From Psammoneis japonica (lineage: Eukaryota), in contig QPGO01000215.1 in assembly GCA_008632985.1 (NCBI GenBank), positions 1 to 64,000 of the forward strand: DNA of 64,000 nt, in the 5' to 3' direction. How positions within the stretch are numbered: the first letter of the stretch is position 1; each line of letters starts with the position of its first letter. Shown here in pieces: positions 1-64,000 of this stretch. The translations under genes and the position numbers were made by a program. The notes beneath the pieces are model-generated. The model was given only the letters and a program-made list of their open reading frames with translations. It did no database searches and was not told the origin of the DNA.

Positions 1-625
1 TTCGTGCACTCTGATGTGTGTGTTGTGCACAGCATCATCGCACAGCATTTGTCCAACTCTCCTCTCATCGCAGGATGGGTTGTTGCCATGTGGTGCATCT
101 GCACAGTGGACTTACGAATTTGACTGTGCACTCCATCTGTCAGGCAGGATGGGTTGGTGCCATGTGGCGCATCCGGCCAAGGGAGGAGTGGGTTCGAAGC
201 CCAGCCGCCCACCCCGGATGGGGTTGGAAAGGGGCAGGCGAGAAAGAAAAGGAGGCTTGGATTTGAGGCCGATTCGAGCCAGCGACCTCAGGAAGCGCAA
301 AGACTCACAACCACTCAGAATGCTGCACACTGCCCTGGCGAGTGCAGGAGGTTCTCAACAACCCAACAGGCAAAGAAGTTGCCACTCGGCTGGCTGTTGA
401 GTCCATTCTCCGTGCACACATTTGGGCGTGTGCTGTGCGCAGCATCGTCACACAGCATTTGTCCAACTCTCCCTCTCGTCGCAGGATGGGTTGTCACCAT
501 GTGGCACATCCACACGGAGGACTCACGAATTTGGCCATGCACTCCCCATGTTGGGCAGGATGGGCCAGCGCCATGTGGAGCATCCGGCCAAGGGAGGAGT
601 GGGCTTGAAGCCCAGCTGCCCACCT
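1..625 (+). repeat. ~410-bp GC-rich tandem unit (about 1.5 copies), part of composite repeat A
   Basis: The motif GTGYTGTGCRCAGCATCRTCRCACAGCATTTGTCCAACTCT recurs at ~19 and ~428. The same unit occurs at 2905, 4405, 15098, 23890 and 50384. Confidence 0.85.
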
Positions 626-1870
626 CAAGACATGTTTGTTTTCTCTGAAAAGACATGTTTGTTTTCCTTGAAACGACACGTTTGTTTTCCTTGAAACAAC
701 ATGTTTGTTTTCCTTGAAATGACATGTTTGTTTTCCTTGAAACGACATGTTTGTTTTTCTTCAAATGACATGTTTGTTTTCTTTGAAACCACGTGTTCGT
801 TTTCCTTGAAACTGCACGTTTGTTTTCCTTGAAAAGACATGTTTGTTTTCCTTGAAACAACATGTTTGTTTTCCTTTAAACGACATGTTTGTTTTCCTTG
901 AAACCACATGTTCGTTTTCCTTGAAATGACACGTTTGTTTTCCTTGAAAAGACCTGTTTGTTTTCTTTGAAACGACATGTTTGTTTTTTTTTGAAACGAC
1001 ATGTTTGTTTTCCTTGAAAAGACATGTTTGTTTTCCTTGAAAAAACATGTTTGTTTTCCCTGAAACGACACATTTGTTTTCCTTGAAAAGACATGTTTGT
1101 TTTCCCTGAAAAAACATGTTTGTTTTGCTTGAAAAGACATGTTTGTTTTCCTTGAAACAACATGTTTGTTTTCCCTGAAACGACATGTTTGGTTTCTTTG
1201 AAACCACATGTTTGTTTTTCTTGAAAACGCATGTTTGATTTCCTTGAAATGACATGTTTGTGTTCCTTGAAATGACATGTTTGTTTTCCTTGAAAAGACA
1301 TGTTTGTTTCTTGAAATGACATGTTTGTTTTCCCTGAAACGACATGTCTGTTTTCCTTGAAACCACATGTTTGTTTTCCTTGAAACGACATGTTTGTTTT
1401 CCTTGAAAAGACACATTTGTTTTCCTTGAAACCACATGTTTGTTTTCCTTGAAAAGACATGTTTGTTTTCCTTGAAACAACATGTTTGTTTTCCTTGAAA
1501 CGACATGTTTGTTTTCCTTGAAAAGACACATTTGTTTTCCTTGAAACGACACGTTTGTTTTCACTGAAAACACGTGTTTGTTTTCCTTGAAACGACATGT
1601 TTGTTTTCAAGACATGTTTGTTTTCCTTGAAAAAAAATGTTTGTTTTCCTTGAAATGACATGTTTGTTTTCATTGAAAAGACATGTTTGTTTTCCTTGAA
1701 AAGACACATTTGTTTTCCTTGAAACGACACATTTGTTTTCCTTGAAAAGACATGTTTGTTTTCCTTGAAATGGCACGTTTGTTTTCCTTGAAATGACACG
1801 TTTGTTTTCCTTAAAACCACATGTTTGTTTTTCTTGAAATGACACGTTTGTTTTATCTGAAAAGACATGT
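626..1870 (-). repeat. 23-bp satellite array (T-rich strand on +)
   Basis: Tandem CATGTTTGTTTTCCTTGAAANNN monomers. Confidence 0.97.
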
Positions 1871-1972
1871 TTGGCAAAAAACGGATTTGGAAAAAGTCAA
1901 TTGCGTCAAATGCACAAATTTCCAAATGACGGGAATCGAACCCGCGAGGAGCACCTGCAGCTGGAACAGGCC
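1871..1972 (-). mobile_element. Truncated MITE family 2 copy
   Basis: Ends in GAGCACCTGCAGCTGGAACAGGCC and is the reverse complement of 5932-6034. Confidence 0.75.
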
Positions 1973-3252
1973 TGCTGTGAAAAGATCAAGATGTCGTCTC
2001 CAGCACCGCTGGCAAAGAAGAGAAAAAAAAATGAGACTGTTGAGCCAATGAGCCCGAGACTTCAGGCAGTGTTGAAGAGAACGGGCAGGCAGGCAGCGCA
2101 TGGTGCGCTGAAACCAGAAGTGGAGAATGCGGCTGGAAATGATCTCTTTCCGCAGGTGAAGTTTCTCAGTCCGTCAGAGTTGGCAAGCAACGGGAGCGTC
2201 TCAATGTTTGTCAAGAAACAGATTGCTGGTGGCAACATGGACACTTCAAATTGGTCAGGAACTTGAGAGGAATGGGCAAAAAAGGCGGCAAAAAGGCAAG
2301 TTGACAATCTCAGAAACACGGTGTGCTCGGCTGTTGGGGCGGAGGCAATGGCCCGCAAGTTGGGTGACCAATGTGTGTGACTCAAGAGTTGTGCGCATCT
2401 CAAAAGAAGATGACGGTGATGCTTTGTCTGTGCAGGTGTTGTCACCAAGGAAGAGGGAAAGGAAAAAGAAAAGAAACTCAAGGCGGCAGTCAAGAGGAAA
2501 AAGCAAGGCAGGAAAAAGTCAAGCCGTGACAAGAATGAAAAGAAAGACATCCCGATTGTGCCGACATGGAATCTGCTTGGCCCAGACACTGTCGCCGGCA
2601 GCAAATGAAGGAACAAGCAGGCGTGCAAGTGGTTCTGTGATCACACCCCTGTTTGCAAAAATTGACAAACCAAGGATTGCGCGGCAATGCAACCATGGAT
2701 TGGCACATGGCAACAAGGTGGTGGCAGAAACGGCGATGTGGACACAGTGAAAAATGGCGCACATGATTCTCAACAAGTTGTCGTGACATTGGAGCAGCAA
2801 ACTTGCAACCAGAGGTTGGCCTGTCATTGTGCAACAACAATTTTTTGCAACATTTTGACAAATTGTCATCATGCAAATCCACACATTTTTAACATTTTTT
2901 GCACTCTGATGCGTGCGTTGTGCACAGCATCATCACACAGCATTTGCCCAACTCTCCCTCTCATCGCAGGATGGGTTGCCGCCATGTGGCGCATCTGCAC
3001 AGCGGACTTGCAAATTTGACCATGCACTCCCTCTGTCAGGCAGGATGGGTTGGTGCCATGTGGCGCATCCGGCCAAGGGAGGAGTGGGTTCGAAGCCCAG
3101 CCGCCCACCCCAGATGGGGTTGGAAAGGGGCAGGCCAAGAAAGAAAAGGAGGCTTCGATTTGAGGCCAATTCAAGCCAGCAACCTCAGGAAGTGCAGCAC
3201 ACATTCAGGCATGTGTTGTGGACAGCATCGTCGCACAGCATTTGTCCAACTG
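1973..3252 (+). repeat. Composite repeat A: degraded transposon accessory ORF plus ~410-bp unit
   Basis: Encodes EVENAAGNDLFPQVKFLSPSELASNGSVS, which is similar to the ORF at 57257-57541. Near-identical copies lie at 4408-5931(-), 15098-16822(-), 23226-24751(+) and 48520-51126(+). Confidence 0.8.
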
Positions 3253-4407
3253 AACATGACAGTTTTCCTTGAAAAGACATGTTTGTTTTCCTTGAAAAGA
3301 CATGTTTGTTTTCCTTGAAACCACATGTTTGTTTTCCTTGAAACCACATGTTTGTTTTCCTTGAAATGACACATTTGTTTTCCTTGAAAAGACATGTTTG
3401 TTTTCTTTGAAACAACATGTTTGTTTTTCTTGAAAAGACATGTTTGTTTTCCTTGAAAAGACATGTTTGTTTTCCTTGAAACCACATGTTTGTTTTCCCT
3501 GAAATGACACGTTTGTTTTCCTTGAAAAGACACGTTTGTTTTCCTTGAAAAGACATGTTTGTTTTTCTTGAAACGACATGTTTGTTTTCCGTGAAACGAC
3601 ATGTTTGTTTTCCTTGAAACGACATGTTTGTTTTCCCTGAAACGACATGTTTGGTTTCTTTGAAACCACATGTTTGTTTTTCTTGAAAACACATGTTTGT
3701 TTTCCTTGAAACGACATGTTTTTTTTCGCTGAAAAGACATGTTTGTTTTCCTTGGAAGTGCACATTTGTTTTCCTTGAGACGACATGTTTGTTTTCCTTG
3801 AGACGACATGTTTGTTTTGTTTTCCTTGAAACCACATGTTTGTTTTCCTTGAAAACACATGTTTGTTTTCCTTGAAACGACATGTTTGTTTTCCTTGAAA
3901 AGACATGTTTGTTTTCCTTGAAACCACATGTTTGTTTTTCTTGAAACCACATGTTTGTTTTCCTTGAAAAGACATGTTTGTTTTCTTTGAAACAACATGT
4001 TTGTTTTTCTTGAAAAGACATGTTTGTTTTTCTTGAAAAAACATGTTTGTTTTCTGTGAAACCACGTGTTGGTTTTCCCTGAAACGACACGTTTGTTTTC
4101 CCTGAAAGGACACGTTTGTTTTTCTTGAAAGACACGCTCGTTTTCATTGCAAAGTCATGCTTGTTTTCCGTGAAACGACATGTTTGTTTTCCTTGAAATC
4201 ACATGTTTGTTTTTCTTGAAAACACATGTTTGTTTTCCTTGAAACGACATGTTTGTTTTCCTTGAAATGACATGTTTGCTTTCCTTTAAAAGACACCTTT
4301 GTTTTCCTTAAAAACACATGTTTGTTTTCCTTGAAATGACATGTTTGTTTTCCTTGAAAAGACATGTTTGTTTTCCTTGAAATGACACGTTTGTTTTCCA
4401 TGAAACA
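3253..4407 (-). repeat. 23-bp satellite array
   Basis: Tandem monomers. Confidence 0.97.
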
Positions 4408-5931
4408 CTCCTCCCTTGGCCGGATGCGCCACATGGCGCTGGCCCATCCTGCCCAACATGGGGAGTGCATGGCCAAATTTGTGAGTCCTCCGTGCGGATG
4501 CGCCACATGGTGACAACCCATCCTGCGACGAGAGGGAGAGTTGGACAAATGCTGTGTGATGATGCTGCGCACAACACACGCCCAAATGTGTGCGCGGAGA
4601 AGGGACTCAACAGCCAGCCGAGTGGCAACTTCTTTGCCTGTTGGGTTGTTGAGAACCTCCTGCACTGGCCAGGGCAGTGTGCAGCGTTCTGATTGGTTGT
4701 GAGTCTTTGTGCTTCCTGAGGTCGCTGGCTCGAATCGGCCTCAAATCCAAGCCTCCTTTTCTTTCTCGGCCTGCCCCTTTCCAACCCCATCCGGGGTGGG
4801 CGGCTGGGCTTCGAACCCACTCCTCCCTTGGCCGGATGCGCCACATGGCACCAACCCATCCTGCCTGACAGAGGGAGTGCATGGTCAAATTCGCAAGTCC
4901 GCTGTGCAGATGCACCACATGGTGACAACCCATCCTGCGATGAGAGGGAGAGTTGGACAAATGCTGTGCAATGATGCTGTGCACAACACACGCATCAGAG
5001 TGCACGAAACGTTAAAAATGTGTGGATTTGCATGATGGCAATTTGTCAAAATGTTGCAAAAAATTGTTGTCGCACAATGACAGGCCAACCTCTGGTTGCA
5101 AGTTTGCTGTGCCAATTTCACGACAACTTGTTGAGAATCATGTGCGCCATTTTTCACTGTGCCCACATCGCCATTTCTGCCTCCACCTTGTTGCCATGTG
5201 CCAATCCATGATTGCATTGCCGCACAATCCTTGGTTTGTCAATTTTTGCAAACAGGGGTGTGATCACAGAACCACTTGCGTGCCTGCTTGTTCCTTCGTT
5301 TGCTGCCAGTGACAGTGTCTGGGCCAAGCGGATCCCATGTCGGCACAATCGGGATGTCTTTCTTTTCGTTCTTGTCACGGCTTGACTTTTTCCTGCCTTG
5401 CTTTTTCCTCTTGACTGCCGCCTTGAGTTTCTTTTCTTTTTCCTTTCCCTCTTCCTTGGCAACAACGCCTGCACAGACAAAGCATCACCGTCATCTTCTT
5501 GCGAGATGCGCGCAACTCTCGAGCCACACACGTTGGTCACCCAACTTGCGGGCCATTGCCTCCGCCCCAACAGCCGAGCACACCGTGTTTCTGAGATTGT
5601 CAGCTTGCCTTTTTGCCGCCTCTTTTGCCCATTCCTCCCAAGTTCCTGACCAATTTGAAGTGTCCATGTTGCCACCAGCAATCTGTTTCTTGACAAACAT
5701 TGAGACGCTCCCATTGCTTGCCAATTCTGATGGACTGAGAAACTTCACCTGTGAAAAGAGATCATTTCCAGCCACCTTCTCCACTTCTGGTTTCAGCACA
5801 CCATGCGCTGCCTGCATGCCCATTCTCTTCAACACTGCCTGAAGTCTCAGGCTCATTGGCTCAACAGTCTCATTTTTCTTTCTCTTCTTTGCCGGTGGTG
5901 CTGGAGACGACATCTTGATCTTTTCACAGCA
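4408..5931 (-). repeat. Composite repeat A, inverted copy
   Basis: Reverse complement of 1973-3190 plus further ~410-bp unit sequence. Confidence 0.85.
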
Positions 5932-6191
5932 GGCCTGTTCCAGCTCCAGGTGCTCCGCGCGGGTTCGATTCCCATCATTTGGAAATTTGTGCATTTGGCG
6001 CAATTGACTTTTTCCAAATCCGTTTTTTGCCAAATCAAAGGGTGAGTGTGCACTTTACATGCATTTTCGGGTGTGCACTCACCTTTTGCTTTTCGAAACG
6101 ATCAAAATTGAAGGAGTCAATTGCGCTAAACTGTGCAGAAAATCGGCCTCTCGAGTGATGAAAAGCAGAGCACCTGGAGCTGGAACAGGCC
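5932..6191. mobile_element. MITE family 2 (260 bp, 24-bp TIR, 4-bp TSD AGCA)
   Basis: GGCCTGTTCCAGCTCCAGGTGCTC ... GAGCACCTGGAGCTGGAACAGGCC. AGCA at 5928-5931 and 6192-6195. Internal inverted repeat at ~6037-6087. Confidence 0.88.
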
Positions 6192-6199
6192 AGCAACAA

Positions 6200-6600
6200 T
6201 GAGAGGAGCACTGCTGTTCGACAGTGCAGCCGTCATTTGGGTCATGTTGAGACAGCCAGCCACTCCATTTTTCTCCGCAACATTGAACAAATTGTTGTCA
6301 GCAACCACGCTGCTGCAGTGCATCCTTGCTCCGAAGAGCGCGCGCCAATGAGGAATGTCCCCATTTGCGTGGCTGCTGCCATGTGGGTTGATCCAGCCAA
6401 TGGACAGCCACACCCACTGCCAGCCCACGAGGCTGTGTTTTTCAGGGAAAGAATGACTGACACCCTGCTGTGCCCCAGCCAACTGTGAGCAAGTGAGCTG
6501 ACTGTCCACGACACCCCTCGCCAGTTTGACCCCAACAGCACGCACTCTGTTGTTTTCCCTGACTTGAAAATCAGGGTGCTTTTGCGCGCGCAAGGTGTGT
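6200..6600 (+). pseudogene. Copia family B protease-region fragment
   Basis: PICVAAAMWVDP...LPAHEAVFF...DTLLCPSQL matches the pol ORF at 44090. Confidence 0.7.
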
Positions 6601-6654
6601 TGAGTGCCAGAGCGGGACTTGGGCCTGTCTGCAGAGAAGACTTCAATGTCAAGG

Positions 6655-7215
6655 TCAAACAAACATGTCTTGAAAACAAACATGTCTTGAAAACAAACAT
6701 GTCTTTTCAAGGAAAACAAACATGTCGTTTCAAGGAAAACAAACACGTCGCTTCAAGGGAAAAAAATGTCTTTTCAAGGAAAACAAATGCGGCGTTTCAA
6801 GGAAAACAAACATGTGGTTTCAATGAAAACAACCATGTCTTTTCTGGGAAAACAAGTGTGTCGTTTCAAGGAAAACAAGCGTGTCTTTTCAAGGAAAACA
6901 AACACTTCGTTTCAAGGAAAACAAACATGTCTTTTCAAGGAAAACAAATGTGTCATTTCAAGAAAAACAATCGCGTCATTTCAAGGAAAACAAACATGTC
7001 TTTTCAGGGAAAACAAACATGCCTTTTCAATGTAAACAAACATGTCGTTTCAAGGAAAACAAACATGTCTTGAAAACAAACATGTCTTTTCAAGGAAAAC
7101 AAACATGTCGTTTCAAGGAAAACAAACATGTCGTTTCAAGGGGGAAAAAAATGTCTTTTCAAGGACAACAAACATGTCGTTTCAAGGAAAACAAACATGT
7201 GTTTTCAAGGAAAAT
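6655..7215 (+). repeat. 23-bp satellite array (A-rich strand on +)
   Basis: Tandem TTTCAAGGAAAACAAACATG monomers. Confidence 0.95.
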
Positions 7216-7367
7216 GTTAGATTGGACATTGGATGTTTGCCGCTTGAGACAGCACAGAGCCAACAGAGACAAAATTTGCCAGGGGCCCCACTCAAGATGG
7301 TGCCTGCCACTCAAGACTGGATGTTGAGCACTCGAGACACTGCAGCTCACCACTTGAGATGATGACA

Positions 7368-7757
7368 GATGCGCTCCAGGTCCAGGTGGGACCTCGCACT
7401 GCTGAACTGTGACATCGACAGTTTTTTGAATCACGTCGCATGTTGCGCACGTAGATTTCTGCGTGATTTTTTTGACATTTTTTGTCATTTTACGGTGCAT
7501 TCATTGAGCGATCCGTCCAACAACTTTTGACATTTTTTGTTGCAGCACGATTCTACAATGTCTTGAGAGTCGCACAGGGCAGGCGCACCTGCAAAAACGT
7601 CGAGTGGCAAGAGGCACAATTGCACCACAAACTTGGCAGTTCATTTGATGTTGAAGACAAACACACCCATTGGTCAAATTCTCACACTGCGGAGCTCGCA
7701 CGTAGAATTCTGTGGGCCCAATGTCACACGGAGTCCCATCCAGGACTGGAACCCATC
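7368..7757. mobile_element. MITE family 1 (~390 bp), TSD not retained
   Basis: TIR-like ends GATGCGCTCCAGGTCCAGGTGGGAC ... GTCCCATCCAGGACTGGAACCCATC. Body matches 41623-42012. Confidence 0.8.
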
Positions 7758-7839
7758 GTTTTCAAGTGAGACAAATGTGTGGTTTCAAGGAAAACAATCA
7801 TGCAAACAAACATGTGGTTTCAAGGAAAACAAACATGTC

Positions 7840-8224
7840 AACGGGTTCCAGCCCCAGGTGGGACTTTTTGTGACATTTGCCCCGTGGAATTCTGCGAGCT
7901 CTGCAGTTTGCACTCTGGTTGATGGACACATTTGTCTTCAACATGAAAAAAACGGCCAAGTTTGTGGCACATCTGTCCATGCAGGTGCTCGAAGTTTTGG
8001 ACAACACGCCTGCCCTGCGCCATTCTCAAGACACTCGAGAATGGCGCAGAAGAAAAAAATGTCAAAAGTTGGTCAATGCATGGCCTGACAATTGCACTGT
8101 AAAATCACACAAAATTTCGCCACAATCACGTAGAAATGTGCGTGCACGACATACGACGCGATTCAAAAAACTGTCAATGTCACAGTTCAGCAGTGCGAGG
8201 TCCCACCTGGACCTGGAACGCGTC
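7840..8224. mobile_element. MITE family 1 inserted in satellite, TSD TGTC
   Basis: TGTC|AACGGGTTCCAGCCCCAGGTGGGAC ... GTCCCACCTGGACCTGGAACGCGTC|TGTC. Confidence 0.88.
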
Positions 8225-8397
8225 TGTCGTTTCAAGGAAAACAAACATGTCGTTTCAAGGAAAACAAACATGTCTTTTCAAGGAAAACAAACATGTTGTT
8301 TCAAGGAAAACAAACACGTCTTTTCAAGGAAAACAAACATGTGTTTCAAGGAAAACAAACATGTGGTTTCAAAAAAAACAAACATGTCTTTTCAAGG

Positions 8398-8587
8398 AGC
8401 GAGAATGGCGCAGAAGAAAAAAATGTCAAAAGTTGATCAATGCATGGCCTGACAATTGCGCTGTAAAATCAACAAAATTTCGCCACAGTCACGCAGAAAT
8501 GTGCGTGCGCGACACACGACGCGATTCAAAAAACTGTCGATGTCACAGTTCAGCAGTGCGAGGTCCCACCTAGACCTGGAACGCGTC
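8398..8587. mobile_element. Tandemly duplicated right half of the 7840 MITE
   Basis: Repeats ~8036-8224 with the same downstream satellite junction. Confidence 0.8.
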
Positions 8588-10551
8588 TGCCGTTTCAAGG
8601 AAAACAAATGTGTGTTTTCAAGGAAAACAAACATGTCGTTTCAAGGAAAACAAACATGCAATTTCAAGGAAATCAAACATGTCTTTTCAATGAAAACAAA
8701 CATGTCGTTTCAAGGAAAACAAACATGTGTTTTCAAGGAAAACAAACATGTGGTTTCAAGGAAAACAAACATGTCATTTCAAGGAAAACAAACATGTTGT
8801 TTCAAGGAAAACAAACATGTCTTTTTAAGGAAAACAAACATGTCGTTTCAAGGAAAACAAACGTGTCATTTCAAGGAAAACAAACATGTGGTTTCAAGGA
8901 AAACAAACTTGTTGTTTCAAGGAAATCAAACATGTCTTTTCAATGAAAACAAACATGTCTTTTCAAGGAAAACAAACATGTCGTTTCAAGGAAAACAAAC
9001 ATGTCTTTTCAAAGAAAACAAACATGTCTTTTTAATGAAAACAAACATGTCGTTTCAAGGAAAACAAACGTGTCATTTTAGGGAAAACAAACATGTGGTT
9101 TCAAGGAAAACAAACATGTGGTTTCAAGGAAAACCAACATGTCTTTTCAAGGAAAACAAACATGTCGTTTCAAGGAAAATAAACACGTCGTTTCAAAGAA
9201 AACAAACATGCCATTTCAATGGAAAACAATCATGTTGTTTCAAGGAAAACAATTGTGTGTTGTCAAGGAAAACAAACATGTCGTTTCAAGGAAAACAAAC
9301 ATGCCATTTCAAGGAAAACAAACATGTTGTTTCAAGGAAAACAAATGTGTCTTTTCAAGGAAAACAAACATGTTGTTTCAAGGAAAACAAATGTGTCTTT
9401 TCAAGGAAAACAAACATGTTGTTTCAAGGAAAACAAACATGTCGTTTCAAGGAAATCAAACATGTCTTTCCATGGAAAACAAACATGTTGTTTCAAGGAA
9501 AACAAACATGCAGTTTCAAAGAAAACAAACATGTCTTTTCAAGGAAAACAAACATGTCTTTTCAAGGAAAACAAACATTTCGTTTCAAAGAAAACAAACA
9601 TGTCTTTTCAATGAAAACAAACATGTCGTTTCAAGGAAAACAAACGTGTCATTTCAAGGAAAACAAACATGTGGTTTCAAGGAAAACAAACATGTCGTTT
9701 CAAGGAAAACAAACATGCCATTTCAGAGAAAACAAACATGTTGTTTCAAGGAAAACAAATGTGTCTTTTCAAGGAAAACAAACATGTCGTTTCAAAGAAA
9801 ACAAACTTGTCATTTTAAGGAAAACAAACATGTTGTTTCAAGGAAAACAAACATGTCTTTTCAAGGAAAACAAACATGTCGTTTCAAGGAAAATAAACAC
9901 GTCCTTTCAAGGAAAACAAATGTGTCTTTTCAAGGAAAACAAACATGTCATTTCAAGGAAAACAAACATGTCGTTTCAAGGAAATCAAACATGTCTTTTC
10001 AAGGAAAACAAACATGTCGTTTCAAGGAAAACAAACATGTCGTTTCAAGGAAAACAAATGTGTCTTTTCAAGGAAAACAAACATGTGGTTTCAAGGAAAA
10101 CAAACATGTCGTTTCAAGGAAATCAAACATGTCTTTTCAATGAAAACAAACATGTCGTTTCAAGGAAAACAAACATGTGTTTTCAAGGAAAACAAACATG
10201 TGGTTTCAAGGAAAACAAACATGTCTTCGTAAGGAAAACAAACATGTCATTTCAAGGAAAACAAACGTGTCATTTCAAGGAAAACAAACATGTGGTTTCA
10301 AGGAAAACAAACTTGTCGTTTCAAGGAAAACAAACATGTCTTTTCAATGAAAACAAACATGTGTTTTCAAGGAAATCAAACATGTGGTTTCAGGGAAAAC
10401 AAACATGTCTTTTCACGGAAAACAAACAAGTCGTTTCAAGGAAAACAAACATGTCATTTCAAGGAAAACAAATGTGTCTTTTCAAGGAAAACAAACGTGT
10501 CTTTTCATTGAAAACAAACATGTTGTTTCAAGGAAAACAAACATGTCGTTT
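8588..10551 (+). repeat. 23-bp satellite array
   Basis: About 85 tandem monomers, estimated from length. Confidence 0.97.
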
Positions 10552-13157
10552 TGAACAAATGCTGATGTGCTGTCACAAACACAGGCAGTTTGTGTGCTGT
10601 TGGTGATTGGTTCACTGTTGCTTGATCAGTGGCCCCAATGGCGCAACATCTCACAATTCTAGAACCCGCTGATGCTGCTCAACACTCTGTCTTGTCTTGC
10701 ACCCAATTCTCAGCCATCATGGTGGCATTTGGTCACTTTGTCAGAGCCAGTGCGCTGTGATGTTCATCGCCTGGAACGGGCATTGCAAACGGTGTGACGG
10801 CATCGTTGCGATCAATTGATTTTTGTGGCAAGCACCATGTTGGTCCCATGGTTGCTCGTGCAATTGCTGAGTCCTTTGTGTGTGTCAACATTCATGGACA
10901 TGAACAACATGCTCTTGGAGACCAGAGCTGTGATCCGTCAGACATGACGTCATCACACAAAATGTTTGATCATGTGGATGGAACATGTCGGCTGAGACAC
11001 GCAAACATTTGTGACGAAGACAACACAATGATTTGTGCGCTGTCTGTCATTTGACCACACACATCTCATCAATCAAAGTGCATCATCAAATTGTTTGGAC
11101 GCTGCACATGTGGATGCATGTCTGTTGGACATTGTCGCTTGGGGGCAACACCGCCTGCTCATGGGTTCGCCAAGCAGAAACCGCCAAATCGGCACGAGAG
11201 CCATGCATTTTTCTCACTTTCCTCCACTCACACAAGTGGACGCTCACGCATCGAAACGCGAACAACTGCTGATGCGCCATGGCCGCTGCTGCAGCCTTTG
11301 CCGCCTGTCTTGCGTGTTGTGGGCACAGTGCACAGACGCGCACCCACATGGCCCGTCAAGGCTTCACTGCTGTCAAGGACCTGGAGCAGGTCCCTTTGAC
11401 TAAAATTGCCGACATGAAGAAGGGCACCATGAAAAGCGTGGGTGCCGCTGCCAGCCCTCAAGTCCGCTTTCCACACCTGGCGAATCGAAAGCTCAAGGCA
11501 CTGCACGCATGGATTGACTGCCGCAGAGCCCGGAGCCAACAGCCGGCCGCTGCTCTCTTCGCTGGCAATGTTGTTGGAACATGGGCGGCACGTCTGATGG
11601 AACTGGAGCAATTCAAGTCCGCCAACGTCTGGACGACAAGCTGGGGAACATGAGGAAGTCACCGCTGTGATGTTGGCTGCCACCTGTGCTGCCATTGACG
11701 AGGACCTCATTGCTGCCACCCGCCTTGCAGGCGCTCAGCATGCGCAGGACAGGCAATGACTGCATGATCTCCTGAAGAAGTCAGTGATGGGGGGGGCCGG
11801 GTGGGCTTTTGTCAAACCTTCCAATCGCAGCCGCGATGGTCGCACTGCTTTCTTTGCACTTGAGAGGCAGGCGGAAGGATCAGCCGCCGCCACCACCCAA
11901 AAGAACCGTGCTCATGCACAGATTGCTGCCGCAAAAGTGCACCGGACGGGGTCGATTTGCATTTGACCAGCACACTCAGCATCATCAAAAGGCTCACAAC
12001 GACTTGTCTGAGCTTGATGAACTGGTGGCCGAGACCAAGAAGGTCTCTGACTTTCTGAATGGCATCTCCGACCGGAGTGCTCTTGACGGTCCCGAGCGAG
12101 AGCAAGTCCAAAAGCTCCGCGATGCCAAGAAGGCCAAAAAGAAATGCAAAGCTGCTGCTGTGTCCTTGGAAGCTGAGTCGGTCGATGCCGAAACTCTCGC
12201 TGTAAAGAAAGCGGCTGATGCGCCGAAAGACTCCGACGAGCCTGATGAACCTGCCGCCAATGCAGGCACCCAGTTTGGATGCAGCGCACATGAGAAACCT
12301 CAGAATGAGGAATGAACAGTTGCGCCAGCACTGAAAGGCACAGAACCAAATGTCGCTAAACCTGCTGGCACTGTTTGTTTGTCTGGGTGATTCTCAAAGG
12401 ATGTGCGTGTCTCTTTGTCATCTGCTGGAAATTCAGATGACGAAGCCACCACTGATTTAGACTCGCACGCTGACACGTGTGCTGTTGGGTCCAATTTTGT
12501 GATGTGCTCTGACATTGACAGAACTGTCGTGGTGCACCCCCGCTCCGAAGAGCACGCACCAATGGAGAACACTCCTGTTTGCACGGCTGCTGCCGTGTGG
12601 GTTGATCCAACTGATGGACAACCGTGCTTGCTGCCAGTCCACGAGGCCATGTTTTTTGGGGACAAGATGACCAACACCCTTCTGTGCCCCAACCAACTGC
12701 GAGCAAATGGGCTGATTGTCCACGACACCCCTTGCCAGTTTGATCCGACTGGCGCGCACTCCATTGCTTTCCCTGACTTGAAGATCAGGGTGCCACTGCA
12801 AACAAGAGGCGTTGCTTCTGTCTTTGATTCACACAAAGCCAACAAATGAGGATCTGGAGAACCTCCCCCGGCTGGAACTCACATCACCCCCAAGATGGGA
12901 GCCTTCTGCTGGTGTCCACTCCATGCAGCCCCTGGCAGAACCTGGCCGAGGCATCCATTCGTGAGTTGAAGAAAAGAGTCCGTGTGACTCTGCACTGGAC
13001 TGGCGCTCACAGACGACTTTGGTCCCACAGCGCCAAATGGGCATGTGACATCCGACGCATGGTTGCAACCAGTGTGTCAGACATGGGAGGACGAGTCCCA
13101 GAAGAGGAGGTGACAGGTTCAACACCCGACATCTCTTCCCTCTCTCTCTTTGATTGG
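10552..13157 (+). mobile_element. Copia family B, 5' part (LTR 10552-10735, PBS, gag, protease, internally deleted integrase)
   Basis: TG...CA LTR followed by CTTTGTCAGAGCCAG. Gag-like ORFs, DSHADT protease motif, PWQNLAE integrase motif. Duplicate of 42079-45568 with deletions. Confidence 0.85.
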
Positions 13158-13398
13158 TGAAAACAAACATGTCTTTTCAAGGAAAACAAACATGTCGTTT
13201 CAAGGGGAAAAAAATGTCTTTTCAAGGAAAACAAACATGTCGTTTCAAGGAAAACAAACATGTGTTTTCAATTGAAACAAACATGTCATTTCAAGGAAAA
13301 CAAACATGTCATTTCAAAGAAAACAAACACGTCGTTTCAGGGAAAACAAGCGTGTCATTTCAAGGAAAACAAACGTGTCTTTTCAAGGAAAACAAACA
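13158..13398 (+). repeat. 23-bp satellite array
   Basis: Tandem monomers. Confidence 0.93.
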
Positions 13399-14030
13399 CC
13401 CCACCTCAAACCAAGCAAAAGCAGGCATGGAGCAGCGCCGCCAAAACTTGCAGACAGGCTCAAGTCCCACTCTGGCACTCAACTCTCAGCTTGTGCTCCG
13501 CACAAAACCCTCAGACAATGCTTGGCTCCAATTGGCACCCAGAGGACTCAGTTGAAGAAACTCTGACACAAGAGCAACAGCTCTTTTCCTTTGATCTTGT
13601 TGACATGATCATGTGGAACCATGGAGATGCTGCCGTGCACGTCATCTCTCCTTGATGACCTGTGTTCTCCCTGGCTGGACCTTTCTCACCAAACAGCTCA
13701 CATTGTCAAATGTGGGCGCAGCTGAAACACAAATTGGCTCATCTTGTGTGGCCCGCAAGCTCTTGGCGGTGGCAGGTTTTGACCGCCAGACATCAAAAAA
13801 GGAGTTGCTCAATTGCGGGTGCTGCTCAAGCATTCCAGAGGTGTCACACATTTTCATCTGGGAGAGGATCAACCCCACAAATTGCTGCACATTGCAGTCT
13901 CATGGATCCAACTGAACTTGGGGACAGGCGTGAGCTTCTTGTGGGGTGCAGATGCTGTTCTCCTGCACATGGAATCGTGTTGGTTTGCTTCCGTCAGTGC
14001 GTTCTTGCGCAGAATTCAAGGCAAACTCAT
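13399..14030. repeat. Unclassified dispersed repeat segments
   Basis: 13399-13760 recurs at 45741-46130. 13700-14030 recurs inverted at ~22710-23000 and ~48245-48515. Confidence 0.7.
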
Positions 14031-14205
14031 GTTGTTTTAAGAAAGACAAACGTGTCATTTCAACAAAAATGTCAATTCAAGGAAAACAAACATGTTCTTT
14101 CAAGGAAAACAAGTGTGTCTTTTAAAGGAAAACAAACACGTCGTTTCAAAGAAAACAAACATGTTGTTCCAAAGAAAACAAGCGTGTCTTTTCAAGACAA
14201 ACAAA

Positions 14206-14601
14206 GACGGGTTCCAGTCCCAGGTGGGACTTTTTGTGACATTGGGCCCGCAGAATTCTGCGTGCGAGCTCCACAGTAAAATTGTCAAGCAATGCATGCA
14301 TGAATGATCGCCAACAGAAAAAGAGGCAATTTTGCGAACGCATCTCCTCCTCCACACTTGAAGCACATTCTTTACAGTGTGCCCGGGTGCATTCTTTAGA
14401 CATTAAAGAACATGCCCAGTGCATTTTTGTTGACACAAGTGCAGACAACAGAAAGCCTTTGGCTTCGCAAAACAGGCAGTGTGGAACAATTTTTTACAAC
14501 GGAACACGTAGAAATGTGCGTGCGAAACATGCGACGGATGACAAAAAACAATTGTGTCACAGTTCAGCAGTGCAAGGTCCCACCTGGAGCTGGAACACGT
14601 C
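14206..14601. mobile_element. MITE family 1-related, inserted in satellite, TSD CAAA
   Basis: CAAA|GACGGGTTCCAGTCCCAGGTGGGAC ... GTCCCACCTGGAGCTGGAACACGTC|CAAA. Body resembles 59675-60072. Confidence 0.88.
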
Positions 14602-15097
14602 CAAACACGTCATTTCAAGGAAAACAAACATGTCTTTTCAAGGAAAACAAACATGTCGTTTCAAGGAAAACAAGCATGTGGTTTCAAGGAAAACAAACAT
14701 GTCTTGAAAACAAACATGTCTTTTTAAGGAAAACAAACATGTCTTTTCAAGGAAAACAAGCACGTTGTTTCAAGGAAAACAAACATGTGTTTTCAAGGAA
14801 AACAAATGTGTCTTTTCAGGGAAAACAAACACGTCTTTTCAAGGAAAACAAACATGTCGTTTCAAGGAAAACAAACATGTCTTTTCAAGGAAAACAAACG
14901 TGTTGTTTCAAGGAAAAAAATGTGTCTTTTCAAGGAAAACAAACGTGTTGTTTCAAGGAAAACGAACATGTGGTTTCAAGGAAAACAAACATGTCTTTTC
15001 AATGAAAACAAACATGTCCTGAAAACAAACATGTCTTTTTAAGGAAAACAAACATGTCTTTTCAAGGAAAACATGCTTGTTTTCCTTGAAAGGACAT
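14602..15097 (+). repeat. 23-bp satellite array ending in a head-to-head inversion
   Basis: TTCAAGGAAAACATGCTTGTTTTCCTTGAA at ~15061-15090. Confidence 0.93.
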
Positions 15098-16822
15098 GCT
15101 CAGTTGGACAAATGCTGTGTGATGATGCTGTGCACAACACATGCCTGAATGTGTGTGCAGAGAAGGGGCTCAACAGCTGGCTGAGTGGCAACTTCTTTGC
15201 CTCTTGGGTTGTTGAGAACCTCCTGCACTCGCCAGGACAGTGTGCAGTGTTCTGAGTGGTTGTGAGTCTTTGCGCTTCCTGAGGTCGCTGGCTTGAATCG
15301 GCCTCAAATCCAAGCCTCCTTTTCTTTCTCAGCCTGCCCCTTTCCAACCCCATCTGGGGTGGGCGGCTGGGCTTCGAGCCCGCTCCTCCCTTGGCCGGAT
15401 GCGCCACATGGCGCTGGCCCATCCTGCCCAACATGGGGAGTGCATGGTCAAATTTGTGAGTCCTCTGTGCGGATGCGCCACATGGTGACAACCCATCCTG
15501 CAACGAGAGGGAGAGTTGGACAAATGCTGTGTGACGATGCTGTGCACAACACATGCCCAAATGTGTGCGCGGAGAAGGGACTCAACAGCCAGCCGAGTGG
15601 CAACTTCTTTGCCTCTTGGGTTGTTGAGAACCTCCTGCACTCACCAGGACAGTGTGCAGCGTTCTGAGTGGTTGTGAGTCTTTGCGCTTCCTGAGGTCAC
15701 TGGCTGAATTGGCCTCAAATCCAAGCCTCCTTTTCTTTCTCGCCTGCCCCTTTCCAACCCCATCCGGGGTGGGCGGCTGGGCTTCGAACCCACTCCTCCC
15801 TTGGCCGGATGCGCCACATGGCACCAACCCATCCTGCCTGACAGAGGAGTGCATGGTCAAATTCGCAAGTCCGCTGTGCAGATGCGCCACATGGCGACAA
15901 CCCATCCTGCAATGAGAGGGAGAGTTGGACAAATGCTGTGTGATGATGCTGTGCACAACACACGCATCAGAGTGCACGAAATGTTAAAAATGTGTGGATT
16001 TGCATGATGACAATTTGTCAAAATGTTGCAAAAAATTGTTGTCGCACAATGACAGGCCAACCTCTGGTTGCAAGTTTGCTGTGCCAATGTCACAACAACT
16101 TGTTGAGAATCATGTGTGCCATTTTTCACTGTGTCCACATCGCCATTTCTGCCTCCACCTTGTTGCCATGTGCCAATCTGTGATTGCACTGCCACACAAT
16201 CCTTGGTTTGTCAATTTTTGCAAACAGGGGTGTGATCACAGAACCACTTGTGTGCCTGCTTGTTCCTTCATTTGCTGCCGGCGACAGTGTCTGGGCTGGG
16301 CGGATCCCATGTCGGCACAATCGGGATGTCTTTCTTTTCATTCTTGTCATGGCTTGACTTTTTCCTGCCTTGCTTTTTCCTCTTGACTGCCGCCTTGAGT
16401 TTCTTTTCTTTTTCCTTTCCCTCTTCCTTGGTGACAACGCCTGCACAGACAAAGCATCACCGTCATCTTCTTGTGAGATGCGCGCAACTCTCGAGTCACA
16501 CACATTGGTCACCCAACTTGCGGGCCATTGCCTCCGCCCCAACAGCCGAACACACCGTGTTTCTGAGATTGTCAACTTGCCTTTTTGCCACCTTTTTTGC
16601 CCATTCCTCCCAAGTTCCTGACCAATTTGAAGTGTCCATGTTGCCACCAGCAATCTGTTTCTTGACAAACATTGAGACGCTCCCATTGCTTGCCAATTCT
16701 GACGGGCTGAGAAACTTCACCTGTGGAAAGAGATCATTTCCAGCCACCTTCTCCTCTTCTGGTTTCAGCGCACCATGCGCTGCCTGCATGCCCGTTCTCT
16801 TCAACACTGCCTGAAGTCTCGG
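15098..16822 (-). repeat. Composite repeat A, inverted copy with two ~410-bp units
   Basis: Reverse complement of 23226-24751, extended. Confidence 0.85.
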
Positions 16823-17945
16823 GCTGCAGTGCATCCTTGCTCTGAAGAGTGTGCGCCAATGAGGAATGTCCCCATTTGCGTGGCTGCTGCCATGTGGGTT
16901 GATCCAGCCAATGGACAGCCACGCCCACTGCCAGCCCACGAGGCTGTGTTTTTCAGGGAAAGAATGACTGACACCCTGCTGTGCCCCAGCCAACTGTGAG
17001 CAAGTGAGCTGACTGTCCACGACACCCCTCGCCAGTTTGATCCCAACAGCGCGCACTCTGTTGTTTTCCTTGACTTGAAAATCAGGGTGCATTTGCGCGC
17101 GCAAGGTGTTGCTTTGGTCTTTGACTCACACGAGCTGACTCAGGAGGACATGGAGAACCTCCCCCAGCTGGAACTGACACCATCCCTTGGATGGGAACCT
17201 TCTGCTGATGCCATGGCGCAAAAGGAGGAAGAGCGTGCATGCGTCAGTGTGTGCCAAGGACCGTCAAAGTCCAGTGGACAGCTGACAATGATGAGTGCAA
17301 CCAGGTGCATTGCTTCGGCTTGTTCGTGTCAGACATCCCATCACAATGAGAGCGTCATTGTGGGTGCAAATGACGACGATTCTCTGCATTGCTGCTTGGC
17401 TGCTCAGGCCAGTGCATCTCACAATGACACTGGGGGAGACCGGCCACATGAACGGAACAATCTGGACGTCCACCTGGATTGTGCCAAGTGGAAAGGGGTG
17501 CATGCACTGTTGACCTTGAGTCGTGCATCGACTGTCACGCCGGAGATGCTCTCCAAGAGGTGGAACATTGGTCTGACGGCTGCCAAGAACACCCTCAGAG
17601 TGACGCCCAGGCAGGGGTCTGCAACTTCAAGATCATGGGTTGAGTGAGCACTGGGTGCACGCTCACGGACAGAAGTGTTCGCGAGCCGGAGGAGCGCTTG
17701 GGCACCCAGATCAGAAAGTGCCAGTTGTCTGACTTGGAAAGCAAGGCACGCTGGGCCATGTCCTCTGACCTTTGAGTCAAATGGGCATTGGCTGATGTTG
17801 AGTTGGAGCTCAAGCAAATTGACAGGTGTCCGACAAATGTGTCGACGCCCTTGAGCTTGGGAAACAGGCCTGAACTGGATGGCTTGCCTGAGTTAAATGC
17901 CAAAACGGCCAACTGTCATCAAGGCTTTCTTGGCATGCTCCAAGT
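16823..17945 (+). pseudogene. Copia family B-like pol fragment (protease, linker, then a jump to RT)
   Basis: TVTPEMLSKRWNIGLTAAKNTLRVT, and later STPLSLGNRPELD. Confidence 0.75.
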
Positions 17946-18115
17946 TGTTTGTTTTTCTTGAAAAGACATGTTTGTTTTTGTCAAAAAGACATGTTTGTTT
18001 TCCTTGAAACAACGCGTTTGTTTTCCTTCCTTGAAAAGACATGTTTGTTTTCCTTGAAAAGACACGTTTGTTTTCTTTGAAACAACATGTTTGTTTTCCT
18101 TTAAACGACATGTTT
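17946..18115 (-). repeat. 23-bp satellite array
   Basis: Tandem monomers. Confidence 0.9.
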
Positions 18116-18415
18116 GACGCATTCCAGGTCCAGGTGGGACCTCGCACTGCTGAACTGTGACATCGACAGTTTTTTGAATCACGTCGCATGTCGCGCACGT
18201 AGATTTCTACGTGATTTTTTTGACATTTTGTGTCATTTTACGGTGCACTTGTTGAGCGATCCATCCAACAACTTTTGACATTTTTTGTTACAGCGCGATT
18301 CTACAATGTCTTAAGAATCGTGCAGGGCAGGTGCATTTGCAAAAATGTTGAGTGGCAAGAGGCATGATTGTGCCACAAACTTGGCCGTTTGTTTGATGTT
18401 GAAGACAAACACATT
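18116..18415. mobile_element. Truncated MITE family 1
   Basis: One TIR (GACGCATTCCAGGTCCAGGTGGGAC). Body matches 7368-7665. Confidence 0.8.
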
Positions 18416-21400
18416 GAAAGACCCGATCTGAACCGTCCAATCTGGTGGCTGCTTGTTTTCTTCCTGACATTGTCGCAGAATGCCAGAATCGCGCAGGTGT
18501 CCGGATTGCAAAAGATTCCACATGTGCGAGCATCTCCCGTTGAAAACCTGTCTCCAACCAACGTCCAATTGAGCTCACCAAAGTTCCTTGCATCGACAGT
18601 CCACATTGTCAAAGCACGTCATTTCGTCATCAAACCAGGCTTGAAGCATGTCCAGGAGGAAGTCTCGGAGAGCAGGCACAGCGTCGATCTTGTTGCAGCA
18701 GCATCAAAGACCCTGCAGGAACTTCCTTCTCCACTGTTTGTTGTTTGGACACCAAAGCATGTGGTCCCTGTCTTCCATCGGATGCTCACATGTGATGCAT
18801 TGGTGCGGTCGAACTGGGTTGTGTTGATTTGCAATCTTGTCAGTTGGCAGCAAGTCATGGACCAGTTTGACTGTGTCAACATGCTGTTGTGAGTGACGTT
18901 TCACCAGAACCGCGTGAGCATTCCAGTCGACAAGGTCAACCACTGAAGGATCCCATTTGTTCCGTTCGACAACATGTTGCATCAATTCAGGAGCAGCAGC
19001 AGCGCACCGAATTTGTTTCTTGCAATTCGTCGTGATTGCACCCCCGTCGATCTCCAGATGCAAGTGGCAATGTGGCAGGTGCTTGACCTGATTCGTGTCG
19101 TGCAGGCAATGTCCTTGGCAAGCTCCTGCCAATTTGTCCGCTCGGATGTTAACTCTGGCATTTAACGGCAATGAGTGGACGGGAGATTGCCTGTCTTGAT
19201 GTCCTTTTGCCCATCGCACTGGAGGCAGAGCGAGATTGGCTGCATCCGACAGTTGCGTCAAAGCTTGCTGGGTGTGGAGGATCTCATTCAAAATGTCCCA
19301 ATCCAGAGCGACAGCGTTGGCCCCATGGCAGCGAATGTGAAAGTCATGTTGTTCGCATGCGTCGTTCTTGAGATCACTCACCGGCAGGATGGGAGTCAAT
19401 TCAGACAAACAGTCAACCAGTGCTTTGTCATCGCAATGAATCACTGCATCCAAAGGAACGGCAACGCGGCAGCATTCGCACAGCCGGCAGATGAATCTTG
19501 CAATGGATGGAATGCCGCAAGCTTCTGCGTGGTGAGAGGACGGAGTCTTCCCAAAAACTGGCCCTGCACAATCCACTGGTGGTGCACCATCCATGGCAAT
19601 GGTCCACCCAAAGGTGGCTCCTTCTTGGACCGATCCATCACTGCCTGCGGTGAGATGAGACGAAAGAAAGTGTCGAGCCACTGTTCGTGGAGAAACATGA
19701 AAGACCAAGTCTTCAAATGGCACAGATTCCCACTTGTCGAGTCCCTGAAGATGCGACAGAAAGGAATCTGGAGTGGTCGGAGAGTGGAAAGCGGTTGATG
19801 AAGTGCACGGGATCTCGAAATGGCAGACACCTCAACTGGACAAGAAGAATCGGAAGGATGTGGTGCAGTCTCCATCTCTCTGACAGAATCAGCGATGGTC
19901 CTGTTTGCTTGAAATGTGTCACAACCGGTTGGAGAGCGCACATGCAAGTGTTCCTTGGATGGAGAAAAGCACGCAGTTGACTGCACTCTCATCTGGGATG
20001 GTGGCAGAAGCCAATCTCCTGGGGGTTCCTTCAAGCGCAGTGACTTCGGATGGCACAGGGCTGAACAAAATTTCTTCCAGACTTTCCATGCTTGCTGGCA
20101 TGGCTTGCACTGCTCGATGTTGTTGAGTGCACCAACACTGCTCTGCAATGACGGTTCCCCTTGTGCTTTTGACCCATCCAGCGTCATTCCATCCGACAGA
20201 GCAACATCTGAAACAGACAAGACTTTCAGGTGCAGACGGCAACAGAAAAGATTTCCACTTCGATGTCATCGTGGTGAGGGCAGATGCATGGTTCGCCACA
20301 TTCAGTGAAGTCCCACTCGATGGTGTGGAAAGAACATTTTGGCAGTTCTGGTTTGTGCCCGGCCGCATCCAGTGGATCACACCACAACTGGTTGTCCGAT
20401 TGTAGAGATTGAGACAACTCGAAAGCAGAAGGCTGAGGGCTGGCTCTAAAGTCGTTCACTTGCTTGGAAGTGTCGTCGACATGTCCTCGGTTGAAAACTC
20501 AAATGCAAAACTGTCCGTCCGGGGTTTCGAAATGTGATCCGACAGCTTCTGCGTCAAAAACATCAAAGAGTCTGCTGCACAGAGTGTTCCAGTGCCAGGG
20601 AGAATTTCCACTGCCTTGTCCTGTTCCACACAAAGGACACTCAGAGGAATGAGAACAACATCGTTGGGCGAGTCCCAGAAGAGTGCGCAACCAGTGGCGC
20701 GCGTGATGCAAAGTCGCCATGTTGACTTTGACTGCTCTTTTGTGCATGCCATTGCTCTTCGCACACAATCTGACAATTGCTGGAATGTTCCTGTTGTGGC
20801 AAGAAGTGCAATCGTCGTCGCTGGTTGGCGAAGTCTTCCTGGATGCGCGTGAAATCTCCATCATTGGATTTTCAAGAAACACTGGTGTTTGAGCGGAGAG
20901 GAATGATCTGCATCCGTAGATCCCTGGGTTGCACACGCGACAGTGCTCCACATGTTGAGCCAACTCTTGCCACTTGACGCTTGCAATCAATTGGAAATCT
21001 GCCTCGTAAACATGAATCACTTGCAATCTGTGAATCTTGTTGTTGCCTGGTTCTTTGAAAATCATCACATTCACAATGTCTTTCCACCGTTCGTATGAGC
21101 AGCCCCACTTCAGAGTGCAATTGATCAAGTTGAGCCGCATTGCCACAAGAGTCTGTTGAGCCGAATCCAGCAGTTCTTTCTGCTTGGATGGATTCCCGTC
21201 GTCGTCGTAATCAGATGCATGAGAATGAGGAGCATGCACAGCTTTCCAATGCCCCAAATGAATCCCCGATTTCAATGATGCAGAGGTGGATTCAGACCAC
21301 AATGCAATCTTTGACCGCAGGGCTTCAGGAGAAAGGGCGCCAGGAACTGCTGGGGGTGTGTTGTCGTCGGAGATGCTGGATCAGCAATGATGCAGCCCGG

Positions 21401-22060
21401 CTCAGTTGTTCCGTTTTGCACTCACTGTCTGAGATCAGGTCAGCCATGATGGCATCTCCTTCACATCCGAGATCCACTGACAAGACAGGAACCGTGGGAG
21501 GAGTTCCATGTGCCTGCCCGAAATGGCGTTGATTGCGGTGCTGAAGTGCAGATTCGACGTCGTCTGGAGCGTCTGTCGTCGTCCAATTCTCACATGTCTT
21601 TGGATCATCTCGAGGATCTGCTGGAATTTGAACAGTTTGCACGCTGGAGTCTTCTGACTTTTTGCACGCGTTGATTTTCCAAAAGACTCATTTGGTTTCT
21701 TCGGCGCAGCGTTGGTTTCGTAGCATTCGGGCTTTCGCCTTCGACTGTTTCGTGCATTCTGGCTCGAGTTCTGCGATCCGTGCATCTCTTTCTTCTTCAC
21801 GGTGTTTCTGACTCTCTCGCGCAACTTCAGCGGCAATCTCAATGAACTCTGACGCAAGAAAAGAACATGAGCCAGTGCGCATGCAGAGGTTTGGGTGTTG
21901 AGCAACAAATGACAACGGAAGAGACAGCAACGCAACTTGCTTTGATGCTGAAAACAAGCTCACCTGCATCTCTTCCGCGCCCCCCTTCTGCAATTCAAAG
22001 CACATTCACAGCTGCAATGTCTCAAACAGCGGCGACAACAGCAATGGCATGAACGTGGTC
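18416..22060 (-). mobile_element. Degraded non-LTR retrotransposon (LINE) with RT, RNase H and a C-terminal Cys/His motif
   Basis: RT: SGIHLGHWK, MIFKEPGNNKIHRLQVIHVYEAD, GTGQGSGNSP. RNase H: SDGSV, AEACG, HCD, WAKGHQD, NIRADKLA. C-terminal CITC...EDRDHMLWC. Frameshifted; boundaries approximate. Confidence 0.85.
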
Positions 22061-22231
22061 AAATTGCAGCAGCAGAAGCAGCAGCATCGACAGCAAGCAC
22101 ATGAATGGAGCCAAAAATGAGTTGGACAATGGAAGGCATCACCCACCATGGCGGTTCTGCCACAGCGGTGAATGCAACAACATCAATGTGGCTCTGTTGG
22201 TGTTGCAGCGCCGATGTGATGGTGGGCATGG

Positions 22232-22712
22232 CACGCTTGTTTTCCTTGAAAAGACACGCTTGTTTTCCTTGAAACAACATGTTTGTTTTCCTTGAAACGA
22301 CATGTTTGTTTTCCCTGAAACAGCGCGTTTGTTTTTCTTGAAAACACATGTTTGTTTTCCTTGAAAAGACATGTTTGTTTTCCTTGAAACCACATGTTTG
22401 TTTTCCCTGAAACGACACATTTGTTTTCCTTGAAAAGACACGCTTGTTTTCCTTGAAACGACGTGTTTGTTCTCCTTGAAACCACGTGTTTGTTTTCCTT
22501 GAAACCACATGTTTGTTTTCCTTGAAAACACACGTTTGTTTTCCTTGAAAAGACATGTTTGTTTTCCTTGAAACGACATGTTTGTTGAGATGACTTTGAA
22601 GCAACATGTTTGTTTTCTTTGAAACGACGCGTTTGTTTTCCTTCAAAAGACACACTTGTTTTCCCATGACATTTTTGTTTTGAAATGACGTGTTTGTTTT
22701 TCTTGAAACAAC
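22232..22712 (-). repeat. 23-bp satellite array
   Basis: Tandem monomers. Confidence 0.93.
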
Positions 22713-23001
22713 ATGAGTGTGCCTTGAATTCTGTGCAAGAGCGCACTGACGGAAGCAAACCAACACGATTCCATGTGCAGGAGAACAGCATCTGTGCCCC
22801 ACAAGAAGCTTGCACCTGTCCCCAAGTGCAGTTGGATCCATGAGACTGCAATGTGCAGCAATTTGTGGGGTTGACCATCTCCCAGATGAAGATGTGTGAT
22901 GCCTCTGGAATGCTTGAGCAGCGCCCACAATTGAGCAACTCCTTGTTTGATGTCTGGCGGTCAAAATGAGTTGTTTTGTGCTTCAGCTGCACCCACATTT
23001 G

Positions 23002-23225
23002 AACATGTTTGTTTTTCTTGAAAAGACATGTTTGTTTTCTCTGAAAAGACATGTTTGTTTTCCTTGAAACAACGCGTTTGTTTTCCTTGAAACGATGTGC
23101 TTGTTTTCCTTGAAAAGACATGTTTGTTTTCTTTGAAACGACATGTTTGTTTTTCTTTAAACGACATGTTTGTTTTCCTTGAAACCACGTGTTTGTTTTC
23201 CTTGAAACGACACGTTTGTTTTCCT
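23002..23225 (-). repeat. 23-bp satellite array
   Basis: Tandem monomers. Confidence 0.93.
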
Positions 23226-24751
23226 CAAATTGGTCAGGAACTTGGGAGGAATGGGCAAAAAAGGCGGCAAAAAGGCAAGTTGACAATCTCAGAAACACGG
23301 TGTGTTCGGCTGCTGGGGCGGAGGCAATGGCCCGTAAGTTGGGTGACCAATGTGTGTGACTCGAGAGTTGCGCGCATCTCACAAGAAGATGACGGTGATG
23401 CTTTGTCTGTGCAGGCGTTGTCGCCAAGGAAGAGGGAAAGGAAAAAGAAAAGAAACTCAAGGCTGCAGTCAAGAGGAAAAAGCAAGGCAGGAAAAAGTCA
23501 AGCCATGACAAGAATGAAAAGAAAGACATCCCGATTGTGCCGACATGGGATCCGCGTGGCCCAGACACTGTCGCTGGCAGCAAACAAAGGAACAAGCAGG
23601 CACGCAAGTGGTTCTGTGATCACACCCCTGTTTGCAAAAATTGACAAACCAAGGATTGTGTGGCAGTGCAATCATGGATTGGCACATGGCAACAAGGTGG
23701 AGGCAGAAATGGTGATGTGGGCACAGTGAAAAATGGCACACATGATTCTCAACAAGTTGTCGCGACATTGGCACAGCAAACTTGCAACCAGAGGTTGGAG
23801 TGTCATTGTGCTACAACAATTTTTTGCAACATTTTGACAAATTGTCATCATGCAAATCCACACATTTTTGGCATTTCGCGCACTCTGATGCGTGTGTTGT
23901 GCACAGCATCATCACACAGCATTTGTCCAACTCTCCCTCTCATCACAGGATGGGTTGTCGCCATGTGGCACATCTGCACAGCGGACTTGCAAATTAGACC
24001 ATGCACTCCCTCTGTCAGGCAGGATGGGTTGGTGCCATGTGGCGCATCCGGCCAAGGGAGGAGTGGGTTCGAAGCCCAGCCGCCCACCCCGGATGGGGTT
24101 GGAAAGGGGCAGGCCGAGAAAGAAAAGGAGGCTTGGATTTGAGGCCAATTCGAGCCAGCAACCTCAGGAAGTGCAAAGACTCACAACCAGTCAGAACGCT
24201 GCACACTGTCCTGGCGAGTGCAGGAGGTTCTCAACAACCCAAGAGGCAAAGAAGTTGCCACTCGGCTGGCTGTTGAGTCCCTTCTCTGCGCACACATTTG
24301 GGCATGTGTTGTGCGCAGCATCGTCACACAGCATTTGTCCAACTCTCCATCTCGTCGCAGGATGGGTTGTCACCATGTGGCGCATCCGCACGGAGGACTC
24401 ATGAATTTGACCATGCACTCCCCATGTTGGGCAGGATGGGCCAGCGCCATGTGGCGCATCCGGCCAAGGGAGGAGCGGGCTCGAAGCCCAGCCGCCCACC
24501 CCAGATGGGGTTGGAAAGGGGCGGGCTGAGAAAAAAAGGAGGCTTGGATTTGAGGCCGATTCAAGCCAGCCACCTCATGAAGCACAAAGACTCGCAACCA
24601 CTCAGAACACTGCACACTGTCCTGGCGAGTGCAGGAGGTTCTCAACAACCCAAGAGGCAAAGAAGTTGCCACTCAGCCAGCTGTTGAGCCCCTTCTCCGC
24701 ACACACATTCAGGCATGTGTTGTGCACAGCATCGTCACACAGGTCCAACTG
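23226..24751 (+). repeat. Composite repeat A, 5'-truncated, with two ~412-bp units
   Basis: Unit starts recur at ~23892, ~24304 and ~24716. Confidence 0.85.
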
Positions 24752-26208
24752 AACATGTCCTTTCAAGGAAACCAAACATGTTTTCCTTGAAAAGACATGT
24801 TTGTTTTGATTGAAAAGACATGCTTGTTTTCCTTGAAACCACGTGTTTGTTTTCTTTTAAATGACACGTTTGTTTTCCTTGAAAAGACATGTTTGTTTTC
24901 TTTGAAACAACATGTTTGTTTTTCTTGAAAAGACATGTTTGTTTTCCTTGAAACGACATGTTTGTTTTCCTTGAAAAGACATGTTTGTTTTCCTTGAAAC
25001 GACACGTTTGTTTTCCTTGAAACGACACGTTTGTTTTCCTTGAAAGGACACGTTTGTTTTTCTTGAAAAGACACGCTCGTTTTCATTGAAAAGACATGCT
25101 TGTTTTCTGTGAAACAACATGTTTGTTTTCCTTGAAATCACATGTTTGTTTTTCTTGAAAACACATGTTTGTTTTCCTTGAAACGACATGTTTGTTTTCC
25201 TTGAAATGACATGTTTGCTTTCCTTAAAAATGCACCTTTGTTTTCCTTGAAAACACATGTTTGTTTTCCTTGAAACCACGTGTTTGTTTTCCTTGAAAAG
25301 ACATGTTTGTTTTCCTTGAAATGACACGTTTGTTTTCCATGAAACAACATGTTTGTTTTCCTTGAAACAACACGTTTGTTTTCCAAAACATGTTTGTTTT
25401 CTTTGAAACAACGCGTTTGTTTTCCATGAAACGACATGTTTGTTTTCCTTGAAACCACGTGTTTGTTTTCCTTGAAAACACATGTTTGTTTTCCTTGAAA
25501 CGACATGTTTGTTTTCCTTGAAATGATGTGTTTGTTTTCATTGAAAAGACCTGTTTGTTTTCCTTGAAAAGACACATTTGTTTTCTTTGAAACGAAACAT
25601 TTGTTTTCCTTGAAACGGCATGTTTGTTTTCTTTGAAAAGAAATGTTTGTTTTCAAGACATGTTTGTTTTCCTTGAAACCACATGTTTGTTTTCCTTGAA
25701 ATGACACGTTTGTTTTCCTTGAAAAGACACGCTTGTTTTCCTTAAAAAGACATGTTTGTTTTCCTTAAAAAGACATGCTTGTTTTCCATGAAACGACATG
25801 TTTGTTTTGCTTGAAACCAAATGTTTGTTTTTCTTGAAAACACATGTTTGTTTTCCTTCATACGACATGTTTGTTTTCCTTGAAACGACATGTTTGTTTT
25901 CCTTGAAAAGACTCCTTTGTTTTCTCTGAAAAGACATGCTTGTTTTCTGTGAAACAACATGTTTGTTTTCCTTGAAACCACATGTTTGTTTTCCTTGAAA
26001 CCACGTGTTTGTTTTCCTTGAAACCACGTGTTTGTTTTCCTTGAAAATGCATGTTTGCTTTCCTTGAAACGACACATTTGTTTTCCTTGAAACGACACTT
26101 TTGTTTTCCTGGAAACGACATGTTTGTTTTCCTTGAAAAGACACACTTGTTTTCCTTGAAATGACACATTTGTTTTCTCTGAAAAGACATGTTTGTTTTC
26201 CTTGAAAC
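24752..26208 (-). repeat. 23-bp satellite array
   Basis: Tandem monomers. The array continues in register after 32872. Confidence 0.97.
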
Positions 26209-26446
26209 CGAAAGAAATCCGATGTGTTGGATTTAGTTAGAGTGCTGTTGTTAGAGTGCTGTTGGCAACGGCTGGTGCTGAGCCAACCGTTGTGACGTGT
26301 TGTCGGAGGGAAGCGTTGGATTTCCCTCCAATGGCGCTCACTTGTTACGAGCAGTTGCAACAGGCCTGAGAGCATCTTTGGATCGTTGGATTGTTGTCAT
26401 GCCAGCACTGTGAGCAGCTGAGCCATTCGGCAGCTGGATTTGCTCG
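26209..26446 (+). repeat. 5' LTR
   Basis: Direct repeat of 32635-32872. Confidence 0.93.
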
Positions 26447-26461
26447 CTTCATCAGAGCCAG
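26447..26461 (+). promoter_or_regulatory. Primer-binding site (initiator tRNA-Met-like)
   Basis: CTTCATCAGAGCCAG immediately after the LTR. Resembles the canonical TGGTATCAGAGCC. Confidence 0.7.
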
Positions 26462-26751
26462 TGTCCGCACTCCGCGGTTTGGTGATGGAAAACGATGAAC
26501 AACGTGATTGTGACGGTCATGTCATGATGGCACGGTTTTGATGACGAATGCTGACCAACCTGAGGGTGTTCACCGTTGAGTGATGCCTTCGCATCAGTGT
26601 GCGCGCAAAGCAGTGGGAGACAAGGCCACATCACCGCACTCTCAAGGCCTGCGCGCATCGTCAACGCGATTTTGTGAACGTCAAAGTTTTGATGCACTTC
26701 TTCTGACACAACTGCTTTGTCTTGTGATGCTGTGATGAATCAGGTTTCACC

Positions 26752-28173
26752 ATGGCGGCAGCCCCACCGAACCCGATGGAAACGGCCCTTGCTTGGATCG
26801 GTTTCCAGCTGCCTGCTCAGCGCAACGCGATCATGACTGACATCGCCACGTTTGACGATGTCGTCGACATTGAGGAATCGGACATCGATGCGCTCGCGCA
26901 GTCTCATTCGAGGAGGACTGCTGCTGAGGGGCGTTTCCACTTTGGATTGGCTCGCACCCGTCGTCTCAAGTCCCTCATTCATTGGGTGCATGACTTCCAA
27001 CGCATCAGTGAAAATCCCACCATCGACGGTTTGGATCAGGCGCATTTTCTCGATGCGCCATCTGCTGCGTTGTCGAGGGCCGACATTCGCAGCCAGATGA
27101 GGGATCAATCTGAGTCCATTGCTCGTGAGGCATCCCCTGGACTCTTGGAGAGCGAAAAGGTCTGGGCAAAATGGAGCACCGCTTTCAAGAACATGCTCAG
27201 CACGATGCTGGGAGTCGACGGCGTTCCGTTGATTTGTGTCATGTGCGAGAACGAGGAGCCCGAGCCTGAAGGGCATGAGATTTTCATGCAGAAGTCGGTT
27301 GCATGCGCTCCACTCGAGGGTCCAGCTTTCAAAGCTGATTCTCATGCCGTCAGCCAACCAATCGTTTTGTTCACGAAAGGCACCCCAAGCAAGCAGTGGA
27401 TCAAAGAGCACCGCAACAGCCAGAGCGGTCGTCTCTGCTGCGAATCTTTGGAGAACCACTGTCAGGGCAAGGGCAACACTGCCCGTCGTGTCTCAGAAGC
27501 TGAGCGTTTGGAAAACACTCTGCATTGCAGGAGTGAATGCTCCATGACATTCGAAACGTTCGTGAACAAGCTTCAGGAGATGTTCAACATTTTCGAAGAG
27601 AATGATGAACCCAAGACGGAGGCTCAGAAGCTGCGATTGCTGTTTGACAAGGTGCAACACCAGCAGTTGCAGAACGCAGCAGAGACCCTGAAGGCGCAGA
27701 ATGAGTTCGGAGGAGGGATCAGTTTTGCTGCAGCATGCAACCATCTTGCCGCTAAAGTCGCCACTCTCCCGGAAACAGTTGCGCACCGTCGTGCAATTTC
27801 CTCTGTTGCATCCGGTGTTGGCAAGGAAGGTGATTCCATTTGCAAAGAAGATGGGTCCATTGACACCGGATTTCATAAAAATTGGCATCAATTGAGCAAG
27901 GAAGACAAGAAGAAGGTCATGGACGAGCGTGTGCGTTTGGGACTCAAGAAGAAGCCGGGTGACCTGAAGCGCCGCGCTGCATCCGTCAGATTGCTTGAAA
28001 AGAAGAATCGGAAGCTGACGCCCCAGCTTGAGCAAGCAAACTGCACTGTTTCTTCCTTGGAGACCACTGCCGGCACCGATCCCGGAAAGGTTGGTGCAGG
28101 AACTGGCAGTCAAGGCGGCAACAATGCCGGAGATGCATTTGGGGGATGCCAGGAGCGTCAGCAACGCAGCTGA
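26752..28173 (+). CDS. gag: Copia Gag-like protein (open frame, hypermutated, no Tyr)
   Basis: 473-aa ORF after the PBS: GVDGVPLI, LENHCQGKG, LENTLHC, NAGDAFGG near the C-terminus. Confidence 0.8.
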   Translation: MAAAPPNPMETALAWIGFQLPAQRNAIMTDIATFDDVVDIEESDIDALAQSHSRRTAAEGRFHFGLARTRRLKSLIHWVHDFQRISENPTIDGLDQAHFLDAPSAALSRADIRSQMRDQSESIAREASPGLLESEKVWAKWSTAFKNMLSTMLGVDGVPLICVMCENEEPEPEGHEIFMQKSVACAPLEGPAFKADSHAVSQPIVLFTKGTPSKQWIKEHRNSQSGRLCCESLENHCQGKGNTARRVSEAERLENTLHCRSECSMTFETFVNKLQEMFNIFEENDEPKTEAQKLRLLFDKVQHQQLQNAAETLKAQNEFGGGISFAAACNHLAAKVATLPETVAHRRAISSVASGVGKEGDSICKEDGSIDTGFHKNWHQLSKEDKKKVMDERVRLGLKKKPGDLKRRAASVRLLEKKNRKLTPQLEQANCTVSSLETTAGTDPGKVGAGTGSQGGNNAGDAFGGCQERQQRS

Positions 28174-28215
28174 CTCCTGAGCTGGACCCTGTCATGTGGC
28201 CTCATCCAGTTTGCA

Positions 28216-31200
28216 TTGTGGCTGCTTCATTGGGGTGGGGGCCAGCCGCATCGTTCGAAAGAAATGTTGGTTCATGGGGACTGTCGTTGCATTTGTGAAA
28301 TTGCCACTTCCACACGACGAGTCTCTGCGGCACGGACTGACACGCGTGCCACTCACGTCCGAACAGACGATCAGGTAAAGCATGGGCGACTGGAGTTGGA
28401 CTCACATGCTGACACTGCTGTTTTTGGTTCTAACTTTACCCTCTTGGGTTGCACTGGCAGAGAATGCGACGCATCACCTTACAACGAGGGATGCGAAGCC
28501 ATCAAGAGTGTCCCAATCGCATCGGCGGCCACTGCGTGGACCTCACCGGCGACGGGAGCAACGCACATCCTGGCATTCCATGAAGGGCTTTGGATGGCAG
28601 ATTCCATGGAGAATTCTCTCCTTGACCCGAATCAGATGAGGCATTTCAGTGTCACGGTTCAGGATGACCCCTGTTCCGAGTCGCCGTTGCATGTCCTTAC
28701 GGAGGACAAGGGATTTATGCTGCCCCTTGAGTTGATGGGAACTGGCATCGTTGCGGCAACTCGGACCCCCACTGAAAGGGAGCTCCAAGAGTGCCCACAC
28801 ATCCAGTTGACCTCCCAACAACCTTGGGATCCACACAACGTCAAGTTTGAGCAATCCAGACCTCGACGTTCTGTGGAGGAGGAAATGGAGTTGACTCGGT
28901 TGGTCGCAACTGTTCGGTCAAGCCCCAGCTGCGCGTTTGGTCAGGATCCTGATCACAGCAACCCTCAGACCGGGGACTGTTGTGACAGGAGACTTGTCTG
29001 CGGTGTGGACCAAGTTCAATCAAGATTGACAGCGTCAGTCCAGGTGGAAGCGGATGTTCAGATCGCGGCCACTGAGACGATCGGCTCGGAACTCGAAGAC
29101 GCACCGTCCCCGAAGACTTTCATGTCCAAGGAACGGCACAGCTCTGTCACCGCTGTTGACTTGAGCGAGTGCTGGGGCATTGGATTGAAACAAGCGACAT
29201 CAACATTGAAGAAGCCCACCCAGAAGCCAGTGAGATCGGCGCTCATGCCCCTGGCCAGGCGTTGTCGAGCGGATCGGATGTTCACGAAGCCGAAACTTCG
29301 AGGCGAGTGGGCGACTGATGCGGTCGACGGCAAAGTGGNNNNNNNNNNNNNNNNNNNNNNNNNNNNNNNNNNNNNNNNNNNNNNNNNNNNNNNNNNNNNN
29401 NNNNNNNNNNNNNNNNNNNNNNNNNNNNNNNNNNNNNNNNNNNNNNNNNNNNNNNNNNNNNNNNNNNNNNNNNNNNNNNNNNNNNNNNNNNNNNNNNNNN
29501 NNNNNNNNNNNNNNNNNNNNNNNNNNNNNNNNNNNNNNNNNNNNNNNNNNNNNNNNNNNNNNNNNNNNNNNNNNNNNNNNNNNNNNNNNNNNNNNNNNNN
29601 NNNNNNNNNNNNNNNNNNNNNNNNNNNNNNNNNNNNNNNNNNNNNNNNNNNNNNNNNNNNNNNNNNNNNNNNNNNNNNNNNNNNNNNNNNNNNNNNNNNN
29701 NNNNNNNNNNNNNNNNNNNNNNNNNNNNNNNNNNNNNNNNNNNNNNNNNNNNNNNNNNNNNNNNNNNNNNNNNNNNNNNNNNNNNNNNNNNNNNNNNNNN
29801 NNNNNNNNNNNNNNNNNNNNNNNNNNNNNNNNNNNNNNNNNNNNNNNNNNNNNNNNGGCAGGTGGCTCGGAGTGTCCCACCGGATTGGCAGTCTAATGTC
29901 ACATCACGTGTTGACGCAAACCGGTCGTGTCACATCGCGAACATCTGTTCAGCGAGTCACCAACTTGGAAGCTGGCACTCAAGAGAATCAAGATCGGTTC
30001 AAGGCTTTTGACGAGGAGATCCAGCGCAGACTTCGTGACCAAGAGTTTCCCGAAGACGAAGAGCGCAGGATCAGCCCCGAAGACTGGAAGGACCATCTTG
30101 GGTGCGACGACGAATTCCTCGACGAGTGCGATCGCGTCATCAGTTCTGAAGATGTGTTGAACAAGGACGACGACAAGAAAGACGAGGAAGCCTCCCCGGA
30201 AGCGGCGGATTGGGGTCATCTCAACATGGAATTGGCTTTGCCGAGAGATGATGATGGTCCCGAGTTCGCGCGTGTAACGAAGAGGTTGAGGGATGCGAGT
30301 GGCATTCCCATTGGGACAGCCAACGACAACCCAATCCTAGACACTCGAATGTGTCAGGTGGAGTGTCCCGATGGTCACACTGCAGCACTTTCAGCTGACT
30401 CTGTTGCCATGAACATGTTTGCACAGATTGACGAGGACGGAAATCGGCATGTTCTGTTCGATGAGATTACAGACTTCCGTGCGAATGGGGACGTCCCGGA
30501 ATCCGATTTCTTTGAAACTGAGCAAGGCAACAAGAGGCAGCGCAGGACCACGAAAGGATGGGAACTCTTGTTCCAATGGAAGGATGGCAGTGCCACTTGG
30601 GTTGACCCAAAGGACGCGAAGGAAGGACTCCCTGTCCAGGTCGCCGAGCTCGCCATCCAACGCAAGATCTCGAAGGAGCCGGCGTTTGCTTGGTGGGTTC
30701 CGCACGCAATGAGGACCCGCAAGCGTTCCATTGTGAAGGTCAAGTCGAAGCATTGGTTGAGAACCCACAAATTTGGCACGCGAATTCCCAAGACTGTGAA
30801 GGAGGCACTGGAGCTCGATCGTGCGAACAGCAACACCTTGTGGCATGACGCCATTTGCTTGGAAATGAAGAATGTTCGAGTTGCGTTCGACAAGTTCGAG
30901 GGGGACGAAACGGAGCTGCCTCCTGGGTGCCAACAAATCGATTGTCACATGATTTTTGACATCAAGTTGGGAGAGAACTTTCGGCGCAAGAGTGGGATGG
31001 TTGCGGGTGGTCACATGACTGATGCCCCAACTGCCATTGCCTGCTCCTCAGTTGTTTCCAGGGATTCGGTGAGGATTGCCCTTGCACTTGCCGCGCTTGA
31101 TGACTCACAAGTCTTTGCCTGCGACATCCAGAATGCCTGCTTGACAGCGCCGTGCCGAGAGAAAATTTGGACTCGTGCCGGTGAAGAGTTTGGCGCAGAA

Positions 31201-32466
31201 CGCGGTGAGATCATGATTGCAGTCAGGGCACTCTACGGATTGAAGAGCTCCGGCGCGGCATTCAGGGCCTTCCTTGCGGAGACGCTTTGTGATCTAGGAT
31301 GCAAGCCCAACAAGGCTGATCCCAATGTTTGGATGAGGCCAGCAGTGAAGCCAGACGGATTCGAGTGCTACGAGTGCATCTTGGTGTACGTCGACGACTT
31401 GCTGTCGATTGGCCATGAGCCAATGAAGACCATGGATGGCATCAAGTCGAAGTTCAAGCTCAAAGACGACAAAGCAGCGGAGCCTGAATCCCACTTGGGC
31501 GCCAAGTTGTCGAAGATGGACCTTGCTGATGGTGCTGCCTGCTGGACGATGTCAGCAGAAGATTGCTGCAAGGCGGCGGTCCGGAATGTTGAGGACAAAT
31601 TGGCCAAGGAAGGAAAACGGCCACCGAGCAAAGCATGCACACCTTCAAGCAGCGGACACAAGCCAGAGTTGGACACTTCGGGCGAACTGGATGCAGAAGG
31701 CCTCAACTGCTGCCAAGAGCTGATTGGCGTTTTGATTTGGGCCGTGGAGTTGGGCAGGGTCGATGTCATTTTGGAAGTGTCAAGTGTGTCGGCTCACCTT
31801 GCCTTGCCGCGCATTGGTCACTTGGAACAGGCATTGCACATCTTTGCATGCCTTGAACAGGTCCCAAAGCACCGGGTGGTGTTCGATCCTGCGCATCCGG
31901 TCATCGACGAGTCTAGGTTCAAGGAGTGCGATTGGCTCGACTTCTGCCGAGACGCGCAAGAGGCGATTCCCCCCAACATGCCACCACCTCGAGGTGACGT
32001 TGTGTCTGCTCATTGTTTCGTGGATGCCAACCATGCTGGTGATGCATCAACTCGCCGCAGTCATGCAGGTGTTCTGACATTCCTGTGCCGAGCACCCATC
32101 ATCTGGTGTTCGAAGAGACAGAACACCGTGGAGACTGGTGCTTTTGGCGCCGAGATCGTGGCACTCAAGGTTGCGGTGGAACTTGTTGAAGGTCTGAGGC
32201 ACAAGCTTCGAATGTTTGGAGTTCCTGTTGAAGGTTCTACGAACGTGTTCTGTGACAATGAAGCAGTGTGCAAGAATTGCTCCATCCCGGAGTCTGCTCT
32301 CAAGAAGAAGCATCATTCCATTGCATGCCATCGCAACAGGGAAGCTGTTGCTGCGGGGACTGTTCGCCCAGCAAAGGAGGATGCGGAAACCAACCTTGCG
32401 GATTTGTTCACAAAGGTTGTGACTTCGATTTGTCACAATTTCCTGTTGGACAAGTTCGCTCATTGA
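28216..32466 (+). CDS. pol: Copia Pol polyprotein (protease, integrase mostly in the N gap, RT, RNase H); probably non-functional
   Basis: LDSHADT, MVAGGH, DIQNACL, ALYGLKSSG, YVDD, FVDANHAG, FCDN, NLADLFTK. Spans the gap at 29339-29856, so frame continuity is unverified. Confidence 0.9.
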   Translation: MWLLHWGGGQPHRSKEMLVHGDCRCICEIATSTRRVSAARTDTRATHVRTDDQVKHGRLELDSHADTAVFGSNFTLLGCTGRECDASPYNEGCEAIKSVPIASAATAWTSPATGATHILAFHEGLWMADSMENSLLDPNQMRHFSVTVQDDPCSESPLHVLTEDKGFMLPLELMGTGIVAATRTPTERELQECPHIQLTSQQPWDPHNVKFEQSRPRRSVEEEMELTRLVATVRSSPSCAFGQDPDHSNPQTGDCCDRRLVCGVDQVQSRLTASVQVEADVQIAATETIGSELEDAPSPKTFMSKERHSSVTAVDLSECWGIGLKQATSTLKKPTQKPVRSALMPLARRCRADRMFTKPKLRGEWATDAVDGKVXXXXXXXXXXXXXXXXXXXXXXXXXXXXXXXXXXXXXXXXXXXXXXXXXXXXXXXXXXXXXXXXXXXXXXXXXXXXXXXXXXXXXXXXXXXXXXXXXXXXXXXXXXXXXXXXXXXXXXXXXXXXXXXXXXXXXXXXXXXXXXXXXXXXXXXXXXXXXXXXXXXXXXXXXXXXXGRWLGVSHRIGSLMSHHVLTQTGRVTSRTSVQRVTNLEAGTQENQDRFKAFDEEIQRRLRDQEFPEDEERRISPEDWKDHLGCDDEFLDECDRVISSEDVLNKDDDKKDEEASPEAADWGHLNMELALPRDDDGPEFARVTKRLRDASGIPIGTANDNPILDTRMCQVECPDGHTAALSADSVAMNMFAQIDEDGNRHVLFDEITDFRANGDVPESDFFETEQGNKRQRRTTKGWELLFQWKDGSATWVDPKDAKEGLPVQVAELAIQRKISKEPAFAWWVPHAMRTRKRSIVKVKSKHWLRTHKFGTRIPKTVKEALELDRANSNTLWHDAICLEMKNVRVAFDKFEGDETELPPGCQQIDCHMIFDIKLGENFRRKSGMVAGGHMTDAPTAIACSSVVSRDSVRIALALAALDDSQVFACDIQNACLTAPCREKIWTRAGEEFGAERGEIMIAVRALYGLKSSGAAFRAFLAETLCDLGCKPNKADPNVWMRPAVKPDGFECYECILVYVDDLLSIGHEPMKTMDGIKSKFKLKDDKAAEPESHLGAKLSKMDLADGAACWTMSAEDCCKAAVRNVEDKLAKEGKRPPSKACTPSSSGHKPELDTSGELDAEGLNCCQELIGVLIWAVELGRVDVILEVSSVSAHLALPRIGHLEQALHIFACLEQVPKHRVVFDPAHPVIDESRFKECDWLDFCRDAQEAIPPNMPPPRGDVVSAHCFVDANHAGDASTRRSHAGVLTFLCRAPIIWCSKRQNTVETGAFGAEIVALKVAVELVEGLRHKLRMFGVPVEGSTNVFCDNEAVCKNCSIPESALKKKHHSIACHRNREAVAAGTVRPAKEDAETNLADLFTKVVTSICHNFLLDKFAH

Positions 32467-32622
32467 ATTGGCGGCAAATGGGGTTTGGATTTTGGGAATC
32501 GGGTCGGTGGTGATTTTCTTCCCCAGTGAGGGTTTGCACCATGGCCAGCACGGAGTGTTGACATGGTTGATTGCATTGGTTGAATTGTGCCTGTCAAGCA
32601 CGCCCTTGGCTTGTTAGAAACA

Positions 32623-32634
32623 TTTCAAGGGGAC
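32623..32634 (+). promoter_or_regulatory. Polypurine tract
   Basis: TTTCAAGGGGAC directly before the 3' LTR. Confidence 0.7.
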
Positions 32635-32872
32635 CGAAAGAAATCCGATGTGTTGGATTTAGTTAGAGTGCTGTTGTTAGAGTGCTGTTGGTGACGGCTG
32701 GTGCTGAGCCAGCCGTTGTGACGTGCCATCGGAGGGAAGCGTTGGATTTCCCTCCAATGGCGCTCACTTGTTACCAGCAGTTGCAACAGGCCCAAGAGTG
32801 TCTTTGGATTGTCAGATTGTTGTCACACCAGTGCTGTGAGCAGCTGAGCCATTCGGCAGCTGGATTTGCTCA
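32635..32872 (+). repeat. 3' LTR
   Basis: Direct repeat of 26209-26446, ending in CA. Confidence 0.93.
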
Positions 32873-34834
32873 AAACGACATGTTTGTTTTCCTTGAAAAG
32901 ACATGTTTGTTTTCCTTGAAAAGACATGTTTGTTTTCCTTGAAATGACAGGTTTGTTTTCCTTGAAACCACATGTTTGTTTTTCTTGAAATGACACCTTG
33001 GTTTTCTCTGAAAAGATGTGTTTGTTTTCCTTGAAACGACACGTTTGTTTTTCTTGAAATGACACGTTTGTTTTCTTGAAAAGATGTGTTTGTTTTCTTT
33101 GAAACAACATGTTTGTCTTTGAAAGACATGTTTGTTTTCCCTGAAACGACACGTTTGTTTTCCTTGAAAAGACACGTTTGTTTTCCTTGAAAAGACATGT
33201 CAGTTTTCTTTGAAATGACACGTTTGTTTTTCTTGAAACAACATGTTTGTTTTCGTTGAAAAGACATGTTTGTTTTCTCTGAAACCACATGTTTGTTTTC
33301 CCTGAAACAACACATTTGTTTTCTTTGAAAAGACATGTTTGTTTTCCTTGAAAAAACATGTTTGTTTTCCTTGAAAAGACATGTTTGTTTGCCTTGAAAC
33401 AACACGTTTGTTTTCCTTGAAAAGACACGTTTGTTTTCCTTGAAAAGACATGTTTGTTTTTTTGAAAAGACATGCTTGTTTTCCATGAAACGACATGTTT
33501 GCTTTCCTTGAAACCACATGTTTGTTTTCTTTGAAAAAACATGTTTGTTTTCCTTGAAACAACATGTTTGTTTTCCTTGAAACGACATGTTTGTTTTCCT
33601 TGAAACGATGCGCTTGTTTTCCTTGAAAAGACATGATTCGTTTCCTTGAAAAAACATGTTTGTTTTCTTTGAAATGTCACATTTGTTTTCCTTGAAAAGA
33701 CATGTTTGTTTTCTTTGAAACGACATGTTTGTTTTTTTTTTGAAAAGACATGTTTGTTTTCTTTGAAATGACATGTTTGTTGAGGTGACTTTGAAACAAC
33801 ATGTCTGTTTTCTTTGAAACAAGGTGTTTGTTTTCTTTGAAAAGACATGCTTGTTTTCCTTGAAATGACGTGTTTTTTCCCCCTGAAATGACATGTTTGT
33901 TTTCCTTGAAACCACATGTTTGTTTTCTTTAAAATGACACGTTTGTTTTCCTTGAAAAGACATGTTTGTTTTCTTTGAAACAACACGTTTGTTTTTCTTG
34001 AAAAGACATGTTTGTTTTCCTTGAAAAGACATGTTTGTTTTCCTTGAAACCACATGTTTGTTTTCCCTGAAACGACACTTTTGTTTTCCTTGAAACGACA
34101 TGTTTGTTTTCCTTGAAAAGACATGTTTGTTTTCCTTGAAAAGACATGCTTGTTTTCCATGAAACGACATGTTTGCTTTCTTTGAAACCATTTGTTTGTT
34201 TTCCTTGAAAACACATGTTTGTTTTCCTTGAAACGACACGTTTGTTTTCCTTGAAACGACATGTTTGTTTTCCTTGAAAAGACATGTTTGTTTTCCTTGA
34301 AAAGGCATTTTTTCCCTTGAAGCAACATGTTTGTTTTCCTTGAAACGACATGTTTGTTTTCCTTGAAAAGACATGTTTGTTTTCAAGACATGTTTGTTTT
34401 CCTTGAAACGACACGTTTGTTTTCCTTGAAACGACATGTTTGTTTTCCTTGAAATGACGTGTTTGTTTTCCTTGACAAGACATGTTTGTTTTCTTTGAAA
34501 AGACATGTTTGTTTTCTTTGAAACCACATGTTTGTTTTCCTTGAAACCACATGTTTGTTTTCCTTGAAACAACGTGTTTGTTTTCCTTGAAAAGACATGT
34601 TTGTTTTTCTTGAAATGACACGTTTGTTTTCCACAGGTTTGTTTTCCTTGAAACCACATGTTTGTTTTTCTTGAAATGACACCTTGGTTTTCTCTGAAAA
34701 GATGTGTTTGTTTTCCTTGAAATGACATGTTTGTTTTTCTTGAAATGAAATGTTTGTTTTCCTTGAAAAGATGTGTTTGTTTTCTTTGAAACAACATGTT
34801 TGTCTTTGAACGACATGTTTGTTTTTCCTGAAAC
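32873..34834 (-). repeat. 23-bp satellite array
   Basis: Tandem monomers. Confidence 0.97.
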
Positions 34835-34898
34835 GAGAGCCAATCGCCAACAGCACACAAGCTGCCTGTGTTTGTGACAGCACACCAGCATTTGTTCA
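34835..34898 (-). repeat. Copia family B LTR stub
   Basis: Reverse complement of 42079-42142. Confidence 0.8.
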
Positions 34899-34964
34899 GA
34901 ACAACATGTTTGTTTTCCTTGAAACAACATGTTTGTTTTCCTTGAAAAGACACGTTTGTTTTCA

Positions 34965-35354
34965 GACGCGCTCCAGCCCTGGGTGGGACTCCGTGTGACA
35001 TTGGGCCCACAGAATTCTACGTGCGAGCTCCGCAGCACAAGAATTTAATTGGTGGATGCATTTGTCTTCAACATCAAACAATCGGCCAAGTTTGTGGTGC
35101 AACTGTGCCTCTTGCCACTCGACGTTTTTGCAAATGCGTCTGCCCCACGCGATTCTTGAGACATTGTAGAATTGCGCTGCAACAAAAAATGTCAAAAGTT
35201 TTTGGATGGATCGCTCAATGAGTGTGCCGTAAAATGACACAAAACATCAAAAAAATGGCATGGAAATCTACGTGCACAACATGCGACGAGATTCAAAAAA
35301 CTGTCGATGTCACAGTTCAGCAGTGCGAGGTCCCACCTAGACCTGGAACGCGTC
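34965..35354. mobile_element. MITE family 1, TSD TTCA
   Basis: TTCA|GACGCGCTCCAGCCCTGGGTGGGAC ... GTCCCACCTAGACCTGGAACGCGTC|TTCA. Confidence 0.88.
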
Positions 35355-37572
35355 TTCAAGACATGTTTGGTTTCCTTGAAAAGACACGCTTGTTTTCCCT
35401 GAAACCACATGTTTGGTTCCTTGAAAACACATGTTTGTTTTCATTGAAAAGACATGTTTGATTTCCTTGAAACAACAAGTTTGTTTTCCTTGAAAACACA
35501 TGTTTGTTTTCCTTGAAATGACACGTTTGTTTTCCTTGAAATGACATGTTTGTTTTCCTTAAAAAGACATGTTTGTTTTCCTTGAAACAACATGTTTGTT
35601 TTCCTTGAAACCACATGTTTGTTTTCCTTGAAATGACATGTTTGTTTTCCTTGAAATGACATGTTTGTTTTCATTGCAAAGACATGTTTGTTTTCTTTGA
35701 AACAAAATGTTTGTTTTCCTTGAAAAGACATGTTTGTTTTCATTGAAACCACAAGTTTGTTTTCATTGAAAAGACATGTTTGATTTCCTTGAAACAACAT
35801 GTTTGTTTTCCTTGAAAAGACACATTTGTTTCCCTTGAAACAACATGTTTGTTTTCCTTGAAATGGCACGTTTGTGTTCCTTGAAACGACATGTTTGTTT
35901 TCCTTGAAAACACACAATTGTTTTCCTTGAAACAACATGATTGTTTTCCTTGAAATGGCATGTTTTTTTCTTTGAAACGACGTGTTTATTTTCCTTGAAA
36001 TGACATGTTTGTTTTCCTTGAAAAGACATGTTTGTTTTCTTTGAAACCACATGTTTGTTTTCCTTGAAACCACATGTTTGTTTTCCTTGAAAAGACACAT
36101 TTGTTTTCTTTGAAACAACATGTTTGTTTTCCTTGAAATGGCATGTTTGTTTTCCTTGAAACGACATGTTTGTTTTCCTTGAAAACACACATTTGTTTTC
36201 CTTGAAACAACATGATTGTTTTCCTTGAAATGGCATGTTTGTTTCTTTGAAACGACGTGTTTGTTTTCCTTGAAACAACATGTTTGTTTTTCTTGAAAAG
36301 ACATGTTTGTTTTCCTTGAAACCACATGTTTGTTTTCCTTAAAATGACACATTTGTTTTCCTTGAAATGACATGTTTGTTTTCATCAAAAAGACATGTTT
36401 GTTTTCTTTGAAACGAAATGTTTGTTTTCCTTGAAAAGACATGTTTGTTTTCCTTGAAAAGACATGTTTGTTTTCCTTGAAACAACACGTTTGTTTTCCT
36501 TGAAACGACACGTTTGTTTTCCCTGAAACGACATGTTTGTTTTCCCTGAAAAGACACATTTGTTTTCCTTGAAAAAACACGTTTGTTTTCCTTGAAAACG
36601 CATGTTTGTTTTCCTTGAAACGACATGTTTGTTTTCAAGACATGTCTGTTTTCCTTGAAACGACATGTTTGTTTTTCTTGAAATGACACGTTTGTTTTCT
36701 CTGAAAAGACATGTTTGTTTTCCTTGAACGACATTTTTGTTTTCCTTGAAAAGACATGTTTGTTTTCCTTGAAAAGACATGTTTGTTTTCCTTGAAATGA
36801 CACGTTTGTTTTCCTTGAAACCACATGTTTGTTTTTCATGAAATGACACCTTGGTTTTCTCTGAAAAGATGTGTTTGTTTCCCTTGAAATGACACGTTTG
36901 TTTTTCTTGAAACGACATGTTTGTTTTCCTTGAAAAGATGTGTTTGTTTTCTTTGAAACAACATGTTTGTCTTTAAACGACATGTTTGTTTTCCCTGAAA
37001 CGACACGTTTGTTTTCCTTGAATGGACACATTTGTTTTCCTTGAAAAGACATGTTTGTTTTCTTTGAAACAACACGTTTGTTTTTCTTGAAACGACACAT
37101 TTGTTTTCTTTGAAAACACATGTTTGTTTTCTCTGAAACCACATGTTTGTTTTCCCTGAAACAACACATTTGTTTTCCTTGAAAAGACGTGTTGGTTTTC
37201 CTTGAAAAAACATGTTTGTTTTCCTTGAAAAGACATGTTTGTTTTCCTTGAAACGACACGTTTGTTTTCCTTGAAAAGACATGTTTGTTTTCCTTGAAAA
37301 GACATGCTTGTTTTCTTTGAAAAGACATGCTTGTTTTCCATGAAACGACATGTTTGCTTTCCTGGAAACCACACGTTTGTTTTCCTTGAAAACACACATT
37401 TGTTTTCCTTGAAACAACACGTTTGTTTTCCTTGAAAAGACATGTTTGTTTTCCTTGAAAAGACATGTTTGTTTTCCTTGAAACCATGTGTTTGTTTTCC
37501 TTGAAACCGCGCGTTTGTTTTCCTTGAAATGACACGTTTGTTTTCCTTGAAAAGACATGTTTGTTTTCTTTG
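35355..37572 (-). repeat. 23-bp satellite array
   Basis: Tandem monomers. Confidence 0.97.
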
Positions 37573-39095
37573 ACTTCAAATCCTTGAGAGGAACCCAGGA
37601 TGCAGTCCCATCCTTCCATTTGACTTGCAGGTCCCAGCCTGCAGTCGTCCTCCCAGGAGCAAGCCTGCCAGTCTTGGTCGTTGTGCACCCGTCATTGGCC
37701 GTTGCAGCACGTTGCAATGCACAGCTGCCAATGAGAGTTGATGCATCATGGCAACGTGCTGCAATTTAAATGTCACAAAGGTTGTGACAAAAACAACCTT
37801 TTGTCTGCATGCGTGCTGCATCATGAATTTTTGGCGGAGTGGTTCATTGCAACCATTGGGCAGGAGGCCAGGGGTTCGAAACCCTGAGTGGGAGTTGTCT
37901 GCAGCAACGTTGGTCACTGTCGAGTGTGCAAAACTCTGTGCAGTTCTTTGTGTTCCTTTGCGCACACCCACACTGTTCCGCCAAAACCGCGCAGTTTCAG
38001 TGCACGTCAGCAAAGAGCCGCGTGGACGCGTGACACATGGGGAGGAGTGCAGTGTGCAGCTGCTGACAAGAGCCAATGCATCACGGCGATGTGTTGCAAT
38101 TTAAATGTCACAAAGGTCATGATCTGGCGGGCATTCCCTTCAGAGTCGATCTGAGTGAATGGGTTCTCTGCAACTGTGTCAGCAGCATGGGAGTCGGTGG
38201 ATCCGTCAGGGAATTCCATGTCGCATGTCCTCAAGTCGTTCCCAGTGCCAACAGGAACCCCGTCACCATCTCACTTGTGCGCAATGACCCCATCATGAGT
38301 CAGCTCGCCTCCTCGTGGTGACATGACTTGAGCTGTGAGACATTCATCCAGCCCTTCCAGGGTGTGCTCATCAGCTTCCGGTTTGGAAGCGTCGGGTTCC
38401 ACAGGTTTAACGGCATCGTCCCATTTGTCCATGAAGTCGTCAGGGAGTTCAGGGAAGTCAGCACTGGCGCCCTTTTCCGTGATGCTGAGCCGTTTGATCA
38501 AAGCTTGATCGACCAATGCAAGATCCGTCTGGATCACCAGAGTTTTAAGGTCATCCTCTGGCGTGGCCCAGACATCCTTCCGAATGATGGGTTTGCCTGA
38601 TTCGGGCAAAACAATGATTGTCAGCTGCGCCAAGCCAATGGCCAGTGCACTTCTTTTTGTGTGGGAACTCCACCACAGGCACGCAGCAATGCACAGGTTG
38701 ACGCCAATCAAAGAGAGAGAGGGAAGAGATGTCGGGTGTTGAACCTGTCACCTCCTCTTCTGGGACTCATCCTCCCACATCTGACACACTGGCCGCAATC
38801 ATGCGTCGGATGTCACATGTCCATTTGGCGCTGTGGGGCCAAAGTCGTCTGTGAGCACCAGCCCGGCGCAGAGTCACATGGACTCTTTTCTTCAACTCAC
38901 AAATGGGTGCCTCGGCCAGGTTCTGCCAGGGGCTGCATGGGGTGGACACCTCCTGGTGCATCCTGCATTCCCTGCAGATCTCCTTGGTCTGGCCTTCCGC
39001 CATTTCCGGGGTGCCATCCGACACAAGGACCTGCGGTGCGCCAACGTCATGCACAAATGACATGACAGCATCTGGGTGGTCCTGTTTCCTCTTCC
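37573..39095 (-). pseudogene. Copia family B integrase-to-RT linker fragment
   Basis: SDGTPEM, PWQNLAE, EFPDG, GWDLQVKWKDGTASWVPLKDLK. Interrupted at ~37695-38118 by unrelated sequence containing a ~40-bp direct repeat. Confidence 0.8.
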
Positions 39096-41622
39096 AAGGA
39101 AAAAAACATGTCGTTTCAAGGAAAACAAATGTGTCTTTTCAAGGAAAACAAACATGTCATTTCAAGGAAACAAACATGTGGTTTCAAGGAAAACAAACAT
39201 GTCTTTTCAAGGAAACAAACATGTTGTTTCAAGGAAAATGAACACGTTGTTTCAAAGAAAACAAGCGCGCCATTTCAAGGAAAACAATCATGTTGTTTCA
39301 AGGAAAACAATTGTGTGTTTTCAAGGAAAACAAACATGTCATTTCAAGGAAAACAAACGCGCCATTTCAAGGAAAACAAACATGTTGTTTCAAGGAAAAC
39401 AAATGTGTCTTTTCAAGGAAAACAAACATGTTGTTTCAAGAAAACAAACATGTTGTTTCAAGGAAAACAAATGTGTCTTTTCAAGGAAACAAACATGTTG
39501 TTTCAAGGAAAACAAACGTGTCTTTTCAAGGAAAACAAACATGTGGTTTCAAGGAAAACAAACTTGTCGTTTCAAGGAAATCAAACATGTCTTTTCAATT
39601 GAAACAAACATGTCGTTTCAAGGAAAACAAACATGTTGTTTCAAAGAAAACAAACATGTCTTTTCAAGGAAAACAAACATGTCTTTTCAAGAAAACAAAC
39701 ATTTCGTTTCAAAGAAAACAAACATGTCTTTTTAATGAAAACAAACATGTCGTTTCAAGGAAAACAAACGTGTCATTTTAAGGAAAACAAACATGTGGTT
39801 TCAAGGGAAAAAAAACATGTCTTTTCAAGGAAAACAAACATGTCTTTTCAGAGAAAACAAACGTGTCATTTCAAAGAAAACAAACATGCCATTTCAAGGA
39901 AAACAATCATGTTGTTTCAAGGAAAACAAACATGTGGTTTCAAGGAAAACAAACATGTCGTTTCAAGGAAAACAAATGTGTCTTTTCAAGGAAAACAAAC
40001 ATGTCGTTTCAAGGAAAACAAACATGTTGTTTCAAGGAAAACAAGTGTGTCTTTTCAAGGAAAACAAACATGTCGTTTCAAGGAAAACAAACGTGTCGTT
40101 TCAAGGAAATCAAACATGTCTTTTCAATGAAAACAAACNNNNNNNNNNNNNNNNNNNNNNNNNNNNNNNNNNNNNNNNNNNNNNNNNNNNNNNNNNNNNN
40201 NNNNNNNNNNNNNNNNNNNNNNNNNNNNNNNNNNNNNNNNNNNNNNNNNNNNNNNNNNNNNNNNNNNNNNNNNNNNNNNNNNNNNNNNNNNNNNNNNNNN
40301 NNNNNNNNNNNNNNNNNNNNNNNNNNNNNNNNNNNNNNNNNNNNNNNNNNNNNNNNNNNNNNNNNNNNNNNNNNNNNNNNNNNNNNNNNNNNNNNNNNNN
40401 NNNNNNNNNNNNNNNNNNNNNNNNNNNNNNNNNNNNNNNNNNNNNNNNNNNNNNNNNNNNNNNNNNNNNNNNNNNNNNNNNNNNNNNNNNNNNNNNNNNN
40501 NNNNNNNNNNNNNNNNNNNNNNNNNNNNNNNNNNNNNNNNNNNNNNNNNNNNNNNNNNNNNNNNNNNNNNNNNNNNNNNNNNNNNNNNNNNNNNNNNNNN
40601 NNNNNNNNNNNNNNNNNNNNNNNNNNNNNNNNNNNNNNNNNNNNNNNNNNNNNNNNNNNNNNNNNNNNNNNNNNNNNNNNNNNNNNNNNNNNNNNNNNNN
40701 NNNNNNNNNNNNNNNNNNNNNNNNNNNNNNNNNNNNNNNNNNNNNNNNNNNNNNNNNNNNNNNNNNNNNNNNNNNNNNNNNNNNNNNNNNNNNTTTCAAG
40801 GAAAACAAACATGTCGTTTCAAGGAAAACAAACATGCCATTTCAAGGAAAACAAACATGTGTTTCAAGAAAACAAATGTGTCTTTTCAAGGAAAACAAAC
40901 ATGTGGTTTCAAGGAAAACAAACATGTGGTTTCAAGGAAAACAAACATGTCTTTTCAAGGAAAACAAACATGTCATTTCAAGGAAAACAANNNNNNNNNN
41001 NNNNNNNNNNNNNNNNNNNNNNNNNNNNNNNNNNNNNNNNNNNNNNNNNNNNNNNNNNNNNNNNNNNNNNNNNNNNNNNNNNNNNNNNNNNNNNNNNNNN
41101 NNNNNNNNNNNNNNNNNNNNNNNNNNNNNNNNNNNNNNNNNNNNNNNNNNNNNNNNNNNNNNNNNNNNNNNNNNNNNNNNNNNNNNNNNNNNNNNNNNNN
41201 NNNNNNNNNNNNNNNNNNNNNNNNNNNNNNNNNNNNNNNNNNNNNNNNNNNNNNNNNNNNNNNNNNNNNNNNNTTTCAAAGAAAACAAACATGTCTTTTC
41301 AATGAAAACAAACATGTCATTTTAAGGAAAACAAACATGTCATTTCAAGGAAAACAAACATGTGGTTTCAAGGAAAACAAACATGTTGTTTCAAGGAAAA
41401 CAAACATGTCTTTTTAAGGAAAACAAACATGTCATTTCAAGGAAAACAAACGTGTCATTTCAAGGAAAACAAACATGTGTTTTCAAGGAAAACAAACTTG
41501 TCGTTTCAAGGAAATCAAACATGTCTTTTCAATGAAAACAAACATGTGTTTTCAAGGAAAACAAACATGTGGTTTCAGGGAAAACAAGCGTGTCTTTTCA
41601 AGGAAACCAAACATGTCTTGAA
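39096..41622 (+). repeat. 23-bp satellite array with two assembly gaps
   Basis: Tandem monomers. N runs at 40139-40793 and 40991-41273. Confidence 0.93.
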
Positions 41623-42012
41623 GACGCATTCCAGGTCTGGGTGGGACCTCGCACTGCTGAACTGTGACATCGACAGTTTTTTGAATCTCGTTGCATGTCG
41701 TGCACGTAGATTTCTGTGCCATTTTTTTGATGTTTTGTGTCATTTTATGGCACACTCATTGAGCGATCCATCCAAAAACTTTTGACATTTTTTGTTGCAG
41801 CGCGATTCTACAATGTCTCAAGAATCGCGTGGGGCAGACGCATTTGCAAAAACGTCGAGTGGCAAGAGGCACAGTTGCACCACAAACTTGGCCGTTTGTT
41901 TGATGTTGAAGACAAATGCATCCACCAATTAAATTCTCGTGCTGCGGAGCTCGCACGTAGAATTCTGCGGGCCCAATGTCACACGGAGTCCCACCCAGGG
42001 CTGGAGCGCGTC
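41623..42012. mobile_element. MITE family 1, TSD TGAA (inverted duplicate of 34965-35354)
   Basis: TGAA|GACGCATTCCAGG ... CTGGAGCGCGTC|TGAA. Confidence 0.88.
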
Positions 42013-42078
42013 TGAAAACAAACATGTCTTTTCAAGGAAAACAAACATGTCGTTTCAAGGAAAACAAACATGTCGTTT

Positions 42079-45000
42079 TGAACAAATGCTGGTGTGCTGT
42101 CACAAACACAGGCAGTTTGTGTGCTGTTGGCGATTGGCTCACTGTTGCTTGATCAGTGGCCCCAATGGCGCAACATCTCACAATTCTAGAACCTGCTGAT
42201 GCTGCTCAACACTCTGTCTTGTCTTGCACCCAATTCTCAGCCATCATGGTGGCATTTGGTCACTTTGTCAGAGCCAGTGCGCTGTGATGTTCATCGCCTG
42301 GAACGGGCATTGCAAACGGTGTGACGGCATCATTGCGATCAATTGATTTTTGTGGCAAGTGCCATGTTGGTCCCATGGTTGCTCGTGCAATTGCTGAGTC
42401 CTTTGTGTGTGTCAACATTCATGGACATGAACAACATGCTCTTGGAGACCAGAGCTGTGATCCGTCAGACATGACGTCATCACACAAAATGTTTGATCAT
42501 GTGGATGGAACATGTCGGCTGAGACACGCAAACATTCGTGATGAAGACAACACAATGATTTGTGCGCTGTCTGTCATTTGACCACACACATCTCATCAAT
42601 CAAAGTGCATCATCAAATTGTTTGGACACTGCACATGTGGACGCATGTCTGTTGGACATTGTTGCTTGGGGGCAACACCGCCTGCTCATGGGTTCGCCAA
42701 GCAGAAACCGCCAAATCGGCACGAGAGCCATGCATTTTTCTCACTTTCCTCCACTCACACAAGTGGATGCTCGCGCATCGAAACGCAAACAACTGCTGAT
42801 GCGCCATGGCCGCTGCTGCGGCCTTTGCTGCCTGTCTTGCGCGTTGTGGGCACAGTGCACAGATGCGCACCCACATGGCCCGTCAAGGCTTCACTGCTGT
42901 CGAGGACCTGGAGCAGGTCCCTTTGACTGAAATTGCCAACATGACGAAGGGCACCATGAAAAGCGTGGGTGCTGCTGCCAGCCCTCAAGTCCGCTTTCCA
43001 CACCAGGCGAATCGAAAGCTCAAGGCACTGCACGCATGGATTGACTGCCGCAGAGCCCAGAACCAACAGCCGACTGCTGCTCTCTTCGCTGGCGACGTTG
43101 TTGGAACATGGGCGGCAAGTCTGATGGAACTGGAGCAATTCAAGTCCGCTGACTCGGACGACGAATTGGCTGCCAAAACGGCCGTGGAGCTCAAGAACCC
43201 ACACAGCTGGCCCACCTTCCAAGAGTTGCTGGAGACCGAACTGCGCCACCACCGCAGCACTGTCACCGGAGTTCCCCTCATCTGTCCAGCTGGGGAACAT
43301 GAGGAAGTCACCGCCGAGATGTTGGCTGCCACCTGCGCTGCCATTGATGAGGACCTCATTGCTGCCACCCGCCTTGCGGGCGCTCAGCATGTGCAGGACA
43401 GGCAACGACTGCATGATCTCCTGAAGAAGTCAGTGATGGGGGGGCCCGGATGGGCTTTTGTCAAACCTTCCAATCGCAGCCGCGATGGTCGCACTGCTTT
43501 CTTTGCACTTGAGAGGCAGGCGGAAGGATCAGCCGCCGCCACCACCCAAAAGAACCGTGCTCATGCACAGATTGCTGCCGCAAAGTGCACCGGATGGGGT
43601 CGATTTGCATTTGACCAGCACATTCAGCGTCATCAAAAGGCTCACAACGACTTGTCTGAGCTTGATGAACTGGTGGCCGAGACCAAGAAGGTCTCTGACT
43701 TTCTGAAGGGCATCTCCGACCAGAGTGCTCTTGACGGTCCCGAGTGAGAGCAAGTCCAAAAGCTCCGCGATGCCAAGAAGGCCAAAAAGAAATGCAAAGC
43801 TGCTGCTGTGTCCTTGGAAGCTGAGTCGGTCGATGCCAAAACTCTTGCTGTAAAGAAAGCGGCTGTTGCCGAGCCTGCTGCTCAACCTGCTGATGCACCG
43901 AAAGACTCCGACGAGCCTGATGAACCTGCCGCCAATGCAGGCACCCAGTTTGGATGCAGCGCACATGAGAAACCTCAGAATGAGGAATGAACAGTTGCGC
44001 CAGCACTGAAAGGCACAGAACCGAATGTCGCTAAACCTGCTGGCACTGTTTGTTTGTCTGGGTGATTCTCAAAGGATGTCCGTGCCTCTTTGTCATCTGC
44101 TGGAAATTCAGATGACGAAGCCACCACTGATTTAGACTCGCACGCTGACACGTGTGCTGTTGGGTCCAATTTTGTGATGTGCTCTGACATCGACAGAACT
44201 GTCGTGGTGCACCCCCACTCCGAAGAGCACGCACCAATGGAAAACACTCCTGTTTGCACGGCTGCTGCAGTGTGGGTTGATCCAACTGATGGACAACCGT
44301 GCTTGCTGCCAGTCCACGAGGCCATGTTTTTTGGGGACAAGATGACCAACACCCTTCTGTGCCCCAACCAACTGCGAGCAAATGGGCTGATTGTCCACGA
44401 CACCCCTTGCCAGTTTGATCCAACTGGCATGCACTCCACTGCTTTCCCTGACTTGAAGATCAGGGTGCCGCTGCGAACAAGAGGCGTTGCTTCTGTCTTT
44501 GATTCACACGAGCCAACAAATGAGGATCTGGAGAACCTCCCCCGGCTGGAACTCACATCACCCCCGAGATGGGAGCCTTCTGCTGATGCCATGGCGCAAA
44601 AGGAGGAAGCGCGCGCATGTGCCAGTGTGCGCCAAGGATCAGCAAAGTTGGGTGGATGGTCGACGACAATGAATGTGACCAGGTGTGTTGCTTCCATTCA
44701 TTCACACCAAATGTCCTGTCATGACGAGAGCGTCATTGTGGACACTGATGACAACAATTCATTGCATCACCGCATGGTTGCTCAGGTGAATGTCTCCCAC
44801 AACGACACCGAGGGAGACGGGCCACACAACCGGCATGACCTGGATGTCCACCTGGATTGTGCCGAGCGGAAACGGGTGCATGCACTGTCGACCTTGAGTC
44901 GCGCATCAACTGTCACGCCCAAGACACTCTCTAAAAGGTGGAACATTGGCCTGACGGCTGCTGAGAACACCATCAGAGTGATGACCCAGGCAGGGGTCCA

Positions 45001-45568
45001 CCATGTCTGCACACCATCCGAACGGAAAGTCCGGAAGAAAGCCCCTTGGCTCAAGTTCCCTGCTGTCAAGGGACGGCTCTACTCCGACCAGATGTTTTCA
45101 AAGGTCAAATCGACACATGGCAAGATGGGAGGAAGCGCACTTGCCAACGGAAGAGGGTGTGACAGGTTCCATCCTTGGAAGAGGAAGCAGGACCACCCAG
45201 ATGCCGTCATGTCATTTGTGCATGACGCTGGCACACCGCAGGTCCTTGTGTCGGATGGCGCGCCGGAAATGGTGGAAGGCCAGACCAAGGAGATCTGCAA
45301 GGAATGCAGGATGCACCAGGAGGTGTCCACTCCATGCAGCCCCTGGCAGAACCTGGCCGAGGCATCCATTCGTGAGTTGAAGAAAAGAGTCCGTGTGACT
45401 CTGCACTGGACTGGCGCTCACAGACGACTTTGGTCCCACAGCGCCAAATGGACATGTGACATCTGACGCATGGTTGCAACCAGTGTGTCAGACATGGGAG
45501 GACGAGTCCCAGAAGAGGAGGTGACAGGTTCAACACCCGACATCTCTTCCCTCTCTCTCTTTGATTGG
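42079..45568 (+). mobile_element. Copia family B, 5' half (LTR 42079-42262, PBS, gag ~42806-43990, pol 44090-45466), truncated by satellite
   Basis: TG...CA LTR, PBS CTTTGTCAGAGCCAG, GVPLIC gag motif, DSHADT, integrase D-D-E-like YSDQ / SDGA / NLAE. Confidence 0.88.
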
Positions 45569-45740
45569 TGAAAACAAACATGTCTTTTCAAGGAAAACAA
45601 ACATGTCGTTTCAAGGGGAAAAAAATGTCTTTTCAAGGAAAACAAACATGTCGTTTCAAGGAAAACAAACATGTGTTTTCAAGGAAAACAAACATGTCAT
45701 TTCAAGGAAAACAAACGTGTCTTTTCAAGGAAAACAAACA
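45569..45740 (+). repeat. 23-bp satellite array
   Basis: Tandem monomers. Confidence 0.9.
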
Positions 45741-46129
45741 CCCCACCTCAAACCAAGCAAAAGCAGGCATGGAGCAGCGCCGCCAAAACTTGCAGACAGG
45801 CTCAAGTCCCGCTCTGGCACTCAGCTCTCAGCTTGTGCTCCGCACAAAACCCTCAGACAATGCTTGGCTCCAATTGGCACCCAGAGGACTCAGTTGAAGA
45901 AACTCTGACACAAGAGCAACAGCTCTTTTCCTTTGATCTTGTTGACATGATCATGTGGAACCATGGAGATGCTGCCGTGCACGTCATCTCTGCTCAATGA
46001 CCTGTGTTCTCCCTGGCTGGACCTTTCTCACCAAACAGTTGCTCGCCACTGAACAGAGAGCAGCGCGGGTCACATTGTCAAATGTGGGCGCAGCTGAAAC
46101 ACAAATCAGCTCATCTTGTGTGGCCCGCA

Positions 46130-46602
46130 AGGCTTGAACAAAAAAAAAAACCAAACCCCAATTTTAAGTGCCATTGCGCCTTTGCCCAGCAACACCGGCG
46201 CCGGCCAACCCACACTTCCAGTGCACCCTGCGGAGGATGCGGCAGAAATGTGGTGCAACCGGCCGGCTTTGGCGCCCCCATTGGAGGGCACCCAACGGAG
46301 ACAGCTGCAAATGGCGCAAGTGCCGCTTTTTGCCAGTCGTTTGGCTTCTTTCAGGCTGTCTTTTAGTCTTGGATGGACCACAGAGATCCAGTTTTGGACC
46401 CTCGTTGTTGAAAATGACAGTTGTTGTTTGACCGAGTCCAGCAATGCGCCTCTGTCCTTCACCAAGCATTCTTGTCGTTTGTTGCATGTCGCTGTCAGTT
46501 TGGCTTCCGCCTTCCTCTGTTGAGATGATTTCCAAGAATCAACATCGTGCCCGTGAACCAACTTGTTGTGCTCTTCCCATTGTTCCCACCAGCACCTCTG
46601 CC
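46130..46602 (-). pseudogene. Probable LINE ORF C-terminal fragment
   Basis: WWEQWEEHNKLVHG resembles the W..RN..H motif that follows LINE zinc fingers. Confidence 0.5.
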
Positions 46603-48245
46603 ATGTTTGTTTTCCTTGAAACGACATGTTTGTTTTCCTTGAAACCACATGTTTGTTTTCCTTGAAAACACATGTTTGTTTTCCTTGAAACGACATGTTT
46701 GTTTTCATTGAAAAGACATGTTTGATTTCCTTGAAACGACATGTTTGTTTTCCTTGAAACCAAATGTTTGTTTTCCTTGAAAAGACACATTTGTTTTCCT
46801 GGAAACAACATGTTTGTTTTCCTTGAAATGGCATGTTTGTTTTCCTTGAAACGACGTGATTGTTTTCCTTGAAAACACACATTTGTTTTGCTTGAAACAA
46901 CATGATTGTTTTCCTTGAAATGGCACGTTTGTTTTCTTTGAAACAATGTGCTCATTTTCCTTGAAACGATGTTTGTTTTCCTTGAAACGACATGTTTGTT
47001 TTCCTTGAAAAGACACATTTGTTTTCCTTGAAACAACATGTTTGTTTTCCTTGAAATGGCATGTTTGTTTTCCTTGGCATGTTTGTTTTCTTTGAAACGA
47101 CGTGTTTATTTTCCTTGAAACAACATGTTTGTTTTCATTGAAAAGACATGTTTGATTTCCTTGAAACGACATGTTTGTTTTCCTTGAAACAACATGTTTG
47201 TTTTCCTTGAAAAGACACACTTGTTTTCCTTGAAACAACACGTTTGTTCTCCTTGAAACGACACGTTTGTTTTCCTTGAAAAGACACATTTGTTTTCCCT
47301 GAAACGACACTTTTGTTTTCCTTGAAATGACATGTTTGTTTTCCTTGAAACGACATGTTTGTCTTCCTTGAAACCACATGTTTGTTTTCCTTGAAATTGC
47401 ACGTTTGTTTTCCTTGAAACGACATGTTTGTTTTCATTGAAAAGACATGTTTGTTTTCCTTGAAATGGCATGTTTGTTTTCCTTGGCATGTTTGTTTTTT
47501 TGAAACGACGTGTTTATTTTCCTTGAAACGACATGTTTGTTTTCATTGAAAAGACATGTTTGATTTCCTTGAAACGACATGTTTGATTTCCTTGAAACGA
47601 CATGTTTGTTTTCCTTGAAAAATCACATTTGTTTTCCTTGAAACGACATGTTTGTTTTCCTTGAAAAGACATGTTTGTTTTCCTTGAAACGACATGTTTG
47701 TTTTCCTTGAAAAGACATGTTTGTTTTCCTTGAAAAGACATGTTTGTTTTCCTTGAAAAGACGTGTTTGTTTTCCTTGAAACGACACAGTTTTTCTTGAA
47801 ATGACACGTTTGTTTATTTTCCTTGAAACGACATGTTTGTTTTCATTGAAACGACATGTTTGTTTTCCTTGAAAAGACACATTTGTTTTCCTTGAAACAA
47901 CATGTTTGTTTTCCTTGAAATGGCACGTTTGTTTTCCTTGAAACGACATGTTTGTTTTCCTTGAAAACACACAATTGTTTTCCTTGAAACAACATGATTG
48001 TTTTCCTTGAAATGGCATGTTTGTTTTCTTTGAAACGACCTTTTTATTTTCCTTGAAACAACATGTTTGTTTTCCTTGAAAAGACATGTTTGTTTTCCTT
48101 GAAACCACATGTTTGTTTTCCTTGAAACCACATGTTTGTTTTCCTTGAAATGACGCGTTTGTTTTCCTTGAAACGACATGTTTGTTTTCATTTGTTTTCC
48201 TTGAATTGACATTTTTTTTGAAATGACACGTTTGTCTTTCTTAAA
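46603..48245 (-). repeat. 23-bp satellite array
   Basis: Tandem monomers. Confidence 0.97.
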
Positions 48246-48519
48246 ACAACATGAGTTTGCCTTGAACTCTGCACAAGAACGCACTGACGGAAGCAAACCA
48301 ACACGATTCCATGTGCAGGAGAACAGCATCTTCACCCCACAAGAAGCTCACGCCTGTCCCCAAGTTCAGTTGGATCCATGAGACTGCCATGTGCAGCAAT
48401 TTGTGGGGTTGATCCTCTCCCAGATGAAAATGTGTGACACCTCTGGAATGCTTGAGCAGCACCCGCAATTGAGCAACTCCTTTTTTGATGTCTGGCGGTC
48501 AAAACCTGCCACCGCCAAT

Positions 48520-51126
48520 CCAGCACCACCGGCAAAGAAGAGAAAGAAAAATGAGACTGTTGAGCCAATGAGCCTGAGGCCCTCAGGCAGTGTTGAAGAG
48601 AATGGGCACGCAGGCAGTGCATGGTGCGCTGAAACCAGAAGTGGAGAAGGTGGCTGGAAATGATCTCTTTTCACAGGTGAAGTTTCTCAGTCCATCAGAT
48701 TTGGCAAGCAATGGGAGCGTCTCAATGTTTGTCAAGAAACAGATTGCTGGTGGCAACATGGACACTTCAAATTGGTCAGGAACTTGGGAGGAATGGGCAA
48801 AAGAGGTGGCAAAAAGGCAAGTTGACAATCTCAGAAACACGGTGTGTTTGGCTGTTGGGGCAGAGGCAATGGCCCGCAAGTTGGGCAACCAATGTGTGTG
48901 ACTCGAGAGTTGCGCGCGTCTCGCAAGAAGATGATGGTGATGCTTTGTCTGTGCAGGCGTTGTCGCCAAGGAAGAGGGAAAGGAAAAAGAAAAGAAACTC
49001 AAGGCGGCAGTCAAGAGGAAAAAGCAAGGCAGGAAAAAGTCAAGCCATGACAAGAACGAAAAGAAAGACATCCCGATTGTGCCGACATGGGATCCGCTTG
49101 GCCCAGACACTGTCACTGGCAGCAAACGAAGGAACAAGCAGGCACGCAAGTGGTTCTGTGATCACACCCCTGTTTGCAAAAATTGACAAACCAAGGATTG
49201 TGCGGCAATGCAATCGTGGATTGGCACATGGCAACAAGGTGGAGGCAGAAATGGCGATGTGGGCACAGTGAAAAATGGCGCACATGATTCTCAACAAGTT
49301 GTCGCGACATTGGCACAGCAAACTTGCAACCAGAGGTTAGCCTGTCATTGTGCGACAACAATTTTTTGCAACATTTTGCAAAGAAGTTGCCACTCGGCTG
49401 GCTGTTGAGTCCCTTCTCCGCGCACACATTTGGGCGTGTGTTGTGCACAGCATCATCGCACAGCACTTGTCCAACTCTCCCTCTCATCGCAGGATGGGTT
49501 GTTGCCATGTGGTGCATCTGCACAGCAGACTTGCGCATTTGACCATGCACTCCCTCTGTCAGAGCATCTTTGCCAGTGAGTCGTAAACACAAACACAAAC
49601 ATGGGAACATGACCTAAAAGGACAAGCGAACAGACTGCCCCGTGTGAGTTTACGATTCTGCACGCGACCATCATTTTCAGTCGATCACAATCGCACCCAC
49701 ATTCGGCCGATGGTTGGGCAGACGTTGAGGCAACAACCAACTTCACACACGTGTGTCAACAACCAGCTGATGGCAGGACGGACTTGTTGAATTTTACATG
49801 ACGCCATGGCGGCTTTGAATGCAACACACGACACAAATCACCGTCCATTCAAAGATGTGTCGACGTCTGTCAATAGAGAATAATTCACATCACACGTCTG
49901 TGTGTTGCTGTGTTGTGAAAGTCATTCTACATCGCGAAAACAAGCGAAATGTTGTCACACGATGCATGCCTTATTCTCTTCTGACCCAACAAACCCCCCA
50001 CATGTCGGCTCTCCTCCCATGTCTCGATGCGGCCGTATGCAAGTTCATAAGATGCGACAAAGTCTTAATTGTTGGGCCTCTGTAAGGTCCTCTCATCAAG
50101 AAAGCATCGATTGTCGTTTCGTCATGGTGACACGCACTTTCTACAGGATTTCTACACCCTTTTTGCACCAGAAATTTACGATTTTCGTTTACGATTTTGG
50201 AGGTGGATCGTGTCCAAGGCCTGATTTGCGATTCACTTTCATGAATCGTAAATTCGAAAAGGGTCATTAGCGCAAAAAATGTGTTTGCGATCCACCGAAA
50301 ATGATGATTTTTTGTGAATCTCATTCGCATCGGAAGACGCACGGACACAGGTTTATGTTTGCGACTCACTGGCGAAGATGCTCTCAGGCAGGATGGGTTG
50401 GTGCCATGTGGCGCATCCGGCCAAGGGAGGAGTGGGTTCGAAGCCCAGCCGCCCACCCCGGATGGGGTTGGAAAGGGGCAGGCCGAGAAAGAAAAGGAGG
50501 CTTGGATTTGAGGCCGATTCAAGCCAGCGACCTCAGGAAGCGCAAAGACTCACAACCACTCAGAATGCTGCACACTGCCCTGGCGAGTGCAGGAGGTTCT
50601 CAACAACCCAAAAGGCAAAGAAGTTGCCACTCGGCTGGCTGTTGAGTCCCTTCTCCGCGCACACATTTGGGCATGTGTTGTGCGCAGCATCGTCACACAG
50701 CATTTGTCAAACTCTCCCTCTCGTCGCAGGATGGGTTGTCACCATGTGGCGCATCCACACGGAGGACTCACGAATTTGGCCATGCACTCCCCATGTTGGG
50801 CAGGATGGGCCAGCGCCATGTGGCGCATCCGGCCAAGGGAGGAGTGGGCTCGAAGCCCAGCCGCCCACCCTGGATGGGGTTGGAAAGGGGCGGGCTGAGA
50901 AAGAAAAGGAGGCTTGGATTTGAGGCCGATTCAAGCCAGCAACCTCAGGAAGCGCAAAGACTCACAACCACTCAGAACACTGCACACTGTCCTGGCGAGT
51001 GCAGGAGGTTCTCAACAACCCAAGAGGCAAAGAAGTTGCCACTCGGCCAGCTGTTGAGCCCCTTCTCCGCACACACATTCAGGCATGTGTTGTGCACAGC
51101 ATTGTCACACAGCATTTGTCCAACTG
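48520..51126 (+). repeat. Composite repeat A, interrupted by a Harbinger-like MITE
   Basis: Matches 2000-2860, followed by ~412-bp units. Confidence 0.85.
49562..50383. mobile_element. PIF/Harbinger-like non-autonomous element (822 bp, ~33-bp TIR, 3-bp TSD TCA)
   Basis: TCA|GAGCATCTTTGCCAGTGAGTCGTAAACACAAAC ... GTTTATGTTTGCGACTCACTGGCGAAGATGCTC|TCA. The empty site CTCTGTCAGGCAGG is present in other copies of the host repeat. Confidence 0.9.
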
Positions 51127-52347
51127 AACATGTTTGTTTTCCTTGAAACGACACGTTTATTTTCCTTGAAACAACATGTTTGTTTTCCTTGAAATGACAC
51201 GTTTGTTTTCCTTGAAACGACATGTTTGTTTTTCTTCAAATGACATGTTTGTTTTCCTTGAAACCACATGTTTGTTTTCCTTGAAACGACACGTTTGTTT
51301 TCCTTGAAAAGACATGTCAGTTTTCCTTGAAACGACATGTTTGTTTTTCTTTAAACAACACGTTTGTTTTCCTTGAAACCACATGGTCGTTTTCCTTGAA
51401 ATGACACGTTTGTTTTCCTTGAAAAGACACATTTGTTTTCCTTGAAACGACACGTTTGTTTCACATGTTTGTTTTCCTTGAAACGACATGTTTGTTTTCC
51501 TTGAAAAGACATGTTTGTTTTCCTTGAAATGACATGTTTGTTTTCCCTGAAATGACATGTCTGTTTTCCTTGAAACCACATGTTTGTTTTCCTTGAAAAG
51601 ACATGTTTGTTTTCCTTGAAACGACATGTTTGTTTTCCTTGAAAAGACATGTTTGTTTTCCTTGAAACCACATGTTTGTTTTCCTTGAAAACACATGTTT
51701 GTTTTCCTTGAAACGACATGTTTGTTTTCCTTGAAATGACACATTTGTTTTCCTTGAAAAGACGTGTTTGTTTTCACTGAAAACATGTGTTTGTTTTCCT
51801 TTAAACGACAAGTTTGTTTTTCTTGAAACAACATGTTTGTTTTTCTTGAAACGACACGTTTGTTTTTCTTGAAACGACACGTTTGTTTTCCTTGAAACGA
51901 CATGTTTGTTTTCCTTGAAGCAACACATTTGTTTTCCTTGGAACGACGTGTTTGTTTTCCTTGAAACGACATGTTTGTTTTCCTTGAAACAACATGTTTG
52001 TTTTCCTTGAAACGACATGTTTGTTTTCCTTGAAAAGACATGTTTGTTTTCCTTGAAAAGACATGTTTGTTTTTCTTAAAAAAAAACACATGTTTGTTTT
52101 TCTTGAAAGACATGTTTGTTTTCATTGAAACGACACATTTGTTTTCATTGAAAGGACACATTTGTTTTCCTTGAAACAACATGTTTGTTTTCCTTGAAAT
52201 GACATGTTTGTTTTCTTTCAAACAACATGTTTGTTTTCTTTGAAGCGGCATGTTTGTTTTCCTTAAAAAGACATGTTTGTTTTCCTTGAAAAGATGTGTT
52301 GTTTTCCTTGAAAAGACACGTTTATTTTCCTTGAAAAGACATGTTTG
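51127..52347 (-). repeat. 23-bp satellite array
   Basis: Tandem monomers. Confidence 0.97.
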
Positions 52348-53320
52348 TCGGGGTTGTTGAATGCAGGTGGGGCGACTTTTGTCAAGCAAGTGACCTCAGC
52401 CCATTTCTGGGTTGCTGGTTCACGCACGTGTGTGCGGAAAAAGGGAGGGACTTGAGCCCCCGGCCTCGTCCTGCATCGGCGAAGCTCTGCCGCTGAGCTT
52501 GCCTTTTTGCAGACACGCCAGGGACCAGTCAGAGCATCCAATTTGTTCTGAGTGCTGGTGGTTTGCCAGCACCCAGAGGTCCTGTCCCGCTGGCATGTTG
52601 GCTCGAGCAGGTGTGCTTGCAGACACGGGACTGTGAACGTCGCCTTGTCTTCTGCGCTGGGTTCGCAGCTTCAAGGTGTGGTCAGCACCTCTGCTCCCTT
52701 GGGGGTTTGCCATGGCTTTGCATGTGTTCTTCCAAGTGTTTTGCTTGGAGGTTTCCAATGTTTGCTTGGTCGAAGGCGTCGCTGCTGCGCCCTTCCCCAA
52801 GTGGGACAGGGCCACCCGTTCCTGGCTGCTGGGGTTCCAGCTGGGGTGCACTGCCCAGGGTTGGGGTTCGCACAGTGTGGGGTGGGGCTCAGCTGGGGAA
52901 CACCCCCCTTCCTTGCTGTGCCCAGGGTTGGGGTTTGCACGGTGTGGGGCAGGGCTCAGTTGGGGAACACCCCCCTTCCTGTCATGGGTTGTCATGTGAG
53001 CGGGCGCTTGCCGAGTTGGGGTCGACCGCAAAGCAGCCCCCTGTCACACCTCATTGTCGAAGCATTCACACAGGTTTGTCAGGGTTGTTGAACACAGGTG
53101 GGGCAACTTCGTCAAGCAAGTGACCTCAACCCGTTTCTGGGTTGCCGGTTCAAGCACGTGTGTGCGGAAAAAGCGAGGGGCTCGAACCCCCGGCCTCGTC
53201 CTGCGATCGGCGAAGCTCCGCCACTGAGCTTGCCTTTTCACTGACACGTTGAGGACCAATCAGAGCATCCAATTTGTTCTGAGTGCTGATGGTTTGCCAG
53301 TGCCCAGAGGTCCTGTCCTG
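52345..53320. repeat. ~245-bp direct repeats ~730 bp apart, enclosing a G-rich 67-bp tandem dimer
   Basis: TTTGTCRGGGTTGTTGAA at ~52345 and ~53075. CCCAGGGTTGGGGTT at 52854 and 52921. Confidence 0.75.
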
Positions 53321-53559
53321 AGGGCCAAAGTTGAAACCAAGTTCAAACTGATGACCACTGAAAGAAACCAAACCATGCATCACAAAAAACAGATGTCAAT
53401 CCCAGTTGAACCAAACATTGCATGCACTCAATTGAAGCTTGTGCAAGAAAGCCAAAATGAGACATCAGATGAAGTGCACAAAGCAGCTGCACTTTTTGTT
53501 GAGCACTGTTGCTGGCAGTTTTCAAATTTGGTTTGCTGACAATTTTGACAGCGCACATT

Positions 53560-55930
53560 GACAAATTGACAAAAGAAAGTGGAGGTCATTGTGTTGCAGC
53601 CTCTGATGCTCAGGTGGACAAGCCTGTTTCGGAAGAAGCACCAAGGGACTCTGACAAGTCAGGTGAGAAGCCTGCTGCCAATGCAGGCAACCAACTTGGA
53701 TGTGGTGATCACAAGAAAACTTCCAAAGAGGAATGAAAAGTTGTGCCAGCACCAAATGGTTTGGAGTTGATTTGCTCCACACCTGCTGGCACCATGCATT
53801 TGTCTGGGCGATTCCTCAAAGACATCCATTGGTCCCCAACATCAGCTTTCAAGTCCATTTCTTGAGCAATGAACTGCTTGGACTCATGTGCTGATGCTTG
53901 TGCTGCAGGCTCCATTTGCTCTTTTTGCTCTCCAATGAGCATGAACCCATCAGAGACATGCGCATTTGCGCAGCGGCAACCATGTGGGTTGACCCAGAAG
54001 ATGGTCAACCACACTTGCCACTGGCCCACAATGAGGCCATGTTCTTTGGGGACCACATGACCAGCGCGCTGCCATGCCCCAATCAACTGCAGGCAAATGG
54101 GCTGTCTGTCCATGACACACCCCACCAATTTGAAGAGAACAGCACTCATTCCACCACATTTGCCAACTTGGAAATTGGGGCACCCTTGTGCCTTGATGGC
54201 ATCTCATTGGTCTTTGACTTGCGCAAACCAACTGAAGATCCACATGACGGGTGTGGCCCTGATGTTCACCCGGGTTGCAACGAGCACCAGTGCTCACATG
54301 TGTTGTTGACCTCAGACAACGTGTCACTGTCACTCCTGAGATCTCATCTAAGAGGTGAGATGTCAGCCTGATGGCTGCCAAGAACACCCTTGGAGTTGTG
54401 ACCCAGGCTGGGGTCTGGAGCATCTGCGCTCCATCTGAGCCGAAGGTTTGGAAGAAAGCACCCTGGGTCAAGTTCCCTGTTGTGAAGGGGTGCTTCTGCT
54501 CAGACCAGATGTTTTCAAAGACTGGGTCAACACACGGCGAGACAGGGGGCAGTGTCTTCACCAATGGAGGGGGGTGTGACAAGCTCTTAGAAAAGGAAGT
54601 GGGGCCATCCCAAATCTGCCATGTCCTTTGTCCATGACAGTGTCGGTGTTCTGCAGACCCTTGTGTTGGATGGCATGCCAGAAATGGCAGAAGGCCAAAC
54701 AAAGGAAGTTTGCAAAGAACACAGGATGCACCAGGAAGTGTCTGTTCCATGCAGTCCCTAGCAGAACCTGGCCAAGGCATCCATTTGAGAGTCAGGAGGG
54801 TGGCTCCATGCCAGACTGGCATGCCACAACAACTGTGATCCTGTTGCGCCCAATGATGGGCACATGACATCCAGTGCTTCATGCCTCTGCACCTGACATC
54901 TCAGCTCTCTCACTTTTTGATTGGCGTCAACCTGCACATTGCTGCGTGCCTGTGGAGGAATTCCCGCACAAGAAGAAGTGCATTGGATGTCCTCAGAGCA
55001 GCCCTCAACTGCATGGACGAGGTGGCACTTGTTGTGCTGCCGGAATCAGGCAGACCCATCATTCCAAAAGATGCATGGGAAATGCCCAAGGATGACTTCA
55101 AGACTCCAGCCATTGAGGCAAACTTGGCCTCAGTCAACCAGGCTTTGATCGAATGCCTTGGCACCCTGGGTGGGGGCGCAAAGATTGATTTCCCATGCAA
55201 CCCAGACAATTTGATGGATGGCAAATGGGGTGACACCCTGGAGCCCATGGAGCTGGACTCAGCCTGCAACAAAGCAGATGGCCACACCCTGGAGGGGGCA
55301 GATGAATTCCTTGCTGCTCAGGTGATGTTGCTGCAAGAAGGAGGTGAGCTGACCCATGCTTGGTTCATTGCCCACAAGCATGACAGCGACGGGGCTCCTG
55401 TTGGCAAGAGGAACAACAACCTGGTCCCAGACTCTGGGGTGCATGATGTGGAATTCCCAGATGGATCCACTGACTCCCACACTGCTGATGCAGCTTCAGA
55501 GAATCCTTTTGCCTGAACAGACTCTGAAGGCAACACACACCAGCATTGTGAAGGAAATGTGGTTGATCACCAAAGTGATGCCCACACCATTGAGGCTGAT
55601 GATGGCTGCGTGTCAACTGTGGCTGGGCGGCATTTGCCTGGAATGATGACCACAGGCTGGGACCTGCAGGTCAAATGGAAGGATGGCACCACTTCCTGGG
55701 TTCCTCTCAAGGACTTGAAGGAATGGAACCCAGCCAAGGAAGCAGCTGGCAAACCAGCACTCAACTGGTGGGTCTGAGATGTGCCATGTTGCAGGGCCAG
55801 GTTCTTCAAAAAAATTCAATCTGCACTGCTGGAAACTTGTGAAGCCATTGAGACAGACAACAGAAAGGGGGCAGATTTTTGGCTCAAAGCCATTGAAAAG
55901 GACATGCAAAACATCAGAGGGCGCAACGTG
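53560..55930 (+). pseudogene. Older, degraded copia family B relative (gag end, PR, IN, RT start)
   Basis: ANAGNQLG, DSCADA, KKAPWVKFPVVKG, EFPDG, GWDLQVKWKDG. Many frameshifts. Confidence 0.78.
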
Positions 55931-56338
55931 GTGATCTGGCTTTGTCTTTTCATTGTGATTTTCATCTCTTTAACAGACAAAATTTTTACAGCTTCAAACC
56001 TCATTGGTTGTGCAGCTGGCAAAAAAATTCAATCTGTGACAGTCAATTTTTTTTCACCACAGAGACATCTTTTCATCTGTGAGAACAAACCTCAACTGTG
56101 CAAACGTCCCCCTCTTTTCCCAGTTGGCATGTGCCTTCTTTCACTGCAACTGCTGATGATCAACATCATTGTCAATTTTCACATCACATGACAGTTTTAC
56201 AATTTAAAGGGATGAACACAATGAACTTGGTCAACTCTTTTCAATCAACCAAGACACATCGCTGTGGTTTTTTAACATCCATTGTCAATCAATGCTGAGT
56301 TGATCCTGCAGTCCTGGTGGTCCACATTTCCAATTTGC

Positions 56339-57541
56339 TCACACTGGAGTCTCATTTCCTTCACTTCCGTCACTGTCTTCCTGGCTGGCTTCATCTTCCT
56401 CCTCATTTTCTCCGCCACCTGGTGTCTCCGTTGCTTCATCTTCCTCCTCGTCGTCACTAGAAAGTTCCAATGTGGCCTGCGTTCTCGTCTCCGTTTTCGC
56501 TGGCTCTTGAGTGGTTCTCGCCTTTTTTCCCTTTTCTTTGCTCTCCTTTTTCTTTTCGTCTGTGTGCCACGTGTCGAAATGCACACTGTGCTCTCTTGCC
56601 CTGTCTTCCTTTGCCTCCTTTGGCGATGCGTTGAAGTGCTTCATTCCTTCATCCTTCCAAGAGTCACGCTGTCACGACGGGTCCGTGTGCAATGGAGCCG
56701 GTTTTTCCTCTTCGCTCCCTTCCTCATCTAACTCCTGCATCTTCTTGTGCTCCCAAACCTTCCAGCAGTTTTCCATCATCAACAGGGCCAGTGCCTTGTT
56801 GCTTGCAGTGGCCAGATCTGTGGCCTTGGTGCTTCCGGACTCTGCCATCCTCCTCCACATTGCAGTGCTCTTTGTGAATTTTAGGGTGTTGTCATAGAAC
56901 CATGCGCGCGCCTCTCTGTTCTTTTGCTTCTCCACTGCAATTGTGTCCACTGTCCCATCCTCCCAAGTTGCAATGAACTCTTCCTCAATGTTGGCTTTGT
57001 TCTGTTTCCGCTTCTTTCCGGATCTCTTCTTCCTTGCTTCTTTCTTTTTTTTGTCTCGGATTTCCTCTGCTTGTTTTTCTGTTGTGACGACTGCAGAAAA
57101 ACAAGCAATTCATTGGTGGCACCACTTTCCATTCTCGCTTTGGAAATGCTCCATTCCTCCTCACTTGCCACTCATTGCACTCCTCATCATCATCTGACAC
57201 ACGGTGTTTCTTTTTGCGTTGATTGCATTGAGCACGCTTTTTTTAGCCCAGTCATCTCATGATCCCACCCACTCACGCTTGCTGAACTTGCCATCTGCTG
57301 TGTTTTTGCGCACTGGCCTTGACACCTTGCCACCACTTGCCATGTCCGCCTTCACAAGGAATTTCGCCTTTGGGAACAGCTCTCTCCGTGCCACCTCTTC
57401 CACCTCTCTCTTTGGTGACTTGTGATCCGCCGCAGCCCCTGACCGCTGCAATGTTGCCGTGAGCCTCAGGCTGTGGGGCGCTCCCTCTGCCCCTGCAGCA
57501 TCCATCTTAGCCGCTTTCTTCCTCCTTCCCATCGCCCTCAA
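56339..57541 (-). pseudogene. Fragmented acidic/Lys-rich transposon accessory ORF
   Basis: Collinear minus-strand ORFs (ELFPKAKFL, WFYDNTLK, ALALLMMENCW, acidic tail). The N-terminal part resembles the repeat A ORF. Confidence 0.5.
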
Positions 57542-57855
57542 CTCACTGTGTTGCTGTCAGTTCCTCCTGTCTGCAATCGTGCAGTGCAACAGCTCTTGCA
57601 AGGAAGATTGTCTTTGCAAAATTTCAAACCTGTTCCTGACACTTTATGGTGACACTGCCTCCCCATCCTTGTGTGTCATTGGCTGTCAAATCTTTCCCAA
57701 ATCATCACATTTGCCAATTTTTGTCATCTGGCTTTGAAAACCACACACTTGGTCATGTTTGTTTCAGCTCAAGTGACCAATTGTTCAATTTGAATTGCAC
57801 AATTAAATGTCAATGACAATTTCGACATGCAACTAGATAACTGCATTTGAAACTT

Positions 57856-59229
57856 TCAATTGTGCAGAATCATGCATGAACATTGGCCGCTGCAGGTCAG
57901 AAGTTTGCATCCAAGCACCACGCGCTCTCCAATGGAAACTTGGCACCAAAACGATCTCCAATCCAATTCTTCCATTGCATCCTCCTCTAAATGGACAATG
58001 ACAAAATTGCTGCACCTCCCCTCACATGAGCAACCAGTCATGCGATCAAACACACTGGTTGCCTCACTGACACACCCAACGAAACGCTCGACGTGATTGC
58101 GACGAATCGTTTCCTTTTTCATTTTTAGATGTTGTCTCCGTAGTCTCCTGTCCTTTTCATTGTCACAACAGCCAAAGGACCCCCCACCCAAGCCCATTTT
58201 CTCGATTTTTTCCAAGATCCAACCGTCAACCTTCCCAGGTGTCAATTCAAAGAACTCCATTTCGTCACACCACCACAACCTGCAAGGTGCGTCTCGCTCT
58301 GCTTGTCGCTCGAACAAATGCGCTAGCTTCCTTGCATCAAACATGATGCCATTTTGGTCCACAACCAGTTTGTGCACATTTCCCAAACCGTTGTCCAATG
58401 CGAGTGGTCCGCAATTCCCGCTTTGGTCCATTCCATGTGTGGGCAAGCTGAGGGTTGATTCCCCACTTAACGAATCAACATCTTGCTTGTCAATCGCCAG
58501 ACAAAGCTCGCCCTCCCTTGATCCAGCTGCAAACTCATCAAACAGCTCATCGCTTGGGTTGTTTGACCAACCGCTTGCCGCATGCTGTTCTCCCTGCCTC
58601 TCCAGGTGTGTTGCCATCAAGTTCCAATGCTGGCGTGTTTTGTGAGCATTCCTCGCTCGCTCGATGATCAAACTTGAATGCTTGTCCTTGTCGTGAATGG
58701 AGAACATGGCCTGTGCAGTGTGCATGCATTCCCTCACTTCCCTGGTCCATTCATGGATGTTCTCACACACCCGGCTCATGATGTTGCACTTGGTCTCCCA
58801 CAGTTCCTTCCATTTCTCCTTGATGGTCCGTTCATCTCTTTCCATGATCATCAAATGAATCTCCCAAATTTCTTCGACATCTGTGGGCTCTCTGCCCAAG
58901 TCACCGCGCGTGACTTTGCTGTGCAAGCCAATTAAACTGCACATGTCCATGCAGTCTCTTTGCAAGCAGGGGTTGTTGGATGGTTCCTTCCTGCCGGTGC
59001 CCAACCATCGACCCGGCTCTTTTTTGGCTGCGCTGCAGTCCACCTCCATCTTTTCCTCTTTTGCTTCTTGTCCCATGCTCTCCACCTCAGCCAGTTTCCT
59101 CCAGCAGTCATCAGGCCAGCGTGCCAGCAACGAATCGTTCTGGACAATGGAAGCCATGGTGCAACTGCAGGTCACTCGCACGGCTGTGGCACAACGGGTG
59201 TTGTTTTTGATGCGTTGACACCGTCCCAA
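57856..59229 (-). CDS. Hypothetical 457-aa protein, probable transposon accessory ORF
   Basis: Long non-repetitive ORF divergent from the transposase. Tyr-free and Cys/His-rich. Confidence 0.4.
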   Translation of the reverse strand: MGRCQRIKNNTRCATAVRVTCSCTMASIVQNDSLLARWPDDCWRKLAEVESMGQEAKEEKMEVDCSAAKKEPGRWLGTGRKEPSNNPCLQRDCMDMCSLIGLHSKVTRGDLGREPTDVEEIWEIHLMIMERDERTIKEKWKELWETKCNIMSRVCENIHEWTREVRECMHTAQAMFSIHDKDKHSSLIIERARNAHKTRQHWNLMATHLERQGEQHAASGWSNNPSDELFDEFAAGSREGELCLAIDKQDVDSLSGESTLSLPTHGMDQSGNCGPLALDNGLGNVHKLVVDQNGIMFDARKLAHLFERQAERDAPCRLWWCDEMEFFELTPGKVDGWILEKIEKMGLGGGSFGCCDNEKDRRLRRQHLKMKKETIRRNHVERFVGCVSEATSVFDRMTGCSCEGRCSNFVIVHLEEDAMEELDWRSFWCQVSIGERVVLGCKLLTCSGQCSCMILHN

Positions 59230-59674
59230 TGGTGGAACTGACGGACGTGGAACAACGCGTGCCTTTTCACTGCGCGTGCAAGTTAAAGAATTGACAGTGA
59301 GTGGTGGTCACAAAATGTTCCAAAGACTGTGTTCCAACTTGCTCTTCCCTTTCCGTTGGCAATTTTTGCATTCTCATTTGTTGTGCAACACGAAAGTGTT
59401 CAATTGTCCCAACGCATTCTTTTGACAGGCAACTGTGAAAGCATTCATCAATGCAAAAAAATCAATGATCACCATTTTCGTGCCAATTTCGTGTCTTGTT
59501 TCCCGCCAACCCTCACAACACACATGCCGTCCACATGACCAAACCTCAGCCACAACCATTCGTGCAATCATTCTTGCCGATCCTTTGCTGTTTCTTTCCA
59601 CCAAAACACCACAATGGAAATGCCGCAGTCCGAAAACAAGGCTGAAGAAGCAATCACCTGTCCCTGTTGCCATC

Positions 59675-60072
59675 GACGCGTTCCAGACGCAGGTGGGAAT
59701 CCGTGTGACATTGGGCCCGTGGACTTCTGCGTGCGAGCTCTGCAGTGAAATTGTGCGGCAATTAAAATGTCAATGATCGCCAACAGAAAATGAGGCAATT
59801 TTGCGAACGCACAAACTCGCACATGATTGAAGCACATCATTTTTTACTTGGCCAGTTACATTCTTCAGACATTGAAGAATGTAACTGGCGCATCATTGTT
59901 TCTATAAATTTGTCATGTGTGAAACGTCTGGGGCTTCGCAAAACAGTGAGTCTGGACAATTTTTTTTAAATGTCACACGTAGAAATCTATGCACGAAACA
60001 TGCGACGGATGACAAAAATCATTGTTGTCACACGTCAGTGCTACGAGCTCCCACCTGGGGCTGGAACGCGTC
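59675..60072. mobile_element. MITE family 1-related, TSD CATC
   Basis: CATC|GACGCGTTCCAGACGCAGGTGGGA ... CCCACCTGGGGCTGGAACGCGTC|CATC. Confidence 0.88.
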
Positions 60073-60348
60073 CATCGCTCCTTCCAGCGCATGCTTGGTC
60101 ACTTAAATTGCAATCCACAATGTCTCTCAGTTGCTTGCGAATTGTCCAACTTGGCGTCACAAGGTGCGCCGGGACCCAACTTGTCACCCGATGCTTGTGT
60201 CAAAGTGGTTGGAAGGCGGAGCAACTCTTGGAATGCAAATTTGCATTCAATGGCTTCTCGTGGACTCGATTCTTCCTCGTCATCCAACGACACCTCCACA
60301 CATGGATTGAGACGATCGAGATGAGGGGCCTCCATTTCCAATGCCTGC

Positions 60349-63300
60349 ATGGCTGGTTCCACACGTTCGTCCGAACCACCTTCTGACGCTCCATGGTCAC
60401 CAGCATTCGAAGACAACATGTCCCCTCTCTCCTCCATTTGCGGCCCTGATGACAGTCACTTCATGTCACTGGAGATGCTTTCAGATGAAAGCAGTGACAC
60501 AGAAGCAAACTCTTTTGCCATGCTGTCAGACGTCACCATGGATCTTCCAGACAGCAATGTAACGGATGACACGCAAGTGTCTCAAGGGAACATTTCCTCT
60601 CTGTTGGATGACAGCCGATTGGGCAACATCTACCAACACCCCGCCGAGGTGGCCTTTGCCGGCTTGTCGGCATTGAGCAACCTGAACGGGGCCTGTGTGG
60701 AGTTGAGCAAGCTCATGGATGACTGCAGAGTGCCGCTCCACCTTTGCGACGACATTGGGGGATTTGTCGAAAGACATTGCGGCACCACATTCAAGCTTGG
60801 GACCAAAACACCTTGTCGCAATGCACTGATGGAAACTCTTTCCAAATCGTTCCCCGGACCTCAACGAGAGATGATGCCGGTCAACCTGGAAACTCCAAGC
60901 GGCGAACGGGGTGAGAAAACTGCAATGGTTCCAAGATGGAACTTCCAAGAGGTTTGGGAATCACACATGCTTGACACTCACATGTGGGCTGAAAAAGGAA
61001 TCTTGCGGACACACACAATCCTTTTGGAGTGCACGTTGCCAAGGGCTCGGATGACAAATGCGTCTTGGCCGGAGAGTGGTGCAGGAGCACATGTTCGGCT
61101 AGAGTCAAGGACCCACTAAAACAGTTCTTGGAATGTTTGATGGTTTGTGTAGACAAGACAGGACAAACAGCTTTGATGGGATCTTCTTGCAGAGAACCAG
61201 TGATGGCAACCTCCGCGCATGTTGCCTTCAAACAGTGGCACAACAAAGCCAAGTGGAGAGTTCTTGGATGCATTCCCGACCTTAAAAAAATGTCTTCTTC
61301 CACAGCCAATCAGCAGTCCAATGCACGCAAGTCGGAAAAGGGCCAAAGTCTTCGTGAGTGCCACAAGGTTTTGAAAACCACACTTCAGCCTTTGCTTGAC
61401 GCAATGGAGCTGGGTGGCTTCAAATGTCATGTGCGACAAGGCGACGAGATCCATCACCTTCATGCACTTCCAACCATGATCCTAATCAATGGAGATGCAA
61501 AGAGCAGAGACTGCCTTGTGGGCAGGTGCGGCGCGAAGAATTGTCGCCAACGCTGCTCCCGTTTTTGCATGACGGGATGCAATGACCTTGACGACCCTTG
61601 GAAGGAGTTTGAGCTGGTGTGTGCTGGCGACTTGCTGCGAGTTCAGTGCATGGCCAATGATGAAAGTCTTGAAGACAAGGAGTGGAATCACTGGAGGGAA
61701 GAACTGCACTGCATGAAGCAACACAATGTTCCAACCAACAGTTTGCTGTCTGCAGACTTTGGCGAGCAACCATTCGGAGTGACTCTTTCCACGGCCAGCA
61801 ACATGATGCACTTGCATGAAAATGGCACTCTGAAAAGGGAGGTCCATGTGTTTGTAGACAGCATGGCTGCAAATGTGAGAAAGAAGGTGGGCGGACTGGT
61901 GGAAAAGATGTTCGGGAATCACCGATCCACATGCAGTTCCTCCTTTCTGCGCACCAATTTCAAAGGTGGGGCCACTTCACTCACCTTCTTAAACTCTCAT
62001 CACTGGGTGGGGATGGCCTTTGTCTTTTACCTTCTGTTGCTTGCAAAGGTGGGTTGCGAGGTCTGCGCATCCTGCTTCAGCGAAGAAGACGCGGAGGAAC
62101 CTTCACTTCCCTTGGGTTGCCGCATCCCAAAATTCAGAATGGACAGAATCTACATCCCTCAAGAATGCGATCTGGAGGATGATCACCAGGCAGCAGTTGA
62201 TCTAGACGACAGAGAAGACGCGGCAGCCAACAAATGCAACACTGACCATTCTGTGGAAAACAACGACAATGATTCAGACAACGAAGGAGAGGGCAAGGGC
62301 AAGAGAGCCAACAAAAAGAGAATCCCAATTAGATGCAGCATTCACCAGCATGCAAAGCTGCTCGAAGACATGCTTGCATTCCATGCATGGTGCAAGCTGG
62401 GCAACCCTCCTTCAGACAGAAACGACCTTCAAAAGATTGCAAAGAAAATTCGTTTGCTTGTTGCTCGCACAGTCCATTTCTCCCTCTTCTGCCGGCATGC
62501 CATGAGTTTCGATGCTGGTCTTGGCAAATCATTGTTGAAGGACTTTTTCAAATTGCCAGCCGCGGCGGATCAACAGCGGAGCTTTGATGTCTTCTTGGGT
62601 CAGGTGGCATCTCACATGGAAGACCAAATGATGGTTCACCGAGCCATCTCCGCCAATCCATGGATTGCAAACAAATCTGCTTGCAAAATGCTTGCGGTGG
62701 GCGATGCGGCCAATCACCATCTGGGTGGTTCCTCGCACGTGTTGAAGTGCAATGCTTTGAACAAGGCTGTTTTGTTCCTGTGGAAGGGAAAACAAAAGCA
62801 TTGTCAGGTGCACCCTGTTCTCCTCAAATTTGCAGGGAAAAAATGGAAGGAATGTGTTGGTGACAGAGAGAACCAGACAAAAAGCATTCTTTGCAAAACT
62901 GAGTGTTGCAACAAAAACGGAATCGACACTTGCCGCACGCACCCAGACCATGACAGTGAAGGCGCCATTCATGACTGGGCAAATGCAAACTTTGGAACTC
63001 GGCGTGGTGATTTGTTCTTCCCTTCACGACTTCATTCTTTCTTTCAAAGAATTGGCGACGGTGAGTCATTTGCAATTGTGCATCCTTGTGCTTGCCAGGC
63101 GGACAAGCGCACCATGGTGGAACGCACGCAACACACTGACCTTGTCAGTCGATGGCAATTGGATCAAGTGAAAAACCAAGAGTTGTCCACACGCAAAAAA
63201 GCCGTGTGTGCTCCAAAGCTGCACTTGGTTCCAATCAAGGCTGTTGGTGAAAAATTGCAGGTGTGCGAGGAACAACTGGGAATCACAGAGTCACACGAGA

Positions 63301-63371
63301 AGACAAAGCACGTTTGGGCAGTTCAAGACAGGAGAAAAACATGGGCGGCCAAGTTTCACAATGGCGGTTGA
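60349..63371 (+). pseudogene. Plavaka-like (CACTA-related) transposase, frameshifted near 61000
   Basis: Motif series recognised from memory: CVDKTG, EPVM, WRVLGCIP, HKVL, INGDAKSRDCLVGR, MHLHENG, CRTHPDH...DWA. Confidence 0.65.
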
Positions 63372-64000
63372 TGGGCATTGTTGATGGTTGGCAACTGCAA
63401 ACAGTGCTTTGCATTTCAAAAAAGCATCAGAGCATGCCATTGTTGGAACACACGCAATTTCGGAAACAGACGACAAAACCCTCAGCATTCACCCAATTCA
63501 TGCAGTTGACAAGGCCACAAGAATTGAAGGAGTCAGCTTCATTCGTCGATGTGCGGGTCCAGAAACCACCGGGGCCACGGGTCAAGGCAGGTCTGTCAAT
63601 TTGGCACGCTTCTTTTGAAAGAAAAAAACTTCCATGGATTTTTCGGATCGCAACTCTCAACTTCTCTTGTGAAGTCTAAGACCTTGTCCCTTTCTGTTTC
63701 TGGAAGTGTTTCCCAAATTTCCTGTTCCGTGACTCCCAAATGCATGGCTTCCTGGTCGGATGGTTTTCCCAGCCAATCCCCCCTGTCTTGTTCTGTGATT
63801 TTGAGCAACGTTTGGCATGTCGTAATTTCGTCCAACGCCGTTTCGTGAGTCATCAATTGAGTCAGTGCGCATTCTTCTATGTGCTCCAAGTTGCGCACGA
63901 CTTGTGAGAGGGACCACAGGTTGCATGGGACTGTGATGCGACACCTTTCAAACTTGGTTTGCAACAAGGACAGCATCATCTCTTTTGGGTTTTCGTGGAA

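Follow-up and report, generated by a model that had tools for sequence, protein, structure and literature searches.

The stretch of DNA analyzed here, the window, spans 64 kb (positions 1..64000) and is a mosaic of repeats in which TpA has nearly been lost and TpG and CpA have been gained. It is a genuine, saturated instance of a barely known type of hypermutation that converts TpA to TpG or CpA. The conversion probably takes place in situ, at the DNA level, through an adenine-deaminating enzyme aimed at silenced or foreign chromatin, and would be of the same kind as the hypermutation reported in Bigelowiella natans.

The window contains 212 TpA steps where 4,447 are expected, i.e., an observed/expected ratio (o/e) of 0.05 and a frequency of 0.0034 (212 per ~62,500 dinucleotides). 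TpG (6,331, o/e 1.60) and CpA (5,812, o/e 1.59) are in excess, and CpG stands at 2,223 (o/e 0.67). Window-wide, the TpG + CpA surplus amounts to 4,360 and the TpA deficit to 4,235, the latter being 3.6 times the CpG deficit of 1,177. TpA o/e is at most 0.13 in all 32 of the 2-kb bins, and Rho_TpA is at most 0.20 in all 62 scorable 1-kb windows; no stretch of normal TpA content, usable as an internal control, occurs within the 64 kb. The near-absence of TpA from every repeat class, as claimed in a preliminary description of this DNA, is borne out, with the named classes ranging from 0.025 to 0.083: o/e is 0.083 for copia, 0.042 for the LINE, 0.073 for the Plavaka-type transposase frame, 0.033 for a second copia-like element, and 0.025 over 19 arrays of a 23-bp satellite. 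The loss extends to stop codons. The + strand has 100 TAA and 52 TAG against 1,552 TGA trinucleotides, and 65 open frames of at least 200 codons are present. That is, TAA and TAG are removed and no new stops are made, so that long frames remain open. In addition to the Tyr to Cys or His changes described below, other residues are altered wherever a codon, or the junction of two codons, held a TpA, and TpA loss also erases any signal containing TA.

The best-defined repeat is a copia element at 26209..32871 on the + strand. Its 237-bp LTRs, 26209..26445 (5′) and 32635..32871 (3′), are bounded by self-BLAST. Between them lie a frame of 482 codons (26728..28173), gag-like by position and without a Pfam match, and a pol frame (28174..32466; PR-INT-RT-RH) that matches RVT_2 with an E value of 8e-14 and is interrupted by an assembly gap at 29339-29856. 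A frameshifted LINE (non-LTR) remnant occupies 18425..21963 on the − strand, as located by tblastn of ~1,960-aa relatives. Its ORF at 20502-21380(−) matches proteins of that size, in which the precomputed domains are Exo_endo_phos (5 of 12), zf-RVT (2 of 12), and RVT_1 (1 of 12). A Plavaka-family transposase-like frame of 792 codons, with 2 Tyr, lies at 60993..63368 (+); 610 library proteins match it at E ≤ 0.001, and the Pfam family Plavaka is found at E ≤ 0.001 in five of the eight top relatives scanned, four of them above the curated cut-off. A second, older copia-like element with gag-like and PR-INT frames is found at 42079..45569 (+; tblastn with P0001-P0003, 44090-45568), and a partial duplicate of it, in blocks 96–99% identical by self-BLAST, at 10552..13158 (+). 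Thus, the element classes named earlier stand, i.e., LTR through RVT_2, LINE and DNA transposon through their relatives, and satellite; within the window's own ORFs, Pfam recognizes copia RT only, with no family at E ≤ 0.001 in the other 128 non-satellite ORFs.

The remaining DNA is noncoding or unclassified. Arrays of the 23-bp satellite, delimited by TRF, total ~17.4 kb; the largest is at 32873..37573, and others are at 629-1873, 3262-4406, 6689-7214, 8591-10551, 24779-26208, 39095-40138, 46602-48189, and 51128-52348, with smaller ones in addition. The dispersed repeat family F1, which has no coding match and a TpA o/e of 0.013, is represented at 1874..3192(+), 4712-6030(−), 15683-16825(−), 23226-24175(+), and 48519-49566(+), with 90–96% identity by self-BLAST. 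A MITE-like element at 59669..60078, with terminal inverted repeats matching at 26 of 32 positions, is the least depleted piece of the window (TpA o/e 0.34, CpG o/e 1.14) and is apparently its youngest insert.

The direction of change is given by comparison with intact relatives, whose DNA has normal TpA (o/e 0.50–0.82 in the 24 of 46 fetched loci that reach 3 kb). The copia Pol is 57–65% identical to intact relatives of ~1,400 aa, and 582 columns show at least 80% conservation among 40 relatives. Among the conserved Tyr columns, 22 of 25 are changed, to Cys (13, TGY), His (7, CAY), or Leu (2, CTC); conserved columns of other residues are changed at 4–36%. TpA to TpG/CpA conversion alone accounts for 43 of the 97 copia changes, including seven of eight Thr to Ala and all four Asn to Asp changes, each preceded by T. 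The other transposon classes behave alike. The LINE remnant reads Cys at 15, His at 8, and Tyr at 3 of the 51 aligned Tyr of P0121, and the Plavaka-type frame Cys at 7, His at 3, and Tyr at 1 of the 18 aligned Tyr of P0133. In three transposon classes, then, the polarity is TpA to TpG/CpA, which is the direction first proposed. The supporting counts also hold: the gag-like frame has TpA at 27753 and 27876 only and no Tyr among its 482 codons, and four Tyr (1+3) occur in the sequenced part of Pol. All nine Cys- or His-bearing motifs reported there (ACSSVV, NACL, GHKPE, CCQ, FACL, DFC, IWCSK, LRHKL, IACH) are present in the Pol translation. Their ancestral Tyr is found in all three closest intact relatives for seven (TYSSVV, NAYL, GY(K/R)PE, FGYL, DFY, LRYKL, IAYH), and the two other motifs vary, reading HYQ, QYQ, or YYQ in one case and IWYSK in one relative and IWHSK in two in the other. 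Since TpA is its own reverse complement, A>G and T>C changes leave the same pattern.

The copia LTR pair dates the process. The two LTRs of a retroelement are copied from one template and are identical when integrated. Here they are 92.4% identical, with 18 differing positions in 237 bp, of which 14 make up seven CA/TG doubles; the rest are one CG/TG difference of the CpG type and three others. The CA/TG differences therefore arose after integration, in DNA and on both strands. Both outcomes are also seen on the copia sense strand, as the 13 TGY and 7 CAY codons attest. CpG decay would produce more single than double differences, and doubles prevail by seven to one. Four TpA are left in each LTR (three TTAG and one TTAC), all common to both, and hence are survivors rather than fresh mutations. 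If TpA mutation is saturating and the strand is random, half of ~14 lost LTR TpA are expected to read CA/TG now, and ~14 is close to what the 4.6% TpA density of the relatives would give. The earlier suggestion of action on chromosomal repeats is thus supported, the DNA transposon and satellite being depleted as well. In-place action is directly seen for this LTR pair only and is hinted at for the MITE-like element.

The process is context-sensitive. With the TpA of copia relatives alone as a proxy for ancestral context, the RTAY share is 31% in the relatives against 5 of 212 survivors in the window, and the YTAR share 18% against 109 of 212 (chi-square p 2e-56); outside satellites, RTAY accounts for 4 of 159 survivors (p 3e-28). 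RTAY is essentially gone, and YTAR, above all TTAA, survives best. Some surviving TTAA may be new G>A changes, given that one satellite monomer position reads TG in 643 and TA in 23 of the 690 monomers analyzed.

A second, ordinary process, the decay of CpG to TpG/CpA that is typical of 5-methylcytosine, is a separate and still visible overlay on the same DNA and explains most differences among the younger duplicates. Single-site transition differences between repeat copies in the window number 1,026; 712 of them are at CpG (338 C[A/G] and 374 [C/T]G), against 15 T[A/G] and 11 [C/T]A of the TpA type. The two copies of the second copia-like element differ at 47 CG/TG or CG/CA columns versus 2 CA/TG and 1 TA/TG, and F1 copies likewise differ chiefly at CpG. 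It follows that TpA loss in those families is older than their duplication. Because CA/TG doubles can also stem from CpG, as three-state CA/CG/TG columns in F1 (9) and in family F2 (12) illustrate, the 191 doubles between copies are not diagnostic by themselves.

Read-level evidence comes from the contigs of one sample (DNA run X1) rather than raw reads. A contig of 2,595 bases at depth 53.5 matches 53365-55958 with one differing letter and one gap; run X1 may be the source of the assembly itself. Among the 40 differences listed of 159, contigs read TA at 55963, 57130, 59380, and 59721, as against CA or TG in the window. At 59721, in the MITE-like element, the window reads TG and TA is carried by 200,523 of 215,346 depth units; the summed contig depth of this element is 44,000–87,000 versus ~44–98 in the low-depth contigs listed. 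The retention of TA in other genomic copies at these four sites hints that the action is local, not genome-wide, and the o/e of 0.34 kept by the apparently youngest insert points the same way.

The reading we favor is as follows. The window, made up of satellite, copia, LINE, Plavaka-type transposon, MITE-like element, and unclassified repeats, probably represents silent, repeat-rich chromatin. The elements arrived first, and their TpA was then converted in situ to TpG or CpA, with either strand attacked, nearly to saturation. A putative enzyme would deaminate adenine in DNA at TpA, and the resulting hypoxanthine would pair with C. This candidate enzyme would be directed to silenced or foreign chromatin, and the process would be of the same kind as the de novo hypermutation in B. 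natans.

A different chemistry is rather unlikely, although a T-centered change fits all results equally, TpA being palindromic. Thymine might itself be mutated (T>C), for example through a mutagenic hypermodification, or adenine might first be modified rather than deaminated, for example by an N6-methyladenine-type mark at palindromic TpA; an epigenetic mark, and not an editing enzyme, would then give rise to the transitions as a side effect. The favored RTAY is a 4-bp palindrome class, the sort of preference expected of proteins that read or mark sites in duplex DNA, DNA methyltransferases among them. CpG decay in the same DNA also suggests that the chromatin is probably modified. However, the eukaryotic 6mA writers known so far target ApT, not TpA, and we know of no evidence that 6mA or 5-hydroxymethyluracil is mutagenic at anywhere near this rate.

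It is very unlikely that error-prone repair is responsible, with repeated excision in methylated heterochromatin (e.g., started by T:G mismatches from 5mC deamination) recruiting a polymerase-eta-like enzyme whose errors opposite T fall in WA motifs, much like those of the A:T phase of antibody somatic hypermutation. Co-occurring CpG decay would supply the lesions, and polymerase eta does cause A>G preferentially at WA, with TA favored. But the loss is of TpA only, at ~95%, ApA/TpT being enriched (o/e 1.47) rather than depleted, and the palindromic RTAY preference differs from a WA motif. Depletion in every part of the window could also reflect no targeting at all, i.e., a genome-wide compositional trait or a sequencing or assembly artefact, which is highly improbable: Tyr codons are indispensable to any organism, the ancestors of these elements had Tyr, and TA is retained elsewhere in the genome at the four sites above. 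Moreover, run X1 contigs reproduce the consensus, and basecalling errors would not yield changes that obey codon logic and set the two LTRs apart.

ADAR/APOBEC-type editing acts on RNA or single-stranded cDNA, before integration and strand-specifically. Retroelements are its best-documented targets, and its deaminase-type transitions, clustered in selfish elements, resemble those seen here. A preprint on B. natans (Mettrop et al., bioRxiv 10.64898/2026.01.13.699255) notes in its discussion that ADARs prefer an edited A preceded by U/T. Nevertheless, A-to-I editing of retroelement RNA or deamination of cDNA has next to no chance of being the explanation, as LTRs from one template show seven TpA-derived differences, both strands are affected, and DNA transposon, satellite, and noncoding repeats are depleted just as much.

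Among other known systems, CpG decay likewise feeds TpG and CpA and is active in the window's DNA, but it is unable to remove TpA or to convert TAY to TGY or CAY. Fungal RIP changes CpA to TpA, so that TpA is gained and stop codons are created. The present process shares with RIP a DNA-level transition hypermutation that is keyed to a dinucleotide, riddles repeats, and leaves a strong footprint. The direction is reversed, as first claimed: the window loses TpA and the stop codons TAA and TAG. TadA and ADAT2-ADAT3 naturally deaminate tRNA A34 behind the invariant U33, a U-A step that corresponds to TpA; to our knowledge, neither a palindromic RTAY preference nor action on chromatin is among their known properties. 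An ADAT2 homologue is named as a candidate in the B. natans preprint, which also cites reports of the DNA-active ADAT relatives BjADAT2 and TbADAT2 (10.64898/2026.01.13.699255).

The closest likeness is to B. natans, and the idea that the system was undescribed has to be given up. TpA-type hypermutation has so far been reported in one 2026 preprint only, on this marine alga, where TpA>TpG/CpA hypermutation arises de novo in integrated viral sequences (bioRxiv 10.64898/2026.01.13.699255). According to the preprint's main text, two such viral regions gained 231 mutations in mutation-accumulation lines, of which 230 are A>G or T>C, all at TpA. The de novo events struck two inserts, one NCLDV and one virophage, with mild or no depletion (Rho_TpA 0.45; TpA at 3.3% and 9.2% of dinucleotides). 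The principal target there exists in a single copy, and the lines were propagated in culture. In a TpA-depleted class of predicted CDS (mean TpA frequency 0.0018), RT, endonuclease-RT, and DDE domains are over-represented. Under the preprint's cut-offs (Rho_TpA ≤ 0.43, Rho_CpA+TpG ≥ 1.52), all 62 of our 1-kb windows pass for TpA and 50 of 62 pass both. As far as the preprint's main text goes, the signature is identical, i.e., A>G/T>C solely at TpA, yielding TpG or CpA, with local action on foreign or silent DNA and a lasting footprint of TpA loss and CpA + TpG gain. The targets differ: viral inserts there, and here 64 kb of near-saturated (o/e 0.05) transposons and satellite. The words satellite, LTR, and trinucleotide are absent from that main text; compared with it, what appears new is the LTR-pair timing, the RTAY/YTAR bias, and the superimposed CpG decay.

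The window contains 212 TpA dinucleotides, where its base composition predicts about 4,447 (observed/expected ratio, o/e, 0.05), and TpG and CpA are over-represented about 1.6-fold each (o/e 1.60 and 1.59). The TpA o/e is 0.13 or less in all 32 bins of 2 kb, and Rho_TpA is 0.20 or less in all 62 scorable 1-kb windows. The TpA hypermutation finding is genuine, and the mutational reading put forward in the preliminary description is right; we infer the targeting of the process and its chemistry. The window is the end state of this process, with about 95% of the expected TpA missing over 64 kb. The end state spans three transposon classes and a satellite, and reading frames stay open while their Tyr codons are replaced. 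The stop triplets TAA (100) and TAG (52) are scarce relative to TGA (1,552), and because of this scarcity 65 stop-to-stop frames reach 200 codons or more; many of them overlap, on both strands. Most of these frames are meaningless. The lesson for annotation is that gene finders will call such long frames, free of TAA and TAG, as false genes, and that the proteins are hard to recognize. The segment 56001–60000 has the strongest GC skew (−0.21) and AT skew (−0.19) of the window; TG and CA are balanced there (378 vs 397).

The target DNA consists of copia, LINE, and Plavaka-type transposons; satellite and unclassified repeats are affected as well. A 23-bp satellite, delimited by tandem-repeat analysis and self-BLAST, occupies about 17.4 kb in 19 arrays of both orientations (e.g., 32873–37573). 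Among 690 monomers, positions 5–6 read TG in 521, CG in 94, and CA in 56, and position 23 is variable (C/A/T). A copia element has LTRs of 237 bp each at 26209–26445 and 32635–32871 and carries a gag-like frame plus a pol frame in which RVT_2 is recognized. It is inserted within a satellite array, satellite being present on either flank (26195–26215 and 32866–32886); its LTRs as delimited are without the usual TG...CA ends, and the flanking 5-mers agree at 4/5 positions. A second, older copia-like element is present in two copies (10552–13158 and 42079–45569), with further copia fragments elsewhere. On the minus strand at about 18.4–22.0 kb lies a frameshifted LINE, relatives of which are about 1,960 residues long, some with endonuclease and RT domains. 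There are also a 792-codon frame akin to Plavaka-family transposases, a MITE-like element at 59669–60078 whose terminal inverted repeats match at 26/32 positions, and dispersed repeats without a coding match. Among the interspersed repeats, compared by self-BLAST with the satellite masked, are two unclassified dispersed families, F1 and F2 (1–627, 1874–3192, 4407–6030, 15102–16825, 23226–24742, and 48519–51125), whose copies are 88–97% identical and always adjoined by satellite arrays. The right-hand 10 kb of the window is many-copy in the genome, as judged from the summed depth of DNA-run contigs. No tRNA genes or Rfam genes were found in the 64-kb window. Nor was a single-copy gene found in it, so the window is without an internal control. 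The 128 non-satellite ORFs of the window returned 0 Pfam families, though several of them sit in transposons identified otherwise; Pfam matches to LbR_Ice_bind, CcmE, and PAAR were rejected as genes, being satellite translations.

The direction of the change is given by intact relatives. The copia Pol is 57–65% identical to many intact metagenome relatives, and an alignment with 40 of the 120 relatives listed has 582 columns conserved in at least 80% of them. The window departs from the relatives at 97 of these 582 columns. Conserved Tyr columns are altered in 22 of 25 cases (13 to TGY, 7 to CAY, and 2 to CTC); for residues other than Tyr, 4–36% of conserved columns are altered. A TpA>TpG/CpA change alone suffices for 43 of the 97 departures. 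T-preceded changes fitting the TpA rule account for 7/8 Thr>Ala, 4/4 Asn>Asp, 3/3 Ile>Val, and 2/2 Ser>Gly replacements. At the DNA level, the relatives have a TpA o/e of 0.50–0.82 (24 loci of at least 3 kb, of 46) vs 0.083 in the window copia. The other two classes were compared with library proteins. Against P0121, a LINE relative, 51 aligned Tyr read Cys at 15 sites, His at 8, and Tyr at 3. For the Plavaka frame, the corresponding numbers are 7, 3, and 1 of 18 aligned Tyr against P0133 and 9, 5, and 1 of 27 against P0134. With Tyr>Cys/His changes against intact relatives in copia, LINE, and Plavaka frame, the ancestral state is, by these alignments, TA and the direction TA>TG or TA>CA, as had been proposed.

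The finer claims of the preliminary description can be taken together here. The only TpA dinucleotides within the gag frame are indeed those at 27753 and 27876, the frame has 0 Tyr in the 482 codons counted, and the sequenced Pol has 4 Tyr. All nine motifs said to carry Cys or His are present in the Pol translation. The statement that the relatives have Tyr at these motifs holds for most places in the three closest intact relatives; two places vary, one reading H/Q/Y-YQ and the other IWYSK in one relative and IWHSK in two. In old copia fragments (6240–6533, 12454–12810, and 16829–17614), a few Tyr of the relatives are aligned with Arg (CGY). Tyr>Arg needs both TA bases changed and might represent a further, slow conversion of TpG/CpA into CpG, but this reading was set aside because the alignments, only 22–35% identical, are too weak to bear it.

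Decay of methylated CpG also yields TpG and CpA, and it is at work in the window. The CpG o/e is 0.67. Differences between repeat copies, counted from 52 BLAST pairs that are partly redundant, are mainly of the CpG type: C[A/G] 338 and [C/T]G 374 vs T[A/G] 15 and [C/T]A 11. Multi-copy alignments, those of F1 and F2 among them, hold CG/TG, CG/CA, and three-state CA/CG/TG columns. Judged from these copies, CpG is still decaying in the ordinary way expected of 5-methylcytosine. The copies of F1 and F2 differ mostly at CpG, which points to methylated cytosines in the region and to segmental duplication with a higher-order organization. As the sole source of TpG and CpA, CpG decay fails on the numbers: the CpG shortfall of 1,177 is far below the combined TpG and CpA surplus of 4,360, and the TpA shortfall is 4,235. 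In families differing mostly at CpG, loss of TpA was complete before duplication. The 191 CA/TG doubles between copies were rejected as a mark of TpA ancestry, as many of them derive from CpG in the multi-copy alignments. The co-occurrence with CpG decay ties the TpA process to methylated, silent chromatin.

The timing of the TpA changes can be read from the copia LTR pair. An element integrates with two identical LTRs. In this pair, 18 of the 237 positions now differ: 14 form seven CA/TG doubles, and the remaining four comprise one CG/TG difference and three changes of other kinds. Doubles derived from CpG should be far outnumbered by sites at which a single LTR has changed. By contrast, if all TpA change, separately in the two LTRs and with neither strand favored, then of approximately 14 lost TpA half should now read CA in one LTR vs TG in the other. 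A loss of about 14 TpA per LTR is close to the TpA density of the relatives (8,166 in 175,842 bp). Thus, the mutations arose post-integration, in chromosomal DNA and on either strand, and editing of RNA or cDNA is excluded. The equal depletion of the DNA transposon and the satellite DNA excludes it as well. ADAR-type hyperediting acts A>G on the transcribed strand only and is fixed before integration, leaving the LTRs identical at edited sites. It is contradicted by the seven CA/TG differences between the LTRs, by the presence on the sense strand of both 13 TGY and 7 CAY, and by the involvement of DNA transposon and satellite. The process in the window is not pre-integration editing of the ADAR or APOBEC type. 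By rough hand estimates, TpA survival in the copia element (0.083/0.665, about 0.125) corresponds to about two changes per TpA site, and within copia, TpA changes run a few hundred-fold above background, the LTR background being 3 in 237 for the pair.

The surviving TpA dinucleotides are a non-random set, with the TpA of 46 copia-relative loci taken as a proxy for the ancestral contexts. RTAY makes up 31% of the relatives' TpA vs 5 of the 212 survivors in the window (4 of 159 outside the satellite), and YTAR makes up 18% vs 109 of 212. ATAT is absent from the window and GTAC occurs once, and the share of TTAA rises from 5% in the relatives to 27% of survivors. Each copia LTR retains four TpA at identical places (TTAG three times, TTAC once), which marks them as resistant survivors and not new mutations. 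One satellite monomer position reads TG in 643 cases vs TA in 23, and part of the satellite TTAA surplus may consist of new G>A changes. A model in which the 3′ neighbor has additive effects per strand, worked by hand, was rejected, since the depletion of GTAC far exceeds that of CTAC/GTAG or GTAA/TTAC; the description in terms of RTAY and YTAR fits the survivor contexts better. A palindromic preference of this kind suggests that the process recognizes duplex DNA. WA-motif mutagenesis of the polymerase-eta type acts A>G at TA and AA alike and does not agree with ApA/TpT, which has an o/e of 1.47 and is not depleted, vs 0.05 for TpA.

Other copies in the genome bear on whether the process acts locally. 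Contigs of X1, a DNA sequencing run compared with the window, have TA where the window has CA/TG at 55963, 57130, 59380, and 59721, among 40 of the 159 differences. Position 59721 lies in the very abundant MITE-like family, in which TA accounts for 200,523 of 215,346 depth units and the window reads TG. The summed depth of this family in X1 is 44,000–87,000 vs about 44–98 for the low-depth contigs listed. The copy at 59669–60078 is the least TpA-depleted part of the window (TpA o/e 0.34; CpG o/e 1.14) and differs from the bulk of its family by one TA>TG and one CG>TG, again among 40 of 159 differences. It looks like the youngest insert and could be used as a clock of the process. The presence of TA in other genomic copies and the low depletion of the MITE-like element are hints of local action; it is also logical that functional genes, and elements when active, need Tyr codons. 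The consensus itself agrees with the run: a 2,595-base X1 contig (depth 53.5) matches 53365–55958 with one other letter and one gap, in a comparison made with contigs rather than raw reads and with a run that may be the assembly's own source. Two further runs, X2 and X3, placed no sequence on the window.

Similar proteins occur elsewhere. Of 282 library proteins, three long Plavaka relatives from public contigs, P0200, P0223, and P0184, have about 0.1% Tyr and read Cys or His at the Tyr positions of normal relatives. For example, 27 Tyr of P0245, another library protein, align with Cys at 11 sites, His at 11, and Tyr at 1 in P0223. Within the set of 282, the three are at most 48% identical to one another and to their closest relatives. 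On the evidence of these proteins, the footprint of TpA loss exists in other elements or genomes, and a screen for Tyr-free transposases could recover it from protein databases.

To our knowledge, nature offers almost no example of chromosomal DNA undergoing A:T>G:C hypermutation in a programmed or targeted way. Cytosine is the base attacked by the established mutators of genome defense, RIP and the APOBEC enzymes. A tentative proposal, which we consider rather unlikely as a whole, is that the host is not Bigelowiella natans and has an enzyme, guided by chromatin, that edits double-stranded DNA at the adenine of palindromic RTAY sites, a RIP-like defense that is free of stop codons and is found in more than one protist lineage. 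Under such an editor, transposons, satellites, and integrated viruses would lose their Tyr codons and their TA-containing signals. The three Tyr-poor Plavaka proteins point the same way. The enzyme, if found, would be a natural DNA adenine editor.

Fungal RIP changes C>T at CpA (G>A at TpG), raising TpA and lowering CpA and TpG, and is triggered by sequence duplication in the sexual phase. As an explanation of the window it is dismissed by the opposite pattern (TpA o/e 0.05, CpA 1.59, TpG 1.60), the polarity of which is fixed by the intact relatives. The two processes run in reverse directions and, unlike RIP, the process in the window creates no stop codons; it eliminates TAA and TAG.

The preliminary description regarded the process as undescribed, a claim overtaken by a preprint on B. 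natans, the main text of which describes TpA hypermutation (Mettrop et al., bioRxiv 10.64898/2026.01.13.699255). In the literature searched, which covers only a minority of subscription journals, no other description was found. According to the preprint's main text, 231 of 302 nuclear mutations in B. natans mutation-accumulation lines fell in an integrated NCLDV region and a virophage region; 230 of them were A>G or T>C, every one at TpA, at a rate about 1000 times background and in some lines only. The same text reports 324 predicted CDS depleted of TpA, which have a mean TpA frequency of 0.0018 and an excess of RT, endonuclease-RT, and DDE domains, and 124 clusters of 1-kb windows poor in TpA and rich in CpA and TpG. 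It gives the main target as single-copy and proposes an ADAT2 homologue as the candidate enzyme.

Compared with that account, the window carries the same signature, A>G/T>C at TpA only, and the same footprint, defined in the preprint as Rho_TpA ≤ 0.43 plus Rho_CpA+TpG ≥ 1.52 over successive windows of 1 kb. All 62 such windows here satisfy the TpA cut-off, and 50 of them satisfy the CpA+TpG cut-off too. The window adds three handles on mechanism, namely the timing and strands of the LTR pair, the palindromic RTAY preference, and the co-occurrence with CpG decay. None of the three was found in the preprint's main text, from which the words satellite, LTR, and trinucleotide are absent. If the host is B. 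natans, the window is a further locus of the process just described; if not, it extends the process to another lineage. In contrast with the viral inserts, still TA-rich, with which the preprint's main text is mainly concerned, the window is saturated over 64 kb, and its targets include satellite DNA and all transposon classes.

Follow-up and report, generated by a model that had tools for sequence, protein, structure and literature searches.

In Neurospora and other ascomycetes, repeat-induced point mutation (RIP) creates TpA by turning the C of CpA into T. The cytosine deaminases APOBEC3 and AID (C to T), which act against mobile or viral DNA, leave a context signature of 2–4 bases that identifies the enzyme, and we know of no established enzyme that does the same to adenine in nuclear DNA. 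In Bigelowiella natans, integrated DNA of giant viruses and virophages has been described as undergoing hypermutation restricted to TpA, with the TadA/ADAT family proposed as the candidate in the preprint (Mettrop et al., bioRxiv 10.64898/2026.01.13.699255). The tRNA adenosine deaminases TadA and ADAT2-ADAT3, which also have off-targets in mRNA, convert A to I and need U or T 5′ of the A; mRNA editing in bacteria and fungi is likewise reported to have U at −1 (PMC10027721). For ABE, the preference is given as 'YAC' (PMC13109818). In the full-text literature, neither TA erasure in diatoms nor its flank rule was found described. A related process appeared only in the 2026 B. natans preprint, on an unrelated alga, and this is the one account from which hypermutation that erases TA in mobile DNA is known. 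The main text of the preprint uses none of the terms context, trinucleotide, flanking, CpG and diatom, so the flank rule is not given there; its supplementary tables might hold per-site contexts. The CpG term, the footprint at +2 and the out-of-sample test presented below are new.

The window, which is the whole stretch of DNA analysed (64,000 nt), is almost devoid of TA.

1–64,000, no strand: entire window, repeat DNA nearly cleared of TA, from dinucleotide observed/expected ratios
32,873–37,573, plus strand: largest array of the 23-bp satellite, from the satellite annotation

It contains 212 TA, an observed/expected ratio (o/e) of 0.049 against about 1.6 for CA and TG (1.59 and 1.60), which fits a restriction to TpA; CG stands at 0.67, and the dinucleotides besides TA, CA and TG range from 0.67 to 1.47. 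The loss is present in every 2-kb bin. Outside the satellite, which forms 19 arrays and ∼17.4 kb of the window in total, 164 TA are left in 45,094 bases (o/e 0.063). About 95% of the TA steps in this repeat DNA are gone, to TG or CA. Analogous to RIP, the transitions are dense, prefer one dinucleotide, fall in repeated and mobile DNA and have killed transposons. The direction and the chemistry are opposite, however: RIP makes TpA, whereas here TpA is destroyed and CpA/TpG is made. Indeed, the RIP signature (C to T at CpA, TpA excess) is contradicted in the window by a 20-fold reduction of TpA and an excess of CpA/TpG. As described for B. natans, A to G and T to C make up nearly all changes, on TpA, giving TpG and CpA; they would be local to foreign or repeat-like DNA, in which TA-poor, CA+TG-rich stretches are left. 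B. natans differs in being a chlorarachniophyte and in the extent of loss, the TA rho of its NCLDV region being 0.45 versus 0.05 here. In a Pfam set of 16 ORFs, copia RVT_2 passed, together with several low-complexity LbR_Ice_bind matches and one CcmE match in satellite-derived ORFs; a Pfam scan of 110 further ORFs gave no family above the cut-off, and no recognisable host gene was found in the window. A search of a plasmid collection with the region returned no match.

A sequence-only reading of this DNA had proposed that the surviving TA are protected beside CpG and otherwise sit in TTA or CTA contexts, and the description is accurate. Every TA that it cited (113, 8152, 10230, 23335, 25861, 26346, 32238, 35230 and 63823) lies in TACG or CGTA. 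Window-wide, 18 TACG and 21 CGTA account for 39 of the 212 TA; dinucleotide-preserving shuffles gave 15.8 ± 3.6, and 39 or more occurred in 0 of 100. TTA/TAA or CTA/TAG is found on one side or both of 207 TA, and the five exceptions are ATAC/GTAT (4) and GTAC (1), with no ATAT. Could the excess of TACG be an artefact of counting, due to copies of tcTACGtg, an ACGT-core box? This motif at 7452, 18200 and 41707 does represent homologous copies of one repeat, and ∼11 of the 39 TACG come from one repeat family; yet the enrichment holds at the 143 independent sites that remain after satellite removal and collapsing of copies, and at 122 under a stricter rule.

To compare survivors with the sites from which they were drawn, 17,671 TA sites in 77 intact related copia loci (TA o/e 0.47–1.05) were taken as a proxy of the ancestral state; these relatives, at 39%–75% protein identity, are stand-ins and not true ancestors, and the flanks are themselves altered by the process, TATA feeding TACA and TATG and CpG decay turning TACG into TACA or TATG. 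Survivors depart from the proxy at +1 (p = 9e-28) and at +2 (p = 3.5e-29); the difference is weak at +3 and absent farther out. Likelihood-ratio chi2 values are 142 for +1, 105 for +2 and 20.6 for a CpG term. The survivor/proxy ratio is 3.8 for TA|AA and 3.5 for TA|GA at the slow end, 1.7 for TA|CG and 1.3 for TA|CA in between, and 0.23 for TA|CC, 0.15 for TA|CT and 0.04 for TA|TC at the fast end, where TA before TC, TT, CT or CC hardly ever persists, so that survival ranges about 100-fold between TA|AA and TA|TC. Taking the CA/TG sites of the window itself as the reference, or de-duplicating more strictly, left these results unchanged. The enzyme-like flanking-sequence preference proposed earlier is thus supported and takes the form of a two-sided rule over two, weakly three, bases. 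The enrichment of TACG/CGTA persists against the proxy ancestors once hexamer frequencies are corrected for, contrary to the outcome named beforehand as a refutation. CpG is not the leading context, as TA|AA and TA|GA both exceed TA|CG. Self-alignment of the window was also tried for polarising ancestral TA and was abandoned, most TA loss being older than the duplications; it yielded only 27 TA columns and 63 CA/TG discordant columns, which may also stem from ancestral CG and served as a secondary check only (3′ neighbours A 32, C 34, G 27, T 33; CG next in 5 of 126).

The surviving TA are probably slow substrates of a flank-reading process that converts TA to TG or CA in integrated repeat DNA. 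The process replaces A:T by G:C and reads approximately two, perhaps three, bases on each side of TA. RR-TA-YY, with pyrimidines 3′ of TA on both strands, is erased almost completely, YY-TA-RR lasts longest, above all with AA or GA after TA on both strands, and both flanks have to be of the slow kind for a TA to survive. TAC acts as a fast flank unless a purine comes next, and TACG enjoys an extra, partial protection of ∼4-fold, specific to CpG and to direct adjacency. While the data show the direction of change, its timing after integration, the flank rule with its predictive power and the CpG term, we infer an enzymatic agent, for which a DNA adenine deaminase recognising a short footprint is the simplest candidate.

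Two dead elements provide an independent test of the flank rule.

18,300–21,500, minus strand: dead LINE (non-LTR retrotransposon), from long homologues with APE endonuclease (Exo_endo_phos) or RVT_1
20,502–21,380, minus strand: RT-fragment ORF of the LINE, 293 aa, with 4 Tyr codons left
28,174–32,466, plus strand: copia gag-pol frame (RVT_2) with an N gap at 29,339–29,856, from Pfam and homologues
28,492–28,494, plus strand: lost TACG Tyr codon of copia, Tyr in 60 of 60 homologues and then Glu/Asp, now TGC-gaa

Strand bias over the whole elements is negligible (TG/CA of 1.14 in copia versus 1.03 in relatives, and 0.94 in the LINE). Homologues identify 44 ancestral Tyr codons. Of these, 25 now read as Cys (TGY) and 13 as His (CAY), 38 in all, which is the A to G or T to C change that a B. 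natans-type process would produce. The 13 in the LINE have become 6 Cys (TGY) and 5 His (CAY), with 2 still Tyr, and the 31 in copia 19 Cys and 8 His, with 4 still Tyr; at the six surviving positions, 70%–100% of homologues have Tyr. As had been noted from the sequence, the LINE ORF has exactly four Tyr (DY-D, SY-E, VY-E and IY-G), each TAC followed by G, with the TA at 20917, 21007, 21094 and 21208 reading CGTA on the plus strand, and three of the four in copia are TAC-G (LY-G at 31234, CY-E at 31369 and VY-V at 31387), the fourth, at 28480, being TAC-A. Survival of Tyr codons is 5 of 8 for TACG versus 1 of 36 for the others (p = 2.9e-4). Weights trained on the 111 survivors outside the satellite, the LINE and copia rank the six surviving above the 38 mutated Tyr codons with an AUC of 0.97 (p = 1.4e-4). 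The idea that flanks are read strand by strand, the fate of an A depending on its own 3′ flank, gained no support, with 16 correct out of 28 informative Tyr sites (p = 0.57); the reading may be by strand or of the duplex hexamer.

Purifying selection could be suspected at 31387, the tyrosine of the catalytic YVDD motif of copia (gtg TAC gtc). The score of this codon is of the survivor type, and its persistence can therefore be explained without selection, in agreement with the earlier proposal. The replacement of 38 of 44 conserved Tyr codons in two dead elements makes selection on single codons unlikely, and the weight of CG is 1.52 in a training set from which both elements were left out. 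Together with the collapsed counts given above, this leaves counting artefact or selection as an exceedingly improbable source of the pattern.

The LTR pair of copia, identical at insertion, records what happened afterwards.

26,207–26,445, plus strand: 5′ LTR of copia, 239 bp, from the LTR alignment
32,633–32,871, plus strand: 3′ LTR of copia, from the LTR alignment

The LTRs now differ at seven CA/TG dinucleotides, and the process therefore acted after integration. Transitions make up 17 of the 18 differences, 14 of them within CA/TG discordant pairs. Nine of ten CpG are CG in both LTRs and one is CG/TG, so that seven TA sites have been lost against one of ten CpG changed, as expected of a restriction to TpA. 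The TA of the 5′ LTR (26234, 26238, 26252 and 26346) are all common to the 3′ LTR; four are kept in both and none in one only (p = 0.001, 11 known sites). Hexamer context is not sufficient to fix the fate of a TA, since one GTTAGA site is lost in both LTRs and two survive in both.

An adjacent CpG increases survival ∼4-fold above the separate effects of +1 and +2 (p = 6e-6; p = 5e-5 after strict de-duplication). The effect remains 3.8-fold when a general pyrimidine-purine term is allowed (p = 3.5e-5), and the excess of CG is found only at direct adjacency (27 of 286 flanks versus ∼4% at offsets 1–11). The sequence-only reading had gone further, to a CpG that blocks the mutator. Protection is indeed present, whereas blocking is not: an estimated ∼15% of TA|CG survive (34 of about 232 expected), and three of the eight TACG Tyr codons were lost. 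The CpG gives partial protection and does not chiefly decide which TA survive. All three losses are to TGC-G, with the A beside the CpG changed (copia 28492; copia 31927, now TGC-gat; LINE 19519 on the minus strand, now TGC-ggc). Counting products by flank gives 456 TGCG and 287 CACG for the window, compared with 2289 and 2218 in relatives. The apparent TG share of 91% is inflated, because GCG is generally better kept than ACG (1.17 versus 0.67), and a TG-biased product of TACG loss is suggestive only.

One explanation of the CpG term, raised in the sequence-only reading, is that 5-methylcytosine in the adjacent CpG blocks the mutator, so that survival of TACG reports methylation. Transposons of the diatom Phaeodactylum are CG-methylated via DNMT5a (relevant part of PMC9998398), and the specificity of the term, which outlasts the pyrimidine-purine correction and stops at direct adjacency, would be expected, as would the advantage of TACG over TACA at ancestral Tyr codons (5 of 8 versus 1 of 11; p = 0.041). 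A mixture of methylated and unmethylated sites would also give TACG codons that are either kept or lost as TGC-G. However, the copia element, in which three of the surviving TACG lie, has no CpG decay (CG o/e 0.89–1.08), and nothing in its sequence thus shows its CpGs to be methylated. Both lost copia TACG codons have very fast opposite flanks, and where the flank opposite a TACG codon is slow, 5 of 6 codons are still present, so that a rule of flanks by itself already explains seven of the eight. Furthermore, the 3′ LTR retains at 32772, as TACC, the TA whose 5′ counterpart is TACG, and TATG (0.51) also lies above TATC (0.04) and TATT (0.12), which makes part of the effect one of a purine at +2. 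Methylation of the neighbouring CpG is on this evidence an unlikely cause, and we read the CpG effect as plain sequence preference, independent of 5mC.

Alternatively, the remaining TA might mostly be new mutations, or belong to younger insertions and local escapes, their contexts reflecting how TA is created or where young stretches lie. The satellite arrays contain 48 of the 212 TA, and as the consensus has none, all 48 are new mutations and not survivors; 23 of them arose by CCTTGAAA to CCTTAAAA. In some multi-copy columns a lone TA faces TT, GA or uniform CA/TG elsewhere, four TA standing opposite non-YR states, so some of the counted TA may likewise be new. One insertion is visibly less mutated.

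49,573–50,375, no strand: ∼800-bp element with an 18-base inverted repeat at its ends, of much higher TA density

It carries ∼20 TA, six of them in TACG/CGTA, and its terminal repeats differ, with CGTAAACA in one and CGCAAACA in the other. TA derived from CA/TG should nevertheless inherit the flat +1 composition of those sites (A/C/G/T 26/27/24/24%), and that of survivors is 44/21/29/6%. The lack of CG excess at offsets 1–11 shows that the effect is not regional. The six surviving Tyr codons stand where homologues have Tyr, and the LTR survivors are common to both LTRs amid seven independent losses. A predominance of new or sheltered TA is very improbable. Of the new satellite TA, 23 of 48 persist at the slow site CCTTAAAA and none at ACATGT; the ACATGT/ACACGT variants of the satellite may reflect weaker activity at A contexts other than TA. 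Differences between CG and TG/CA, in the satellite as in multi-copy columns, may stem from decay of CG or from its creation.

The slow-substrate reading yields a footprint of T at −1, pyrimidines favoured at +1/+2 and CpG as a partial exception. As with APOBEC3 and AID, the signature is short and flanking and of the kind that identifies an enzyme; the base would differ, adenine instead of cytosine. It can be used for picking or rejecting deaminases, for building detectors of a TA-erasing process in other genomes, and for telling mutational survival from selection in dead transposons that keep motifs such as YVDD. T directly 5′ of the changed A, as for TadA, is found throughout, only TA being erased. 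According to PMC10027721, however, all 15 E. coli mRNA sites of TadA are UACG, the motif that the bacterial enzyme prefers, whereas TACG is relatively spared here; fungal editing enriches A/G at +1, which here protects, the best targets having pyrimidines at +1/+2; and TadA substrates are RNA hairpin loops, in contrast to integrated DNA. The footprint would weigh against the simple UACG preference of TadA and against the motif of fungal ADAT editing. TACC (0.23) and TACT (0.15) are nearly always lost, as YAC would predict, and TACG stands at 1.7. A TadA/ADAT-like deaminase for which unmethylated TACG is a good substrate, as UACG is for TadA, and 5-methylcytosine at +1 makes the site immune seems doubtful. 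If it were true, TACG would either be kept or become TGCG, the TACG still present would mark CpGs that carried methylation during the activity of the mutator, two silencing layers would interact, and TA, TG and CA in dead transposons would be a fossil record of methylation.

In public sequencing data, 1033 contigs of X1 match the copia element at 80% likeness or above, as against none of X2; among 40 of 529 rows of the comparison with copia, CA/TG discordant doublets occur at 27359–60, 27819–20, 29902–3 and 29933–4.

Only 212 TA dinucleotides remain in the 64-kb window (observed/expected 0.049), and the depletion is present in all of its 2-kb bins. The corresponding window-wide values are 1.59 for CA, 1.60 for TG and 0.67 for CG. 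A 23-bp satellite, whose consensus lacks TA, makes up about 17.4 kb; outside it 164 TA are found in 45 kb (observed/expected 0.063). No host gene was recognised in the window. A Pfam scan of 110 window ORFs gave no family above cut-off, and a scan of 16 other ORFs placed the copia RVT_2 above cut-off, with several low-complexity LbR_Ice_bind matches and one CcmE match on satellite-derived ORFs. A hint on taxonomy comes from one nearest protein-atlas cluster, which is labelled Bacillariophyta on a phylum known for 2 members. Most duplication of repeat copies within the window is later than the loss of TA. Two elements carry coding sequence in which that loss can be followed:

26207-32871 (+), copia element, with LTRs at 26207-26445 and 32633-32871 and a gag-pol ORF at 28174-32466
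18300-21500 (-), LINE (dead non-LTR retrotransposon), with a reverse transcriptase fragment ORF at 20502-21380 (-)

The sequence-only reading held that surviving TAs lie beside CpG or in TTA and CTA contexts. Indeed, every coordinate that it quoted is TACG or CGTA, each of the 4 Tyr codons in the LINE fragment ORF 20502-21380 (-) is TAC followed by G, and so are 3 of the 4 in the copia ORF. TACG/CGTA occurs 39 times among the window's TA, a number reached in 0 of 100 dinucleotide-preserving shuffles (15.8 ± 3.6), and 207 of the 212 TA form TTA/TAA or CTA/TAG with one or both of their neighbouring bases. This observation on the contexts of the remaining TA is confirmed as real.

To compare survivors with ancestral frequencies, 77 related metagenome copia loci, intact or partial, were used as a proxy (17,671 TA sites; relatives, not true ancestors). 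Their observed/expected values are 0.47–1.05 for TA, about 1.0–1.5 for CA and TG, and mostly 0.8–1.1 for CG; a TA value below 0.47 was found in none of the 77. In four of them (L042, L058, L035 and L068), CpG is almost absent (0.01–0.38), CA/TG is high and TA is near-normal to moderately low (0.47–0.82), a pattern of ordinary CpG decay without TA erasure. The CA/TG sites of the window itself served as a second reference for the flank tests. The survivor set comprised 143 non-satellite TA, with homologous copies collapsed to one, strands pooled and the two 3′ bases recorded.

Survivor/proxy ratio by the two bases 3′ of TA (either strand)
AA: 3.8
GA: 3.5
CG: 1.7
AC: 1.7
AG: 1.4
CA: 1.3
GC: 1.1
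AT: 0.84
GG: 0.66
TG: 0.51
GT: 0.49
CC: 0.23
CT: 0.15
TA: 0.14
TT: 0.12
TC: 0.04

Among tetramers, TTAA is enriched 3.4-fold over the proxy, with ratios of 0.10 for GTAC and 0 for ATAT. On a rough absolute scale, with the proxy scaled to the window, about 32% of TA survive before AA (77/~244), 15% before CG (34/~232), 6% before CA, 1–1.5% before CC or CT and 0.3% before TC. Survivor flanks are unlike both references at +1 (A 44% versus 23%, T 6% versus 31%; p = 9e-28) and at +2 (A 51% versus 23%; p = 3.5e-29). The difference at +3 is weak (p = 0.01), and from +4 outward there is no consistent difference between survivors and references. Such a short footprint is what enzyme-like recognition would leave. 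When the 256 NN-TA-NN classes were fitted with Poisson models, the main effects lay at +1 (χ2 142, 3 df) and +2 (χ2 105, 3 df). The flanking preference is well supported, and it is also predictive: in an out-of-sample test, weights were taken from 111 survivors outside satellite, LINE and copia and the two flank weights were multiplied. The 6 surviving Tyr codons scored above the 38 mutated ones (AUC 0.97, p = 1.4e-4).

A CpG term in the same models was significant (χ2 20.6, p = 6e-6), at 4.2-fold over the additive expectation. It stayed at 3.8-fold (p = 3.5e-5) when a general pyrimidine-purine term at +1/+2 was added and at 4.1-fold (p = 5e-5) with survivors collapsed to 122 clusters, and persisted against a reference made up of the window's product sites. 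The enrichment of TACG/CGTA therefore outlasts correction for proxy ancestral frequencies, a check set beforehand. CG directly adjoins TA in 27 of 286 flanks, compared with 1.7–5.9% at offsets 1–11 and 4.1% beside CA/TG sites. An excess confined in this way to direct adjacency is not explained by a regional effect, such as stretches that are young and unmutated.

An adjacent CpG had been proposed to block the mutator. Homologues point to 44 Tyr codons that today encode Tyr, Cys or His; of these, the TACG codons survive in 5 of 8 cases, those in any other context in 1 of 36 (Fisher p = 2.9e-4) and those in TACA in 1 of 11 (p = 0.041 versus TACG). In copia, the G that follows the Tyr codon is ancestral, since the next residue in the homologues is Gly, Glu, Val or Asp. 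The CG weight in the training set without satellite, LINE and copia was 1.52. In the two lost copia TACG codons the flank on the other side is very fast (TC and CT), and where that flank is slow, 5 of 6 TACG codons survive; TACG is therefore one moderately slow flank, which still needs a slow partner. CpG-adjacent protection is real but partial, with three TACG codons lost and a survival of ~15%, and CpG is neither a block nor the leading context. Enrichment before AA and GA is twice that before CG.

In each of the three lost TACG Tyr codons the A beside the CpG changed, giving TGC-G. TGCG outnumbers CACG in the window (456 versus 287; relatives 2289 versus 2218), an excess that is due in part to a generally better retention of GCG than ACG. 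Relative to intact relatives, GCG in the non-satellite window is kept or gained (1.17) while ACG (0.67) and TCG (0.69) are depleted, and CpG loss therefore depends on the base before the CpG. TATG is also raised versus TATC and TATT, so part of the CpG effect is that of a purine at +2. One TA of the 3′ LTR is retained as TACC where the matching 5′ LTR site is TACG. The similarity of TACA and TACG in bulk is hard to interpret, since CpG decay of TACG, or the action of the mutator on TATA, may have produced some of the TACA/TATG survivors. A tcTACGtg motif (ACGT core) is conserved in a dispersed repeat family, with the TA kept in copies merely 62–91% identical:

7452, 7703, 8131, 14509, 18200, 18208, 35018, 35269, 41707, 41958 and 59980, tcTACGtg family sites

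Alignment of 60 intact copia homologues (57–65% identity) gave 34 positions with Tyr in at least half of them; the window residues there are Cys (19), His (8), Tyr (4), Leu (2) and Glu (1). The identity of the LINE was confirmed by homologues with APE endonuclease or RVT_1, and its 17 homologue-Tyr positions are now Cys (6), His (5), Phe (3), Tyr (2) and Trp (1). Tyr-codon outcomes in copia 28174-32466 and LINE 18300-21500 together were TG (Cys) in 25 and CA (His) in 13 (p = 0.07); whole-element TG/CA ratios of copia and LINE gave no clear strand bias. The LTRs of one element are identical at insertion. The two 239-bp copia LTRs now differ at 18 bases, 14 of which form 7 dinucleotides where CA in one copy faces TG in its partner, and 9 CpGs are intact in both and 1 differs. 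It follows that integrated DNA is the target of the process, which strikes the two LTR copies independently and is much faster than any CpG change. The whole element, with CpGs intact (observed/expected about 0.9–1.1) and nearly all TA gone, likewise indicates that TA erasure outpaces CpG change by far. The copia element (26207-32871) lies within a satellite array, units of which directly adjoin both ends. In one public DNA run (X1), 1033 contigs match 26209-32872 at ≥80% likeness and 257 at ≥99%; other copies have CA for the window's TG and the reverse, at least at 27359-60, 27819-20, 29902-3 and 29933-4. The copia family is abundant, with copies mutated independently.

Survival is more site-specific than the hexamer rule predicts. 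At 11 known sites of the LTR pair, TA is present in both LTRs at 4 and in a single LTR at 0 (p = 0.001). Both LTRs lost the TA of one GTTAGA site and kept that of two others; the lost and kept sites differ at +3, consistent with the weak signal at that position. An A's own 3′ flank did not predict whether it was the one struck (16 of 28 informative sites). Recognition may be of the duplex rather than strand by strand, RR-TA-YY being fast and YY-TA-RR slow.

No CpG decay is seen in the copia element, which has three TACG survivors (CG observed/expected 0.89–1.08). In the model diatom Phaeodactylum, DNA methylation is lost and young transposons are de-repressed when DNMT5a is missing (PMC9998398), which makes methylated CpGs in such elements plausible. 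On the boldest view, TACG would be a good substrate that 5mC makes immune.

Of the systems described so far, the nearest is that of Bigelowiella natans, where mutation-accumulation lines revealed A to G / T to C hypermutation, restricted to TpA, in integrated viral DNA, with an ADAT2-like deaminase as the proposed agent; the preprint's main text contains no flanking-context analysis (bioRxiv 10.64898/2026.01.13.699255). RIP runs in the opposite direction to TA erasure. UACG is the motif edited by bacterial TadA, and in fungi the ADAT-type editing of mRNA is enriched for A/G at +1 (PMC10027721). The diatom rule has the 5′ T in common with these and is otherwise different or opposite, which either argues against a simple TadA-like enzyme or, on the boldest view, would reflect a 5mC-immune TACG. 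A full-text literature search on TA erasure returned no account in diatoms and none of the flank rule.

The 23-bp satellite forms 19 arrays:

629-52348, the range of the arrays, e.g., 8591-10551, 32873-37573 and 46602-48189

The core hexamer in 610 anchored units is mainly ACATGT (359), followed by ACACGT (58), ACACAT (42) and ACGTGT (19). Newly arisen TAs persist at CCTTAAAA in 23 of 48 cases and at GTTTATTT in 9, all one shared variant, and none of the 48 is at either site makeable by single transitions in ACATGT, counts that are non-independent owing to array amplification. This suggests that the process was still active after satellite expansion. A further element of about 800 bp has 18-base terminal inverted repeats, which differ by TA versus CA:

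49573-50375, element with about 20 TA, at a much higher density

It keeps TA in fast contexts (e.g., aaTAat and ttTAtt) and looks like a younger, partly mutated insertion.

Follow-up and report, generated by a model that had tools for sequence, protein, structure and literature searches.

The two LTRs of a single retrotransposon are identical when the element is inserted. In the 64-kb stretch of DNA analysed here (hereafter, the window), the LTRs of one such element differ mostly by adjacent pairs of changes in which CA in one copy faces TG in the other. The question raised by this locus is therefore which process made these differences, from which ancestral dinucleotide, and whether it acted before or after insertion.

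The element and its surroundings

The element is an LTR retrotransposon of the copia type, lying within a 23-bp satellite (Table 1). It has the features of the Ty1/copia group: besides the LTR pair there is a target-site duplication, and its gag-pol frame contains a copia-type reverse transcriptase. The gag-like frame ends at one in-frame stop (28171-28173). Positions 29339-29856 of pol, the expected integrase region, read N. The RVT_2 domain (PF07727) in pol scored 52.2 bits (cut-off 31.6) and was the sole above-threshold Pfam match among the 62 frames searched, with no recognisable host gene in the window. A total of 2675 homologs were found, the best with 65% identity, and PF07727 was present in all 120 listed; among the matches listed, the closest named relative of the element comes from the diatom Fragilaria crotonensis. 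Repeat search and BLAST returned a single direct-repeat pair, 239 nt long and gap-free, although 26209 is the probable first base of the LTR proper, the two bases ahead of it being common to the purine tract by chance. That this is a genuine LTR pair, as the initial annotation had it, is borne out by the target-site duplication, the purine tract before the 3' LTR and the gag-pol frame with RVT_2. The duplication may alternatively be read as a perfect 4-nt AAAC at 26205-26208 and 32873-32876.

Table 1. Coordinates of the element, of the differences between its LTRs and of the flanking satellite; the 3' LTR partners of the doublets and of the kept TA sites lie at +6426.
Feature	Position	Strand	Details
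23-bp satellite, left of insertion	24765-26208		repeat search
Target-site duplication, left copy	26204-26208		GAAAC, in satellite
5' LTR	26207-26445	+	repeat search, alignment and BLAST
TA kept in both LTRs (four sites), span	26234-26347		26234, 26238 and 26252 in TTAG; 26346 in TTACG
Seven doublets in 5' LTR, span	26266-26407		alignment, position list
Doublet 1	26266-26267		CA in 5' LTR, TG in 3' LTR
Single difference	26286		A in 5' LTR, G in 3' LTR
Single difference	26300		T in 5' LTR, C in 3' LTR; adjoins doublet 2
Doublet 2	26301-26302		TG in 5' LTR, CA in 3' LTR
Single difference	26349		G in 5' LTR, C in 3' LTR
Doublet 3	26367-26368		TG in 5' LTR, CA in 3' LTR
Doublet 4	26373-26374		CA in 5' LTR, TG in 3' LTR
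Single difference	26384		C in 5' LTR, T in 3' LTR; a CG/TG difference
Doublet 5	26387-26388		TG in 5' LTR, CA in 3' LTR
Doublet 6	26400-26401		TG in 5' LTR, CA in 3' LTR
Doublet 7	26406-26407		CA in 5' LTR, TG in 3' LTR
Gag-like open frame	26728-28170	+	481 codons; without Pfam match
Pol open frame	28174-32463	+	1430 codons; RVT_2 reverse transcriptase domain in 3' half
Purine tract AAGGGGA	32627-32633	+	directly before 3' LTR, the polypurine tract position
3' LTR	32633-32871	+	92.5% identical to 5' LTR; repeat search, alignment and BLAST
Target-site duplication, right copy	32872-32876		AAAAC
23-bp satellite, right of insertion	32872-34816		repeat search

Reciprocal doublets between the LTRs

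By alignment and position list, the LTRs differ at 18 of 239 positions, 17 of these differences being transitions, and 14 of the 18 pair up as seven adjacent CA/TG doublets, leaving four singles. All seven reciprocal doublets of the initial annotation were recovered, in exactly the contexts that it listed, and its "about 5" isolated singles amount to four, or to five with an LTR one base longer: position 26446 (G) against 32872 (A) is a fifth single only in that case, as in a 238-nt version starting at 26209. When 18 substitutions (17 transitions) were randomly placed in the LTR in 200,000 trials, no doublet arose in 160,137 of them, the maximum of four was reached three times, and five or more were obtained in none. 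Similarly, no CA/TG doublet was found among 162 differences in 27 terminal direct-repeat pairs from 80 metagenome loci of related copia elements, a control in which 14 of the 27 pairs are identical overlaps without information (13 of 123-170 nt and one of 4748 nt). A scan of metagenomes with the LTR pattern returned no match.

Each LTR contains both outcomes (three CA and four TG in the 5' LTR, four CA and three TG in the 3' LTR), which points to double-stranded DNA mutated in place, as had been proposed before. This distribution bears directly on the possibility of editing during retrotransposition, in which an ADAR-like or APOBEC-like enzyme would have acted on RNA or single-stranded cDNA and left the LTRs unequal already at integration. 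Judging from the scheme of LTR synthesis, editing late in reverse transcription could in principle yield unequal LTRs, and, according to passages of a recent preprint (Mettrop et al., bioRxiv 2026, 10.64898/2026.01.13.699255), ADARs prefer a U ahead of the A that they edit. However, action on one strand predicts one outcome per LTR, whereas both are found here, switching within 6 nt; the order of Cys and His at the 17 mutated tyrosine codons of pol, described below, forms 11 runs against approximately 8.8 expected by our own count, and thus no strand-coherent tracts; and neither the satellite (43 TA vs 1919 expected) nor a TIR element in the window ever passes through RNA, yet both are TA-poor. 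Editing is, on this evidence, extremely improbable. The TA-poverty of these two sequences, which are not retroelements, indicates in addition that the process works on genomic DNA in place, beyond the retrotransposition cycle.

Exchange between copies would leave the erasure of TpA real but not necessarily post-insertion, one LTR having been overwritten through gene conversion or recombination with a differently resolved copy. The family is indeed multi-copy, as 1033 contigs of sequencing run X1 align on the element with a likeness of at least 80%; reciprocal doublets also occur in other copies, and the first 59 nt of the two LTRs are identical. Nevertheless, the doublets are scattered over 140 nt in alternating direction, with only four other differences, and conversion from a diverged copy would usually import more unrelated differences. 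The flanking target-site duplication is as expected of a single insertion, and the pol frame between the LTRs is equally mutated, all of which makes an exchange quite improbable.

In the LTR pair, TA nowhere faces CA or TG; it is kept in both LTRs at four sites. One doublet lies in a TTAG-like context, the same as three of the kept TA sites. Under a uniform TpA rate of 0.85, about four to six sites with TA facing CA or TG would be expected between the LTRs, and none was seen (P = 0.002-0.016). This absence of half-mutated sites fits only with a nearly all-or-none susceptibility set by sequence context, a reading supported by the TACG rule that emerged from the pol frame.

Ancestral state of the doublets

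The pol frame offers conserved columns in which the ancestral codon can be compared with the present one. At 22 conserved tyrosine columns, aligned with 39-45 homologs, pol has 11 Cys, six His, three Tyr and two Leu; in alignment A2, which has 20 such columns, the 45 homologs show no Cys and at most one His there. TGY now stands at 11 of the 20 conserved Tyr codons and CAY at six, 17 in all, which upholds the tyrosine evidence for TpA that the initial annotation had invoked. The three Tyr codons in TACG context were all kept, as against none of 17 elsewhere (Fisher p = 8.8e-4, for a rule found post hoc), so that the near-saturating process previously claimed is seen in full outside TACG, where 17/17 are mutated. 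In the RT/RNase H part, conserved His was kept at 9/9 columns and Cys at 6/7. Of the 56 replacements at the conserved columns of this part, 30, read by eye, are single TA-to-TG or TA-to-CA changes, 13 of which cross codon borders (T precedes the new G).

The main competing source of CA and TG is CpG decay, by which the seven sites would have been methylated CpG and deamination of 5-methylcytosine would have given TG from the top strand in one LTR and CA from the bottom strand in the other. CA and TG are its two known products, and it is active in the window, where it dominates satellite variation (TG 414, CG 68, CA 48 and TA 0 at satellite columns 6-7) and the differences between older repeat pairs. 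These older pairs show the opposite of the LTR pair, e.g., 21 CpG singles vs six doublets between A3 and A4. A discordant doublet, however, requires that both LTRs changed at one site, and the LTR pair has nine shared CG sites and one CG/TG single against seven doublets; neither the excess of singles over double hits nor the matching depletion of CG that CpG decay leads one to expect was found between the LTRs. The decay is slow in the same element, in which 21 conserved CGN Arg codons were kept and only 3/24 changed to CAN, with a CG O/E of 0.84. At the CpG rate of the element, one would expect 0.13-0.23 discordant double hits between the LTRs, as against the seven observed, the probability of seven or more being 1e-10 to 6e-9, and at most 5e-4 even at a rate of 0.3, whereas a saturating TpA process predicts five to eight. 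Moreover, CpG decay leaves unexplained both the change of Tyr to Cys or His and the TA O/E of 0.05 in the window. CpG decay as the origin of the doublets is accordingly very improbable. Since Tyr decay (17/20) so exceeds that of CGN Arg (3/24), TpA appears, from the sequence comparisons, to be the likelier ancestor of the seven LTR doublets, in line with the preference for TpA expressed in the initial annotation.

TA loss across the window, and comparison with other copies

Over the whole window, TA was found 212 times vs 4447 expected (O/E 0.05), with O/E values of 1.55 for CA, 1.57 for TG and 0.65 for CG, and it was depleted in every 2-kb bin (1-15 observed vs 72-196 expected). For comparison, related elements at 80 metagenome loci had TA O/E values of 0.54-1.05. 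Within the window, the TIR element (TA O/E 0.32, CG O/E 1.13), the copia element (27 TA vs 325 expected, O/E 0.08) and repeat family A (TA O/E 0.00-0.02, CG O/E 0.50-0.52) form an age series, in which TA is gone well before CG. No TA/CG doublet was found in 13 repeat pairs, i.e., no site changed on both base pairs.

In the Logan contigs of run X1, 47% of the sampled 31-letter words were present. Of the 1033 aligned contigs, 257 were at least 99% alike to the element, and word depths were 60-800. Among 40 listed single-position rows, 19, all at non-LTR positions, were read in context: they included four reciprocal CA/TG doublets and two places at which TA stands opposite TG or CA of the present copy, and six had CG in other copies where this element has CA or TG, the last being a point in favour of CpG decay.

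Such an extreme and symmetric loss of TA, with identical contexts in the two LTRs called oppositely, could also suggest a sequencing or assembly artefact, in which a modified T in repeat TpA is misread as C, whichever strand is sequenced, and the consensus picks CA or TG randomly; the read technology of the assembly and of run X1 is off record. Independent calls should, however, give CG as often as CA or TG, and this is contradicted by the CG O/E and by the lack of TA/CG doublets. The young TIR element in the same region retains 19 TA, and, according to Mettrop et al. (2026), Illumina sequencing of mutation-accumulation lines revealed the same spectrum in another alga. The depths and likeness of the X1 contigs suggest accurate reads with the same letters, an argument of little weight because the run is possibly the window's own source sample and its library type is off record. 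Altogether, an artefact is very unlikely.

A probable TpA-specific process on duplex DNA

We consider, with a probability of roughly 0.85, that a TpA-specific process acting on duplex DNA after insertion made the LTR differences. The copia-type retrotransposon would have inserted in the 23-bp satellite with two identical LTRs, the seven sites being TpA at that time, and afterwards one of the two A:T pairs in nearly every susceptible TpA would have become G:C in place, giving TG if the top-strand A was changed and CA if the bottom-strand A was. A single change would abolish the TpA, and the same site would thus never be changed twice. With a strand choice independent from site to site and between the LTRs, about half of the original TpA sites would end up discordant, i.e., the seven doublets, and the concordant half would be invisible. 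The process would be much faster than CpG decay and background substitution, and slowed or blocked in TACG and at sites flanked by T on the 5' side or by A on the 3' side. Because it cannot make in-frame stops, the gag-pol frame would stay open while the protein is ruined. An enzyme may be responsible, either through deamination of adenine at T-A, the proposal made for Bigelowiella natans, or through an oxidised thymine mispairing with G, and the process may be aimed at repeats as a genome defence.

The same signature has already been reported in one 2026 preprint, for B. natans (Mettrop et al. 2026). According to the passages of that preprint, integrated giant-virus and virophage DNA undergoes TpA-restricted hypermutation in this alga, almost all changes being A-to-G or T-to-C at TpA and yielding TpG or CpA by strand; mutation-accumulation lines acquired the TpA-only spectrum de novo, the process acts locally on non-host DNA, its long-term signature is TpA depletion with CpA and TpG enrichment, and low-TpA coding sequences are enriched in reverse transcriptase and transposase domains. 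The present locus resembles B. natans in that nearly all LTR differences (17/18) are A/G and T/C transitions, in the dinucleotide profile of the window and, as far as the codons indicate (17/20 for Tyr and 30/56 replacements), in the changes at the TpA step. Unlike in B. natans, a chlorarachniophyte, the closest named relative of the element among the matches listed is from a diatom, and the sequences hit comprise an LTR retrotransposon, satellite DNA and further repeats. Erasure is nearer completion here (TA O/E 0.05-0.08 vs 0.45 given in those passages for the B. natans giant-virus region), and the evidence is historical (LTR pair and codons) as opposed to the de novo mutations described there. 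The context effects seen here (TACG kept, ATAT gone) are absent from the passages of the preprint. A literature search found no report of a TpA-erasing signature for diatoms.

The process shares with RIP of Neurospora and other fungi the in-place hypermutation of repeats, in which transitions at a single dinucleotide affect both strands and ruin transposons. RIP creates TpA and stop codons; here, on the contrary, TpA is destroyed and stops cannot arise. The mark of RIP, C:G to T:A changes, mostly at CpA in the RIPCAL passages, that raise TpA, was not found, since the window has a 20-fold deficit of TA and an excess of CA and TG. With CpG decay it has in common the products, TG and CA, and a symmetric dinucleotide target open on either strand, but the substrate is TpA, as the unequal fates of the Tyr and CGN Arg codons suggest. 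Retroelements are also inactivated by APOBEC3 and ADAR hyperediting, whose route is deamination. These enzymes work on single-stranded cDNA or RNA, leaving strand-coherent runs, whereas here both strands were hit site by site, after integration, and in non-retroelement DNA too.

Taking all lines together, we lean slightly towards the view that diatoms carry a dedicated DNA mutator aimed at repeats, in effect RIP in reverse, which would turn one A:T per TpA to G:C in silenced duplex DNA, on either strand and site by site, until the susceptible TpA are gone. It would outrun CpG decay many-fold, be held off by an abutting, presumably methylated CpG (TACG), and leave long dead frames with no stops. 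If the seven sites were TpA, the LTR pair shows a fast TA-erasing mutation process acting on DNA in place; and if a diatom and a chlorarachniophyte share the same system, the SAR supergroup may possess an ancient and widespread defence of its genomes.

RESULTS

The copia element and the composition of its surroundings

The copia-type LTR retrotransposon sits inside the 23-bp satellite, which ends at 26208 and restarts at 32872, and a single direct-repeat pair was recovered for it (see table). The insertion is flanked by AAAC, a perfect 4-nt repeat, or by GAAAC/AAAAC, a 5-nt repeat with one mismatch, and an AAGGGGA purine tract lies immediately 5' of the 3' LTR. Between the LTRs are frames of 481 and 1430 codons, in the same phase and separated by one stop; the 3' half of the longer one matches RVT_2 of Pfam (52.2 bits, cut-off 31.6), and this frame has 2675 homologs in the database, the best of them 65% identical and one named homolog coming from the diatom Fragilaria crotonensis. 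Stretches of N occupy 29339-29856, 40139-40793 and 40991-41273, the first of which falls within the pol frame, at the expected place of the integrase.

The dinucleotide TA occurs 212 times in the whole window against 4447 predicted from base composition (observed/expected ratio, O/E, 0.05), while the O/E of CA, TG and CG is 1.55, 1.57 and 0.65, respectively. The depletion is found in every 2-kb bin (1-15 TA vs 72-196 expected), and the window itself consists of about 17.5 kb of satellite, the remainder being other repeats. Long open frames are plentiful in all six reading frames, with 88 of at least 150 codons outside the satellite. In the 62 of these 88 covered by a Pfam scan, only the RVT_2 domain of the copia element scored above cut-off, so that the window is without a recognisable host gene; a match to LbR_Ice_bind was dismissed (24 bits, below the cut-off of 30, from a frame made up in part of satellite). 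Frames of 483 codons (57859-59307, minus strand) and 792 codons (60993-63368, plus strand) have no Pfam match, and the right-hand non-satellite region that holds them is as TA-poor as the rest (TA O/E 0.07).

Coordinates and composition of features in the window
Feature	Coordinates	TA O/E	CG O/E	Remarks
Copia element	26207-32871	0.08	0.84	
LTR direct-repeat pair	26207-26445 and 32633-32871			239 nt, 92.5% identity, gapless; repeat search and BLAST
TACG kept in the LTRs	26346 and 32772			
TIR element	49561-50384	0.32	1.13	824 bp
Repeat family A, interrupted by the TIR element		0.00-0.02	0.50-0.52	
Family A copies	1-607, 1881-3234, 4425-6023, 15088-16825, 23245-24764, 48519-51111			
Family B copies	10579-13158, 42106-45569			
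23-bp satellite arrays (examples)	608-1880, 8573-10567, 24765-26220, 32845-37592, 46578-48208			Both orientations

Differences between the two LTRs

Alignment of the LTRs, together with the list of differing positions, gave 18 differences, 17 of them transitions. All seven reciprocal CA/TG doublets described in the initial annotation are present, in exactly the contexts that it listed, and they comprise 14 of the 18 positions. From the first site to the last, the 5' LTR reads CA, TG, TG, CA, TG, TG and CA, and the 3' LTR has the opposite at each. The four single differences are 26286 A/G, 26300 T/C, 26349 G/C and 26384 C/T, the last being a CG/TG difference, and a possible fifth (26446/32872) is counted or not according to the choice of LTR end. 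When 18 substitutions were placed at random, the maximum was four doublets, reached in 3 of 200,000 trials, and five or more were obtained in none. Doublets were also absent among the 162 differences of 27 terminal repeat pairs from related metagenome elements, 14 of these pairs being identical and therefore uninformative overlaps (13 of 123-170 nt and one of 4748 nt), and a degenerate LTR pattern of 38 letters, in which each CA, TG or CG step was written YR, had no match in the metagenome contigs.

As a consequence of reverse transcription, the two LTRs of an element are identical at integration, and the doublets are therefore later than the insertion. Editing of one strand of RNA, as was argued before, or of cDNA would give one outcome per LTR, but each LTR carries both outcomes, which switch between sites just 6 nt apart. 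Along pol, the Cys and His outcomes at former Tyr codons form 11 runs against about 8.8 expected, so there are no strand-coherent tracts, and sequence without an RNA stage is also TA-poor, the satellite having 43 TA against 1919 expected. Such editing is thus extremely improbable. As the LTR pair shows, TA is erased from the integrated element, in its double-stranded DNA and in place, with the strand picked independently at each site. That the process nears saturation while the background is low was likewise borne out, since ordinary divergence is still below 2%.

Ancestral state of the doublets

The rates of TpA and CpG change were both measured inside the copia element, with conserved codons as markers of the ancestral state, in alignments of pol with 45 homologs (the RT/RNase H part) and 39 long homologs (the upstream part). 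At least 70% of the homologs share a Tyr at 22 columns, and at these copia pol encodes Cys in 11 cases (TGY), His in six (CAY), Tyr in three and Leu in two, whereas at the 20 such columns of the RT/RNase H alignment Cys is absent from the 45 homologs and there is not more than a single His. The excess of TG over CA outcomes at the mutated Tyr codons (11 vs six) was not significant by a binomial estimate. Conserved His and Cys columns in the RT/RNase H part, on the other hand, were kept at 9/9 and 6/7. Of 56 replacements in conserved columns of the RT/RNase H part, 30 are explained by a single TA to TG or TA to CA change, in a list read by eye; among them are Thr to Ala, Ile to Val, Ser to Gly, Asn to Asp, Lys to Glu and Arg to Gly, with T preceding the new G each time.

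Decay of CpG also produces CA and TG, and it could be the origin of the doublets if both copies were hit with different outcomes. However, 21 of the 24 conserved Arg codons of CGN type in the element are kept and three have become CAN, and at this rate (0.125 per copy, with 17-30 CpG sites) only 0.13-0.23 discordant double hits are expected in the LTR pair; the probability of at least seven is 1e-10 to 6e-9, and at most 5e-4 even at a rate of 0.3. For TpA, a rate of 0.85 per copy and 14-22 ancestral sites predict 4.6-7.9 discordant sites. The shape of the LTR pair (nine shared CG, one single and seven doublets) is also unlike CpG decay, and older repeat pairs in the window have mostly CpG singles, such as 21 singles and six doublets in one pair of family A repeats. 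In favor of CpG, other copies of the copia family have CG at six places where our copy has CA or TG. In favor of TpA, they have TA at two places where our copy has TG or CA, and they show four reciprocal CA/TG doublets. These counts come from 19 single-position rows read in context, among the 40 of 648 variant rows listed for sequencing run X1, all outside the LTRs. Taken together, CpG decay is a very unlikely source, and the codon and LTR comparisons point to TpA as the probable ancestral state of the doublets (probability about 0.85-0.9).

A modified base misread by the sequencer might also appear as CA or TG, yet the independent resolution of two misread positions predicts CG as often as CA or TG, and CG is depleted instead; likewise, none of 13 repeat pairs has a TA/CG doublet. 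Among the words sampled from the copia element, 47% are present in the Logan contigs of X1, and 1033 of these contigs align to it, 257 being at least 99% alike, but their support against an artefact is weak because the library behind X1 is undocumented and the run is possibly the source sample. No contig of two other runs, X2 and X3, matched the element, and the runs listed as containing its words included no RNA dataset. We regard a sequencing artefact as highly improbable.

Sequence context of the remaining TA

Under a uniform TpA rate, four to six sites with TA in one LTR and CA or TG in the other were expected and none was seen (P 0.002-0.016); this model was therefore replaced by a context-dependent one. 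Both LTRs keep TA at four sites, one TACG and three TTAG, and the three kept Tyr codons of pol (31234, 31369 and 31387) are all TAC followed by G, while none of the 17 mutated Tyr codons precedes a G (3/3 vs 0/17; Fisher p 8.8e-4, post hoc). These observations suggest that TpA susceptibility is nearly all-or-none by context. The rule is incomplete, as a TTAG-like context also holds one of the doublets. The surviving TA of the window are a non-random set: among the 212, 58 are in TTAA and none in ATAT, and 39 adjoin CG, compared with 867 of 12,143 CA or TG steps; an adjacent CpG, possibly when methylated, may protect TpA.

Other repeats of the window and relatives elsewhere

The TIR element, whose terminal inverted repeats of 34 nt are 91% complementary, is inserted into a family A copy. 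It retains 19 TA and undepleted CG within DNA of TA O/E 0.00-0.02, two TA/CA differences and one CG/TG difference separate its arms, and it looks like a younger insertion part-way through erasure. The age series given by the nested insertions (table) implies that TA was gone well before CG. Families A and B are multi-copy blocks, 90-97% alike and interspersed with satellite, and they gave no Pfam match. Most differences among their copies are CG/TG or CG/CA, doublets being few and differences involving TA almost absent, and the copies probably arose by duplication once their own TA had been erased. As replicates of the LTR test, the other repeat pairs of the window were set aside, their TA being already gone and their differences mainly CpG transitions. 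The satellite was also uninformative on TpA, given that columns 6-7 of its 548 monomers have a CpG-decay pattern (TG 414, CG 68, CA 48 and TA 0). Related copia elements from 80 metagenome loci have TA O/E of 0.54-1.05, and some have low CG O/E (for example 0.27 in L040, 0.38 in L061 and 0.43 in L054); none of the 80 fell below 0.54 in TA, in a search that, by relying on intact motifs, is biased against mutated copies.

DISCUSSION

The data indicate a process in which a TpA step has one of its two A:T pairs converted to G:C and never both, the strand is chosen separately at each site and in each copy, and the rate depends on the flanking bases. It follows from the genetic code that TA to TG and TA to CA changes cannot yield an in-frame stop, which explains why the 1430-codon frame stays open despite the loss of 17 of 20 Tyr. 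Long frames are likewise expected in the window, TAA and TAG being nearly absent and no new stops being made; the copia element alone has 44 of at least 80 codons. As to the chemistry, a preprint on Bigelowiella natans proposes an ADAT2-like adenine deaminase (10.64898/2026.01.13.699255), while a thymine oxidation product pairing with G would give an equal pattern. Since TpA is its own reverse complement, sequence alone cannot separate the two.

The LTR-pair signature matches the spectrum of that organism, an unrelated alga, in whose mutation-accumulation lines the integrated DNA of giant viruses and virophages acquired A-to-G and T-to-C changes de novo, at TpA only (10.64898/2026.01.13.699255). 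RIP, in contrast, runs in the direction opposite to TpA erasure (RIPCAL). For diatoms, no account of TpA erasure came up in a search of the full-text literature, and the passages of PMC9998398 on RIP and DNMT4 do not mention it. We group the Psammoneis process with this newly described type. What the LTR pair contributes in particular is a time order, since it is a natural before-and-after experiment whose two copies started out the same at insertion, a known event.

In genomes of this type, dating by LTR divergence will give ages that are far too high if sites derived from TpA are left unmasked, and long ORFs in TA-erased regions are no evidence of live genes, nor is frame length any sign of them. 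The only published description of the TpA signature that we found concerns the B. natans lines. With P. japonica there is now another lineage, in which erasure is nearly complete and context rules are clear (TACG is protected and ATAT is always lost), and this offers handles for the enzyme hunt and for testing the link to cytosine methylation.
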